From NCBI RefSeq assembly GCF_030684315.1, contig NC_081369.1, positions 9,524,035-9,588,034 of the forward strand: a stretch of DNA of 64,000 nt, written 5' to 3'. The notes under the pieces were generated by a model. That model ran no database searches. It had not been told where the DNA came from and was given only the letters and a program-made list of their open reading frames with translations. Within the stretch, counting starts at the first letter, position 1, and each line of letters begins with the position of its first letter. The DNA comes from Stegostoma tigrinum. Taxonomy: Eukaryota. This document shows, piece after piece, positions 1 to 64,000 of this stretch. The position numbers were made by a program, and so were the translations under genes.

Positions 1-377
1 GCAATACCGACATTTCTCCACAGGAGATTTTGGCTTTATTTCTGTGTTGTGTCATGTCAACTCAGGTTTGTGAATAGTGGGTGATAACATTCAACAGAGA
101 TATAAGACATTACATTGATGTCATTACATGGAACGTTATCTACAGTAAAACGAAAATGCATTCAAGTATTTGTTTTATGTTCCGCTAAAGGTTTTTATGA
201 ATGAAAACTTTCTCACAAAATCTACTGCTATAATTTTTATATGAACTGAGTCAATATATTTCTCTGATTGTGGTTTCGCAATACTATGGTATTATCTGGT
301 TTGTACAAAGTTCTGAATTCAACAAACACAGAAGCTATGCTACCTGCTAAAAATCAGCATGCTACCTACTGAAAATC

Positions 378-740
378 AGGGTAGCTGATGGCCTGGTGGA
401 ATTATCATCAGACTGTTAATCTAGAGACCCAAACCATGTTCGGGGGACCTGGGTTCGAATTTCCCCACGTCAGATGGTGGAATTTGAACTCGATACGTAC
501 TTGGAGTTACGAATCTAATGGCTATGAGTACATTGTCGATGGTGAGTTGAAAAATCCTTCTGGTTCACTGATGCCCCTTAGGCAATGAAACTACCGTCCT
601 TACCTGGTCTAGTGTACATGTAACTACAGCCCCACAGCAATGTGGCTGACTCTTAACTGCCCTCTGGACAATTAGGAATGCGTAATAGATGCTGACCTAG
701 CCAGTGATTCTCGCATCGTGTGAATTAATAATAATAATAA
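378..740 (+). mobile_element. tRNA-derived SINE with LINE-type 3' tail
   Basis: B-box-like GGGTTCGAATTTCCC near 450, a body typical of abundant shark SINEs, and a tail ending in an (AAT)n run at about 727-740. Family assigned by recognition only. Confidence 0.6.
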
Positions 741-1576
741 ATCCTGCTTTTTTCCCCTTGGTAAGTGATATTCTCAGGTCAGTGATTTGATTTCTGTTGT
801 ATTTTGCAGTCTTGTGACTGCCAGTCTTGTTTATATTACTGATATGAGATGGTTGAAGGTTCAGTCTATGGAACAATCCAAGAATCTCCTGTTTCCGATT
901 CCCCCCCCCCCACCTTTTTGCTAATTTTAACCGTTTACCTAACTCTTATGTATTTATGTGGAATCATAAAATATCAAACCTTTTCTGGGATCTGACACTT
1001 TTCAAAGAATCATCCAAATGATTCCTCAAACAGCGCAGTTTTCTAATTTTGAATTTATAACTAATTCTTCACGTATTCTGCTTGCAATAGCGATTACACT
1101 TCGGTATTCCTTTGCCCTTTAATTAAAGAATCAATTGAATCGACTTAAGTTATGTGCCATTTTAAACTATTGTTAATTCAAAGTTATTATGATACAAAGT
1201 AAAACGAAATTTCTTTACTGGAATCTATGAAGCTATGATTTGATTGGGCACAGCTCTCTGCCAAAGGTACCGTGTTTTATTTTGCCACAATAGATTTTCC
1301 TGTAGCCATCTATTGTTTCAATATCAAAGCGATACAAATCATCGTGACAATGCATGAACAGAAGTGGTGGTCTACGTTAAAGACCACTGGACCACTGGAC
1401 ATATTGACCACATCAATATGTGGGTGAAATGTTAGCTTGACAGAATGCTGGATATTTTTTAACTTGATTGACGTAATCATCCGTAAAACCAATATCGACA
1501 ATGGTCAGATGCTAATCAAGCTTGCTAGTTGCTAACCAACCAACACATTTAATGCTAAGTTTAATTTTGTTTATAG

Positions 1577-2086
1577 CAGGATACTGACAATATGTCTGGT
1601 GACGAATAGTAACAGCTTTGCCTCTGCATGTTTTGGTACTATATCTACACACACTGTTCAGATCCTACAAATATGCCATTTCATACTTTTCTGTCTAAAT
1701 TTTCAAAATGTTTTCTTGATATTGCCGAAAATGTGAGTGCTTCAGCTTATATGATATCGATTTCCATTTTAGACAATCCATTTCCTTGTTCAAAACATTT
1801 TGACTGCTTGTGGAGAATTGGTCTGTTTTCTTATCCCAATCCCAATATTCCTCTGTGCATAGCGTATTTTAAATTTAACCATGTTTGGGTTTGGTTCGTT
1901 ATATAAATTGCAGCCTCTCTAATATTCGGCGCTGAGGACAAGTCAGCACATTTCCTTTACTCAACAAGAAATTTTAGAGTAAGACAAAGTACTGACATAA
2001 AGAGGGAACGTTATTGACAAGTATCGTATTGTTAACAACAAACCTATCCTTAATAAATCTATTACAGGAAGATCAACCTCTTCTGA
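1577..2086 (+). pseudogene. Possible decayed hinge/TM exon plus short terminal exon of an upstream receptor gene
   Basis: An acceptor-like TTTATAGCAG is followed by an open frame ...ACFGTISTHTVQILQICHFILFCLNFQNVFLILPK and a GTGAGT donor at 1733. A phase-2 join to the acceptor at 2068 gives MKINLF*. The entry phase does not fit a normal phase-1 Ig junction. Confidence 0.3.
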
Positions 2087-2499
2087 GGAGAAAAAAGATG
2101 AAAAATCAGAAGTCTTTTAACTTTAACACACTTTGTTCAAGTGACAGTTTAATGAAAAAAAGTAAGAAATCACAAGTTATCCCATTTACTGTTCTGATTC
2201 AGTAATTAATCTACACACACCGAAGCTGCTCGAACTGACTGTCTTCCTTGAACCACTGCAATTGGCTGATTTCTCTTTACGATGATAATGACCTCGATTT
2301 CAAGAGAATCCTCTTTAGGAACCACTTCGCAGCGATAAAAATGACTTTTGATGGTCACCAACTCTCACACATATTTGGGAAGAGTTTCAAAGAAGGCAAG
2401 TGTAATAATTGGCTATTGCATTGAACGTTTTAGGAGGCTTACACTCAAATCTGAATATGAGTTTGCTACTTTAACATATTGAGGCAGTTCTTTGCAAGT

Positions 2500-2870
2500 T
2501 CGATTAACGAGAGGACACCTTATGAAAACATTAAGAAAGCGTTTCTTTGGGAACTTCACGGTACAACGCGAATGCGATGTTTGACTTCGCAAGAGAATTA
2601 GGACCAGAGGAGCATAATTTCAGGGTACAGGAATGGTCATTTAAGACACACATTAGATCTTTTTTTCATCCAGAGGGCAGTGAATCTCTGGAATTCTGTG
2701 CCACAGAGCATTACTGAGGCAAACTGAAGGCTGACACAGGCAGGTATCTGGACCAAGGGCTAAAGGAACATGGCAAAAGGAGAACTCGAGGATTAACAGG
2801 CCAACAATGATCTAATTGATTGGAATGATAGAGTCAATGGGTTGAATGGCTTAATTCGGCTGTTATGATT
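2500..2870 (+). mobile_element. CR1 LINE 3' fragment (old)
   Basis: Decayed RTRGH..FF.QRAVNLWNS-type ORF2 C-terminus followed by the CR1 3'UTR. Confidence 0.7.
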
Positions 2871-3703
2871 TATAATTGATTAAGTTTTGAGCAGGAGGAA
2901 TAGACAGACATGAGCATTTCATGAGAGAAAAAGCAAATACTGACATTACATGATGTAATAAAAATACACTTTAGCTATAGAAATTGGAGAAAATTACAGT
3001 CATGAAGTCCATCAAGGAAATTTTAAAGTTTCTATTGATTCTCCTTATGGAATAGGAAGAAAAGAATGTGAAGGTATTGATATGTCAATTGACATATCAT
3101 TGGGTGAAATGAAGTGGCAAATGCCACTTGGATATTGCCTCTGCAGAACAGATGGCAGATAGAATATTTGCAATTTTGTATCCCCATCGAAGAGGTTTAT
3201 ATGAATTGTGATGCAATGAGCAAGCTTGTATCGAGTGCATGCGTCTTAGTTCCTGAAGCATGCTGGCAAAAATATCGAAATCCAAAGACCGAAAATGTCA
3301 GGGATCAACATGAAACGACCTAGACACAATAGCCGACATGATGCTGTCACCATCTCAATATGGCATAAAAACAATTAATGTACAGCAGCATTGACTGGAT
3401 GAGTATGGAAGCGATGTATCTCCAAATAAAACACGAGACAAAGCATGTCCAGCAGGTGGTGCTAAGTGCTTTATATCTGGCCATTTGGAACAATCTAAGA
3501 AATATCATGAAGAACAACAACTGCAAAACCTCAGTGAAGAAAGGCCAGGGGAAAGAAAATCCAGTTTAATTGAAATGAATAAAAACAAATATCATTCCGA
3601 GGAATTACTGAGACAGGATAAGGAGAAAGACAACTTTCCTAGGTAAAGTCAAACAGAATGAAACCAGAAAATAGATCATCATCTTAAAGTCGCAGTTTAA
3701 TTT

Positions 3704-4006
3704 TAGATTACCTACAGTGTGGAAACAGGCCCTTCGGCCCAACAAGTCCACACCGCCCCTTGGAACATCCCACCCAGACTCATCCCCCTATAACTCACAC
3801 ACTCCTGAACACTATTAGCAGGGCGAATCCACCTAGCCTGTACATCTTTGGACTGTGGGAGGAAACCGGAGCACCCGTAGGAAGCCCACGCAGACACTAG
3901 GAGAATGTGCAAACTCCACACAGACGGTTACCCGAGGCTGGAATCGAACCCGGGTCCCTGGTGCTGTGAGGCTGCAGTGCTCACCACTGAGCTACCTTGC
4001 CGCCCC
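3704..4006 (-). mobile_element. HE1-type V-SINE, near full length
   Basis: V-SINE core TTTGGACTGTGGGAGGAAACCGGAGCACCC...GAATGTGCAAACTCCACACAG, with the tRNA head at the right end and a CR1-like tail at the left end. Confidence 0.9.
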
Positions 4007-4049
4007 AAAACGAGATTCCTCGAAGCTCAGCCCTAACCAGGGCAGTAAC

Positions 4050-4122
4050 TGGCTGCACCCGGAGTTGAACTCGGATCGCAGAGCTCAGAAGCCAGCGTGC
4101 TGACCACTATACCACAGCTGCC
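4050..4122 (-). pseudogene. tRNA-Gln(CTG)-like pseudogene or isolated tRNA-derived SINE head
   Basis: Minus strand reads GGCAGCTGTGGTATAGTGGTCAGCACGCTGGCTTCTGAGCTCTGCGATCCGAGTTCAACTCCGGGTGCAGCCA. A and B boxes and a CTG anticodon position are present, but the acceptor and anticodon stems have several mismatches. Confidence 0.55.
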
Positions 4123-4489
4123 AGATTCTGTCGTACAGGCAAGCACTTTACCATCGCTGATGTGTGTGACAGTCAGGCAAATTAATACAAAGATAACAAG
4201 ATAGACGTGTTGAAAATATAAATAGAAATAACTGAACATGAGTTAGAAGCCAATTCAGGGACATCTTTGCAGAGTGGCCACGTTTGGTAACTCCATATTC
4301 AAGGGTTTTCAGTCTCCTGGAAGAATAGGCAAAATTGTAAAGGAGATGAAGTAGTTTTGTTCACGAAGGCGAGTATCAGTGTACAACCTGGAGTGGATTC
4401 AGTTCAAGTGAAAATGCAAAATAGCACGGCAAAGACTTCATGGCTGGGGCTTTTCTACATGCCACTGATTTGCTTCACTATTGGGCATT

Positions 4490-5170
4490 TTGCGCTGTAA
4501 GTACAGTAGACTAGATTCGGAGAAGCGGTGCTTCACTTGGAAGGTGTGTCAGAGACCTTGGATATTGAGGAGGAAGGAAGTAAATGGTCAGGCATTACAC
4601 CTTCTGTGCACAAGATGAAGGGTCTAGGCCTGAAACGTCAGCTTTTGTGCTCCTGAGATGCTGCTTGGCCTGCTGTGTTCATCCAGCTCCACACTTTGTT
4701 ATCTGGCACGTAAGTAAGCGACTGGTTCTCGCATCCTGTTGAACGGAGTGGAAATGGCAGTTTACAGACCTTTGGGTGTGGGTTCTGGTGATCACAATGT
4801 CGTCGCCTCTACATTGCAGAGATTTTTTAATGATTGAGATTAGATTAGATTCCCTACAGTGTGGAAACAGGCCCTTTGGGCCAACAAGTCCACACTGCCG
4901 GTTGAAGCATCCCACCCAGACCCATCCCCCATAACCTGAAGCGCAGACTGAGGAATTGATTTGAAGAACATGTGCGTTTTGTCTGCAAAAATGATCTTGA
5001 ACTTGCTGTTGCCGATCACTTCAATACGCGAGTGTTCGCTTGCGAGTATCTTTGAATCGGGCTTGCTGCAGAGCTCCAGCGAAGTTATTGCAAGCTGGAT
5101 GAGTAACATCTCATTTTCTGTCTTGGGACACTGGAGCCCTCAGAACTCAATATAGACTTCAATCCTTTAA
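4490..5170. mobile_element. Nested Penelope-like fragments with an HE1 SINE 3' fragment (about 4838-4935)
   Basis: Penelope terminal repeat (GATGAAGGGTCTAGGCCTGAAACGTCAGC at about 4614) and decayed similarity to the Penelope body at 10.7-11.0 kb; HE1 tail GATTAGATTCCCTACAGTGTGGAAACAGG. Confidence 0.6.
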
Positions 5171-6019
5171 AAGGATAAGTACCTTCTCCCCTCTCCTTAC
5201 CCCAAACTGCAAACAACATGAGCTGCTATCATAACCAACCCATTGTAAGCTACCAATGGTCCAGGTCATGAGGAAGAAGCTGATTTTGGAAGAAATGCTG
5301 ACAAGAGTGTACAAAGTTATTAGAAGTTTTAGTAAAATTGAAACAAAAGAATCACAATGCTCTGTAAAATAGTCTAACGCACCTGCTTGCATTGTGCCAG
5401 GAATTTCCACATTGCTTGATTACAATGAAGATTTTTTCCTGAGCAGGATATTTTGTGATCTAGGTAGTTTAAAATCAATATTGTCAGGGGCATTGATGCA
5501 CACATGTAGAGCAGATGAGCCGCGAAGCTGGCCTGCCTGGCTTACAGTTAAGGAAGCTATTGTGCAACACTAGATCGCTACCCCATGTCCTCCATTGCAT
5601 CTACACAAATTAAGTGCACGTGTTTTTATGGTTGCATAATTTAGCAAATATTTCGAATTAATGATTCTCCAAAGGGAGAGTCACCCTTTATTTGGACGGA
5701 GTGCTTCGCACCACTTCTCATAAGGAAAACATGCAGGTTGCGCCCTCGAGATGCAACGTACCGCTGCATTTTGTCTTTTTTTTCTTTTTCACTATTACTT
5801 CATCAGAATTTGTTGCATTTCTCCGCTCAATTCAACGTGTTTTCTGCTCAGTTTTCAGTCTGTCACATCAAACTCAAATGACTCCATTCGAAGGCGCATG
5901 TCTGTTATAAATCCCTATGACAGTGGCTGGTAATATAATCACCATTTCTCGATGGATCCTGCCCTTCGGCATTTCAAACTATTGATAATGCTCTGCAGCT
6001 TCTCCTCTATTATCCATTA

Positions 6020-6300
6020 CAATCAGGTTGCATTCATTGTCAGGCCGTGGAACAATATCAGAAAGTATAGTTCTGAGAGAAGTTTGTTCACCCAGACATT
6101 GTGAGCCTGTGGAATATTCTGTAACAGAAAGCAGTTGAATGTTTTCATGAAGGCGTTAGATCCCCTTTTCTGAGGGATAAAGAGGTCAAAGAGTGTGGGA
6201 AGGAAACAGGAACAGGGTATGAATTGGATCATCGGCCACGATCATATTGGATGGAAGAGCAGGCTTGCAGAGCCAAATGGCCTTAACCCTGCTCCTATCT
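6020..6300 (+). mobile_element. CR1 LINE 3' fragment
   Basis: FTQ..V.LWN motif and CR1 3'UTR stem (GGCC...CCTGCTCCTAT). Confidence 0.65.
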
Positions 6301-7371
6301 GTACCAACCTGGGTTTCGAAAAGGCAGAACATATCTAATTTATATGATTATGACTTTACTAAAGAATGGGCAATGTTGATGAGGACAATGCGAGTGTTTT
6401 GGTATCTGTGTAATTTCTAAACATTTCAAACACTGTTACAAAATAGGGCAGATAACAGGCCCGTTATTCATGGAATCAAAGCAAAATGGTCGTAGTCGCA
6501 GCAATGTCAGATACCAGAGAGAATCGCAAGCATACAATGTCAAATTAAAGGAACACTTTCAAATGGAGTTCTGCAATTGGGAGGACCTGAGACTATCTGC
6601 GCACTGCTTGGTGAAATTGGCAATGTTCAGAGAGCAAATGATTAGTGTGATATCCAATTTCAACGGCGTTACTATAATGATAATAACAGTGTACCAAGGC
6701 AAGGATATTGTGGCGCAGAATTTGCAAGAATGATAAAAAGAATTGAAATTCTTGGCGTTTTGTGGAACGATTTAAATTCCAACTTCAAGCTGCACTCAAT
6801 TGATTATTTTAGAAGTGCATTCATTGTCATTAAAAAGAAACGCGGCAATCGACGTGCGCTGCCAAAATCTGCGAAAAGCAATCAGCTAAAAATATCAGGG
6901 AGTCTCTGTTTTTATGATGATCGGAGCATAAATACTAGAAAGAACGCCAATAATTCCACAACTCTACTTTCATAAAATGAACTCAATGGATTGCTTAACA
7001 TTTGTTCGACCTTGCACAAAGTTTAAAGTTGCATTGGAAATCCGGCATCCCTGCCGTTACAGCGTGCCAACGTGTCTGTCCTGGTTTTTGTGTTGCTTTA
7101 CAGAACTGTATCTTCCACCCAGAAAATTTTAGCACTGAGGAAAAATTCCAACTCACTGAGAGATTACTTCCCAAAAATTTGCCTGATTCCATGGATGGAA
7201 ATGAGTGGTGAAGCCCCGTCTATTGCCGTTCAAGACGAAAAAGTTGAGAATTCAAACCACGAGAGTTCTGAAGGGAATGCATAATGGCCAACTGAGCCCA
7301 TTGACAGAAACTCCAAGCATCAAAGCCTCCGATTATCGAAAACGTGAAAACGATGCTACGTGATCAACATC

Positions 7372-7711
7372 TGTGGTCAAGACCTGGATGTCCTCATTAA
7401 AACAGTGATGGAGCCAGATCTACCTGCGTTTAGAAAGAATATGGGCATTAGCAGCGTTAGTTAACTCTGCATTTGAAAATCAAATGTCTTTTGCTCTTTT
7501 GCATTACTTGATAAACACGATTTCAGACGTGACATACACACAGAAACTGCAAAATAGCATTGACCATACGAGACTCAAATTACCGACCGCACTCACAGGA
7601 TGTTAAACGTCATTGCCACGTATCTGATACAGTGAGCAAACTGGAAACCCGTCTTAGCAGTTACTAAAGCGCGTAGCTGCACAGCGTGGTTAGAACAAAC
7701 CATCATTAATA
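7372..7711 (+). promoter_or_regulatory. Putative proximal promoter/5'UTR of the VJ-C1 receptor
   Basis: Lies directly upstream of the ATG at 7712. RUNX-type sites TGTGGT (7372) and ACCGCA (7586) sit next to an ETS-like CAGGAT (7596). The last ~40 nt resemble the sequence upstream of the paralogous leader at 35339. Short motifs are weak evidence. Confidence 0.3.
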
Positions 7712-7766
7712 ATGCCAGCGAGGATGATTTTTTTCTGCCTGACACTACTCGAGTTTATTCTTGCTG
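7712..7766 (+). CDS. Exon 1, signal peptide MPARMIFFCLTLLEFILA
   Basis: ATG plus a hydrophobic core, 55 nt, with a phase-1 donor G|GTACTT that matches the phase of the V exon. Confidence 0.85.
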
Positions 7767-10700
7767 GTACTTTGGTTTTTGATTCACAGAACTGCTTTAA
7801 TTCATTAAAGACTTTCGATGCAGCTCCTCCTTCCATTAAATAATCTTAATTCATCTATCTTGTTAAGAACTTAACTCTCCTATCTTTATGCCGAATACGA
7901 CAGTTAACTATGTTTTATTTTGTTTCTGACAGCTGCGGACCACACTTGTTTTAGGGTTACTCAAATACCTAAAAGAGCAGCTGCGAACAGACGGGAAGAC
8001 ATTACCTTCTACTGTACATTCTCCATTTGTCAGCAAAGTTCAAAGCCAAATGTAATTTGGTGGAAGCAGGTTGGGAATGAACGTGTTCAGATTGAAGCCA
8101 GTGGTAGACAACAATTTGGATTTGAAAATGAAGCAACAGCGTTCCTTAGCTTGCTGCGCGTTGATATCCAAGATTCTGGACATTATCACTGCACGGTGAA
8201 TTACCAAGGAATCGGTCAAAGAAGCGGAACCCCGTCCCAGCTATTTGTGCGTGGTAAGTGAGAGCGACACTGTCTGAAATAATTTGAAATAACAAGATAT
8301 TTCCTGATCGCTGATTTCACCAATATTCGCGGTTAAATCGTGTCCAGTTATCATTTATACAGGAACCTACCCTTGATATTTCAGTTCCGTTGAAAAAAAG
8401 TAAAATTACACGATCAATATCACCGGTAGAAAACTGAAGCTTTTATAAATATTAACAATTTACGCTGTAATTCTAAAGACAGCCTATACACTATGTGCTT
8501 TTTGCCGATATACAAAACTTCCGATGTACATAGGCAACAAGAAACCGCTTTGTCAGGCTATTCGTCCACAATTCTTAGTCCCTGGTATGTTATTGAAGTC
8601 GTGTGACTGCCCGACAATTATTTTTTCTGAGATTGAAGATTCTAGAAATTTATTCTCACATTAATTTCACGTCATAATTTGAAAATCAGCATGAACTTAT
8701 TTCATGAGTGAAGGAATCGATGCAAAAGAAACACAGTTTGACAGATACAAGTAGGTACAATCACTGACCTAGAATAAATAAAACAACGCAGAGAATCTGT
8801 AGCAATAACAAATTTGCTGGAAAAGCTCAGCAGGTCTGGCAGCATCTGTGGAGGACAAAACAGAGTTAACGTTTCGGGTCCGGTGACCCTTCCTCAGAAC
8901 TTAAAGTTCAACTGATTCAATGTGTTTTGTCAATTGAAATGCCTTGTTTTTGAAATCCGACTGATACAGTGATCTTGGGGTAATCGGCAATCTGCAACTT
9001 CACCGCCGTTATGCACTTGAGCTTAAAAAAAACACCAGGGCAGACGAGCACAATTTGCTTTGTTCCTTTCTTGTGCGCAAGCTCAATTTAATTAATTTAT
9101 TCAAATATGCGACATAAGCATTGCGAAGCATTTTGTAGTTTTGTTCTGCCGAGGAAGGCCAAGTATTGGATTTGATAATTCAAGTAAAAATGGATAAAAG
9201 CCGCTGCCTGGAGAGCTATTTGTTTCATTAACTGAATGCTTGTGCATAAAATTAAGTTGAGAAGAAACTGCACTTCTGAGCATTGTATTTCTAGGAAAGC
9301 ATAGCGTCTGTAAATCAGCCTCAAATTTAACAATTTCTGATTTGTTCCAGTAACTTGGCTTTGTTCAATCTCTGCTTGCAGTTGCTCCAGTCCCACTGAA
9401 AATTACGCCCAAGTTTCACGAAGAAAATTCACTTGTGTCTTTGACCCTTCTGTGTGAAACAGCTGCATTTTATCCGGAGGATTTCACCCTCGCCTGGTAT
9501 AAAAACGGCACGAAAACTACAGTCGGTATAAATACGAGCAAGGTGCAGAACAGTGAGGGACTGTATGAAGTATCCAGTTCTTTGGTTGATCCTCATCCTC
9601 CCTCAAGTAATCTCAAGTATACCTGTGAAATATCTCACATCTCCCTCAAGACGCCTGCTGTTGTAACCCACAGTATTTCCACATTTGGCGGATTCCAAAA
9701 AGGCGAGTTAGTTGCTGTCAGTTTTGTTACGAAATGCATCGTAGAATAGTGCAACGTGTGGGCCTAATCCGCAGTGGTTTCATGGAGATGTATTTAAATG
9801 TATTATACTAAGTTGACATCTCTGTTGTAAGAGCATCAAAACTTATTTGGTATTCTATTTCTTTGACTTTTGAAATAGTAATTATGTTCAGAATTGAGCT
9901 GATCTATCCATTTGTTTCTTCCTATCATTTTGTCCACGTTCACCTTCTTTGCCCAAGCTATGCCTACCTCTTTGTAGGTTACGTGGCACAATCCCTCTTC
10001 TGTACCTACACTGGTCCTAAACATCACTTTTTCCTCTGTTACATTGATGACTGCATTGCCATCTCCTTGTGCTCCCATGAGGAGCTCGAGCAGTTCATCC
10101 ACTTCACCCACAGACTCCCACAGCTACCTGGAATACACCTCCTCCCACCCACCTTCCTGCAAAAATGCCATTCCCTCCTCCCAATTCCTTTGTCTCTGCC
10201 ACATCTGCTCCGAGGATGAGGCATTCCACTCCCGTACATCTCTGATGTCCTCGTTTTTCAAGGATCGCAACTTCCCTGCTCAATGGTTGAGAATGCCCTC
10301 GACGGTGTCTCCCGCATTTCCCACAACTCATCCCTCACACATCCTCCCTGCAAAAACAACCAAAACAGAATCCCCCTCATCCTCATGTACCACCTCACCA
10401 ACCTCCTGATCCAATGCATCATCTTCCGACACTTCCGCCATCTGCAATCCGACCCCACCCTTAAAGACGTTTTTCCCACCCTCATCTGCTTTTTGGAGGG
10501 ACCACTCTCTCCATGAATCCCTCGTCCGCTCCACACTCCCCTCCAGCGCTACCACACCGACACTTTTCCCTGCAACCACAGGAAGTGCTACACCTGCCCC
10601 TACACCTCCCCCTTCACCCTCATCTCAGGTCCCAAGAAGACTATCCACATCAAGCAGATGTTCACCTGCACATCTGCTAATGTGGTATACTGATCCACTG

Positions 10701-13700
10701 TTCCTGTTGTTGCCTCATCTACATCGGGGAAACCACGCGGAGGCTTGGGGACCACTTTGCAGAACACCTATTCTCAGTTCGCACTAAACAACTGCACCTC
10801 CCAGTTGCGAATCTTTTCAACTTCCACTCCCGTTCCGCAGGTGACATGTCCATCCTGGGCCTCCTGCAGTGCCGCAACGATGCTACCTGAAGGTTGCAGG
10901 AACAGCGTCCTATATTTCACTTGGGAACCCTGCAGCCCAATGGTATCAATGTGGACTTCACAGGCTTCAAAATCTCCCTCCCCCACTGCATCCCCAAACC
11001 AGTCACTTTCTGGATTACCCCAATCCAGAAATTGAAGTGGACAGTTGAGAAAATGCTTGTGATATCATTCCTCTAAATTTAAGAAAGCATAATTAGTAAG
11101 TAAGAAAGCTCGAGAACAACAGTATTTTGATTCATGGGGAATTGACTTATCTCATATTCCTACCTTTCCGAAACAGTCCTTTGTGTTCCATAAATTGACA
11201 ATCTATTCCAGAGATTGATTCAGAATTTGCCATGTTGGATCAAGAATTCACTTCGATATTTAACAGAAATAATCTTTGGCAGTTCAGCTTTTTCATTGTC
11301 CTTGAATAGCGCTGTGCAGTTGAAAGTATCATCACATTTTAAGCAAAGAACTAAAGTGACAATATTTTTAATTTAATGATCACATGCAAATAATGTCTTC
11401 TTTATCCTGCAGACAGTATCAACAATTCACTGGTCATCTGGCCTTCAGTTCGTTATGTGATTTTCTCGGCGCTTGTTGTAATTCTGTTCGTGTTTGGGAC
11501 TACAAAGTACTTGAGGATATCAGAAGTAAGGTCTACTATCAAAGCTTGCTTTTCGCACAGGGCCTGGGTTCATTTGCCATTTCTGGAAAACAAGCAGGAT
11601 ACTTATTAGGGATAATTCGAATTGGTTTAAGACTGAAAAATGCAATCATTTTGTTCTTTTTTCCCCCGCAAACGTGGATTGCTCCAAAGCCACTTAAAAA
11701 CACAAGAAGGTTCTTGGAAACATGAGTGAACCATTCAGCCCCTTTGGGCCTGTTCTGCCATTCAAAGAGATCATGGTTGATGAATGGCTTAACTCTATAT
11801 CCTTGTCCCTAAACACTTTGCTTAACAAAAATAAATCGATCCCAGATTTAAAATTAAAATTAACTTCTATTTGTTGAAAAGTCTTGCAAACATGTGCATA
11901 GAAGAGCTTCCTCACATCTTTCTTGAATGATCTTGTTGCAAGTTTTAGAGTATGACCACCAGTTCTAGAATCCACAACCAGCAGAAGTAGTATATGTTAC
12001 TGACAAAGTGTGAAGAGGGTCTTCGGTCCGCCTCCTCCTCTCTCCCTATTTATTTCAGAACCCTCACCCCATCCCCCTCTCTGATGAAGGGTCTAGGCCC
12101 GAGACATCAGCTTTTGTGCTCCTGAGATGCTGCTTGGCCTGCTGTGCTCATCCAGCTTCACACTTTGTTATTTGGATTCTCCAGCATCTGCAGTTCCCAT
12201 TATCACTGATACTATATTACTGACACTCTCTTTTGCTGTTAATGTCGTAAAGCCTTCAATTAGATCATCTCTCAACCTTCTAAATTAGAGAGAAAATAGT
12301 CTTAGTTTGTATAATCCCTCCATGTAATTAAATCCCTAAAGTCCACAATTATCATTCTGGTAATTGTACATCATACTCCTTCCAAGGTCAATGCACCTTT
12401 CCTGTGGTATGCTGCTCAGAACCGTTCACAGCTCACCAAAATGTTTTCAAATGTAAACAATGCTCACGTGTGTTAATTTCCAAAGGCACATTTCAGTTTT
12501 CAACATGAGAAATGAAATTTATCACAATAAATATGAAGTAGGTAATTCGATGCTTCTGTCAAGTAATGATTGCTCCTTGAAAGAATGGAGGATTAATAGC
12601 AGATTCTGATGTTGCAACCGTCTGATCTCTGCGAGCAACATAATCAAATGTATTCTGCCTCAACGGAACATTCACATCCTTTCTCTAATACTTTGATTCA
12701 GAAAAATGCGCTCATTTTCTGCATGGAAACTGAGTCAATATTTTCATCACTCAATGCAATTATATTTCATTGGTTTGCAGGTAAAGAAGAATGCACAAGG
12801 CAATCAGACTGCCATGTCAATGTGGTAAGTTCATATCATCATCATGCTTGGAGTTTGAAATGTTTGGATCAATGGCAATAATGGAAGAAATATACATTAA
12901 TAATGACAGAACATTTTATATCTATTTATTGAAAGACTATTCATCTGGTATGTGTGTGTTTCAGAGCCAGGTTTGAAGCGCAATTTGTACAACTTGTATT
13001 ACTGATGAAGGTTGGCAAGTGGATCTTCTTTAAAAAAAAACCGTAATCATATCTTTGAGAATGTTGCAAGGTTGAGTCACGTTTTAGGGTTGAGAACAAA
13101 TTTACTGTCTAAACCCATTGCATCTAACACTTAACATTATGTTTCAGCATGAATATGAGGAAGTTTGAATTGTTGCATTGAACACTGAGATTAACATTGT
13201 CTTCATGCAGATATATCTATAATATGGATTCTGCAAGGGATGTCGAGTCTTGGTTAAATATGCTTAGTCCTTGATGTAGAAAATCTTCGAGACAATGAAA
13301 AGGACACTTATTGAAGTGTTGTTCTTGTCCTCACAGGAAGCCATGGCGGAGGTTTCCTGCAATAGACTTAGGCAAAAACAGGAGAACTCCTAGACATACG
13401 TTTGAAATAGAGAAAAACATGCCTATTGAGGTAGGGCGGAGTGGGAGAACACAAAATCAGGATAAAATTGTGATTCAAGATAATAAAATGTGAGGCTGGA
13501 TGAACACAGCAGGCCAAGCAGCATCTCAGGAGCACAAAAGCTAATAAAATGTGAGGCTGGATGAACACAGCAGGCCAAGCAGCATCTCAGGAGCACAAAA
13601 GCTACTTGGCCTGCTGTGTTCATCCAGCCTCACATTTTATTATCTTGGATTCTCCAGCATCTGCAGTTCCCATTATCTCTAAAATTGTGATTCAGCCTGA

Positions 13701-13866
13701 CAATGAAGGCATTTGCTTCTATGGACATTAGCCAAATGTCATTTTGAAGCCTATTTTTGTGTCCTTCTGATGAGTGCTTTGCAGAAAGTTTATAAAAAAG
13801 GCCAATTAATAACATTTCCAAATAATATCTTTACAGCTCTCCATGTTGCTATCGGCAGTAAGATGA
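7712..13866 (+). CDS. Non-rearranging IgSF receptor: leader-VJ-C1-TM(Arg)-cytoplasmic tail, ~325 aa. Exons 7712-7766, 7933-8253, 9382-9702, 11413-11525, 12781-12824, 13337-13430, 13837-13866
   Basis: All seven exons have polypyrimidine-AG acceptors and GT (one GC) donors. Phases 1,1,1,0,2,0 give one continuous 978-nt frame, and two AATAAA signals follow. Exons 1-4 are well supported; use of exons 5-7 is less certain. Confidence 0.85.
7933..8253 (+). CDS. Exon 2, V-set Ig domain with germline-joined J-like G strand
   Basis: VTQ.P, ITFYC, VIWWK, LSLLRVDIQDSGHYHC, then SGTPSQLFVR. Acceptor TGACAG, donor G|GTAAGT, and no RSS interrupting the exon. Confidence 0.95.
8864..8901 (-). ncRNA. Minimal type I hammerhead ribozyme motif in a Penelope-like terminus (repeat spans about 8790-8901)
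   Basis: Minus strand reads AGTT-CTGAGGA-A-GGGTC-ACCG-GACCC-GAAA-CG-TT-AACT. The CUGANGA/GAAA core is intact, stem II is a perfect 5 bp, stem III is the palindrome ACGT and stem I is 4 bp. Confidence 0.75.
9382..9702 (+). CDS. Exon 3, C1-set Ig domain
   Basis: LTLLCETAAFYPEDFTLAWYKNG ... NSEGLYEVSSSL ... YTCEISHISL carries the canonical C1 signatures (FYP, W, YxCxxxH). Phase 1-1, ending at AAG|GCGAGT. Confidence 0.95.
9930..11010 (+). mobile_element. Penelope-like element fragment (RT C-terminus and GIY-YIG endonuclease) in intron 3
   Basis: Frameshifted motifs CPSYAYLFVG..FLCYIDDCI, TDSHSYLEYTSSHPPSCKNAIP.SQFL and NVVY..C..C...YIGET. Confidence 0.9.
11413..11525 (+). CDS. Exon 4, stalk plus TM helix with Arg (DSINNSLVIWPSVRYVIFSALVVILFVFGTTKYLRISE)
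   Basis: Acceptor TCCTGCAG with phase-1 entry, a ~22-aa hydrophobic run with an Arg codon at 11451-11453, basic stop-transfer residues, and donor GAA|GTAAGG. Not in the supplied ORF track in this frame. Confidence 0.88.
11700..12430 (-). mobile_element. CR1 LINE 3' fragment interrupted by a Penelope terminal repeat (about 12006-12210)
   Basis: ORF 11694..11975 (SRTGGHTLKL..F..DVRK). The insert is flanked by a duplicated TTACTGACA and carries CTGATGAAGGGTCTAGGCCCGAGAC. Confidence 0.75.
13478..13679. mobile_element. Foldback Penelope-terminus insertion with 15-bp TSD and internal 61-bp tandem duplication
   Basis: TAAAATTGTGATTCA occurs at 13463-13477 and 13680-13694. An exact 61-bp unit at 13482 and 13543 is followed by an inverted copy. 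Confidence 0.85.
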
Positions 13867-14083
13867 CATACAGTCCTCTAAAGTTCTCTGTTTCTGCGAA
13901 GAAGGCACAGAGATTGCTTGAGCTGCAGACTGAAAAACAAAACAAAGTAACAGAAGATATCCATGCACAAGCAAGAAATAACAAGGCTTAAATATTTCAA
14001 GGCAAAAGATTATTCTTGGACTTGGACTGATCACAATCGTTGGCACTTAGAGCTTCAGGCCTGCACAGTCTCACCTCTGTGCG

Positions 14084-14105
14084 AATAAAGCATTACCGCA
14101 ATAAA
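14084..14105 (+). terminator. Tandem polyadenylation signals of the receptor gene
   Basis: AATAAA at 14084-14089 and 14100-14105, downstream of the last exon's stops. Confidence 0.6.
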
Positions 14106-14229
14106 GCAGATAGACATAGCGAGTACCTATCCTTTTAATGGCCAATTAATCCCTATTATTGGTTTTTAAGAACACCAACAACCTGCTTTGAAAGTATGTT
14201 TGAAAGACACTTTGCTTGAAGCAGAGTAA

Positions 14230-14545
14230 ATGAGAATTGCAGGAGAATCCAAGATAACAAAGCATGAAGCTGGATGAACACAGCAGGCCCAGCAGCATCT
14301 CAGGAGCACAAAAGCTGGCATTTTGGGCCTAGACCCTTCATCAGAGAGGGGGATGGGGAGAGAGTTAGGGTTAGAGTTAAACCCTAACCCTATCGCCTGT
14401 CCCCGTCCCCCTCTCTGAAGAAGGGTCTAGGCCTGAAACGTCAGCTTTTGTGCTCCTAAGATGCTGCTGGGCCTGCTGTGTTCATCCAGCTTCACACTTT
14501 GTTATCTTGGATTCTCCAGCATCTGCAGTTCTCATTATCTCTGAT
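14230..14545. mobile_element. Inverted pair of Penelope terminal repeats with telomere-like spacer
   Basis: Two ~130-bp arms in opposite orientation, each with a hammerhead-type core. The centre is TTAGGGTTAGAGTTAAACCCTAACCCTA. Confidence 0.8.
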
Positions 14546-17500
14546 CACAATTTTAACCGCACTGTGAAGCCTCTTCCAGGGATGCCTAACCTGAAGAAGT
14601 TACCTTCCTCTCTCTGGACCAACCTTAGGGAATCTCTCTCCAACTGCAACTCTCTTGTCCACCTATCTTCTCCTCTATCCATCTTCAGAAGTTGCTTGAA
14701 GCAATTGGCTGCCTCTCAGAGCTTCTTGCTTGCTCTTATTGCATTTGTCTAATCAGAATCTAGTTGCTTGCTGTCTGCATCCATGCCTTGCCTTGATTTG
14801 TACTGTGTTTGCAGAGCCACACAGCTACCTTGCAAGTGAATGCTTCATAGTCAATGAGGTACGCAACCTGTAATACGCAATGTGTGACATGAGTGTCGCA
14901 GCTGCGACTTGTGTCAGCAGTTTATGCACCAAACACACATCATGTGTAGCCAACAGGCAGCCATGTCTCAAAGTCAAAGGGAAAGAGACGGGTGCGACAT
15001 CCTTGGAGGTACCTATCAATTACAGTGACCCAGGAGAGTAATGAACAGCTGTCTCCCATCCCAGTCCAACCATCTGCGGAAGGTCAGGCGTTTGGCCAGG
15101 GTGGTGTTGGTCAGGGTCTGCAATCCGGGGACTGGGTTATGGTCAGTCCAGTGCCTCCATAGCACTTAGGACAGTGGGAAGTGCAAAAGACAGAAGGGAA
15201 GGCAGTGATATGAGAGGAGGACTTAATCCCCAGTCAGGATCACACTGGCATTTAGGGGTGAGAGGTGGGGAGTGAGAGACGGGTCTATGACCACTCCTGG
15301 CAAGGTCACCTCATATGGCAATGGTGTGGTGATGATCGTAATTGGCACAAGCAGACTCGAGAAGATGGGCTGCTTGTGGACCTCTGCAGGTGTAAAGCCT
15401 ATGGGGTTCATGAGATGGGCAAGCAGTGAGAGAATGCAGACGTTCAGAGGCTCACAAACGTTCAAATGGAATCTAGAAGCCATTGGCCTAGATTGATCAT
15501 TGACAGCTTCCATCCTAGTGGAATTTTAATGTGTGCAATGTGAAGCCAAATGGCAGAAAATTATACTTGGATGAAGTTCGTAAGTTTATTGAACTGTGAA
15601 GGAAGGGGCTGCAGGACTCACCAGTTTGAGACTTTTTAATTGGAAACTATATTACTTGCAGACCAATGAATGTTACAAGGCAGAGATTTGCAAACTCCTT
15701 GATCCTGGGCAATAGGCATGCACTGATCATACGTGTGAACTGTATGTCACTGTCTTGGATATGAATGATTAGCTTATTTATGCCAGCACCTTTGCACTCA
15801 GGTGCGAGGGTGTTAATATCGTAACATTTCACCTCGGGAGGCGACGGTATCAGCAGAACCCTGTGCTTAATTCTCAACTCTTCATTTTGTCTCAATAGTT
15901 TCCCTTTGTCTTTCTGCCCCTCCGACAGCTTGTCTGTGCTGTCCTTGGTAACATAATTGGGTGGAGCGTACCTGCTTGGCAATGGATTCCATTGACAATG
16001 ACGATTTGGGTCAGGCAATCCTGAGAGCATTTATATCTGATATGAATACCATTTCCATTGTATTGTTTGTACCTTGAGTAACTCAGTAGCACTGTAACAA
16101 TCATATAAATTAGAAAAATTGTTCATGGCATTTCAGTTACACATCTAAAAGGCACATATCGTTGAAACGTCAACATTGATGTTAGTCATTTTTGAATCTT
16201 ACGTCCCTGCTCATAGTTTTAATGAATAGTGAACTTCAATTTCGTGAAGCATTTGCATGTCCCAAAAGGCTTGAAACCATCTGATGGTATTTAACACATC
16301 CACTCACTTGCCACTTCGTGATGTGTTGCAACAATTTCGTCATAGCAAATTTTTATTCGCAACAATTAGATCATTCTGTCTCTGATATTCTTCACTGAAT
16401 TACCATATCTATGTAGGTTTGTAAGTTTCTTCTGTAGGTCTTTATGTGACCGAGTACGCTGCCTCATTCATGATTGGCAGAGTCTATGTGAACTCTCGAA
16501 TAACGATAACATAATTAGCAAAAACATCTGGAAAATAAATAATTGTCAAAGCTCAGTGGCAATAAAAATACAGTTGGTTGAATGCTGTCATAAGATAATT
16601 GATGTTTCCTTACATATATTCATAACATTTTCCAACTTCTTATTTGACTCTCTGAGATCCATTCAAGCTCATTCTCATACAACTAAGATCACTAATTTTG
16701 GCCTTTATCGTACTGAATATCTTCTCCAGCGTCAAGTTTCCTCTGTTGCTGAACCATCATCTGTGATTTAATTCACCTGTGCTCAACGATTCCAGTACAC
16801 ACATAGCTGAACTCCCATATTTTATCTTCTGTAAACTGCAGCTAAACCTTTGTTTTTAATGTTTTAACAAATATGGGAGGTATGCTGCTAGATATTTTGG
16901 CTCCCAGTCAAGTGTAATATTAATTTTACAATTCCTATCATCGTTAAAAACTGCCATTTAATTGCCTCTCCTCATCTCTCTAATTGCTCTACCACTGGCA
17001 GCTATCCAAAAATAGTCTCAGCATCTAAGTTATGGAAACATCCTTACATCTCTCCACTCTTATCATTGCGTTAATCCGTAAATGCTTTTTAAAAGGTACC
17101 CATTTCAACGAGTGTTTGGCAGTGTAACCTTACACACCCTGATTTGTTCAATCAATGCTTCGTTTTGTGTTCATTTGATCTGTTTTGGGAGGCTTAAACA
17201 TAGGTTTGTCTTCAGATATGCTTTCTTTCCACAGCTCTGAAAGGTCAACCGTGTGAAACCTGAATGGCTCACAAAATAAACAACCTCTTCAAAGAGAGGC
17301 ACGTGTGCTTACCGCTAAACTACTGCTGACCATGTATTCTCCTTATGGGTAACAGAAGCCCATTCTTAAGGTAATTTGGTCAACCAATTGAATTTGCGAC
17401 AGCACAAGTTCGCTGTAAAGTGTGGACATTTAATTTACTGACACCATTATTTTTCGATTATGAAAATTTATTCTTATTTTGTCAATATAACCTCTGGAGT

Positions 17501-18809
17501 TAAAGAGTCAACCATTATTAAAGTTATGAACTTTAGTGTATATCCGCACTGTAAACAGTGAAAATACAGCAAAGAAAAAACACTTGTACTCCCAACCATT
17601 ACTTCTGACTAATCTACCTCAACTGTTCGAATAATCAATTTAGACACTGGTTTATTGCTTCAACAAAAGACTTCCCGATCTATTAACAACATAATAACCA
17701 CAATTGAGCGAAACCGAGCAACAAAATAATCCAATCTGTCTGTTTTACTAATTCAAAACCCTTTGTTTTTCGCACCATTCATACAAAGGGCAAACAGACA
17801 AACAAGCACAGCTAAGGGACAAATACAATCTACAAGCAAAACTAGCGAGATTACTTCAGTGATTTCCGTGATGTGTTGTTCCCTGAGCATAGGTGATGTT
17901 TTCTTATTTATTTTCTGAACGCGCTGATCAAGGTCAGCTTTCAGTTTAATCAGATAAAGGCAGTAAAACTTTATACCTGAGTTCAGAGGAAGAGTCACTC
18001 GCTCCCGAATATTAAGTCTGATTTCTCTCCACAGTTGCTGCCACACCTGCCAAGCTTTTCGCCAATTTCTCCTATTGTCTCATAATTTAAACTTAGTTTT
18101 CTATCCTGCAAGCGTTCACGGACTGCTCATTTGAGGTGAGGCAGCGAAGTTTTTTTAAAAAATGTCTTCATTCTGAAACATCAACGGTAAGATTCCTTTT
18201 CGCAGAAAAATGAACAGAAGCCCAGAATCCAATTGAAACTCTGTCCATTCCTTGACTGGCTGACAGGCTTTTGCACGAGGCCCCAGACTCCATTCAATAT
18301 CTAACATGTTTTGAAAACAGGGTCTTTACCAGGCCTATTGGAACCAGCAGTGATCGAGTTGATAGTCACCTTCGGCGGACTGTTTAAGCATAATGCTCCT
18401 CCCCGCTCATAAAAAAACTGCAACTCTAAAGTAAAAACAACACAAATGGTCAGCTGATCCCAAGTCTTTCTAATCTGTCGAGTGAAAGACTGTTTATCAG
18501 TTAATGAATTAGGTAAAGTAATGCAAGCTATCTTTAATTTTGGCTATTTATTGAGAAGTCTCACAGACAATCATATACTGAAGGAATTATTGTAACTTTG
18601 TTGCATACAGCAACCGAAATAACACTCCTCAAATAAGCCATTTATACCTCACAGTGTAGTTCTCCAGACATTTGCTACTGAAGAATTCTAGAGTTAAAAT
18701 TTTACAGCGTTCTATTTTTCAAAGTGAATGATTGATCTCAGGTATGATTCCAATCAATGGCGTCTGGCCCTTGGTGGGTCCAGTTTCGATTCTGATATAC
18801 AGTAGTTAC

Positions 18810-19847
18810 TCAATAGACAATAGGTGCTGGAGTAGGTCATTCGACCCTTCGAGCCAGCACCACCATTCATTATGATCATGGCTGATCATCCACTATCAGT
18901 ATCCTGTTCCTGCCTTATCCCCATAACCCTTGATTCCACTATCTTTAAGAGCTCTATCCATCACTTTCTTGAAAGTATCCAGAGACTTGGCCTCCACTGC
19001 CTTCTGGGGCAGAGCACTCCACATATCCACCACTCTCTGGGTGAAGAAGTTTTTCCTCAACTCTTGTTCTAAATAGCTTACCCCTTATTCTTAAACTGTG
19101 TCCTCTGGTTCTGGACTCACCCAGCAGCGGAAATATACTTCCTGCCTCCAGAGTGTCCAATCCCTTAATAATCTTATATGTCTCACTCAGATCCCCTCCC
19201 ATCCTTCTAAACTCAAGGGTATACAAGCCCAGTCGCTCCGATCTTTCAACATATGACCGCCCTCCCATTCCGGGAATTGACCTCGTGAACCTATGCTGCA
19301 CTCCCTCAATAGCAAGAAAGTCCTTCCTCAAATTTGGAGACCAAAACTGCACACGATACTCCAGGTGCGGTCTCACCAGGGCCCTGTACAGCTGCAGAAG
19401 GACCTCTTTGCTCCTATACTCAATTCCTCTTGTTATGAAGGCCAGCATGCTATTAGCTTTCTTCACTGCCTGCTGTACCTGCATGTTTGCTTTCATTGAA
19501 TGATGTACAAGAAAACCCAGATCTCGTTGTACTTCCCCTTTATCTAATTTGACCCCATTTAGATAGTAATCTGCCTTCCTGTTGTTGCCACCAAAGCGGA
19601 TAACCACACATTTATCCACATTAAACTGCATCTGCCATGCATCCGTCCACTCACCTAGCCTGTCCAAGTCACCCTGTATTCTCATAACATCCTCTTTACA
19701 TTTCACACTGCCACCCAGCTTTGTGTTATCAGAAAATTTGCTAATGTTACTTTTAATGCCTTCGTCTCTATCATTAATGTATATTGTAAACAGCTGCGGT
19801 TCCAGCGCCGAACCTTGTGGTACCCCACTGGTTACCGCCTGCCATTG
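18810..19847 (-). mobile_element. CR1 LINE, 5'-truncated, relatively young
   Basis: ORF 18954..19928 contains SGVPQGS.L.PQLFTIYIND, KFSDNTKLG and LVRPHLEY.VQFWSP; the 3'UTR ends at about 18810. Confidence 0.95.
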
Positions 19848-21109
19848 CGTTCTCCAGAGTTTTGTTACTGAAGAATTCGGGAGTTGAAATCTTAGAGAAT
19901 TCTGCTTTTCAAAGTTATGGTGTGACATTATTGATGATCATTTAGACTCTTTCATTGACAATATTGACTACTGCTGTGGAGCCATCAAGCCTGCAGCTTG
20001 CCTCCTTCGCCGAAGTAGCTTCCCTGTTCCCCGTGACATTTGCCACGGATTGCCTGCTTGAAACACAACTTCCTGCAATCAGCTGCTTAAATTCTTCCAC
20101 GAGAAAATAATTTCTCCTGGTGGTGTAATACCACCAGTTGTGAAGCCGGTATTAAAGTGATATTGTTATGTAAATTCGACTTCTCTTTTTCCAATGCATA
20201 GCTAATTGCTTTCAATTCCCGATTTGTCCTTGTCCCTTAACGATTATATTCCGGGTTATTGTCAGTTCTTTCAACCTATGAACACTAATGAACGTTCTGA
20301 AGTTTACATTATTACAATGACCTTTCACTGAAGATGGAAAACTTAGAAACGTTTTCGACTTTAAATACCGAAAGTGTAAAGTGTGGGGAAAAAGCCAAAA
20401 CGTTAGGTCTGTGATAATTTGAGAGGCAGCAGAGATTAAACAGTAAAAAGAGAGTTGGCCTTGCAAGGCCAGTCGGTCACATTAAAGTGGTATAGTTGGA
20501 AGTATAAGAACATGAGCAACTGCAGTCTTATCAGGAAAACCTGAGTGGAATATCGGGAAAATGGGTCAGTTGAAAAGATTGTGTAGAAGGGCTGTTAATG
20601 GGAGACCAATGAATATTTACTTTACAAACCAAAAGAAAGGTGTGGACGACCACAACAGCAACAACAAGCTTGCCATGTGAAAGGAAATGAATTGGGAGTG
20701 CGATTTGGAGATTATCTTTTGCTCCGTGTTTCCCATTTTTATGAGGGAACATTGCCAAGCTGCTGTGCAGCTCTGTAAGGTGGCGGCAAAAGACATCAAG
20801 GCGTCATTTACTTTTGCTTTCCACTGAGTGACAGTAATGGCCACTGTGATACCTTTAAATTGGCCCGTGTTTTAATCTCTGACCTCTCCCCTCTGTTGTG
20901 TCACTTACTTGCCGCTAAACCTGTCCTCCAATCAGTCAGGGCCAACTTCAGGGGACATTGTGCCTAAAGATGCCTTCCTTCTCAGCATGCCGTATGGACC
21001 CAGAAAGTGTTCCGATGCAAATGCAAGTGAAAATCCTCAATGTATAATATCTGTTCAACATTTGTCATTTTCTTATTTCCTATGATAACATTTTAAACTG
21101 TGTGATAGC

Positions 21110-21270
21110 ACTGCGTTATTAAATAACTTCACAGATGCCGGTACCACGTCAGCAAGTCACCCTTATTCAAAAGTGCATAATACTTGACACAGACCCGGCT
21201 CCCTGACAGCCAGCTCTCAGAGTCCACATAATATCCGACACTCCATTCTGCTCTGCTAGCTCAGAGCCAG
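21110..21270 (-). mobile_element. Partial solo LTR (Gypsy)
   Basis: Resembles the LTR at 58310-58440 (AAATAAC..CACAGA...TCACCCTT(T)ATT...TTGACAC...CAGAGT). Confidence 0.55.
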
Positions 21271-21599
21271 TCGATAGAGTTAAGAAAATTTGAGACCGTT
21301 TTTTGCTCTTTTTATGGTTTCCTACATTACCAAAGAACCTAAAGGGGGTTAGCAGTACTACTTATATTTCCGCACCGCCCCCGAAATCATACGTATCTCT
21401 GCGTGTATGGACAGTGGCGCAGGGAAAAGTGAAAACATGGCGCAACAACTTTGTTACGCTGCCCATCACAAGGAAAACCCCCATTGGCTTGTGAAACGGT
21501 AACAAGGAAGTCCTAATAAGGGCAATGCATGCATCAAAATGTGAAGGGGAGAAGAGCAGAATTATATCCAAATTGTTTTAGAGGGAGAATTAAAGTAGT

Positions 21600-24500
21600 G
21601 TATCCCCAGCAGTGTTCATCTCTCCATAAAGGCATGGAGAGCATTGGTAGACAATATATTTCCTCTTCAATGACACCTGGGCTCAAATGGAACTGTGGGC
21701 GGGGGACAGAGAGTTCACAGAGATGACCCCACCCACAGCCTACTGCCTGGACATGTTTCCAGCCAGCCTCACCAGGCCAATGCCCCTGCTTATATCTGTC
21801 AGCCCCAGCTCCCTTATTGGAGTAGATTTAGAGCCCCAATCAGGGAAGTCATATTCAACAAGGTCCACCTGGCTGACCTCATTACAATTGTTACATTCTC
21901 CACCCCACCCCCACCAAATCCAGGGACATAGGCCTGTTCTTTGTCTTGTAGCCTCTCATGGGGCATTTTTGCACCAGGTCTGGTTCCTCCAATTTGGCCT
22001 CAGGAATGGGTAGCATGTACCAGGCCATGGCCTACCTCTTAAATCTGGAGCGTCTCAGAACAAGTTCATTCTCTTCCTCAGCTGGTGAAGGTGTGAGTCT
22101 GTGACATTCACTGTGTCCATCTGAGTGTCCAGGTTGCTTTGATGCTAGACAGAAAGGGAGAACTCACAGGCTTTGACAGCCTTTCTGGCTGTCCTGAGGT
22201 GCCAGGTATGATTTGATCCTGCCATGTTTATGAGTTTGCAGCTTTCATGTGGTCCATGTGCTTGTTTAGGACTGCTTCACCTCCGTGAACTTTGTACGTC
22301 ATGGTTCCTGGCTTTAGGTTAACCATGACTTTTACCAACACAGGGCTATTCCCATGGTTCGGTACTAAACTTAGTTCCCTGAAGTAAACCTTTTCCCTCA
22401 CTTAGAGGACCCTTGTGTCTGGCATTGGCATTCCTGATGTTATTTTACCGTCCCCCATGGTCCAGGAAGACCAGATTTAACCTGGGTGTGGAGTCTTCTC
22501 CCTGTTAGCAACTCTGCAGGAGCTATGCTGGTAATTGCATGAGGGGTTGTCTGAAAATCAAACAGGAACTGGGACAGCTTACTATCCTGTGAAGATGTAG
22601 GCTGTTCTGTAATCTTAACTTCAAAGTTTGAACTGCTCTTTCTGTCAGATCATGGCTGTCCTTATATGCTTAATGCCATTTGTCTTTATGAAATACGTGA
22701 GTTCCTTGCTGGTACTTGATGGCCCATTGTCAGTGACCAACACTTCTGAAGCCCATGCATTGCAGAAGATGCCTGAAACCTTTCCATCATCATCCTTGTA
22801 TTTGAAAAATGAACTCAAGGCACATTCAACCACTTTGAGTGGGCATCCACAATGACTAAGAAAGTTGAGAACATGAAAGGGCCAGCAGAGTCAATGTATA
22901 ACTGAGCCCACAGGTCATTCTCACGGATGTGGGGGAGCTGCTGGCAGTAATTATTATCCTTGTTGGTACTTTGGTTGCTGCCCTATCAACACAGCCATGT
23001 CTGGATCCGATCTTGCCCACCAGACATAATATCTTGTCAACAACTTCAGTTGGAATTTGCCTGATGACCCTGGTGGAGTTCCCCCAGTATCTGGCAGCAA
23101 CCTTTGCTTGGGACAATCGGTCTTGCTCCTCATAATAAAATGCCATTCTCGACAGTAATAGGGGCTCGCCAGGTCTAGTTTCAATTATGCAATGACCCTT
23201 CTGTTTCCCCTATCACCACCAGCTGTTTTAGTTTTGCAGATCTGTTCACAATCTGATATTGTCAGCGGAGACCAGAAGGGTTCCTGAAAATTTACAACCA
23301 GAATGGTCTCTTCAAGTAGCAGCAACATCGGTGGTCTATCTACCAGCTGGAGGCAGCTCAAGGCGTTCACATGTGCTACTTGGCCTCTTGGACAGTGTTC
23401 CAACTTGTAATTGTATCCACTTAGCATGAGAACCCACCACTGAATTAGAGGTGATGTAATGGGCTGCTTGGCCTTGTCCTCTTTGAATAGCCCTAGAAGG
23501 GGTTAGTGGCCTGTTAGTATTACAAATTTACTTCCATAAGGATATTAGTGCACCTTTCTCACACAAAAGATGACTGTCAAATCCGTTTTCTTTATGTACG
23601 AGTATATATGCTCTACGTCAGCCAAAGTCTGGGAACCATGTGGTAGTGAGCATTCCTCTCCATTCGGCAATCTGTGAGTCAACAGCACCCTGATACAATA
23701 TGTGGAGGCATTGCAAATCTGTGCAAGATGTTGCTTGGGATCATAGTGTGCCAACACCTCAGATGATGATAACAGCTTCTTCCCTTTCTTGAAGGTGACA
23801 TCTTGGCTGTGAGACAATTTTCTAGGCTGATCCTTTGTCAATAGTAAACGTAAGGGTCGCAGATTGAAGGTCAGATTACTTTGGAATTTTTCAACATAAT
23901 TCACCAATCGCAGGGCAGCACTAATCTCCATTGTAGATGTTAAAGATGGGCCACTTTGATTGTCCTCACTTTTCTTCCCAGGTTTTGTAAGCTGGTGTTG
24001 TCAACTGCGTACCACAAATAGAACACTTGGGATATCTGAAACACACATTTAGTTCCTTTCTAAATGATACAGTCAGCTTAGAGAAATATCTAAAGACTGC
24101 GTCCAAGTTCTCTAAGTGCACCTTTTGGCCTTCTCTGTTATTAGCATGAGACAGGTGAACTGGAGTAGGCCTTGTGAAATGTTCTCCATTGTCTTCTGAA
24201 AAATAGGCTGATGACTCCCAAATTAGCAGTCTTGTATATTTGTGGGTACAAATTGCATCATATGTCTCAGAATCCTCATTTAACCAAAATAGCAGGTACG
24301 TGTGACTCATGTCCAGGCTCATGGAGGACAGCCCCCACCAAAACACACCAAATTTCCGTATATGTCTTCCATGTGAAGGATTGGGTATTGAGAAGAAATT
24401 TATCCATTGTTTAAAATCCTCACTGGTGGAATGATTCTTTCACTTTCCAGCCTCCTGATTTCTGCCTCTACTTCTGCACATAAGGCAAACAACACTAGAT

Positions 24501-24780
24501 GGGCCTTGTGGAATCATTGAATTGTTTTCTGGTCAACATGCAAGGTGGTCTTAGCTCTTTTGATAGTCTTCGGACAGCCCTGAAAATTTAATTATGACTT
24601 CTATGAGCCAGCCATTTTCTAATCAAACAATGTTGAGCCGATCATGCTGAATCTTTCTCAACAAATTTCAACCGACCAGATTTGGGGCTGAGCGTTTTAT
24701 GTCAATCACTGGTAACTTAAGCAATCAGTTCTCATAGGACAATGGAGCTGACTTGTACCCTGGATCTGTAAATTATCTTG
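21600..24780 (-). mobile_element. Decayed Gypsy LTR retrotransposon (RT, RNase H, integrase, PPT, 3' LTR)
   Basis: LAHYDPK..LTHRLPNGEE (RNase H), MLSGYNYKLEH..NALSCL, and VTDNGP..FIKTNGIKHIRTA (integrase). A polypurine tract at 21896-21915 abuts the LTR start (TG) at 21895. Confidence 0.85.
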
Positions 24781-24789
24781 TCAGATTGA

Positions 24790-25430
24790 ATTTAAAGTGG
24801 AAAGATGTGAGCTTATTTACTTTTGTTGGAGAAACAGATTTTCAGAGCATCATTTGAAAAGTAAGATAAAGAAGGACAAAGAACAAAGAAAATTACAGCA
24901 CAGGAACAGTCCCTTCGGCCCTCCAAGCCTGTGCCATGTGGGGGATGGTACCGATATACACTGGGGCCTGAGTTTCTTTGTCTGTAAGTACTGAAGGCTA
25001 ACGTAGAGCTGCAGCAAACCATTGTGAAAGCCAACAGAATATTAGTTGTTTTTCCAAGGCAATACAGTGGGGGTGGGGCGGGGGGGTGCAGGGGCGATGG
25101 GGAAAAGTATTGCTTGAATTCTCTAGGAGTTTGTTTAAACTCAACCTGAAGTATTGTGTGTTGTTTTGGTCTCTATATGTCAGGAAACATATTATGGCCA
25201 CGGAGGGAGTACAACAAAACATCACCAAATTTGTTCATGACTGTCCTGTGAAAAAAGATTGGTCAAAATGGGCTGGTATTCTCTAGGGTTTTGCAGAATA
25301 AGATCTCATTGAAGGGTACAGAATACTTAAAAGAATGGACCAGCTAGATGCAGGTAAGATATTTCCTTTGGTTGGGGAATTAAAAACCAGATGGCACTAT
25401 TTTAAAATCAGAAGAATGCTTCTTGGGTCC
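24790..25430 (+). mobile_element. Old CR1 LINE fragment
   Basis: LF.LNLKYCVLFWS.Y.RK...EGVQ..TK motif in ORF 25086..25286. Confidence 0.7.
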
Positions 25431-27955
25431 AAGGTGTTGATCAACATCACCCAGTCATGATGCAACACCATCTGTACTCTTAGGATCAATCGCAAGATTG
25501 TCATTTAACCAGCAGACAAAGGAGGAGCCCATTGTCATACAGAATATAATGGACTAATGAAAGGAGGTGCACTGGCAGCTGAACAACCAGGAACAAGATA
25601 GATGACTACCTGCTGATTCAAACAAAGAATACACCGGTCAACTGAACAGACTAGTCAAGACTTTTGATTCAGTCATTCAGAGTGCCCTGCACACTCTCCT
25701 CCCATGTAATTCCCATGTAGGGGACTTATACTGCATTTAAAAAGATGCTCAAAGCCAACACACCTGGACGTCCCATCGTATCAGGCAAAGGCACCTTATG
25801 AGAGAAATTCTCTGGCTGTGTTGAGGGCATCTCAAAACCAACTGTACAGGCAACATCCAGCTTCAGTTGCAACCCTACAGATTTCTTACAGAAATGCAGT
25901 ACCATAGATCAGAAAACCAGGAACCTTCCCCATCACAGTGGATGTTTTGTGACTCTACGCCAGCATCCCTCACAATGATGGCATTACTGCAGAAGCCTCA
26001 GTCCTCAATACAACCAACTCTCCGTTTCCAAACGCTATCCTACAACTCATCCACTTCAAGCTTGATCAGAACAGCTTCACCTTTGACAGCCAGTTCTTCA
26101 GTGAGACACACAGAACAGCCATGGGACCACATTTGCTCCCCAATGTGTGAACACTTTTATGCATATGTTCAAAAAAGACATCTTTGCTGCACAGAATTTC
26201 CAACCAACGCTATACACCAGATACATTGATGACATTTTTTGCCTTCAGCCTCATGGCAAGAAATCACTGGAAAAATTATATTGTGATGTCAATATTTTTC
26301 ATCCCAACATCAGACTTTTTATGGCCGATTCTTTAGAATCAATCTCATTCTTGGAAACACACATCTCCAACAGGGATGGACATCTTGGTACAGCACTCTA
26401 CTGCTAGCCTATGGTTAATCTGACAATGCTGCGCTTCTCTAGTTTCCATCCTGAATGTATTAAAACAGCCATCCCCAATGGACAGGCCCTATACATACAC
26501 AGAATCTGTTCAGATATGGAGTAACAAGATGGACACCTGAAAGTGTTGAAGAATGCCCTCATGTGAACAGGATACAATACTCAACTCATCAATCACCTGT
26601 TTCAACATGCCACAGTGAAAAAATTTAATGACAGACACGAAATGCTTCCAATAGAGTGCCCATCATCTACATGTACTTGCTGGGAGCGGAGAATCTATGC
26701 AATGTTCTTTGCAGCCTTCAATGCATTGTCGATGACAATGAGCTCCTCGACTTATCTTCCCCACACCTCTACCTCTCGCTTTCAAACAACCACCAAATAT
26801 TAAATGCACCATTGTTAACAGAAAACTACCCAGCCTTCGGGACAACATTGACCACAACACTATACAACACTGTCAGGGTAGTCTATGCAAGACACGTCTG
26901 ACACTGGAAATGGACACAAACATTGTACACTAGGTGCACGGCAATTACTCAAGTGACTTGGCCAACATCGTATGTCTCACATGCTGCAGGCAAGGATGCC
27001 CTGAGGGATGGTAAACATTGGCAAAAGTGTGCTGACGCCATGACAATGGCTGGTTGAACATCACACAACAATTGACAGACAGGAATGTTCCCTCCCAGTG
27101 GGGGAACACTTCCCCAGTCAAGGACATTCGGCCTAAGGTCTTCAGGTAAATATCCTCCAAGGCAGGCTTCAGGGCACACAACAATGCAGTGTCACTGAGC
27201 AGAGGCTGATAGCCATGTTTCGCACCCATGAGGACAGCCTCAGCTGGGATCTTGGGTTCACATTGCAGTACAGGTGACTGCACCACATTATACAAACACA
27301 AGCAGGCATACATAGACACGCACGCACATACACACACAAAGAAACAAACTGCCCCCCACACACACAGTCTCTTCCCCCTCACACACACTCTCTCTCTCCT
27401 TCACTCTCACACACTCGGTCTCTTCCCCCTCACTCTGTCTCTCTTACACACACACACAAGCACAAGTCTATGGGGTGAATTTGTGTTTGCAGATACATTT
27501 TATTTCGTTCAAAAGCACACAATTTATACACAGTGAATATGGCGCTTTATAATTTCCTACTTTAGTCATAGCCAATTTGACTTCAAACTAAGACACAAAC
27601 AGATTCTAAACGAGGCCTCATACTTAACATACAGTGTCTGACCTAAAATGTCACCTCTTTTTTGCACTGATAAAAGCATTAGTTCTATCAGGGCAGCGAC
27701 TTGAAAGAAATTCAGGGATTTCCATATACATAGTAATCAATTAAAACCTTCTAACTGATTAAAGGTTTAACAGCATCTTTGCTTTGTTTAGTATATCCTC
27801 ATCAATGGTGTGAAGCTTTGAACTTTTGATTATGAATCCTGTGTCTGATATTACCTCTCTCATGAACACCTGACGAAGGACTGAGGCTCCCAAACCTTCT
27901 GCTGTCAAATAAACCTGTTGGACTATAGCCTGGTGTCAGGTGATTTCTGACCTTG
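25430..27955 (+). mobile_element. Decayed Penelope-like element (RT, GIY-YIG, terminal repeat with CA/CT microsatellite)
   Basis: PADKG, GRPIVSG, YTRYIDDIF and ISFLETHIS motifs; (CA)n/(CT)n at 27290-27460; degenerate hammerhead core CTGACGAAGG near 27870 and AATAAACCTGTTGGAC terminus. Confidence 0.85.
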
Positions 27956-28079
27956 TCCCTTTGTTAAGACAGAGGGTGGATGATTTATTGGCCATCCACA
28001 GCCATTTTTGCTTGGGAGCAGGAAGGTATAAAAGTAGCTAGGCTTAAACTGCTTCTTCGCCTTATTCTTCACTCTGTTA

Positions 28080-28270
28080 TGTGGGTTGGTAGCTCAGTTG
28101 GTTGGATGGCCAGTTAGTGATACAATTTGATGGCAACTTTGCAGGTTCAGTTCTCGCACTGGTTGAAGTTGTATAAGGTCCTGGCCTCTCAGCCTAACCT
28201 GAGGTGTAGTGTCCTCAGGTGAAACCAATCATTTGTCATCTCCCTGATGAGAGAGACTATGATGACTTTT
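28080..28270 (+). mobile_element. Old tRNA-derived SINE
   Basis: TAGCTCAGTTGG A-box and GGTTCAGTTC B-box followed by a short body. Confidence 0.45.
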
Positions 28271-29449
28271 TTTTAACATAAACATTAGATATTCAAGTAA
28301 GTCAAATTGAGAGCATCATTCAGGATCAGGAAGGATAATTGGCCAAGGTAATATATGTCTCTCCAATCTGTGTGGGGAATAAGAATTCTGAGGTTGCGAT
28401 TTCAAATAAGGAAATTGCCTGTCCTGCAATTCCTCATGCTGCTTTTTGATGCACAAAATGCTAGAGATATTTGACTCATTTCTTGTTTTCATCGTTTGCA
28501 ATGGTGACTTATTATCATAGCTATCTATACACAATGAAGACCGTATCAATACACAACTCATGATTTCAAACAGAATTTTTTGAATAGAAAGTGGGGTTTG
28601 TACAGATTGGGAATGAGTACAAGACAAAGAACATACTTTGAACCAAATCAATGGCCTAGCTTTCTTGTATGCTTTTATCCTATATTCAGCAAGATTTACT
28701 CAACAATGATGCAAAGTTTACTGACAGGCAGTTTGAAATGTTGTTGGCAAATATGCATACACTCTTCGAAATAATGTAACAACCAAAACAGAGCCACACT
28801 GCTTTAAAGAGAAAGAAAGTTATTGTTTTCTACATTGGTCAACTTTAGTTCAAAAAATTTTTGGTGAAATAGTTATGAATCCTTAAAGAAATGGAAGCAT
28901 TCATATCAATTCACAGAATAAGTATTTGAATGTTAGTGGATCACTAATATTTATTGCAATTAGTTGGAGTACAACATCAGAGACATCTACTGCATTCATA
29001 CAGGGCATTGGTGTGAACTACCTCAAGCATTTGGTTTCCTATCCAATGCAGAAAAAACTTGTCTGAAAGGTTCACTGGATTGATTCCAGAGATGACAGGT
29101 AATTCTATGAACTAAAATTGTGATTGTGATTATGAAGCCCTCCTATATTCTCATGTTTCAGAGAAATGTTGTCTGCTTTCATTGAAATTTATGAAATGCT
29201 TGATAATACCAAGGTAAATTAGGAAAGGGGGCAAGACACTCAACACCTTTACCCTGTTCTGTCATTGAATAAATCATGATTGATCTAATTGCTCTGAATT
29301 CTTGCCTACCTTTCACTTTCTCCATCTCTGCTTCACTTGCCTTTTGAGTTCAGAGTTGTGAAGTGTCATGACTCTGAGGAAATATCCTCCTTGCCTCTGT
29401 TCAAATGCATGAGACATATAGGATATCATGTTGACCTTGTGCAGAAGAT

Positions 29450-30000
29450 TGATGAGGCCACTTTTGTATCACTGTGTACAATTCTGGCCACCCTGCTACA
29501 GGAAGATATTAGTAAATTAGAGAGGGTTCAGAAAAGATTCAGCAGGATTTTGCCAGGACCGGAGGGTTTGAGTTATATGGATAGGCTGAGACTTTTATTT
29601 CTCTGGCGCATAAGATGTGAAGGGGTAGTCTGATTATTGTTTATGAAATCATGAGTGGTATTGACAAGGTGAATATCGAACAGCTTTTCCCATGGATGGT
29701 GAGTTCAAAACTAGGGGTCATATTTTTAAAGTGAGTGGAAAAAAATTTAAAGAGGGACTCGAGAGGCAACTTCTTTCACACAAAGCTTCTTTCTTATGTG
29801 GAAATAACTGCCAGAGGAAACGGTAGACGTAGGTAGAGTTACATATTTATTGCACATTTGAATATGTACATGAATAGTAAAATATATCGAGGGACATTGG
29901 CCAAACCCTAGCAAGTGAGACTGTTAGATTGGGAAATTTAATTGACATTGACGAGTTGGACTGAATGGCTTGTTTCTGTGCTGCATCACTCTTTGAATCT
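29450..30000 (+). mobile_element. CR1 LINE 3' fragment
   Basis: DISKLERVQKRFSRILPG.EGLSY.DRL motif plus 3'UTR. Confidence 0.85.
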
Positions 30001-31685
30001 ATGTGACCACCAGTTTTAGGATCTCACGCAACAGGCACTACATTTTGCACATGCACCTTATCAAGACTGTCAGGATCTTGTATGTTTCTATCAAGTTGCC
30101 TCCACCTATCCTAAACTCATAGTAAAAGAAGGAAGCAGTCTACCAATGAGAACTGAAATGAGAATTTTTTTTTATCCTTGATATCTTCTGCCTCTGGATG
30201 TTCAATTATTGAGTATATTCAAGATTAAAAATATAAAAAAAAGTTTGAGATCTAAGGTAGTAATTTGCTGTGGAAACAGAATGGGGGTGCATAGTTAATG
30301 TGACAGCTTAGCCATGATCTTTCTGAATGTGCATCTGGAAGGCATTGTCTTAAGAATATAAATGTGTCAAGATAGTCACAGTCAAGGAGTGACAGAGTCT
30401 ACTCTTCTTAATTGTGGTACATAATGACAGTTTGATTCTCAACAAGTAGTTTCTGTGACAGCGGTCATTCATAAACTTCCACAAGGACCAAAAAAGTGGG
30501 GCATTTATTGAATAAGGAGAAGAAATTAGAGATTCAAGAGGATGCTTGTTTCCAGTTCTGACACTTGTAATGAAAGAGATATTTGACCTCAAACTACAGA
30601 TCAAGTTCAAGTTTGTGAAACCATTCTCAGGTAGAAATGCAAAAAAAAATCTGTATGACCTGTTGGATGGTTTGTTGGATAAAAATGGCTTGCAATGGTC
30701 ATTTTGTGATAGCTTTTCTTTCACATTATGGTCCAGAGAATGCTGTCGTATGTCAATGAAGGGAAAAAAAAGACAAACTATGGGATGATTACTGAATTTT
30801 GTTTGGGCTCATTGGAGCTGCATGCTGGTGAGACAATCATTCACAGCCTGGACAGAAGGGAAATGTGCTGATTCCTCCTGAGAATCATGTGGCATAATGA
30901 TAGTATTCCTACCTCTGAACTAGGAAACCCAGATTCACTACCAGCTCCGGAGGCATGTAGTATCATCTCTTATCGTGGTGAACTCGGGCAAGATACTGAA
31001 AATCATGATATGTACTTGTGAGTGCTGCAAAGCTCCCCCAGAGCAGTGGATATATTGCTTGAGGCATCTTGTTATTAATCCAACCTTGGTTCTTCTGAAA
31101 GTATGTTCAATATCCCTATGGTTAATATTTGGTTGTATTGCAGACTGGATTCATGAGACATGTTATCAGATTTCCCTCTTTAGCTGTTGATTTGATCCGT
31201 TGGCTTAAAAATTGAGCCTACTTCTATTGATAAGAAATAATGCTATCTATCACCTCTTTGCATTACGTGTATCAGTTAACACACTTGCACAGCAATTGAC
31301 GACAAACTAGGATATTTTAAAGCAATTGTCGGCTCTATTTTGCAAGGATTCTGATATTAGACATTCATGGGCATTGCCACTTGGTGTAAATTCCAGGCCT
31401 TCTCTGAGATTTCTTGTCTGCTTATGCAAAGTGCTTGATTGCTGCGAGTAACTTCTTAGAATGGAAACATTGCCCAAACGCTTCCTCATCAACGAGTTTA
31501 GTGTTCTCTGAATACAATTTGAACTTCTCCCTCAAATACTTTGTCTGTTTCCCCAAGCAGCTTTTCCTTCCCTGTGCCATTTCTAATGACTCTCCTGTCG
31601 TGTCAGGAGGTCATTGCTTGAACAGAATCCTTGAAATGAGCGCCAAGGCATTCAGCATGTACTGTATCCATCTCAGCGGACTCAC

Positions 31686-32800
31686 CAGCTTTAAGTAACA
31701 ATATAATCCACCAAATGCTTCTACGAGCTCAGTAACAATTAGAAGATACAGTCAGCAACTACTGTGAAAATAGTTGATTCCTTTTAATCCTGCTGTTAGT
31801 GGATACTTCCCATCACTGTATGCTTGTTAAATCAGGTGAAGTTAAGAACGGGTATTGAATAAATTCTTGAGTTCAAAAGTGATGCTTCATGCTGATGGAT
31901 ACCAAGATCTATCTACTTATGAAAGCCTTTGATTAGATTAGATTCCCTACAGTGTGGAAACAGGTCCTTTGGCCCAATAAGTCCACACCGCTCCTTGGGC
32001 AATCCCACCTAGACCTCCCCCCCCCTCCCACCCCGATAACTCACACACCCCTGAACACTACGGACAATTTAGCATGGCCGATCCATCTAGCCTGCACATC
32101 TTTGGACTGTGGGAGGAAACCGGAGCACCCAAAGGAAACCCACACAGACACAGGGAGAATGTGCAAACTCCGCACAGACAGTTACCCAAGGCTGGAATCG
32201 AACCCAGGTCCCTGGTTCTGTGAGCCAGTGTGCCGCCCTTAGAATGTGTTAACGATATCACTAAAATGAAGTATGACATGGGCTGTATCGTAAGACTGTG
32301 TGCGTCACCATATTCAAGTACTTAAAAAAGGGTGTTTTCCTCATTTAACAACTATTCAACAACATTAAAGTCAGCAACATGTTTATTTCATTGGCATGCA
32401 CAGGGCATTGCTGTGTTCATTCTGACTATAATGTCTACCTAGAATGTACTCCATACATTTCAAAAAGTAACTGCTTTTAAGAAAATTTACGAGTTCTTGA
32501 GTTGCGAAATGTTGCACATTTCTATTTGCTGTTTTTGCAGACCAAATACTGTGGAGAATATGCTGAAATCTTAAATTAATTTAAAAATCATTGCGTTGAT
32601 CCAACTGGAGTATGGCTGTGGTTTTCTAGATGCCTGTCAGTTAAGTTAGACCAATTACTTTCATTTGCATCTACTTTATGAAGAGCATTCCTTAGGTCTG
32701 GAGTACCACCTCACACTGTAATGAAGCAACCATAAGTTAGTGTAACCAACAGTTCCATCAGTGACAAATTTGGTTGGCCTGTGCTTTGAGCTAGGAGCTA
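31686..32800 (-). pseudogene. Possible relic TM exon (31686-31761) and N-terminal V fragment (about 32690-32800)
   Basis: A TTTTCACAG acceptor and GTGAGT donor enclose SC*LYLLIVTELVEAFGGLYCYLKL. Upstream frameshifted pieces read VTDGT / VTLTY / YSVRWY. Highly decayed. Confidence 0.3.
31931..32238 (-). mobile_element. HE1-type V-SINE
   Basis: Same core and tail as 3704-4006. Confidence 0.9.
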
Positions 32801-33030
32801 AATTACGATTGCACAATTAAGTTCACGAATGATTATTTTAGTTAATGATGTGATACTGTGTTTACCCCATTAACTCATGCAGTTTGAAGAAATTAGTTAA
32901 AGGTTAAAGCCCATGCTCGAAACTATTTCAAACCAACGTTGGTTCTTTCCATGTAATTTTAACGGAAACCTCAACTTCCCTATCATGGCTATAACTTAAG
33001 ACTGTGCTGAGATACTGTGACGTAAGAGAT

Positions 33031-33412
33031 ATGTTGGGCATTGTGTTTGATTTTCATTACTGTCTCTTGGAGCCATGTTTTGATTATGTTTGGCTGTTGC
33101 AGAAATATTTCTTTCGTTCCCCTTGAATTATCTTAAATTTTTTTCCTATTATCTCCACTTCTTTGGAGAATAGCTGACTTTTGTTGGAAGATGATGATTT
33201 GCATACATAGATGCTTAATTAGCAACTTCCCTTATTTTGATTGATCTTTCTAGTGTGTACTGGTCTCCATGCTGCAGTAACCGCTACCTGCTACAAATTG
33301 ACCATGGAACGCAAAATGCTGACTGAGCAATGTCTAATATCCCTTCAGAATTCCCATGGGTATTTTGGTGCATCACACAACTTGGGCACAGGAACACATC
33401 ATTTAGTCCAAA
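33031..33412 (+). pseudogene. Leader plus internally deleted VJ exon pseudogene
   Basis: Leader relic M/WALCLIFITVSWSH (33031-33077). The exon from 33254 reads VCTGLH, then NRYLLQIDHGTQNAD*AMSNIPSE(D)SHGYFGASHNLGTGTHHLVQ after allowing frameshifts. This gives D/E/F strands and a GxGT J motif, with the F-strand Cys codon changed to GGT. Confidence 0.6.
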
Positions 33413-35338
33413 GATCAATGCTCCACATATATTTCCTCACATTACTTCATCTCATCTCACCAGAACCAGATCCTTCTATTTCCTGCTCCTTTATACTTAG
33501 CTAGTTCCAACTTAAATATATCATTTCACATCGTTGAACCACGCCACAAAAAGCTTAATTATCCCTTTTGCAATATTTTCTAACAGATATATATCAAGTG
33601 AAAAAAAAAATAAAGTTTGGGAAATTTTGTCTTCTCCTTGTCATCCCTTTTGGCGCTAATCAGGAAATGAATCTTCAATTGCTGGAGAACTTCAGGACAA
33701 TCTAGGAAAGTTGCCAATTCTCAGGTATTCTAATTTTGCTTCTGTTTGGATGAAAAATGACCAAGTACCGCCTTCGTTACGAAAGACTTGAATATTGGAA
33801 AGCTCAAAATAAAGGAAGTTAATATTAAAATTACAACATTCTGTGCTAACACACACTCAGCAGCGCCTGAAAAGCTCAACACAATCCACTAAAATTAAAA
33901 TGAGAAACATAATTGCTGGATATTTGAAATAAGTGAAAATTATAGAAGATTATGGAGATATCGGTGAAGATCTGAAAAATAATAGGTCGGTTTGATTTTC
34001 GCCATCCTAATTCCCCCTTCATTTTAGGGACTCGTTGAAAACTGTTTGGAAATGTTTCATCTTCTGAAATTCTACAATTGTTAATCCTGCTTCATTTTAT
34101 GGTGGTTATTTCATATAGTCTTTTCGAGAGCTTTCTCTTTCAGTTCAGTTTTAGTGACATGATTTCCTCATGTTTCTGTTTACAGCAAGGGCTGTTCTCT
34201 ATTTCAAGCAAATCCCGTCCTTATATCAAACAATGTTTGCGAAGCCTGAGGCGTGATTTGATAAACAATTAAAATCAGTAAGACTAAAACTGTTTCAGAA
34301 GACATTACCACGTATGGGGCTGCAGGTCTAGAGGGCATAAATACGAATCCTACGGGTAACTCTGGAGAAACTTCTTCATCTCGAGAGTGGAATGTAGAAT
34401 TCCTTACCATACGTTGAGGTGAATAGAATGGGTACATTTCACAAGAAAATCTATTTGAATGGACGAAGGAAATTTTAAGAGAATTTTCTTTCAAAAGATT
34501 TGGAAGGTGGCTTGTACGGAGCATAAACATGTGGACTGATTCGTCCGAATGACGTGCTTTTGATGAAGTAAATTGTAAAAGCACACTGAAACAGTGAATG
34601 CAAAAGATGGTGTGTAAGAAGTCTGAGTAATGGTGGGACCTGAAATGTCCCCATTGTTTGAATTACTTCTCTTTTAATCGAAAAATTAAGTCATTTCTCC
34701 CTTTGCCTTCCAGTCTGTTGGTGAGAGGAGTAAATGGGCGTGTGCATGTGCTTGATGAAGGGGTTGCTTGCATATTTTGCTTAGTTCAAGTTTAACCCTT
34801 CCGTTCTGAGGTAGCTGGCCGAAAAGTATCAAGGGTTACGGTGGCGTTACCAGGTATTTTGAATTGGTATTGAGGAAATTCCACGTTGGGTGGAGGTGGG
34901 GGTACTCCAGTGTGTGCAGCTTTTGTGAAGCATTAGGTGTGAAAATCTTCTGTCTGGAGTTAGCACAACACACTCGTGAGTAAAGGAATTTTGGCTGGAA
35001 AACACAGTTCGTTCCTTTTTCTTTCTTAGTACACCCCGAGACACCTATTGCTGTCACAAAAAAACGTAAACATTGACTTCAGTTACAGATAAAAAAAATT
35101 CAGTGTGTGCTACAAAATAAAACCGCTGTTATTTCTGCTTCCAACGCATATCATGATCTGTAGATCTTGCCTACCAACTCAGCATTGAAACCACAAGACA
35201 TGCAAGCGTGATGGTGAATGATTGCACTTCACATGAGCTTGAGAGAGTGAAAAAAAAAGTGATCGCCCTGGCCCTGCCGTCCAGCTCAAACCAGCCGGGG
35301 ATCTGTTGCTCAGCTGGGGTTAGGTTCAAACTATCAGT

Positions 35339-35950
35339 ACGTCCCAAGAAACACAACTTCACCCTATTCTCACCTTGATCCTTCCTTGTACAGGTACATG
35401 TCTTCAATTCAACAACTGCTAGATAGAAAAAGCTGTAAAATGTGTAGGTGATATTAACTATGTATGGGCATGACTATTTATGCTGATGTTGCGACAAGCT
35501 CTTTATGGAGTTTCTGGCCTTTCAGTGGAAGGGATACATCTGTGCAATCATAACTGCTGCTCCTGAGCCCTAGTTGTTCCCTTGTTTGCTGCTACAAGTT
35601 CCCGACACTCTGTCGTTCTCTTGTAAATAAATGTTTCGTATTTTTGTTTGTTTTTGCAACAGTTGCCGCTCGTATGACTCAATTTCTGCGATCGCCCAAT
35701 GTAACAGTAAGACAGACCGTGACTTTTCACTGCTCGTTGCTGCTATTCCGAGGTAGGAACCAAGTCGTGGTGCATTGGTGGAAAGCTGGTGACCAGGAAT
35801 TCTTGAACTCAAAACAAGATTCCTGGAGAGTGTTTCACATTGAGAACGAAGCCAGCGCAAACCCACAATGTGCGTTTTAGAAATGTTGGCATCTGTTATT
35901 GCAGTTTGAACAGACTGGAAATGGAATCGGCATACAGCTGAATGTAAGCG
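35339..35950 (+). pseudogene. Leader plus VJ exon pseudogene, paralog of the 7712 gene
   Basis: A 55-nt leader (35339-35393) starts with ACG and ends G|GTACAT. The V exon (35663-35950) reads MTQ..VTFHC..VVVHWWKAG..FHIENEASA / HNVRFRNVGICYC / GNGIGIQLNVS with two frameshifts and a mutated donor G|GAGAGT. Confidence 0.85.
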
Positions 35951-38754
35951 GAGAGTAATCAACCCCAGCGACTTTGAAAATACGGCAGTTAGATGGACAG
36001 GAAGTTTGAAATGGCAGCTCTTCTGCTAATGATAATGCAAATGATTATTAATTTCTCCCCTATTACGGTAGGCTGAGAGAACACCCAGTGTGCAGCGGGC
36101 TAATGTATATGGAAAGGTGGAACAGCTTGGGTGCAGCATTCCCCAACATTACTCAGTGGCCGCAGGAAGTTGGCGCTCTTGTTGCTAAAATTTCAAATCG
36201 AAAAACTAGATGTTCAGCAATTGTCAGTGCAAAGCAAGAGGGGAAGTTGGCTACCACATGCTTCTGCTTAAGCTGCTATTTCGAAATCTTATACCGCTGG
36301 TAGTCAAATGCATTTTTCAAAATGTACAACTCACAGCCTTCTCTGACTCACAATTCGAATTGTGATCTTAAATTAAGTGACCCATTATCGCCCACCATCC
36401 ACCCAGTGAAATCGCCAACTTATTCCAGACCATCCTTTACATGAGAATGAAACCCGCGACTTTCGAATACAATTCAAACATTTCATTGCTAACCCCTTGT
36501 TGGGGATGTCCGAAATGAAAGTCACACACTTACCAATACCACAGCTAGATGTCTGCGGATCAGAATTATTTGAAACCCTATGCGTTCAACATTCCATCAG
36601 TTTTGCAAGAAAAGTTGAAAAGATTTCTGCAGGTTGGCGGCTTCGATAAATCCACTCACGTTGAATTATGCAATCCTGCATCCGAACCATTCTGCAAGAG
36701 GGAGGGAAGGAAACATACATACGAAGTTCGTGAGATCGTGAAAAATTCGGTTTCTTGCCAAGGAAACATTTAACAGAGTTAGAAAAACAGAAGCGAGAAT
36801 AAGCGGTATTGTTAAAACCCAAACAAATAACCTGGGCGCGGCGGGTGAAGACTATTTGATTTTATTTTTTTCTCTCGTTGTGACCATAGAAACAAATGGA
36901 GATTTTCTTTTTTCTCTTGTTGGGTATCTGGAGCGAAATGTTTTTTTTAATTTCTCAACGTGTCACTCCAGCTAGCCAGCTATATTATTCTCAGGAATTC
37001 ATAGGAAACATACACAGGAACATGAAGGAGTTTCAAAGTAATTATGGCCAGATTATGGCAATCAGACAATCTTGGTTATTGCTCACTTCTTGACCATCAA
37101 GCATCGACTATATGAACTGTACCTGTCGCTCTGCTGTCTTGATTTCATTTTTTAACCTGGATTTGCATCTTGGCGCAGGATCCAACATGGTTCGTGTAAC
37201 ACCAAGTGTAACGATTCAATTACTCTTTGTATGGCCAAAATACAATAACGAACCTCTGTGCTCACTTTGCATCTGTCCCAAGTAGCATTGTAATTGAGAT
37301 TATCCATTTAACGCAACTGCAAAAATTCAGAAAATCTTCCTGTCACTCTTAACTGTTATTGTGAAATATTGAAGAAACCGTACTCCATTGACTGCCCAAA
37401 GCTGTGTGTTAAAGTAGTCATTTGACCAAACACAGAGATTATACGTGAGAGAATTGCCTCTTTAACTAAAGGTATAAACACTATTTGAAGCCTTGCTGAA
37501 GCCGTCATTTTGGGAGTGACAATTATGGGTGAGTCGTCCTGTGTGAGAAGGGTTTGCAAGTCTTTAGTTCTTAAGAAGGCATCACTGGACTCGAAACATC
37601 AAATGGTGCCAAACCAGTTGAGTTTCGCCAGCAATGTCTTCTTTTGCTTCAGATCTTTGGCATTCACAGTTCTTTGTTTTGTTTATTTAAAGTTTTCTTC
37701 ACCACATGCGAGCGTTTCTGCATGTGTTGTCAGTGAAACACCAATTGGATGGGCTTCAAATCTCGGTTGTTTTTTTTAGAAAAGAAATCTTCAGGGTCGT
37801 AGCACATAGCATTCCAATCAGAATATTTAGTACCTAAATGACAAAAATGTTTAACCATACAGCTTCCAGTCAAATATGCAGTCATTCCAAATTTGCAGCA
37901 ATTCAGAATGTTCAACTCTAACCACATTTTTCACAGCATTTCAAAGCTTGAATGAATTGAACAGTTCAAATGACCAGGCAATGATTAGGGAAGAAAGATC
38001 AAGAACTGATTTTGAGAACTTGTAGTTTTAATCATCACGATCAAGCTGGCTATTTCATTTGTGATACACACCTTTTGGTGTGTATTTTTTATATAAGCTG
38101 ACAACTAGTTTTTCTTTTCACTCCCATAATACGTTTTGATGCTGGTGTCTCTTAAAATACTGTCAGTACAATGTCTGGAAGCTAACCATATCAAATTCAC
38201 CCATCATTAAATTGCAGGATCTGATCAGATTATCCAGGCTTCAGTATTTCCATTTTATTGGCAGGGTTGGAATGTATATAATTAATAGTATCAGTAATCA
38301 GCCCAATAATTCATCTCTTGTCCATGGTTCCAAGCTATTGTTTCATCGAAGAATGTTTTGCATTGCTGAGAGTGTAGCTTGCAAAGCCTAGAATTTGCAT
38401 AGATGCAATGGGGAAATAGACTGTTCAGCTCCCCTAGATATTGTTAAATGTAAGGACGTAAAAAGCAGAAACTGCTGCATAGCATTTAATGCTACAATTC
38501 TTTTCAATATCCATTCATTCCTTTGGTCCCACTGAGATTATTGATCTCAATCTTGACTAAATTCAACAAATGGACATCCACGACCCCTAGGATTCCAAAC
38601 TGTCTGGCCTTTGATCAGAGATCACAGCCATGGGGAATACTTTCCAATCTAACCATTCCCTCAAAATATTTTGCATGTTTCAATTAGATCAACTCTAAAT
38701 CTTGCCAATTCTGGGCAGTAAAGGAGCAATTTGCACAAACTTTTCAAAGGACAG

Positions 38755-38927
38755 AGATAGTAGAAACTGCCAGTTCTGGAGAATCTGAGATAACACGGTG
38801 TGAAGCTGGATGAACACAGCAGGCCAAGCAGCTTCAGAGGAGTCGGAAATTTTGACATTTCGGGTCTCGACGCTCCTCTGATGCTGCTTGACCTGCTGTG
38901 TTCATCCAGCCTCACGCCATGTTAGCT
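38755..38927. mobile_element. Foldback Penelope-terminus insertion with 15-bp TSD, inside an old minus-strand CR1 fragment
   Basis: CTTTTCAAAGGACAG at 38740-38754 and 38928-38942; inverted GCTGGATGAACACAGCAGG arms. Confidence 0.8.
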
Positions 38928-41499
38928 CTTTTCAAAGGACAGTTGCCTTCTCTTGTGAGCCCTAGAGTCTTTCTTTGAGTAAGATGGCCAAAGCTGTATG
39001 CAGTACCTCAGGTCCGAGCTGATCAGTGCCCTTTGTAGCTGTGGGAAGGCATTTTTATTTCAGACTTAATTAAATAATTGAATTTAAATCCATACTTTTG
39101 TATAATCTGTCCTAACTTAGTTGTCTGCTTTGGCTATTACACGAGCTGCCTGCTTGAAGTACGAATCTCAGAAGATGAGAACAGAGAGGCACAACAAATA
39201 ATTGACATAATAATTTGTAATAAGTGGCAATTAAAAAAAAAAAAACAGCACAGGCTACGGGTAACTGAGAAATGCTGTCTTCCTATCCATTCAAATTCTT
39301 TCAAGTCACAAAAATGCACTATGTAATTGAAATCAGTGGATGGTGCTCCTTTATGAGATTTAGTGTGTAAATATCGTTGCCATACACTAATCACATAGCA
39401 TAAGCAAACAGGAACAATCAGCTTTAATGTTTGATTGCACTTACTATTACAGGATTAAGATTTAATAATTTAGCAAGCAAAAGGTAAAATAAATTCCCAG
39501 TTACAATAGCCATGTGTTTTCTTACCTTTCCCATGATCTTCTAAAGCTATTTGGCAAGTCCATATCAGTAGTTATAGAACATAGAATAATACAGCGCAGA
39601 ATGTCCTTAAATTTTAAATTAATTTAGACAGAATCTGTCATCAGAGATTTAAGACACAGAAGCTCTGAAACATAATGTGGTCCCTCAAGGAATTGTAAAG
39701 GATTCCTTGATCTTTTTATAAACAAGAGCAGAGGAAGTCTCGCAGTGTCCTGGCCACCACATTTCTCTCAACTCATCTTGTTGAGGCAAATGAACGTACT
39801 TTTATCCAGGTGAATGCTCTGGAAAAGAACATTTTCTTTATTTGAGCATTGAATACATCCAATTCAAATATGATGCGGATAATATCAAAAGCGTAACTGT
39901 CTTACCTCCATCTTTAGAAAAGTGCCATCATCAAAGCATTAACTCACCAGTTTTTTTCACTGCTGTTCATGTGGAATGTGTAAATTTTAAAACAAATCAA
40001 TTGCTATGCTAATTGTTTTGGTGCACAGCATACAGGAGCTAGAATCAAATGTTCAAACCCACAACTCGGCTACTTAAAGAGGAAGTTCACGGATTTGAAG
40101 TTGTAGCCTGGTCCATATTGGAATATTGAATATCTGATGTGTTTTTGTACAGGCAGTTTATACTGCTTATACTTCACAACATCATCTGTATAGTGCCATC
40201 AGTACAAACTGGGATATTGAAGTTCATTAAGCACCTGTCGATCTAAAGCATGATCATTTTCCTTCTAAAATTAAATTTCTTTTTTTTTGTGTGCCTCTTG
40301 CAAATTGTAGTCCCAATGCATCCATTCTTTGCCGGACGTACTTCTGTGTAGCAACATCTTTCTTATTACTGATTAGTCTTGCACATTTACAGTAGTTGTA
40401 AATGCTGAAAATATAAAGGTAAGACAGGCGTATAGTTACATTAATAGTTGGATTTCTAGACCTAATATTAATGAGTAATGTAAATACACAAATGATATCA
40501 AGTAGAAAAGTCACTTGAAACTAAAATTAATCTGCAGTAACTCATTTTTGGAAACAAATGCATTCCTTAACCTTGTAGTTCACATTCAATTCAACTTATT
40601 TTTGAGTTCATCAGAGTATAACATTACTGTTGTAAACATCAAGAACATCCAGATTAGATGAGCGCATTTACAGGCAGAGAAAAGTTCCTCCCACAGTCTG
40701 CACTGATATCATACAACTCAAAGGGTCAGAATTCCAGGTGCCGATGCAGGCAAGATTAGTCGTGGGAAACGCAGATGACTTGTCAGTTTTAGAGTTCCAC
40801 TAGATTACATTGCTATTTCTCAAGTAAATGTAGTGCTAAAGTAAGTGGAAAAATGTAAACCTTCAATAAACAATAAGAACACTAGAACTAGGGGCAGTCA
40901 TAGGCCATCTGGTTTGTATGGCCTGCTTTGCCACTCAATAGAATTATGACATATCTTGATTTTTTACTTTATCTTTCTGGTAGTTCACCTAATAGCTTGA
41001 TTCCATGAAACACCAAAAATCTAGCTTTAAACATTTTTGAAGATGCCACACCCACAACCCTCTGGGAAGAAAATTCCCAATATTCAAAACCCATACTGAG
41101 GAATCACTATGGGAAACAGCCCGTTTAAAATTTATGCAAACGGAGAGCTAGGCACAGAACTCTTCCATCACCTACAAATGCATTCATCTTAAAGTAGCCA
41201 TGTACAGGGATAGTAATAATGAGTTGTATCCTAACGTTAGGCTGGGCAGCTTTTGCTACCTACATGCAATTCAGGCCTATGATAAGATGGTAACATAGTA
41301 TAGAGAACATTGCAGGCAGCATCATGACAAATTAGTTTGCTATCATACGAGAGAGTAATACTTTCATGGAGAGATTCCGCAGAATGCTTGTGGTACAGAA
41401 GGTTCTGAGTTTTTGTATGTACGAATCAAAAATAATTAACACACGGATACAAAGATAATTAGAATGTTCTCCCTTATTGTGAGAAGTGTGGAGTGTAAA

Positions 41500-42940
41500 A
41501 GTAGAGGCATGTTCTGTAGTTGTGCAAGCCATTGGTGAGACACATCGAGTACCCCGTACAATTTAGTCTCATAACTTAATTAGATGATATTTGCAGTGGT
41601 GGAAGTAGAGAGAACATTTATTAGCTTTAATCCTGATATGTACGGGCTGCCTTGAGATTGAACATTGAGCAAGTTGGATTTGTAGTCATTGGATTTTAAA
41701 AAAATGAAATCTGATGTTATTAAATTATGTAAGATTCTGGGGTAGTTTACAGAATAGTTGCTGAAAGGATATCACCACAGCAGAGAATCAACAAAAAAGG
41801 ACAGAGTTTTAAAAGAAATGGGTGTTCCATTTAAGATTGGCATGTGGAAGATTTGTTTTCTTGTCAGAAGGTAAGTTAATGTTTGGAATCTTTTACTTAG
41901 GAAGCTGTGGGGGTCAAATAATTGATTAGACAGATTTTTGATGTACAAGCCAGTATGAGGTTAATGTCCATTGTGAGTTGGGTGTGGGGCATAGTGATTG
42001 TAATCAAGCATTGAAGTCATAGACTCAATCAGATTAACCTTGATGTTATTGAATAGTACTGCAGGCTTGAAAAACCAAACGGCTTACTCCTTCTCCTATT
42101 TCATTTGTTTTTATGAGGGAACGGGTATTTCTATTCCCACAATTTGCCTGCAGGCTCATGACATGCCTACAGTTCCATTCTAAAAAAAAATTTCAAACCT
42201 TTTATTAATCCCTTTGCCCTAAGCTTTGCCAAAGGTTTCTAAATGCCTGAAATGGCTTTCCGAACTTTCAAACTTTCCGAATATTTGGCATCAATTGTGA
42301 CTTTGCACTTAATTCTTCCTTTCAATCTGAGTGCATAAATGTTCTCCTTCCACTATTACTTGTCTTTTCCATCTGCTTGACTCTAAACATTCCTGTGAAT
42401 AGTTATGCAGATAAGTTCACATCAGAACTTTCAATGCAAAAGAACGCTTCTTAACACTTCTTAGAACTCATGTTGCCAAGTTTGGAGTTTTTGAGCTATT
42501 GGGACAGGCTGAATGGCCTGAGGCTATTTTGCCTGGAGCATTGGAGGTTGAGAGTTGACTTTATAGAAGATTATAAAATCATGAGGGGCATGGATAGAGT
42601 AAATAGATAAAGTCTTAACTGCGGAGTGGGGGGAGTCCAAAACTAGAGGCGATCTGTTTAAAATGAGACGGGAAAGATTTAAAAGGGATGTAAGGGGCAT
42701 CATTTCATGCAGATCATGTGGCTTGTATGGAATGAACTGTCAGAGGATATGGTAGAGATTGGTCCAATTACAACATTTAAAAGGCATCTGGATGAATACA
42801 TGAACAGGAGGGTTGAGAGAAATATGTGCCAAATGATGGTAAATGGGACTAGATTAATTTAGAATATCTGGTTGGCGTGCAAGTGTTGGACTGAAAAGCC
42901 TGTTTCCGTGCTGTTTATTTCTATAACTCCACGACTCTAT
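41500..42940 (+). mobile_element. Two CR1 LINE 3' fragments (about 41500-42110 and 42500-42940)
   Basis: Decayed RL.GDLIE.YKIMRG.D and S.TRG..FK motifs, each with a 3'UTR. Confidence 0.75.
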
Positions 42941-44419
42941 AACTAGGTTTTCTTTTATGCTTCTTGCAATAAACCAAGTCTAGCCTCTTGTTTGATTGTG
43001 CAATTCATAGGCCTTCATGCACTGAATTATCTTGTCAATTGGTCACTGAGTCTCCCAGAAGTCAGCCCGAAATGTTGCTTTCAAGAAGGTCATTTCCACT
43101 TTAAGACTGAATGTATATGTTGCTTTCAGCAGTTCCTTGTTCTAAATATTATCTTGGATTCATATCAAAATAGGCTCCTCTACGTCTAATTATACAGTTC
43201 TCTCTTTTTCTACTTCATGTGTGAGATGTGGGCCTCACTGGATGGCCTATGTTATCACCAGTCGCTTGCTGCCCCTGAACTGAATAGTTAACTAAGTATT
43301 TTGAACGGAAGTTGAGACTCAACAACATTACCTAAGATTGTTTGTATTTAAACCTGATTTATTTCAACTTTAGTTCATTTTCAGTTAAAATCTGTGAACT
43401 AAAATATCCAATGCTCCATTTATCTTTGGCTCATAGCTGAAGCATGTCAAATTGATCATAATTAATGCAGTTTGATTTTCACTTTTGCATGTAATTTTTC
43501 TCCTGCATCTATTGTAACTTTCATAACTAATGAGTTATGGAAGTTACTGCATGATACAAGTATGATGTGTTCTCAATTATGTCACTATATCATAGATATA
43601 TGTTAATGTTTTATATACACACACATCTTTTATTTACATATTTGTTTATTTTAATTGTATATCGGCAGTGTACTGTTAAAATGTCTTAAACTAAGGACAT
43701 ATTTGGAGAAGGTGTACGTTTTTATGAGTTTTCTCCCTCTTGCATCTGTAGCTTTTAGGGCAATTTATTTAAAAACACGTTGATAAATCTTCCCCCCCCC
43801 GCCCCCGAATCTCTGTGGTTCATTTGTCCTTTGACTTCAGTATAGTAGAAGATTGTCAAGGCTAGGTCATTAAGTGCATTCAAGGCTGTGATAAATACAT
43901 TTTTAATCAGGAAGTGAATTAAAGGTTTGAGTGACGACATTAGCTGGCAAGCTTACAATTAACTTGCAGACTCAGGGAATCAATGGGTGGATGGTGATCA
44001 AAAGGCCCCTGGTTTTCAATTCACTCATCAGGCTCAAACACATCTGCATTGGGAATAGATAATGCAGCTACCAGCTGGTGTAGTATAAGTTAGGATTTGA
44101 AATGTGTTTGTAGCCAAGTTTTCGAAACAATCAAACAAATTATATCAACCTGCTCACTAAGTTCTGTTTAATATCTCCCATCGCTGGAGCCAATGAATGG
44201 ATAGCCAAGCTAGACAACACAATATAAGCTTCTCCCATAACATAATAGTAATAGATTTTTGGAGAACTGTAAGAGCATTAATCAGTGTATCCTTGATTTA
44301 TGTTTGTTGAAATCCAAATGCTTTCAGTATACTTTGACAGCAAATAAGAAGGTTTTATATAATTGTTTCTTTTATACATAGCGTAGCATTTTATATTTTA
44401 ATGGGATGGGAAATCAATA

Positions 44420-45170
44420 ATAAGGCCAACATTTGCAATCCAGACCTTTTTGCTCTTGACAAACTTGCAGCATGCCGCATTTCTGTACTTCTGCAGACTA
44501 TTTGATGTAGATAGGCACACTACTGTTTTTAGGAAATGAGTTCCAGGATCTCGCCTACCAACAGTGAAGGAATGATGATATAGTTCAAAAGCAGGATGGT
44601 GTGAAAAGGAACTTCCAGGCAGTGTTCTCCAGGGTATGATACCCAGTCCTTGTTGACCTTAAAAGCTACAAGTTTTTAGTTAGTGAATGTATCTTTCATA
44701 TAGTACACAATACTGCCAGTGCTGTTTTCTGTGGTGCACATATTATCAATGTCAGGAGGATTGAATATTCGATTTGGTAGAAGACAGGGTTTATTGGCCT
44801 GAGTGATGACAAACCTCATGAGTGGAAATACTGCAACATACAGCCAGACAAGTGGAGAATATTCCATTACACTTCTGAATTGTGCCATGCAGACTGTGGA
44901 CGTGCTTTGGGAAATCAGGACGTGAGTTACTTGCTACAGTCTTCCGGGCTTCTGACTTTCTCTTCCAGCTACAATAATTAAATGGCTGGTGCAGTTAAGT
45001 TTCTGGTCAATGCTAACCCCCAGGTTTTTGATGGTAGGATATTAGCTGATCCTAATGCCATTGCAGTTCGAAGCGAAATGCTTTGATGCTCTCTTATTGG
45101 AGATGGCCATTGCCTGGCATTTGTGTAATAAAAACTGTTATTGCCATTTAGAAGTCCAAGTCTGAATGTT
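44420..45170 (-). mobile_element. L2/CR1-clade LINE 3' fragment
   Basis: AQFRSVMEYSPLVW in ORF 44676..44888. Confidence 0.65.
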
Positions 45171-45269
45171 AGATCTGATAAGATGCTAATGTTACACATT
45201 TTAACAAATTAAACATAGTGATACTTGGTTTATAGATTAATGTATGAATTCATAATGCAGTTATGCAAA

Positions 45270-45500
45270 CCAAGCCGTGTAGAAACTCAGCAGCTCTGGC
45301 AGCTTCTGTGGACAGAGAAACAGAGTTAGTGTTTCAAGTCTGGTATGACTCTTTGGAAGTTCTGAAGGAGAGTCATGTTTGAGTCAAACCATCAACTTCA
45401 CTTTTTTCACCACAGATGTTTCCAAACCTTCTGAGTTTCTTCAAGAACTTTTGTTCCCATTCCAAATTCACCCAGATCCACAGTGTTTTGCTTTTGATTC
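45270..45500. mobile_element. Old foldback Penelope-terminus element
   Basis: Inverted AAACTCAGCAG..CTGTGG..AGAGTT arms with two decayed hammerhead cores; same family as 8790-8901 and 54833-55075. Confidence 0.65.
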
Positions 45501-46163
45501 AAGCTATGCATTGACTGGATTTTCTGTTTTATAATATTCCACTTAAAAATATTATGTTTATAGTATCTCCACTGCAACATTATTTTAATTTGATATTCTG
45601 TATCAATTATCTTTCATGGGGAAGGTTGATTCCCTTATAATTTTTTGACTAATTTACTTTTCCATGTTATATCACAGTTAATTAGAAAGAGACTTGGGTA
45701 CACAATCCACAATGAAATGCCAATGTGAGCAATTGGTTCAATGCTCAAAATGCCAAAATTCTGTGGTGCATTATAAAGAAAGTCCATCTACTCTGTAAGA
45801 TGTACTTAAAAGACCCCAGAACACAATTTTAAGAAGAGCAGAGATGCTATTCTTAGTGCTCCAATTGATATCTATCATTAGAAATGATGAAAATAGATAA
45901 ATCACCATCATCTTATTTCTGGTTCAAAAGCAATTCTGTCGGCAAGTTGACTGTTTGTACTCTTACAATGTTGACTGTGTTTCCAAAATTATTTCATAGG
46001 ATGTGGAGTACTTTCGGATAAACGCATCCATTCATTATTTTGACAATGCTAGCACTGCATCTTGATCAACACAGTCAAATACCATTCCAGGTTTTAAAAC
46101 TGTTGGCATGTTAAATGTGTTCCCTGGATACGCTGTTCATATTAATTTTTGTTTTCCTTCCAG

Positions 46164-46409
46164 CTCCCAAATATGATATTCCAAAGACGCAATGCATTTG
46201 AAGATCTGCAGCAATAACAGTGAATCTGAAATGCAAAATGAAAGGTTGAAATCAAAGCAGTACTCTAGTGCGAGCCGTGAACTCAGACAAAACATCAAAT
46301 GTTAACCAACCTGCATCAAAATGTAAGAATCAGTGTAAGAATAGGAGGGAACTTGTGCATCCCAGATGGTTGAAGAAGAAATCTGAAGTGTATTCCATAA
46401 CAGCCATAG
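46164..46409 (+). pseudogene. Decayed C1-set exon
   Basis: Strong acceptor TTTTCCTTCCAG with phase-1 entry: APKYDI..TVNLKCKMKG*..AVNSDKTSNV..ELVHPRWLKKKSEVYSITAIG. Contains stops and lacks the Trp strand. Confidence 0.45.
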
Positions 46410-47249
46410 GTTCTCTTTGCAGAACACCTACATTGTTTTGAGCAGCATAGTTCATAAGTGTGTTCATAAAATAATTCCAGGGAGCAGCAATATCATAAAA
46501 TTACTGTATTTCATCATATTTGCTTACTCATACAAAACATTATTTTTGTGAATGAAAATCTCTGAATTGACAATACTCTTACCTCTGATCAGTTTTGGTA
46601 GTTAGGCCAGTGTTTTCAATTGGATTTTCACATTTTCCTGTAATCATTGTGGGTTTAGTAATTGTTAAAGGAAGCCCATACATAGGAAAGTACCATGAGC
46701 ACAAATCAAATTTATTTCCTGTTGGGTAATTGGGAAATTGTATGATAATTTAAAATGGCTGATAGGGAATTGACAGCCGATTATCCATGTCTGAATTTGT
46801 ATTTACCAAGGCTATGTAGAATATGCACAGCAAGAGCTCCTTCAATTACTGATACAGGAATAGAAAGTCACTGAAATGTACATTTTTCCTTTAGAGAATG
46901 TGAATTGGGAGTTAAAAAAATGGGTAAATGGTGGTCCAAATCAACAAATATTTTGCTTCTAATTTCGTTATTGAGAATATACAACCATTGCAGAAATAGC
47001 TGCTAATTAGAAGGCCGAGAGGAAAAGAGGAAATTTGTGAAATTATAATCATGACAGAAGCTGTGCTGAGAAAGCTATTGGATTTATAGGTTGAACTTCA
47101 TCCTGTGGTCCTAAAAGAGGCACCTAATGATGAAGTTGATTAAAGTACTCAAGATTCTGGGAAGATTCCATCAGGTTGGAAAGTCAAAAATGAATTGTCA
47201 ACAGATTTTCATACTTTAAATGTGTGGGCAAAAATCTGACATAGATCAT

Positions 47250-47480
47250 AGAATTCCTACTGTGTAGAAATAGTCCCTTCTGGTCAACAATTCCACACCA
47301 CCCCTCAGAGCATCGGATCCAGACCCACCCCACTTAATCTATACATCCCTGAAAACTACGGGCAGTTTAGCACGGCTAATCCACCTGCCCTGCACATCTT
47401 TGGACTGTGGGAGAAAACCGAGGAAACCCATGCAGACTAGGGGAGAATATACAAACTCCATACAGATAGTTGCCCAAGAA
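47250..47480 (-). mobile_element. HE1-type V-SINE, 5'-truncated
   Basis: V-SINE core TTTGGACTGTGGGAGAAAACCG...CAAACTCCATACAG. Confidence 0.85.
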
Positions 47481-47499
47481 CTTCTACTCCCTGATCAGG

Positions 47500-48170
47500 A
47501 AAATGTGAAGTTGTTCATTTTGGGATAATGAAAATGTGTATTATAAATACAGAAATAATGGAGAAATCTACAGCGGGGAGGGGTCCAGGTGCTCTGATTC
47601 ACAAATGAAAAATGGTAATGCAAAGATACAGCAAGTATTCAAGACCAATGGAATGGCATCCTTCACTATGAGAAAAAAAGTTAACATTAAAGTAAGCATG
47701 TTATGCATCGGTTACTTAGGGCATTTATAAGACCACATTTCAAATGCAATGTGTAATTTTTGTCTCTTTATTTAAGGGTGTAAGCATGTAAGTACATTGG
47801 AGATGGTTCTGAGGAGATTTAACATATTGACAACTTTCAACGCCGATTGTCCTTTGGGGATATATCGGACAGGCTGGGCTTGTTTCCTCCAGGGTTTAAA
47901 AGAGCGAATGTCACTTTATTAAAGCTAATTCGTTTTTTCCTGGGATGGGGTTGTGTAACTCTGGTAATCTCTGTCTTAGAAATTAGTCACCAGTGTCATT
48001 GCATATATTTTTAAGTGGAGTTAGGTAGATTCTTGTCAGACAAAGAAATCAAATGCAATCGAGAGGAGATAGCATTGTGGAATTTAAAGCAAGGAAACCA
48101 GCCATTAACTTATTGAGAGGTGAAACACATTTGAGGAACTGATTGGGCTTCCGCTACAATTTCATACAAG
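47500..48170 (+). mobile_element. Old CR1 LINE fragment
   Basis: IQQV.KTNGM..F and IRPH...V.F.S motifs, decayed. Confidence 0.6.
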
Positions 48171-50459
48171 TGTACATTCTTATTTTCATACAACATTTGG
48201 AACATCATGAGCTCTTTCGTATCCAGTGCGCAGAATTCAGCTGATTATTCAGCTACTTTGCATTGTGCATCATTTCATGCTCCAGTCATTTACACTTTGT
48301 AGAATTTCATTTTCTTTTTATGTTCAATTGATTAATTTGTACGCAGACTTATAATATCCATGCACATCACTGCCTAGAATCTTCTACCCTTTATTTTCAG
48401 TATGCAGGATCTAATGCTCAATATTTTTAACACATTCAACTATGAATTTCTGTGTCCTCACCAAATTCACACATTCTATTGCATTCAAAAGCTGAATGAT
48501 GCAACTACTTACATTGCTGTGATAAAAATCATATTATGTGATTATGTTAACTTAATATTCAAGCCTAATTAAAATAATTTTTGAACAACATGTTGACCTT
48601 AACAAAGAGTTCAACAAACAGACCACATGGATTTATTTCAGCAGAATAATTAGAAAGGAGATGACAAAAGATTGTTTTCACCCCGAGGCCGGTAAGAATC
48701 TTAATATCACTGCTAGTAAGTGTGGTTGAGACCAGCAACTTACACACTTGAAAAGTCTTTGGATGTCTGTTTTAACACCTATAACCTGCAAGGCAAGTGA
48801 ACACATGCAGGAAGGTGTGATAATGCTAAGGAGCTTCTCGTTGACTGGCACAGACAAGATATGCACTGATGTTTATCAGTTGCTTGAGTCGTGTCTTATG
48901 ACAATACTGCCTGGTTCTTGCCTCCAAACATTAGAACTCACGTTCTCTGGCCATTTACTGTTAATTCATTCTTAACATGACTCCTGAGGGCCTGGTGCCT
49001 TGTAACATAATAATGCTAGCCTCCTGCCTATCCCCGTCACTACTGACCCCAGCAATGCAGTTTTCAACTTGGAATCCTACCTCCTTTTCAATCATTTCAT
49101 CTCCTCTGATGTTATTCAGTGAAACCACTGTGAAAGAGTGGAGAGCTGACTGTACCGCATGAGTTTAGCATGATTCAGTTCAGCTTCAGGCTGAATGCAG
49201 ACAAAACAAACAGTCTTGGGAAAATCATTCAGCTTCATGCTATAGTCATGCTAATAAAGGTCTCTGGTGGAATGGGTTTGGGTAAGTCATGAGGCCTGTA
49301 CCCGAGCCTTGGGGAAGAAAATTGTTCAGCCATAAAAAAAAACTCAACATTTGGAAATTTGCAGATCAAGGTGTCAAAATCTTAAATACAGCTTACTACA
49401 TTTTAAAAAAGCAGGTTCTAAACTAGATATTACTGTATATTATAATGCTAGTGAATCAATTCCCTTCAGCATACATACTGAAGCCATTTGTAATGATGAG
49501 GCTAAGAACTTAATTCATTCACAAAACATATTGTCTTCCCATATCATAAGGAACGTCAAGAGTAATTGCATCTCTCTTTGCTTCTCCACACAGAAAGGTG
49601 ACATGTGGGGATAAGATATTACACGATTAAATTTACTTGAGTAGCATTGCTCTTGACTCAGTGTTGGCAATCAATATCATGTGACACATCAATAATGTGT
49701 GCTGTTATTGTCAATCTTGGCCTTGTTTCCTTTTAAGTGTTTTCATTGAATGGAAAATTTGTCGTTTGGTTACTTTTAGATATGTTGGCGCTGTAAGTAA
49801 ATGAAACCACCTGAAATATTTCAGTTATTGTGTGAAATTAGTAGCATGAGAGATTGTGCAATTCTAATGGTTTTCAAAATGTGTTGTGCAACTGAGCAAT
49901 TGTAGGTCAGATATGAAGCTACTGCTTCCTGCCATTCTACTCCAAAGACTGACTGATAAAAATCACGAAGGCATGTTTCTAACCTCGAAGGGTATGCAAT
50001 AATACTTAGCTTATTGTTTTAATGGAGAAATTTGTCATGTCGTAGCTTAACTTAAGCCCAACATAATTAGGATCTTCTGCATCAAGATTACCAATCTAAC
50101 TTGAATCATCAGCTTATACATTAGACACCGTATAGGGTGCCCAATGAATGTTCCCAACCTCGTTGATCAGTTGCAAATTACTGTAATACTCGGTATATGT
50201 ATTATCAGATGTGTTCATTTTTAGATTGAAGAACAAACAAAACACAATAGAGTACTGAATAGAGTACAATTTTCTGCAACTTAAATAAAAAAAACTCTCG
50301 ATTCTGCAAATCATATGTTAGTTATTTTACATGGAACGTGCCTTCACTTTCACAGAATTGGATTGCACTGTGACGATGCTGAAGTTCAGGCAAATTGAAT
50401 AAGTAAGTAGACAAACAAATAAGTTAATAAGTAAATGTTACAGCAAAATATCTGCAAGT

Positions 50460-50730
50460 GGAGATAATAGGAACTGCAGATGCCAGAGAATCCGAGATAA
50501 CAAGGTAAAGAAATGGATGAACACAGCAGGCCAAGCAGCATCAGAGGAGCAGGGAGGCTGACTTTTTGGGCCTCGACCCTTCATCAGAAAAGGGAGAGGG
50601 AAAGAGGTTTCTGAAATAAATAGGGAGAGAGGGGGAGGCAGATTGAAGATGGATATAGGAGAAGACAAGTGGACTTTGCCCCTGCAGTGGTCGAGAATGC
50701 CCTCGACCGTGTCTCCCGCATTTCCCTCAA
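50460..50730. mobile_element. Penelope terminal repeat joined to a short inverted internal piece
   Basis: GATAATAGGAACTGCAGATG...GACCCTTCATCAG terminus, then GAGAATGCCCTCGACCGTGTCTCCCGCATTTCCC, which matches 10290-10325. Confidence 0.75.
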
Positions 50731-50836
50731 CATATATCGCTGGAAAACTCAGGGTATCATGGGCATTTGATTGGAGCCGTATATTAAGAGGGCAACTGAG
50801 TCCCACATGAAGGCTTGATTCAGAGTGGTCTCTCAC

Positions 50837-51000
50837 CTCTTCCACATATATGGTAATAGAGCTTTGAATAAAGATCACTTATGCTGAGGAACATAGGCTG
50901 TAAGCCTCCTCTTTGGTACTTCTCCATGCAATAGTAGCCATTGGGCAGTCTTCAGTATCTTCAATAATCTGGAAACCCAAACAGTAGCCGTCCATTCCAC
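50837..51000 (-). pseudogene. Possible V-domain 3' relic
   Basis: Frameshifted TATVWVSRL / EDT / GYYCM (YYC at 50928-50936) and SITIYVE ending at a GTGAGA donor. Confidence 0.3.
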
Positions 51001-51821
51001 TTCAAGCAGGTTGGATTAATTAATGGTGGGGCTTACTGCTGATTTGAAAGGTGTGTGTTGAAAACTCCTTGACGTCAATATATCAACAGCCTTCTTCATC
51101 CTGTTTGGAAATGTGTGTTATAATTAACAAAGGAAAAGCTTACATCTGTTGTTAAATTTCCCTTTTTGAAAACACCTTAATATCAGTTTTCTCAGATTTT
51201 AGAATCTAATTTTCTTCAAAGAAAATTGCATTTTCAAATTCTAATTTCTCGGCTACTTGCATACTTCCATACCAAAATACATTTAAGATGAGCAAATTTT
51301 TAACATCCGGAATTAGAGAGACACTTCATGTCTCGAACATATGTGGAAGTTCACTCTGGCCAGAAAATGAAATTTTAAACATAATAATTTAGAAATAGTT
51401 ACCCATGAGTCCTTGCTTAAGCCAAACACAAGACATATTGTACACTAATTTGGGGAAAGAGAAAATAATTTATGCTCTTTCAATTAACTTTACTCCTTCA
51501 ATTAACTTTAATCAACAATGGCCAAATACAAATTTTTACTTTTTTAAAACTTTAACAAAAACATTTTAAATCAAATCATCATCGCAGATGTTTGCATTCA
51601 ACATCTACTGGTAGATCCTTAAAAAGACAGTCCATTAATGGTACATGTTGCACACTGGCACAGGCACACAGCACACTTTCAAATCACTATATATTCTCAA
51701 AATTCAAAGTAAATTCAAAGTATTCACAGATCTTGACCCCCAGGAGACAAAACATACAAATTACACAAGACAACTTTTAACAACCAATAAATGAAAATGC
51801 ATACAAATCATACCACAAAGA

Positions 51822-52385
51822 GCATAGAACATACATCGAACATTACAGCACAGTACAGGCCCTTCGGCCCTCGATGTTGTGCCGACCTGTCATACCAATC
51901 TGAAGCCCATCTAACCTACACTATTCCATGTATGTCCGTATGCTCATCCAATGATGACTTAAATGTACCCAAAGTTGGCGAATCTACTACCGTTGCAGGC
52001 AAAGCGTTCCATTCCCTTACTACTCTCTGAGTAAAGAAACTACCTCTGACATCTGTCCTATATCTTTCACCCCTCAATTTAAAGCTATGCCCCCTCGTGC
52101 TTGCCGTCACCATCCTAGGAAGAAGGCTCTCCCTATCCACTCTATCTAACCCTCTGATTATTTTATATGTTTCAATTAAGTCACCTCTCAACCTTCTTCT
52201 CTCTAATTGAAACAGCCTCAAGTCCCTCAGCCTTTCCTTGTAAGACCTTCCCTCCATACCAGGCAACATCTTAGTGAATCTCCTCTGCACCCTTTCCAAA
52301 GCTTCCACATCCTTCTTATAATGCTGTGACCAGAACTGTACGCAATACTCCAAGTGCGGCCGCACCAGAGTTTTGCACAGCTGCA
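51822..52385 (-). mobile_element. CR1 LINE 3' fragment (young)
   Basis: ORF 51916..52404 LVRPHLEYCVQFWS..DVEALERVQRRF..TRGHSFKL with 3'UTR. Confidence 0.95.
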
Positions 52386-53009
52386 GCAGTGGTAATGCTG
52401 GCACTCACATTCAACTCTGGACAAGAAAGAGTTATTACCTCTGTCAAACACGAACTCTGATCTCTCTCTCTCCCCTTCAAGATTTATAAATATAGAGAAA
52501 ATCACAGTGCAGCTTCACATTCCAAGATAAAAGGGTGACTTTTGTTTTTATTTTCAGTGTTCTCTTTACCAGTGATCCCTCCTTTTTGTTTTGATACAAA
52601 TGGGCCCTTTGGATCATTTGCTATCCCCAAGTTAAAATTATGGGCTGCCCCATGGTAAATTAATAATGTACTAACATGGTACCTTTAACTCGTTTCATCT
52701 CTATATTTCTCACTGTAGCTTTGGGTCTGGTCCTTGAATGCAATCATCCCTTGCAACCTTCTACAACTGTTTTTGCTTCAGTCAAAAGCGTTGTGGCTCC
52801 CTGTTACTATCCTCTTCATCAAGTAATTGATTTATCAGTCTCTGGGGCTTTGTCTTTGTGAACAGCTCCAGGGATCATTAACTAGCTAACACATGACAGA
52901 AAATTTGGCAATGTTGGTCAGTTCCGACAGTCCAAAGCGAGTGGCATAGTTAATATCTTGATCTGTCCATCCTCTGCTCTGTCTTGTTACTACAGATGCT
53001 ATCGGAGCG

Positions 53010-53655
53010 GATGGACATGTGGCATGCTTTCCTTCAACGGACGGGGTATTGAGTACAAGAGTTGGCAGGTCACGTTACAGTTGTATAAGCCTTTGGTTCG
53101 GCCACGTTTAGAGTACTGTGTACAGTTCTGGTCGCCACATTAGCAAAAGGATGTGGATGCTTTGGAGAGGGTGCAGAGGAGGTTCACCAGGATGTTGCCT
53201 GGTATGGAGGGTGCTAGCTATAAAGAGAGATTGAGTAGATTATGATTATTTTCATTAGAAAGACAGAGATTGAGGAGGGACCTGATTGAGGTCTACAAAA
53301 TCATGAGGGGTATAGACAGAGTGGATAGCAAGAAGCTTTTTCCCAGAGTGGGGGACTCAATCACTAGGGGTCATGAGTTCAAAGTGAGGGGAGGAAAGTT
53401 TAAGGGAGATATGCGTGGAAAGTTCTTTATGCAGAGGGTGGTGGGTGCATGGAACGCGTTGCCAGCGGAAGTGGTAGACACAGGCATGTTAGCGTCTTTT
53501 AAGATATATCTGGACAGGTACATGGATGGGTGGGGAGCAAATGGACACAGACCCTTAGAAAATAGATGACAGGCTTGACAGAGGATCTCGATTGGCTCAG
53601 GCTTGGAGGGCCGAAGGGTCTGTTCCTGTGCTGTAATTTTCTTTGTTCTTTGTTG
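53010..53655 (+). mobile_element. CR1 LINE 3' fragment (young)
   Basis: RGIEYKS..LVRPRLEYCVQFWSPH, DLIEVYKIMRGID, 3'UTR and TTTGTTC tail. Confidence 0.95.
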
Positions 53656-53659
53656 TTCT

Positions 53660-55284
53660 TTGTTGATCTGGGTACTCCCCTTTTCTTTCAAAAGGGGCAG
53701 GCACTCCCTTTCCTGTTTATCTTCTTTCGTGTACTGAGCAGAATCACATGCTGAACTTTCTCAAACTACTTTTCCATCACAAGCTTTGCTCTACATTTCA
53801 GGTAAAAAAAACATACATTATTCTGTTCTAAGTAGTGAGCTGGCTTTGTCAATTTTCTATTTTGACATTTTCATGATCTCCAGTGTTACTTTTATTCTCC
53901 TTATCTGTTTAGTATGCTAGATTCGTAACAGTCTTCAAATTATTGTTTTGCTTTTTCATTGCTTCTTCCCCCTCGTGATCTTGTTTAAATACTTCCTCAC
54001 TTTATTCCCCACCCTGTCTAATTTCTTGTGCCGTGTTTCACAGTCCTTCATGTCATTGAGATTATTTTCAGCTTTCTCTGTAAAACCCGTTTATCTCCCT
54101 TTGAAGGTCATCTGTCTTGGCTCGAATCTCCAGCCTTTCCCACTGGCTTTCTGCCAGGTCCTTCAACAGACTGCCTGACAGAGCATTCTGCAAGTTTTTA
54201 TTTGTGACAATCTTCCAAAGGTTTCTCCCGTGGTTTTCCCTTCATCTCTGGCTCAATAAACAGACTCCCTGCATTTTGGCTACTTCCCAATTACACGCAT
54301 TTGGAGGAAGTGCTCTAATGAAAATGCCCAAGTCCCCAGGACTCCGGGGTCCCTTTTGCTTCATCACTCTGGATTAAGTCTGATTCGATTTGCCATTGAC
54401 TCAATGGTCCTCAAATGGAATATTTCTGCCTGAGACAAGTCAAATTACTTAGCCTCAGATTGAAGTTCTCTCTGTGCTTTGCCAATCAGGCCCAACTTGA
54501 GTTCCTGCTGACTCAATGGTCCTTTAGGTCCACTGTCTCTTCCAGAGACAGTTGTTAGTGACAGTGGAATTTAGACTGTTTGTTGTAACTCCTTCTCCTT
54601 CTTCATACCCCTTTGAAGCCCAAGTGAATGTTTCCATTTAGGAGTCGATCTGGATTTGTTGAATCAATGAAACTGCTTCTTCTAGATGGCCCTCACAGGG
54701 ACGCCAATTAATGTTGCTGGGTCACTGCCCTCGAAAAAGTTACTGTCTTGGCATGGAGAGGACAAATGCCAAGTTTGGATCAACTAACTGCTAACTTTAT
54801 TAATTTAGTTAAGCAGGCATGCGATTCACGTGAAATAAAACAGAAATTGCTAGAAAAGCTCGGCAGGTCTGGCAGCGTCTGGAAAGGTAAAAAAAAAGAG
54901 TTAATGTTTCAGGTCCGGTGACCCTTCCTCAGGAGAGTTCGGAGGAAGTATCACCGGACTGGAAATATTAACTTTGTCTTTTCCTTCTCAGACGCTGCCA
55001 GACCTGCTGAGCTTTTCCAGCAATTTCTGCTTTGTTTCCTGATTTACAGCATCCACAGCTCTTTCAGTTTTTATTATGCAATTCACATGGTTTGGTTAAG
55101 AAACCGTTAACAGCAGGCTTGCAATTCATGTAAGGCTAAAATCCAAAAGCACATGCACTAATTTTCCAGTAACGTTGTGTGAATAGTCAATAAAAATAAA
55201 GGCTATTACCCAAGGATCACTGTCCAGGCCACTTCTCTCAAGTCTTCGGGCTATCTTTGTGTTTTCAGCATGGGGCTCACAACA
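53660..55284 (-). mobile_element. LTR retroelement: 5' LTR (54712-55284), tRNA-Asn primer-binding site (54689-54706), decayed gag-side region
   Basis: The LTR begins TGTTG and ends CAACA on the minus strand. Five nt later is TGGCGTCCCTGTGAGGGC, 16/18 identical to the complement of the vertebrate tRNA-Asn(GTT) 3' end as I recall it. The left boundary is uncertain. Confidence 0.6.
54833..55075. mobile_element. Foldback Penelope-terminus element with 14-bp TSD, inserted in an LTR
   Basis: Inverted ~100-bp arms with two hammerhead-type cores. Flanks are ATGCGATTCACGTG (54819) and ATGCAATTCACATG (55076), differing only at CpGs. Confidence 0.8.
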
Positions 55285-58200
55285 TTGAGAAGGTTGATTG
55301 CCAGAGTCTTCACTGACGACATGCCTAAATCATTCATTTTTATTCCTTTTCCTTATCATCTTAAACTGTAGTGTCTTCTCCATGTTGCTTCTTGGCTCAT
55401 CTGATGAGGTAGTGTCTTTCCAACAGCTTCAGCTTGGGGGCCGTGGATGACTCTGGTCGAGTTCAGCCAACATGTGGCGCGACCTTTGCTTCCAGAATCA
55501 CCATGGTCTCCCTAATAATGTACCATCCTCTCCTAAAATCTATTCTGCCCGTGTCTAAAAACATTTCAGTTGTGGTTGTGACAGCCCGTTGGTTTCCCCC
55601 ATCACTACTAGTTGTTTCAGCTTTTCCAGAATCTGGTCTTTCCACATCTGAAGCCTGAATCTTTCAGCTGCGAGAGAGTGTGTATAGAAAATTGAAATCA
55701 TTTCAGATGCTTCCAGTGGCTGTACCACTAGTGGTGTAGCTGCCAGTAGGAGGCGGCGCAATTCACCCACATTTGTAAATTTGCCACCCTGTCAGTATTC
55801 CAATTTGAAATGATACACACTTATTATTAGATCCCACGACTGAATGTGGCCTGAAGCTATGAGCCTTGTCCTCTTTAATTGGACCTAGAAGGGGTTTGTG
55901 ATTGGTTATTATTACAAATTTACATCCATGATGGTATTGATGGAATTTCCTGACTCCAGATATGACTGCCAAATCTCCCTTCTCTATCTGGGCATGTTTA
56001 CACTCTGTATTAGCCAAAGTCCTGGAAGTATACGCTATTGGCCGTTCCTTTCCACTGGACCATCACTGAGCCAATAACACCCGGAGGCCATGCAGAGAGG
56101 CATCGTATGTACATCTCACTTGGAATTATAGTATGCCAACCCCTCAGCGAATGATAGCTATTTCTTCAGTTTTCTGAAAGATTTGACTTGGCCACGTGAC
56201 CATTTCCAAGGCTGATGCTTTTCGGGAATTGATGCGAAGGTGCCAGGATGGAAGCTAGGTTATGTGAACTTTCTGTAATAATTCGCTCGCACAAGGAAAT
56301 ACATAATTTCTTGTACAGCCATGGGGATAGACACATTCAATCATTCTCACATTATCTTCTGATTTCTGTAACCCTGTTTAGGCCACTTAGGGTGCCTGGA
56401 ACACACAGTTTCACTTTCTAATGCATGGACACACCTGGCAAAAATGTCTAAGGAATATGTCCACCTTCCCTGAATGCTCCTGATTGGTCTTCCCCATTGT
56501 GACGTGACATTGACGTAAGTGTCAACTTAGACTGGCTATGCAGTATGTTCTGCATCATCCACAGAAATATTGCACAGGCTGATTGCACCTGAAATGGCAG
56601 TCTCGTATATTGGTCCAACTCTTATCTGTAATATTTGCAGCACACTTCTGGAAATCCTCAGCAAATTGCAACTGCAAGTATGCATGGCTTATGTCCAGGT
56701 TTGTGAATGGCAGTCCCCTACTATCTATATGTATAAATCCTCTGTTTGAGGGAATAGGCATTAAACGCTGCAAATATGTTTATTGTCTGTTTACGATCCC
56801 CATTAAGGTAAATTGATGCATTGGGTTTCAAAATTGATACAACCAATGCTGCCTTTCTGCTAATTGGAGTGGTTTGATGGTTCATTTGCTTTTCAACCTT
56901 CTGCTTTCTGTCTCTACTTTTGCATGTAAGACCAACGGCTCCAGGCAGCCTTGCAGATTTGTGGAGTTTTTCCTGGTCAACATGCAAGGCTGCCTTGGCT
57001 CCTTTGATGGTCCCTAGTATTTCCTGAAAAACGTTCGGGTATTTGATTAGGACTTCACACAGGCAGCAATACGTTGAACCAATCTAAGCGAACCTCTGTC
57101 AACCAATGTCGCCCCATCAAGCGTGGTCCCAAACTTTTTTCTACAATCAGCTGAACCAGCTGCTTCTCATAAGGGACCAGAATTGAAATTGTTCTCTTAA
57201 CCTGTAAAAATTTCCCAGTGTAGTGTTTCAGTGTAGCCGAGGTCTTGTGGAAACGTAAATATTGGAGACCAGAGCAAATTTTGTTCATGTTGGGTTCTGC
57301 AATCACTGAAACAGGCACACTATTATCAACCCCCATTATAATTGGATGATTATTTCAACAGATGTTTATTTTGACTGCTTTCGTTTGCATGTTGCTCAGC
57401 AATTTAACTGTCCCAAACCAGATGTAGGTTGACTTTCAAGGTTACGCACTCTCCTGGATATAGGTGTATGAGTTGCCTTACTCAATTTAGGTCCAGTAGG
57501 ACTGCTTCTCTGTCTCGGGTCTGTATGGCAACAGCAAATTCAATGGCTTGCTGACCCAAAACCTGAGGAAATTTTAAAATTTTGACCAAGGTTTGGCTTT
57601 GATTTGGGGTTTTGCTGTTGGCTGACCTAATGTTCCTCTATTCAGGATATGTCTTGGCTGTGGTTATCCAACTGCCTTGACTTAAATATTCTTCCCCAAG
57701 CTCAGTCAGACTGGCTAGAGTCTCCAATTCCATTGAAATACCTTGCAACACACTTTCTGCATTTTTCAATGAGAAAGCCTGTTGTAGTTTCTCTTTGACG
57801 TCCAGTTAGGCTTCAGTCTCCAGATGCTTTTGAATGGTGGCTTCATTAAACCCACATACAAACCAGTCTCTCGGTGGCTCATGGCTAAATAAACAAGAGC
57901 CACATGCCTCTTCAACCCGTCTTAACCTCGTCAAAAATCCTGAAATAGAATCTCCTTATTTTCGAATTGCTGAATAAAAGCCATCGAATTAGAGGAAGCT
58001 TTGTTTTTTAATATTATTTACCTAAATTGGTAAACTCTTTAAATGTTTTAAGATCTAGTGTCTCAGGGAAAATTAGGCACCTGATAACTGAAAAAATCTG
58101 AGGATCCTCAAGCTGTCAGAAGAATTACTCATTACATTCCATGTCTGAGAAAATAAAACCATTCTTTCTAAATATTTGCTGCAGGTTTCAACAGCAGGGT

Positions 58201-58542
58201 CAAATGACTCATGCTTCACAAATGATGGCCTGATGCCTGAAATTCTTCTCCCAACTCAAAAACATTGCATTCAAATTTCTTCAGGATTGTGTTTTACTAT
58301 CATCACCTCAGAAATAACCCACAGAGGCTAGTATCCCATCACGAGATCACCCTTTATTTACACTTGGAAAGTCTTTGACACTGATTGACTCTCCCAACGC
58401 TAGCCTTCAGAGTAAACAGAACCTCTGATACTCCTGTTTATACCTGTCAGCCAGGGTTCCCTGATCAGTATGATTATCGGCCCCAGTGAGGGAACTCATT
58501 TTTTATGTTGTCCACTTGGACGACCTTTTTACAATCAGTACA
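55285..58542 (-). mobile_element. Decayed Gypsy LTR retrotransposon (5' LTR about 58310-58542, gag, protease, RT, RNase H)
   Basis: SFDPAVE gag start near 58200, VDNSVPVSVI (degenerate protease), FTNLDISHAYLQL (RT) and QIEKGDLAVISGVRKFHQY..ITNHKPLLG (RNase H). The LTR is similar to 21780-21895. Confidence 0.88.
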
Positions 58543-58716
58543 GCTGTCATTTACCAAGAAAAGGAAACAGGTGAAATTTCAAATTGTGTATTTTGTATTG
58601 TACTTCAGAGGCCTTCCAACTTGTTCATCTGTATTCAGAGATAATGGGAACTTTGTTTGGAAATGTTTATCTTAGGGTAAGAATGGAAATAATCAGGTGC
58701 TACTCACCTTCGGCAG

Positions 58717-60679
58717 ATTTTTGAATTTGCCTTTTTGCCAGTGGGTATGCTTATGGGATTTTACTATATTAGAACAGTGAATTTGTAATGGTTACTCTAT
58801 TTATTTCCGTTGAAGTTTCCTTCTTGCAACACAGCAGAAACAATATGCATGCCATTTTCCTTTGTTTGGGCCCGTTTCCCCAAATATATTGAGAAAAATA
58901 CAGTTTCATCGATTTAATACAGGTATTTTGAACCGTTTGGAGCTGAAGACAAAATGTGTTCTGTCAAATGAAATAAAATAAACCCTATTCACACAGAACA
59001 TTACAACCACATACACAGTGGAGAAAAAAGTGTATCAAGGAACAACACAGAGGGATTTCAATTTCATTACAAATAAATCACAAAAAGATAGCATACAAGT
59101 TTAGCAGGTGATAGGGAAGGCAAATAAATTGGTGGCCCTCATTCCAAATGTAATAGAGCATAAAAACGGAGAAATTTTGCCAAAACTATACAAAGCACCT
59201 GTTACTACAATCCTGGAAGACAGTGAACAGTTTTGTTTTAACAAACGTATCTGCACATTGAAATGATGGCAGTGGAGGCAGCCCAGTGAATATTATCCAA
59301 GTTGATCCATATACAGAAGTCCTGTCTTACAAGGAGAGGTTGTGTAGGTTGGGCTGTAACCATTGGAGTTTAAAAGAATGACTGGCAACGTCTTAAAGCA
59401 TGTACAATTCTTAGGGACTTGACAGGATACATGCAAAAAAAGTTGCTTCTCCTCATGAGATAGTCTAAAACTATAGTCTACTTTAACCTCAGAGAAATGG
59501 TTCACTCATTTAAGAAAGTGATAAGGAGAAATTTCTCCTGTCAGAGAGTATTGGATCAATTGAATTGTTCACCATAGAGGGCTGTAGAGGTTGAATTGCT
59601 GAGTATGTTCACGGCTGAAATAGGCAGATTTCTAATCAGTAAGAGTCACAAGGTTGATAGGGAAAAGTTAGAAGAATGAAATTGAAGATGATCAGATGTG
59701 TCACAGACTGTTTGAATAATAGGACAGACTCAATTGGCCGAATCACCTCCATCTGCTCCTAGGTATTATCTCTTATAGTGTTATGGAACAAAGCAACTGA
59801 ACTGATTAAAGCTATTGCCATGTTAATGAGAAAATCAATAAATTTGAACAGGATTTGGAAAATGTAGGATAACAAAACAGTTGGGGAAAACAGTGAAAGT
59901 TTCTCAAATGATGACTAAATCAGAGGAAATGTGGGAGTGGGGTGTAATTAACCTATGCAGAAGGCAAAAACATATCATGTGGATAAAATAGAAAATGATG
60001 AGTGAAAGAGCAAAGGTTTTGGAGCAGTTTTCTTAACCTGAAATAAAAAATTCTGTTAGAGCATTACACAAATGTTTGAAGAAGACAACCTTAAAGCTGA
60101 TCAGCCCATTGAGTATTGGAGCTTGAGCCTACTGTTGGAGGACTGTATGCAGCTCTGGTTGTTCTGCCAAATGAAGCATATTGTTAAATTGATGCAGCAA
60201 CAGAAAATATTTGCAAGTAAGTTCCTGGGCCTGGAGTGTTTGAGTTATAAGGAAAGGCTGGATGTTTTGCACCTCTTACCACTGGAGTATAGGAGATTGA
60301 TGCATGTCCTTAAAGAACTTCATAAAATCATGCGGGGTGTACACAAAGTGAATAGCAATGGTGTTTTTCGTCATGTTGTGGAGTTGAAAACTAGAGGGCA
60401 TAATTTTAACGTGAGAGGAGAAGGATTTAATAGAGAACTGAGTGTTCGTATGTGAAATGAACTGCGAAAGATAGAAGCTGCTGAAGAAGTCAAACCTTTT
60501 TTCCCCTCTCTTGCTTCCTGCTAGAAAGTGGGGTTTCTCTTCATTCTACAAATGTTGCATGTAGGAAAGCCTGATTTTTGAATTTGCCTTTTTGCCAATG
60601 GCTATGGTTATGGGATTTTACTATATTAGAGCAGTGAATTAGTAATGGTTGCTCTATTTATTTTCTGTTAAGTTTTCCA
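58717..60679 (+). repeat. ~105-bp direct repeat pair (58717-58820 and 60572-60679), probably LTR-derived
   Basis: GATTTTTGAATTTGCCTTTTTGCCA..TTATGGGATTTTACTATATTAGA..CAGTGAATT..TAATGGTT..CTCTATTTATTT in both copies. Confidence 0.8.
59090..60470 (+). mobile_element. Two old CR1 LINE fragments (about 59090-59770 and 60090-60470)
   Basis: LSYKERLD.L.L..LEYRRL..KTRGHNF.VRG in ORF 60072..60455; a similar decayed motif set lies upstream. Confidence 0.75.
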
Positions 60680-62900
60680 GTAGAATTGTTATTCCAAGTT
60701 CTTCCTTCTTTTGTTGAATTTAAACTATAGTTTTGAATACATTGTGTTTTGCTTAATATCAACTAGATTGACCATTCCAATTGCATTTGGACACAGCATC
60801 TCCCATTTACCGTTAAAATAAGAAAATGTTAGGTTCTGGGCTCAAAAGCAGAAATTGCTGGAATAGCTCAGCAGCTCTGGCAGCATCTGTGGAGAGAGAA
60901 CAGAGTGAGTGCTTTGGTTCAAGTTATCTTTCCTCAGAACTGAGGGTCTACATTACATTCTTAATACATTTTGACGGCTGGTCCATAGCAGTGTCCTTGT
61001 GAATATGCACATCCATTGTTTTTACTTCCTCTCCTTTAGAGGATTGTGTAGACAAGTATAACTGCTGTTAGTATTCATTGACTCACAGTTACTATTGATG
61101 TATCCGTTCATTTAAAGCAAGGCCCTGAAATCATGACTGCCACCAAAAACCGAGCCATTACCTTCTCCTGCACATTCCCTCTTCTGAAATAATCTAGCAG
61201 TGAATGTTTGCTTGATGAATCTTGGTGACACGACAATGCTGGGAACAGGACTAAATGAAGGAAAGAATTTCACACCAAAAAGGGCAATGGCTCTTTGCAG
61301 CTGCTCAACATTAAGTGTGAAAGATGCATGGATCTATTTCTATGGAGTGTCATTTTAAAGCAAAGTAATTGGTAACTGGATTGCATCTCTGTTCATTGCA
61401 CATGATATGTATGATTACAGGAAAGAGATGAATAAGATGAGAATGCCCCACAACTCTGTTATAGCATTAGTGCAGGTTAGATTAGAATTGAATTGGTAAA
61501 CCGCTCAGATTTGGGTGTGGAGGTTTAACATAAAGCCTAATTGAAAGGAGAATGCTTGGAATTTAATTCCTTAAAATTGATTTTTGATGGAATGTTCTTG
61601 CAAAAAAATTGCAGAAAAATGCATTTGTGTATTCAAAAGCTAAATTCCTGTCTATCTAAGGCACTCTTCTCCTCTTTAAAATATTTACAGTGCAAAATCA
61701 CGTACAGTTGCTTTATGGAAACGTTTAGTCAGTAGTATGAAAAAAAGGAGATAGTGATGCACAATTTGTATTTTATTAATATAATGAAGCTTACAGAACT
61801 AATGTTAATGCAGGATGTTGCGTACCTCAGAAGTAAAGAATGTCGACTTATAAATATTTTAGAAATTAACTCGATTAAAAACGTCTAAAACAATTCCATG
61901 CCATAATCTTAATCTGATCAGATTTCTCTTCATGACCTTCAAGATAATGTTGTATTTGTGGTATTTCTTGGTCTCGAGAAATGTTAAAAAGATAAATTTT
62001 CACATCGTGGAAAATGTACTGCCTAGGTACGAATAATCAACAGTTCCTGCTTCATACAAACAGTATTTAATACCAAAAAGGGATCAACCATTTCAATTGA
62101 AGAATCACTCTTCCTTAATCGTAACTGAGAAGCATATAAAATGAGAAGAGTAGTAGGCTATTTGACCCATGAATAGAGACAATTTATTTAATTCATCAGC
62201 TTGTATTTATAAACTACACATTCTTTTTGGGTAAGATTTCCAAATGCTTGGAAATGATGCAACCACATTATGGAGAATTGTTAATGATTGAGAGCAACAT
62301 TTATGTAATTGGGAAGATAATTGACAAAGGAGAGGTAATACTGAAAATATTGTACATTCAGTGAAAGTACTTAAAGGAGCAATACTTTGGATTAAATATA
62401 AGTTTCGCAGAATGTTCAGAACAATGACTCGGAACTTCACATGAGAATAACATCTTCAACTGTCCAGAGAACAAGAGTGAATTATTGATAAACCAAGTGG
62501 ATGAAGAGCCAAATCAACATTTCCAGATAAGGACAGAGATTTCTGAAGCTTTGTGATGATCTGTTAAGAGCACTGCACAATGGGGATCATCATTTCACAA
62601 AAGACAAAGGCACTTGCACTGAACTGGGTGAATCCAAGTGTTATAGAAATGTTGGAAGATGTAAGAGTCTATAGATTGGGAGAGAAGGGAAAAAGAAATG
62701 TGATACAGTTAAGACACATTCAGCATTGATTCAGAACAATGGGCCCTTTGTTTAAATTAACAAAACTAATTTTTAAATTGAAAATTAGCCAAACACTCAC
62801 TTATAAATATTTAGAGAACTTGCCATGGTTAAATGTGGATGAATGAAATTCTACATCAACAGGAATCATGAAAGAGTGAGATAACTTTTCTTGCTCTTGA

Positions 62901-64000
62901 CTATTTTAAAGATTTAGGGAGCATAGGATGGGGAAGGAAACTGCAGGGGATGGGCACATTAGAAATGTGGAGCTTATTCAAGGAAAAGCTCCTGTGTGTC
63001 CTAGATAAGTATGTACCTGTCAGGCAGGGAAGAAGCTGTAGAGTGCGGGAGCCGTGGTTTACGAAGGAGGTGGAATCTCTCTTCAAGAGGAAGAAGAAGA
63101 CTTATGTTAGGATGAGATGTGAAGGCTCAGTTAGGGCACTTGAGGGCTACGAGGTAGCCAGGAAAGACACAAAGAGAGAGCTCAGAAGAGCCAGGAGGAG
63201 ACATGAAAAGTTGTTGGCGGATAGAATCAGGGTAAACCCTGAGGCTTTCTATAGGTATTTAAGGAGTAAAAGAATGACGAAAGTAAGATTAGGCCCAATC
63301 AAGGATAGTAGTGGTAAGTTGTGTGTGGAGTCAGATGAGATAGGGGAAGCGCTAAATGAATATTTTTCAACAGTATTCACTCTAGAAAATGAAAATGTTG
63401 TCGAGGAGTATATTGAGATACAGGCTACTAGACTAGGTGGGATTGAGGTTCACAAGGAAGAGGTATTAGAAATCCTACAGAGAGTGAAGATAGATAAGTC
63501 CCCTGGGCCGGATGGGATTTATCCTCGGATCCTCTGGGAAGCCAGGGAGGAGATTGCTGAGCCTTTGGCATTGATCTTTAACTCGTCATTGCCTACAGGA
63601 ATAGTGTCAGATGACTGGAGGATAGCAAATGTGGTTCCCCTGTTCAAGAAAGGGAGTAGAGACCACCCTGGTAATTATAGACCAGTGAGCCTTATCTCAG
63701 TTGTTGTAAAGTGTTGGAAAAGGTTATAAGGGATAGGATTTATAATCATCTAGAAAAGAATAAATTGATTAGGTATAGTCAGCACGGTTTTGCGAAGGGA
63801 AGGTCGTGCCTCACAAACCTTATTGAGTTCTTTGAGAAGGTGACCAAACAGGCAGATGAGAGTAAACCGGTTGATGTGGTGTATATGGATTTGGGCAAGG
63901 CGTTCGATAAGGTTCCCCACAATAGGCTATTGTACAAAATGCGGAGGAATGGATTTGTGGGTGATATAGCAGTTTGGATCGGAAATTGGGTTGCTGAAAG
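62901..64000 (+). mobile_element. CR1 LINE ORF2 (linker and RT N-terminus), young, runs off the window
   Basis: KSPGPDGIYPRIL, DWRIANVVPLFKKG..PGNYRPVSL; after a frameshift, SQHGF.KGRSCLTNLIEFF..VDVVYMD..KAFDKVPH. Confidence 0.97.

What the first reader, a model, noticed from the sequence alone, without database searches (positions are those of the whole stretch)
1577..51000. The window is a birth-and-death graveyard of VJ(-C1) receptor genes on both strands
Seen: besides the intact gene there are at least three recognisable pseudogenes (16.3-21.5 kb minus, 33.0-33.4 kb plus, 35.3-36.0 kb plus). Weaker V, C1 and TM relics lie at about 1.6, 31.7-32.8, 44-46.4 and 50.9 kb. The V relics differ from each other (WWK-type, DRFSG-type, NRY..GTGT-type), so several subfamilies are present. 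Inference: this is a rapidly turning-over innate receptor complex, analogous to LRC/NITR clusters but built from antigen-receptor-like domains. Automated annotation would probably report only one gene here.
Basis: partly seen in the sequence, partly recalled or inferred. Interest (0 to 1): 0.75.

Follow-up and report, generated by a model that had tools for sequence, protein, structure and literature searches.

The report
Shark antibody-like paired receptor cluster edge

Summary
Partly confirmed. The window (zebra shark by protein identity) holds three members of one cartilaginous-fish family of germline-joined VJ-C1-TM receptors, all on the + strand. Gene A (7.7-14.0 kb) has intact leader, V and C1 exons, but it is not fully intact. 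Its J motif is altered, its TM exon carries an Arg, and its ITIM tail exons are broken. Pseudogene C (V exon, 61.1 kb) was not listed. The minus-strand gene at 16.3-21.5 kb and the relics at 1.6, 31.7-32.8, 44-45.8 and 50.9 kb stay within background under three profile methods. 33.2-33.4 kb is unresolved. The birth-and-death reading holds at family level. In 13 species two or more members share one scaffold length, and inhibitory and Arg-TM types coexist. Zebra shark has near-identical copies of gene A, one modelled with three ITIM-like motifs. The V domains form their own clade, apart from SIRP and NCR3. I found no description of the family in ten literature searches, but several key papers were not readable.

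The parts
7712..7766 (+). Gene A leader exon (ATG at 7,712; second ATG at 7,724), GT donor
   Evidence: matches the P0003 N-terminus
7933..8253 (+). Gene A single-exon VJ domain; J-like GxG altered to GTP; no RSS
   Evidence: 57 of 60 family V rows keep GxG
9382..9702 (+). Gene A C1 exon with a GC donor; the frame reads on to a stop at about 9,749 (247-aa RefSeq model)
11413..11525 (+). Gene A TM exon: canonical splice sites, open, hydrophobic, Arg near its start; ends in phase 0 while tail exon 1 needs phase 1
   Evidence: sequence; profile support weak (p 0.07-0.11)
12781..12824 (+). Gene A tail exon 1 (10/16 identical to P0221)
13337..13430 (+). Gene A tail exon 2, frameshifted where the first Tyr motif lies in relatives
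13837..13991 (+). Gene A tail exon 3: one Tyr motif kept, the last removed by an 8-codon gap; not reached in frame by any TM-containing splice tried
35339..35393 (+). Pseudogene B leader exon, ACG at the start position
   Evidence: (0 of 200 local shuffles reach the score)
35663..35950 (+). Pseudogene B VJ exon, two frameshifts, donor GA; P0175/P0180 subfamily
40311..40418 (+). Pseudogene B TM exon, frameshift and stop, Cys-rich end
   Evidence: (1 of 200 shuffles)
46164..46370 (+). Pseudogene B cytoplasmic exon, two stops; no Tyr-motif tail in this subfamily
61089..61403 (+). Pseudogene C VJ exon, several frameshifts and stops; no other exon found before the window ends
33180..33425 (+). Unresolved possible V relic of another type; not counted as a gene
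   Evidence: suggestive; negative

Best explanation
The window carries three + strand members (one with an intact ectodomain but broken inhibitory tail, two pseudogenes) of a cartilaginous-fish family of germline-joined VJ-C1-TM genes that likely act as paired inhibitory and activating leukocyte receptors and likely turn over by tandem duplication and decay. SHOWN: exon structure, lesions, family membership, a separate V clade, ITIM-type and Arg-TM-type relatives, near-identical zebra-shark copies. INFERRED from known paired-receptor biology: inhibitory members recruit SHP-1/2 through ITIMs, and Arg-TM members signal through an ITAM adaptor. Gene A most likely descends from an inhibitory gene that lost its ITIMs. 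It would make a non-inhibitory product: a secreted V-C1 (read-through at the GC donor, 247 aa, or TM skipping, 265 aa) or an Arg-TM membrane form. That product would share ligand with the ITIM-bearing copy P0221 (210 of 213 ectodomain residues identical).
For: Family: single-V relatives from sharks, rays and chimaera. In 13 species, two or more different members carry the same longest-contig length, which suggests one cluster chromosome per species. Of 85 distinct post-C1 sequences, 36 hold at least one ITIM-like motif, and 7 aligned members share a mid-TM Arg with short tails. V tree: the 36 family rows form one clade, 98/90, apart from NCR3 (100/92) and SIRP (100/99). Turnover: B is a dead paralogue of intact P0175, in a subfamily that includes ray and chimaera rows. 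Four distinct near-identical zebra-shark proteins under six accessions differ from gene A by 3-10 of 213 residues. Gene A's V and C1 (642 nt) carry no stop or frameshift, while the TM end and tail exons 2 and 3 each carry a lesion. Contigs from 2 samples of 1 study span tail exons 1-2 with 0-2 differences and 0-1 gap, so the lesions are unlikely to be assembly errors. Near-identical ligand domains on divergent signalling parts are the pattern described for other paired receptors (PMC3210942, passages).
Against: No expression, splicing, ligand or adaptor data. Gene A also has an altered J motif and a GC donor, which fit early decay equally well. P0221 is a predicted model and could be a chimera of two loci (its TM exon is only 10/37 identical to gene A's). 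Near-identical RefSeq copies could partly be uncollapsed haplotypes. Equal contig length shows one scaffold, not tight clustering. Only 2 relics in 64 kb are supported.
Confidence: 0.7

Rival explanations
1. Gene A is simply a young pseudogene multiplied by segmental duplication, so the window holds three dead genes of different ages and no functional product.
For: Lesions at the J motif, C1 donor, TM exon end and two tail exons; RefSeq stops the model at C1.
Against: Leader, V and C1 are open in all four near-identical proteins. C1 is 52-62% identical to six other-species members, about as conserved as those members are to each other (58-74%). Lesions concentrate in the tail.
Confidence: 0.3
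2. One reading: five or more relics of several V types on both strands.
For: Motif-like stretches are visible at 17.7, 20.9 and 33.3 kb. The 33.1-33.4 kb frame hits antibody VH in register. TM detection is weak, and no Ig/TCR V profile was available.
Against: 0 of 180 interval-profile tests exceed the background maximum. The method that gives relic C about 100 bits gives 14-18 at these sites with the family V profile. Pfam found Ig families only in the 35.6 kb frame among 30 frames (it also missed relic C).
Confidence: 0.12
3. The family is the shark orthologue of tetrapod SIRP or PRARP rather than a separate lineage.
For: RefSeq names many members SIRP-like. SIRP clusters are the top language-model neighbours (0.97). 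SIRP-alpha and UrIg2 are among the top three PDB hits of the family profile.
Against: Shark and SIRP V domains do not group. SIRP V scores only 10-31 bits on the family profile. One C1 here versus two in the 11 SIRPs examined.
Confidence: 0.25

Closest known systems
SIRP family (SIRPalpha/beta/gamma)
   Same: Joined VJ plus C1 domains, non-rearranging, clustered; ITIM-tail and charged-TM members (SIRP signalling classes recalled; ITIM-like tail visible in P0205).
   Different: V-C1 rather than V-C1-C1; separate V clade; WWK C strand; Arg rather than Lys in the TM (SIRPbeta Lys recalled); CD47 binding untested.
NCR3/NKp30
   Same: Single-exon VJ domain with a GxG G strand (named among joined-VJ genes in PMC11599192, passages).
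   Different: Separate clade; NCR3-clade proteins here are V-only repeats; in horn shark and Mobula hypostoma they lie on a different scaffold from this family.
UrIg / UrIg2 (PMC12227049, parts 1-4 of 8 read)
   Same: Non-rearranging VJ plus C1 in elasmobranchs; UrIg2 is the second PDB hit.
   Different: UrIg has 3 and UrIg2 9-11 C1 domains, with expression in liver and gill; the family here has one C1, ITIM or Arg-TM ends, and many copies.
PRARP and Xenopus VJC1 genes
   Same: VJ-C1-TM with Tyr motifs (architecture recalled; the names are cited in PMC10751288, passages).
   Different: Described from tetrapods and bony fish as few-copy genes (recalled); no sequence was available, so the relationship is untested.
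NITR, LRC/KIR, PIR, Ly49 paired-receptor clusters
   Same: Birth-and-death turnover, paired signalling types, homogenised ligand domains (PMC3210942, passages).
   Different: Those use V/I, C2 or lectin domains (recalled), not VJ-C1.

Membership tests
Chondrichthyan VJ-C1-TM family (RefSeq 'SIRP-like/tapasin-like') | V domain inside the family clade | tested here: met
   A in the 98/90 clade; B and C placed inside it
Chondrichthyan VJ-C1-TM family (RefSeq 'SIRP-like/tapasin-like') | Leader, single VJ exon, C1, TM, tail exons | tested here: met
   Gene A has all of them, tail broken; B lacks a detectable C1
SIRP | V domain groups with SIRP V | tested here: not met
   with mammalian SIRPs only; 108 columns, deep forks unresolved
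SIRP | V-C1-C1 ectodomain | tested here: not met
   One C1 in gene A and nearly all members (P0080 has a repeated C1); two C1 in 11 of 11 SIRPs
SIRP | CD47 binding; synteny with the tetrapod SIRP locus | not testable with these tools
   No genome held
NCR3/NKp30 | V in the NCR3 clade | tested here: not met
   clade anchored on a frog protein named NCR3
NCR3/NKp30 | Same chromosome as shark NCR3 | tested here: not met
   Horn shark 99.65 vs 74.47 Mb; Mobula hypostoma 80.6 vs 199.0 Mb
UrIg/UrIg2 | Three or more C1 domains, one or two genes | tested here: not met
   One C1 exon in the window; multigene family
PRARP / VJC1 | Orthology by tree and synteny | not tested
   No sequences retrieved; papers not held
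Rearranging Ig/TCR | Split V and J with RSS | tested here: not met
   No RSS in the window at <=1 heptamer and <=2 nonamer mismatches; V and J-like end in one exon
MHC class II beta (RefSeq name of gene A) | Peptide-binding domain before C1 | tested here: not met
   The N-terminal domain is Ig V/I-set
Activating paired receptor (gene A) | Charged TM residue and no ITIM | tested here: inconclusive
   Arg present and no Tyr motif in frame, but the Arg lies near the TM start, and expression and adaptor binding are unknown

The most novel reading that the evidence does not exclude
Cartilaginous fish carry an undescribed, roughly 400-million-year-old paired-receptor complex built from antigen-receptor-like VJ-C1 chains, a shark counterpart of the LRC/NITR/SIRP clusters. 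Zebra shark shows it in the act of making an activating or decoy partner: an ITIM-less, Arg-TM or secreted copy with a 99% identical ligand domain, amplified to several copies.
Probability: 0.3. Interest if true: 0.75.

Novelty: new variant of a known kind. Interest (0 to 1): 0.48.

Why it matters
The papers I read list NKp30, UrIg and UrIg2 as the non-rearranging VJ genes of sharks (PMC10751288, PMC12227049) and do not mention a large VJ-C1 ITIM/activating family in the passages seen. RefSeq scatters its members under MHC II, tapasin, SIRP, B7H6 and Ig-lambda names. If the family is undescribed, it supplies candidate NK or myeloid inhibitory and activating receptors for the oldest jawed lineage. 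It also adds a light-chain-shaped VJ-C1 lineage that trees of antigen-receptor origin should include. The pseudogenes in this window are ordinary by-products of such a cluster.

Tried and rejected
No whole genome is held, so synteny could not be tested. No RNA holder was listed; this says nothing on expression. Read depth cannot give copy number and was not used. Pfam on 30 frames was too blunt: it missed true relic C. PDB phmmer gave relic C only E 1.4, so PDB hits at E about 0.05-1 cannot decide 33.3 kb either way. 17.66-17.73 kb minus resembles a V end (19 bits, the best non-relic hit for one subfamily profile) but scored 14 on the DNA profile; rejected. A 36-bit C1 background value gave no new hit on re-run and most likely leaked from the real C1 exon. 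45.4-45.6 kb minus C1-like (21 bits) lies within the shuffled range. No C1 exon for B was found in 36.0-40.3 kb (best 15 bits, shuffled median 15-16). The fold search of a family model (P0021, pLDDT 75) returned antibody Fab chains, mostly light chains, at about 20% identity and rmsd about 9.5: generic V-C1 only. A language-model test of the 33.3 kb stretch was not obtained. Ten literature searches (one search failed) found no description of the family. Ohta 2019, Dornburg and Yoder 2022 and Flajnik 2023 were not held; Kinlein 2021 and Fu 2019 were not looked up. The elephant-shark genome paper had no relevant passage in its main text or its one held supplement file. Earlier findings of the scan: none.
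Full report
Source and gene A. The V exon at 7,933-8,253 is 100% identical to P0003, a Stegostoma tigrinum RefSeq protein named 'H-2 class II beta chain-like'. Pfam shows Ig V/I-set plus C1-set instead. Exons with splice sites are: leader 7,712-7,766, VJ 7,933-8,253, C1 9,382-9,702 (GC donor), TM 11,413-11,525, and tail exons at 12,781, 13,337 and 13,837. No RSS was found in the window. Its J-like GxG is GTP, whereas 57 of 60 family rows keep GxG. The TM exon ends in phase 0 while tail exon 1 needs phase 1. Tail exon 2 is frameshifted at the first Tyr motif, and tail exon 3 lacks 8 codons over the last one. None of the TM-containing splice paths tried reaches the remaining Tyr motif in frame. 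Only a direct C1-to-exon-3 splice does, and it has no TM. Contigs from 2 samples of 1 study carry the same tail region with 0-2 differences.

The family. Searches returned single-V, single-C1 relatives from sharks, rays and chimaera; 108 of them were used as queries. In 13 species, two or more different members share one longest-contig length. This suggests one cluster chromosome per species but does not prove tight linkage. Of 85 distinct post-C1 sequences, 36 have at least one ITIM-like motif, and 21 were scored as having no TM, some by threshold error. Seven members share a mid-TM Arg with a short tail. A third type has a Cys-rich tail without Tyr motifs. In a 77-row V tree the 36 family rows form one clade (98/90), separate from NCR3 (100/92) and mammalian SIRP (100/99); deeper forks are unresolved. 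Zebra shark has four distinct near-identical versions of gene A's ectodomain under six accessions. One of them, P0221, differs at 3 of 213 residues and is modelled with a neutral TM and three ITIM-like motifs.

Testing the relics. Three methods were used, each with shuffled, reversed or rest-of-window controls: a frameshift-aware protein profile, back-translated nhmmer and a gap-tolerant DNA profile. All three find V exons only at 7.9, 35.7 and 61.1 kb, and a C1 exon only at 9.4 kb. With the DNA profile the three V exons score 162, 110 and 100, against a shuffled maximum of 28. Pseudogene B is one gene: leader 35,339-35,393 with ACG at the start, V 35,663-35,950 with two frameshifts and a lost donor, TM 40,311-40,418, and tail 46,164-46,370 with two stops. 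No C1 exon was found for it. It belongs to the subfamily of the intact zebra-shark gene P0175, which also has ray and chimaera members.

What did not hold. A few reached p 0.01-0.03 (for example 50.9 kb), as expected from that many tests. The DRFSG stretch at 20.9 kb gave no Ig hit in PDB. The 33.1-33.4 kb frame hit six antibody heavy chains in register (best E 0.07), and the next frame has a J-like end. Decoy frames reached similar E-values on unrelated proteins, so I leave it open at about one in four (my estimate). TM-only relics cannot be excluded, because the TM profiles barely see gene A's own TM exon, and no Ig or TCR V profile was available.

Mechanism. Shown: architecture, lesions, subfamilies, paralogue turnover, and both signalling types in the family. 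Inferred from known paired-receptor biology: ITIM members inhibit through SHP phosphatases, and Arg-TM members activate through an ITAM adaptor. Gene A keeps 642 nt of V and C1 free of stops and frameshifts while the tail has three lesions. I read it as a former inhibitory gene that now would make a secreted or ITIM-less product sharing ligand with P0221. PMC3210942 (passages) describes both the recurrent origin of activating receptors from inhibitory ones and the homogenisation of ligand domains. The main rival is that gene A is a young, amplified pseudogene. Without RNA data the two cannot be separated (one search listed no RNA run).

Comparison and novelty. The family works like SIRP, NITR or LRC clusters but failed the SIRP, NCR3 and UrIg tests that could be run; PRARP and VJC1 were not testable. 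Papers seen: PMC12227049 (parts 1-4 of 8 and term searches), PMC10751288, PMC11599192 and PMC3210942 (passages), and PMC3964593 (term search of the main text and one supplement file). None of what I read mentions this family, and the literature searches found no description. Subscription papers most likely to mention it were not readable, so 'undescribed' is provisional. Verdict: observation partly confirmed, interpretation partly supported, interest 0.48.

Noticed in passing
window 61,089-61,403 (+): Unlisted V pseudogene exon of the same family, third subclade; any further exons would lie beyond an RT-like repeat at 62.9-64 kb.
   Followed up: yes
P0221 (XP_059507523) vs window 7,933-13,991: Ectodomain 210/213 identical to gene A but with a different TM exon and an intact three-motif tail: either a true inhibitory partner or a chimeric gene model.
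   Followed up: partly
window 8,393-8,690: Contigs in 3 of 4 laid runs carry a diverged copy of this intron piece (35 differences, 5 gaps), pointing to an older paralogue with near-identical exons elsewhere.
   Followed up: no
window 14,787-14,816 (+): Scores like a B-subfamily leader (29 bits) but has no proper donor or following V exon; unexplained, possibly composition.
   Followed up: partly
window 39,207-39,254 (+): Resembles the end of an inhibitory-type TM exon (27.7 bits vs shuffled maximum 25.2), but it rests on a poly-A run and was not among the top DNA-profile hits.
   Followed up: partly
P0145, P0175, P0178, P0223: An old subfamily (shark, ray, chimaera) with a Cys-rich juxtamembrane region and a CxxC tail motif but no Tyr motif; signalling unexplained.
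   Followed up: no
P0189, P0195, P0202, P0059: Turtles and squamates have multi-VJ-domain receptors, some with a similar Arg-TM short tail, annotated as pIgR-like; they form a separate V group.
   Followed up: partly
window 10.0-11.0, 18.9-19.9, 22-24, 25.4-27.3, 51.9-53.5, 55.6-57.5, 62.9-64 kb: Transposon remnants (LINE/RT-like, Gypsy-like and Penelope-like by inspection of ORFs; not tested).
   Followed up: no

What the first reader, a model, noticed from the sequence alone, without database searches (positions are those of the whole stretch)
11413..13991. Apparent inhibitory-to-activating switch: TM arginine plus an out-of-frame fossil ITIM tail
Seen: the TM has an Arg near its outer end (WPSVRYVIFSALVVILFVFG). 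Read in phase 1, the last exon gives 51 open codons with MTYSPL (13863-13880) and a second motif DIHAQA whose CAT is one base from TAT (Tyr). The TM exon is 113 nt and exits in phase 0. Every combination of exons 5-7 then stops before or out of frame with MTYSPL (full chain ends ...LSMLLSAVR*). Adding one base at GAA|GTAAGG would return exon 7 to the ITIM frame, although exon 6 then has three stops around an xTYV remnant. Established: a TM Arg in this position couples NKp30/NKp46-type receptors to CD3zeta/FcRgamma, and activating KIRs arose from inhibitory ones by tail truncation. Inference: the same conversion may be recorded here.
Basis: partly seen in the sequence, partly recalled or inferred. 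Interest (0 to 1): 0.8.

Follow-up and report, generated by a model that had tools for sequence, protein, structure and literature searches.

The report
Shark paired receptor with dead ITIM tail
This zebra-shark immune-receptor gene has almost the same outer part as a neighbouring inhibitory receptor but carries an arginine in its membrane anchor and only broken remains of the inhibitory tail, the same inhibitory-to-activating pattern known from mammalian receptor families, although nobody has yet shown that this version is made or signals.

Summary
The 113-nt TM exon (11413-11525) encodes an Arg and exits in phase 0. Short-read contigs from four runs show no indel there. Every canonical exon combination stops before MTYSPL or reads it out of frame.

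The out-of-frame ORF is a real fossil. A profile of the family's last-exon tails ranks ORF 13707-13988 first of 3,394 window ORFs (E 0.001; next best 1.4). MTYSPL aligns with the family's LTYATL. DIHAQA aligns with its terminal AVYSEA.

The gene belongs to a large, apparently undescribed SIRP-like V-C1-TM family of sharks, rays and chimaeras. In Stegostoma, XP_059507523 has a 98% identical ectodomain, an uncharged TM and three intact tail tyrosine motifs. That is an inhibitory partner.

Three corrections:
- Exon 6's ancestral frame is the open frame 1, not the 'xTYV' frame.
- There are three frame breaks, not one. The break that disconnects the ITIM is at the exon 6/last-exon junction.
- The C1 exon's family donor is GC here, and the RefSeq models read through it and omit the TM exon.

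No RNA run was available, so activating function and even membrane anchoring remain inferred. This is a new member of a known kind. Other windows of this scan had already noted the family nearby on this genome.

The parts
7712..7766 (+). Leader exon (ATG at 7712; phase-1 donor G|GTAC)
   Evidence: Read directly. Identical to residues 1-18 of RefSeq product P0002 and of P0152.
7933..8253 (+). V exon with a germline-joined J-like end (..GTPSQLFVR), 321 nt, phase 1 to 1
   Evidence: Pfam I-set/Ig/V-set hits. Family HMM E 2e-42. 100% identical to P0152.
9382..9702 (+). C1 exon, 321 nt, up to the family donor after ..GGFQK G
   Evidence: Pfam C1-set 1.9e-10. P0152 splices after FQK. About 97% identical to P0152.
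9703..9749 (+). GC donor (AAG|GCGAGT, GC at 9703-9704), followed by the read-through codons ELVAVSFVTKCIVE and stop TAG at 9747-9749 that the RefSeq models use
   Evidence: Sequence. RefSeq products P0002, P0151 and P0163 all end GELVAVSFVTKCIVE. The donor flanks score as near-perfect consensus.
11413..11525 (+). TM exon, 113 nt, phase 1 in and phase 0 out. Predicted span LVIWPSVRYVIFSALVVILFVFG with Arg (CGT 11451-11453) at residue 8 of 23. One nucleotide short of the family length.
   Evidence: Collinear without gaps with P0152's TM region. W-to-KEEC spacing. No indel in contigs of four runs.
12781..12824 (+). Tail exon 5, 44 nt. Read as VKKNAQGNQTAMSM. The ancestral frame (from 12783) is KEECTRQSDCHVNV.
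   Evidence: Smith-Waterman 44 against P0152, p <= 3e-4; the other frames score <= 15. tblastn. Good splice sites.
13337..13430 (+). Tail exon 6, 94 nt. Frame 1 (from 13338) is both the frame read and the ancestral one: KPWRRFPAIDLGKNRRTPRHTFEIEKNMPIE. The first ITIM Tyr is replaced by Phe (TTT 13353-13355). The donor GAG|GTAGGG lacks the split-codon base.
   Evidence: Smith-Waterman 49 (P0152) and 51 (P0015), p <= 3e-4; frame 0 scores only 20 and 27. Residue-by-residue collinearity with P0152.
13441..13446 (+). Weak alternative donor (GGA|GTGGGA). If used, it would lengthen exon 6 by 10 nt and put MTYSPL back in frame.
   Evidence: Frame arithmetic. Rough donor score -2.4 against +4.0 for the canonical site. 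No RNA data.
13837..14105 (+). Last exon. The frame actually read gives LSMLLSAVR with stop TGA at 13864-13866. AATAAA at 14084 and 14100.
13839..13991 (+). Fossil ITIM-tail ORF (50 codons plus TAA). MTYSPL (13863-13880) aligns with family LTYATL, LLELQT with TEYAELQT (Tyr lost, about 7 residues deleted), and DIHAQA (CAT 13962-13964) with AVYSEA.
   Evidence: HMM E 0.001, ranked first of 3,394 ORFs. Smith-Waterman 76 against P0015. Family alignment.

Best explanation
This is a zebra-shark (Stegostoma tigrinum) member of a large cartilaginous-fish family of SIRP-like receptors. Members have a leader, a germline-joined V domain, one C1 domain, a TM segment and a multi-tyrosine tail.

It descends from an ITIM-bearing inhibitory gene, and its signalling half has been rebuilt.
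- Shown: the TM exon has diverged strongly (about 31% identity to its partner, against 98% in the ectodomain). It now has an Arg about one third of the way in from the outer face.
- Shown: the tail exons keep their splice sites, but their ancestral reading frame is broken at all three junctions. There is a net -1 nt at the end of the TM exon, +1/-2 between exons 5 and 6, and -1 nt in the split codon at the exon 6 donor.
- Shown: translation from the canonical sites therefore ends at LSMLLSAVR*, nine codons into the last exon. The one surviving ITIM-type tyrosine (MTYSPL) lies out of frame in the 3' UTR.
- Shown: the other four family tyrosine positions have become F, P, L and H.
- Inferred: if the C1 exon's GC donor is used, the product is a membrane receptor with the same ligand-binding face as the inhibitory paralogue XP_059507523 and no ITIM. 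Its TM Arg would pair with an acidic residue of an ITAM adaptor, making it the activating or counter-balancing half of a paired receptor.
For: - Family and architecture.
- Inhibitory partner: P0152 is 98% identical over the ectodomain. It has an uncharged TM and the motifs VQYSAV, VTYTTL and TEYAAL.
- Ancestral frames: each tail exon has one frame that stands out against the family, at p <= 3e-4. The last-exon HMM gives E 0.001 and ranks first of 3,394 ORFs.
- Frame breaks: W-to-KEEC is 29 residues in 4 of 4 relatives, against 28 codons plus 2 nt here. The spacing from the first to the third family tail tyrosine is 37 residues in P0152 and P0015. The window is collinear with P0152, but codon 27 has only 2 nt.
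- Not an assembly error: no indel in or at the edge of any tail exon in contigs of four runs.
- Arg position: residue 8 of a 23-residue hydrophobic span.
- A conserved class with an Arg-bearing TM and a short, tyrosine-free tail exists in rays. Hypanus P0166 and Hemitrygon P0167 carry W(I/V)LRCAMG.. and ..KGNEECFTEANxSEMKRT(V/I)ST*.
- Scyliorhinus P0014 has FRYTVGG.. and a 6-residue tail.
- The GC donor's flanks are a perfect consensus.
- Established knowledge: activating KIR and Ly49 arose from inhibitory genes by gaining a charged TM residue and losing the ITIMs (PMC2213150). A basic TM residue assembles with the acidic pair of a signalling dimer (PMC1440944).
Against: - No RNA run holds the locus, so no splice junction is verified.
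- Every RefSeq product of this gene type (P0002, with three accessions, P0151 and P0163) reads through the GC donor and stops 15 codons later, without a TM.
- The variant contigs differ from the window at two sites in the TM exon, both non-synonymous (P to S, T to A). The density is about the same as in the flanking intron, so no constraint on the exon is visible.
- Arg could be a neutral change in a relaxed exon.
- The adaptor is unknown. A 2014 survey found no FcRgamma in shark genomes (PMC4016189).
Confidence: 0.55

Rival explanations
1. The gene is a decaying duplicate or a secreted decoy. GT-to-GC at the C1 donor stops splicing to the TM exon. The gene then yields at most a soluble V-C1 protein ending GELVAVSFVTKCIVE*. 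The TM exon (Arg included) and all tail exons would be unused relics that drift neutrally.
For: - RefSeq models for all copies of this type end at the read-through stop.
- Three separate frame breaks in the tail.
- Both differences from the variant contigs in the TM exon are non-synonymous, at about the intron rate.
- No RNA holder was found.
Against: - The GC donor has otherwise perfect flanks (AAG|GCGAGT), the typical form of working GC-AG introns.
- P0152's C1 exon is about 97% identical, and its own donor letters are unknown.
- The TM exon is open, strongly hydrophobic (mean Kyte-Doolittle 2.2) and keeps strong acceptor and donor sites.
- All tail splice sites and the poly(A) signals are intact.
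- The three ancestral frames together have no stop in 95 codons (chance about 0.0015), so any decay is young.
- Arg sits next to the position conserved in the ray class with an Arg-bearing TM and a short tail.
Confidence: 0.3
2. The ITIM is still used. An unrecognised splice choice would put MTYSPL in frame behind the Arg-bearing TM, for example the alternative exon 6 donor at 13440|13441, which adds VGR and a split Thr codon. That would give a dual-function or still inhibitory receptor.
For: - The ITIM-frame ORF is still open over 50 codons (chance 0.034).
- The +10 donor gives exactly phase 1, and frame 1 stays open past 13430.
- Receptors with both a charged TM residue and an ITIM exist (rat Ly49 intermediates, PMC2213150).
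Against: - The alternative donor is weak (-2.4 against +4.0).
- The intact paralogue P0152 has no such insertion (NMNNE|DPQDAIG).
- Only one of five tail tyrosines would remain.
- No transcript evidence either way.
Confidence: 0.08
3. The frame problem is a 1-nt assembly error at the TM donor, and the gene is an ordinary inhibitory receptor.
For: The missing bases lie next to short G runs (GAA|GTAAGG and GAG|GTAGGG), a typical place for long-read errors.
Against: - Contigs from four public runs cover both sites without any indel.
- One base would not repair the tail, because three junctions are out of register.
- Four of the five tyrosines are substituted.
Confidence: 0.02

Closest known systems
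Short-tailed activating KIR (KIR2DS/3DS) and activating Ly49, derived from inhibitory homologues (Abi-Rached & Parham 2005, PMC2213150)
   Same: - The ectodomain is nearly identical to that of an inhibitory partner.
- A basic residue was gained in the TM.
- The tail was altered in length and frame so that the ITIMs are lost.
- The ectodomain appears to have been exchanged or homogenised by recombination, while the signalling half stays distinct.
   Different: - The fold and lineage are unrelated: V plus C1 domains, not C2-type Ig or C-type lectin.
- Arg rather than Lys.
- Three junctional frame breaks rather than a few point changes.
- Cartilaginous fish.
- Neither expression nor an adaptor has been shown.
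Mammalian SIRPalpha / SIRPbeta1 pair
   Same: - A V domain followed by a C1-set domain.
- SIRPalpha is the best non-immunoglobulin PDB hit of the paralogue (2wng_A, 7e-14).
- NCBI names many family members 'SIRPalpha-like'.
- From my own knowledge of SIRPalpha, not tested here: its tail carries a comparable series of tyrosine motifs, like the family's YAxLDL .. TVYAQ .. LTYAxL .. TEYAEL series.
- From my own knowledge, not tested here: SIRPbeta has a near-identical ectodomain, a basic TM residue and a short tail.
   Different: - One C1 domain, not two.
- Arg near the outer third of the TM rather than SIRPbeta's Lys.
- Immunoglobulin heavy chains score as well as SIRP, so orthology is not shown.
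- The ligand is unknown.
NKp30 (NCR3) / NKp46-type receptors with a TM Arg that pairs with CD3zeta/FcRgamma
   Same: - A germline-joined VJ-type V domain (NKp30).
- An Arg towards the outer end of the TM.
- A short tail without signalling motifs.
   Different: - NKp30 has no C1 domain and no ITIM-bearing twin.
- No sequence relationship was tested beyond the Ig fold.
- The adaptor in sharks is unknown; FcRgamma was not found in a 2014 survey (PMC4016189).
UrIg / UrIg2, the non-rearranging VJ-C1 genes of elasmobranchs (Flajnik et al. 2025, PMC12227049)
   Same: - The VJ domain is encoded by one exon and followed by C1 domains.
- Multi-C1 proteins are among the top hits of this C1 exon.
- UrIg2 appears among the PDB hits (9dmx_A).
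   Different: - UrIg is secreted, with three C1 domains. UrIg2 has nine C1 domains.
- Neither is described as a paired ITIM/charged-TM family.

Membership tests
Chondrichthyan SIRP-like V-C1-TM receptor family (unnamed; NCBI calls members 'SIRPalpha-like', 'tapasin-related-like' or 'MHC class II beta-like') | Single-exon V domain with a J-like end | tested here: met
   Exon 7933-8253. Pfam Ig/I-set/V-set hits. Family HMM 2e-42.
Chondrichthyan SIRP-like V-C1-TM receptor family (unnamed; NCBI calls members 'SIRPalpha-like', 'tapasin-related-like' or 'MHC class II beta-like') | One C1-set domain exon that closely matches family members | tested here: met
   Pfam C1-set 1.9e-10. 45-62% identity to shark, ray and chimaera proteins, with 709 hits at E <= 1e-3.
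Chondrichthyan SIRP-like V-C1-TM receptor family (unnamed; NCBI calls members 'SIRPalpha-like', 'tapasin-related-like' or 'MHC class II beta-like') | TM exon with a conserved Trp, followed by the KEEC juxtamembrane exon at fixed spacing | tested here: met
   Collinear, ungapped match to P0152's TM. KEECTRQ is present in exon 5 frame 2. The spacing is 29 residues in relatives; here it is 28 codons plus 2 nt, one nucleotide short.
Chondrichthyan SIRP-like V-C1-TM receptor family (unnamed; NCBI calls members 'SIRPalpha-like', 'tapasin-related-like' or 'MHC class II beta-like') | Multi-tyrosine (ITIM/ITSM-like) cytoplasmic tail in frame (the long-tail class) | tested here: not met
   Only relics remain. 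One Tyr survives out of frame, and four positions are now F, P, L and H. The gene therefore belongs to the family but not to its inhibitory class.
[quoted passage not shown] | Ectodomain nearly identical to an ITIM-bearing partner in the same genome | tested here: met
   98% identity to P0152 = XP_059507523, on the same 68-Mb chromosome record.
[quoted passage not shown] | Basic residue inside the TM helix | tested here: met
   Arg at residue 8 of the 23-residue hydrophobic span. The partner has Ser at that position.
[quoted passage not shown] | No ITIM in the translated tail | tested here: met
   All canonical exon combinations stop before MTYSPL or read it out of frame. Caveat: a weak alternative donor at 13440|13441.
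[quoted passage not shown] | Expressed as a membrane protein containing that TM | tested here: inconclusive
   No RNA run was found. The RefSeq models stop before the TM exon because the donor is GC. The donor flanks are consensus.
[quoted passage not shown] | Association with an ITAM adaptor (DAP12, FcRgamma or CD3zeta) through the basic residue | not testable with these tools
   Needs co-expression and co-precipitation experiments.
Mammalian SIRP family | Ectodomain of V plus two C1 domains | tested here: not met
   The gene and the whole window contain only one C1 exon.
Mammalian SIRP family | Specific sequence relationship to SIRP rather than to other V-C1 proteins | tested here: inconclusive
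   SIRPalpha 2wng_A scores 7e-14, but IgA1 heavy chain scores 2e-16 and many Fab chains are close.
NKp30 (NCR3) | Single V domain directly followed by stalk and TM, with no C domain | tested here: not met
   A C1 exon (9382-9702) lies between the V and TM exons.

The most novel reading that the evidence does not exclude
Cartilaginous fishes would have a SIRP-like V-C1 paired-receptor system in which Arg-bearing, ITIM-less partners arise again and again from inhibitory genes: in stingrays as a conserved class, and in the zebra shark recently enough that the dead ITIM exons are still open. In the zebra-shark copies, a GC donor at the C1 exon would act as a splice switch between a secreted decoy and the Arg-anchored signalling form. 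That would place the full logic of mammalian paired receptors, including soluble decoys, at the base of jawed vertebrates, in a family built like an antigen-receptor chain.
Probability: 0.15. Interest if true: 0.6.

Novelty: new member of a known kind. Interest (0 to 1): 0.42.

Why it matters
Paired inhibitory and activating receptors are thought to arise under pathogen pressure. The activating twin is usually read as a counter-measure to pathogens that exploit the inhibitory receptor.

Here the process is visible at nucleotide level in a shark, in a gene family that I could not find described in any paper. The evidence includes the intact inhibitory twin, the altered membrane anchor and the still recognisable dead tail.

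If this gene's transcript and an adaptor protein are confirmed, it would give a dated, testable example from a cartilaginous fish. It would show that this evolutionary route is not special to mammalian NK-cell receptors.

It also shows that automatic annotation misnames this family ('MHC class II beta-like', 'tapasin-related') and, in this gene type, truncates it.

Tried and rejected
- RNA evidence: the look-up of sequencing runs found no RNA holder, only four DNA runs kept as contigs. No splice junction could be checked.
Exon lengths and phases of XP_059507523 and other relatives had to be inferred from residue spacing.
- My first C1 donor (ACA|GTATTT at 9672) is rejected. P0152 shows that the family splices after ..GGFQK, and the 9672 site scores -4.1.
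- The family TM-block HMM does not detect the window's TM exon. Homology of that exon rests on a 35-residue ungapped pairwise match to P0152 and on its position.
- The HMMs for tail blocks B and C are weak on their own (E 2.7 and 0.08). Pairwise scores with shuffling carry those exons.
- The reported minus-strand 'lost inhibitory partner' at 16352-21520 gave no family match on the minus strand by tblastn or HMM. That stretch holds a reverse-transcriptase ORF.
- Three literature searches for a description of the family found none.
Full report
**What is in the window**

The finding sits in the 3' half of one gene on the + strand. I read the gene as follows.
- Leader exon 7712-7766.
- V exon 7933-8253, with a germline-joined J-like end.
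- C1 exon 9382-9702.
- TM exon 11413-11525.
- Two small tail exons, 12781-12824 and 13337-13430.
- A last exon from 13837, with AATAAA at 14084 and 14100.

Pfam calls the second exon Ig/I-set/V-set and the third C1-set at 1.9e-10. The introns are full of very high-copy repeats.

**Checking the observation**

- The TM exon is 113 nt, enters in phase 1 and leaves in phase 0. It encodes ..SLVIWPSVRYVIFSALVVILFVFGTTKYLRISE.
- The best hydrophobic span is LVIWPSVRYVIFSALVVILFVFG, with Arg at residue 8 of 23.
- Read from 13839, the last exon is open for 50 codons. MTYSPL lies at 13863-13880 and CAT (His) at 13962-13964.
- Every combination of the canonical exons stops before that ORF or reads it out of frame. 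The full chain and the direct TM-to-last splice both end LSMLLSAVR*, with the stop TGA at 13864-13866.

The suspected 1-nt assembly error is not there.
- Contigs of four public DNA runs (two samples, one study) cover 10950-11776, 12189-13498 and 13659-14271.
- Their only gap is a 1-nt deletion at 13032 in the intron between exons 5 and 6. No tail exon or exon edge has an indel.
- The contigs differ from the window by substitutions: 11442 C>T (Pro to Ser), 11502 A>G (Thr to Ala) and 9416 T>A (Phe to Leu).
- The last of these is the residue seen in the RefSeq proteins P0151 and P0152. The contigs may therefore come from another haplotype or from a near-identical paralogous copy.
- Either way, a second version of the TM exon is also 113 nt and keeps the Arg.

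**What the gene is**

I searched the C1 exon alone with phmmer against 1.84 billion representative proteins. It gave 709 hits at E <= 1e-3.

The single-domain hits at 45-62% identity are V-C1-TM proteins from many cartilaginous fishes: Scyliorhinus, Mustelus, Heptranchias, Heterodontus, Chiloscyllium, Hemiscyllium, Pristis, Hypanus, Hemitrygon, Mobula, Narcine and Callorhinchus. NCBI labels them variously 'SIRPalpha-like', 'SIRPbeta-1-like', 'tapasin-related-like' or 'MHC class II beta-like'.

The long-tailed members share a conserved tail..(I/V)xYAxLDL..KTPRPKHQEERTVYAQ | TKQG..NKLTYAxLDL..GSKKT..DKSTEYAELQ..KQR.VTEAxYSEA..*

P0002 (XP_059507815, XP_059507818 and XP_059507819, Stegostoma tigrinum) is identical to the window's leader, V and C1 exons. 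The window is therefore zebra shark.

The best non-immunoglobulin PDB match of the paralogue P0152 is SIRPalpha (2wng_A, 7e-14), but immunoglobulin heavy chains score as well. I call the family SIRP-like, not SIRP.

I found no paper describing the family. Earlier notes of this scan reached the same conclusion for relatives 0.5-0.6 Mb away.

**The inhibitory twin**

The 90% cluster of P0002 also holds P0152 (XP_059507523, 363 aa), from the same chromosome record.
- Its ectodomain is 98% identical to the window gene, with the V exon at 100%.
- After ..GGFQK it continues EECNTPVVLWALISIMVGFALVVLMAVIAKRHGLRFNKN KEECTRQPDDRDK.. That is an uncharged TM and a tail with VQYSAV, VTYTTL and TEYAAL.
- The window's TM exon aligns to it without gaps over 35 residues at only about 31% identity. 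Arg sits opposite Ser.

A near-identical ligand-binding half joined to a strongly diverged signalling half is the signature of a paired receptor. The boundary lies in the C1-TM intron.

**Is the out-of-frame ORF a fossil?**

Yes.
- A profile of the family's last-exon block was searched against all 3,394 six-frame ORFs of the window. It ranks ORF 13707-13988 first. E is 0.001, or 0.0025 when the same-species paralogue is left out. The next best ORF has E 1.4. The match consists of two collinear pieces.
- Smith-Waterman scoring, with shuffling, of each frame of each tail exon against family tails picks one frame per exon, each at p <= 3e-4.
  - Exon 5: frame 2, KEECTRQSDCHVNV (44 against P0152).
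  - Exon 6: frame 1, KPWRRFPAIDLGKNRRTPRHTFEIEKNMPIE (49 against P0152, 51 against P0015).
  - Last exon: the ITIM frame (76 against P0015).
- MTYSPL corresponds to the family's (L/M)TYAxL.
- LLELQT corresponds to TEYAELQT, with the Tyr lost and about seven residues deleted.
- DIHAQA corresponds to the terminal AxYSEA.
- In exon 6, FPAIDL corresponds to YAxLDL (Tyr to Phe). NMPIE corresponds to RTVYAQ (Tyr to Pro).
- One of the five family tyrosines survives.

**Where the frame is broken**

That break is real. The spacing from the conserved Trp to (K/N)EEC is 29 residues in all four relatives that have the motif. The window has 28 codons plus the two bases GT that open exon 5. This corresponds to a 114-nt TM exon in the relatives, ending in a split codon.

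It is not the only break.
- In their ancestral frames, exon 5 leaves in phase 0 but exon 6 enters in phase 2.
- Exon 6 leaves in phase 0 but the last exon needs phase 1.
- From the Phe of exon 6 to the Tyr of MTYSPL, the window is collinear with P0152 residue by residue (TF at 16-17, NM at 22-23, AIG at 31-33, TY at 37-38). Codon 27, which is split by the intron, has only its last two bases (CT at 13837-13838).

Three consequences follow.
- The first two shifts cancel, so only exon 5 is read in a foreign frame.
- Exon 6 is read in its old frame.
- The break that removes the ITIM lies at the exon 6 donor, GAG|GTAGGG (13430|13431).

The three ancestral frames together contain no stop in 95 codons, which chance would give about 0.15% of the time. 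The decay is therefore young, or the frames were still translated until recently.

**What remains uncertain: is the TM exon used at all?**

In P0152 the C1 exon is spliced after ..FQK+G. In the window the intron at that point begins GC (AAG|GCGAGT).
- All RefSeq products of this gene type (P0002, P0151 and P0163) read through the site and end GELVAVSFVTKCIVE*, without a TM.
- Apart from the C at the second intron position, the donor flanks are a perfect consensus by a rough weight matrix. That is what working GC-AG introns look like.
- The TM exon's acceptor, its open frame and its hydrophobic core are intact.
- No RNA run could be found, so the question stays open.
- Both differences in the TM exon between the window and the variant contigs are non-synonymous, at about the intron rate. 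The numbers are too small to decide anything.

**Support for a functional Arg class**

In stingrays, Hypanus P0166 and Hemitrygon P0167 share W(I/V)LRCAMG.. with Arg one position from the window's. Both have a short tyrosine-free tail..KGNEECFTEANxSEMKRT(V/I)ST*. Mobula P0059, another ray, has Gly at that position and a full ITIM tail.

Scyliorhinus P0014 has ..FRYTVGG.. and a six-residue tail.

A third class has Asp in the TM (..IIVDHV..) and short tails.

The family thus contains conserved forms with a charged TM and a short tail. The window gene looks like a more recent, independently made one.

**Mechanism I commit to**

The gene was an inhibitory receptor. Its signalling half was converted by a basic TM residue and by loss of the ITIM frame. 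Its ectodomain was kept or re-homogenised with that of the inhibitory twin. This route was reconstructed for activating KIR and Ly49 (PMC2213150), and the established role of basic TM residues in adaptor assembly fits it (PMC1440944).

- Shown: the ancestry, the frame breaks, the twin and the Arg position.
- Inferred: use of the GC donor, membrane expression, pairing with an adaptor and activating output.
- The adaptor is unknown. A 2014 survey found no FcRgamma in sharks (PMC4016189).

**Rivals**

- Decoy or pseudogene, with the TM exon unused: 0.3.
- ITIM still reachable, for instance through the weak donor at 13440|13441, which would add VGR plus a split Thr codon: 0.08.
- Assembly error: 0.02.

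**Verdict**

It is unproven about function.

This is a new member of a well-known kind of evolutionary event, in an undescribed shark gene family that other windows of this scan had already noted nearby. Interest is moderate.

Noticed in passing
window 35554-35938 (+): A second family V exon (family HMM 3e-16), split over two reading frames (35554-35877 and 35807-35938). It most resembles the 323-aa V-C1-TM proteins of Hemiscyllium and Chiloscyllium (P0071 type). No matching C1 exon was found downstream, so it is probably a frameshifted V relic.
   Followed up: partly
window 61082-61372 (+): A third V-like fragment (HMM 2.6e-5), broken into three short ORFs with a stop. It looks like a decayed family V exon.
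   Followed up: partly
Neither tblastn with this gene's exons nor the family HMM finds any family exon on the minus strand there. The stretch holds a reverse-transcriptase ORF at 18957-19937 (Pfam RVT_1, 4.6e-7).
   Followed up: partly
window 9800-11130, 11972-12300, 13475-13800, 14143-14750: Extremely high-copy repeats fill the introns and the 3' flank. Summed contig depth reaches the millions. The SINE-like unit (translation ..GWMNTAGQAASQEHKS..) occurs in both orientations and forms an inverted pair at 13475-13680.
   Followed up: no
window 22400-24440 (-): Retroelement ORFs on the minus strand. The stretch 23548-24000 matches an RT RNase H-like domain (Pfam PF17919, 4.7e-12).
   Followed up: partly
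family proteins P0010, P0023, P0030, P0076, P0086, P0149 (not in the window): A third class in the same family has an Asp-His pair inside the TM (..IIVDHV.. or ..IIFDHV..) and short tails. It is conserved from Heptranchias to Scyliorhinus, Heterodontus and Chiloscyllium. An acidic TM residue in a receptor chain is unusual and unexplained.
   Followed up: no
window 9703-9749 (+) and RefSeq XP_059507814 to XP_059507819: Several near-identical Stegostoma gene products share the same read-through end, GELVAVSFVTKCIVE*. The GC donor therefore predates the duplication of these copies. Automatic names for these proteins ('H-2 class II ... beta chain-like') are misleading.
   Followed up: partly
window 11505-11519 (+): The juxtamembrane sequence TKYLRI fits the ITSM pattern TxYxx(I/V), but it lies directly at the inner membrane face. 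A Tyr at about this place recurs in relatives (TWYRKQ, TRYRLQ, ARYKSR). Its significance is unknown.
   Followed up: no
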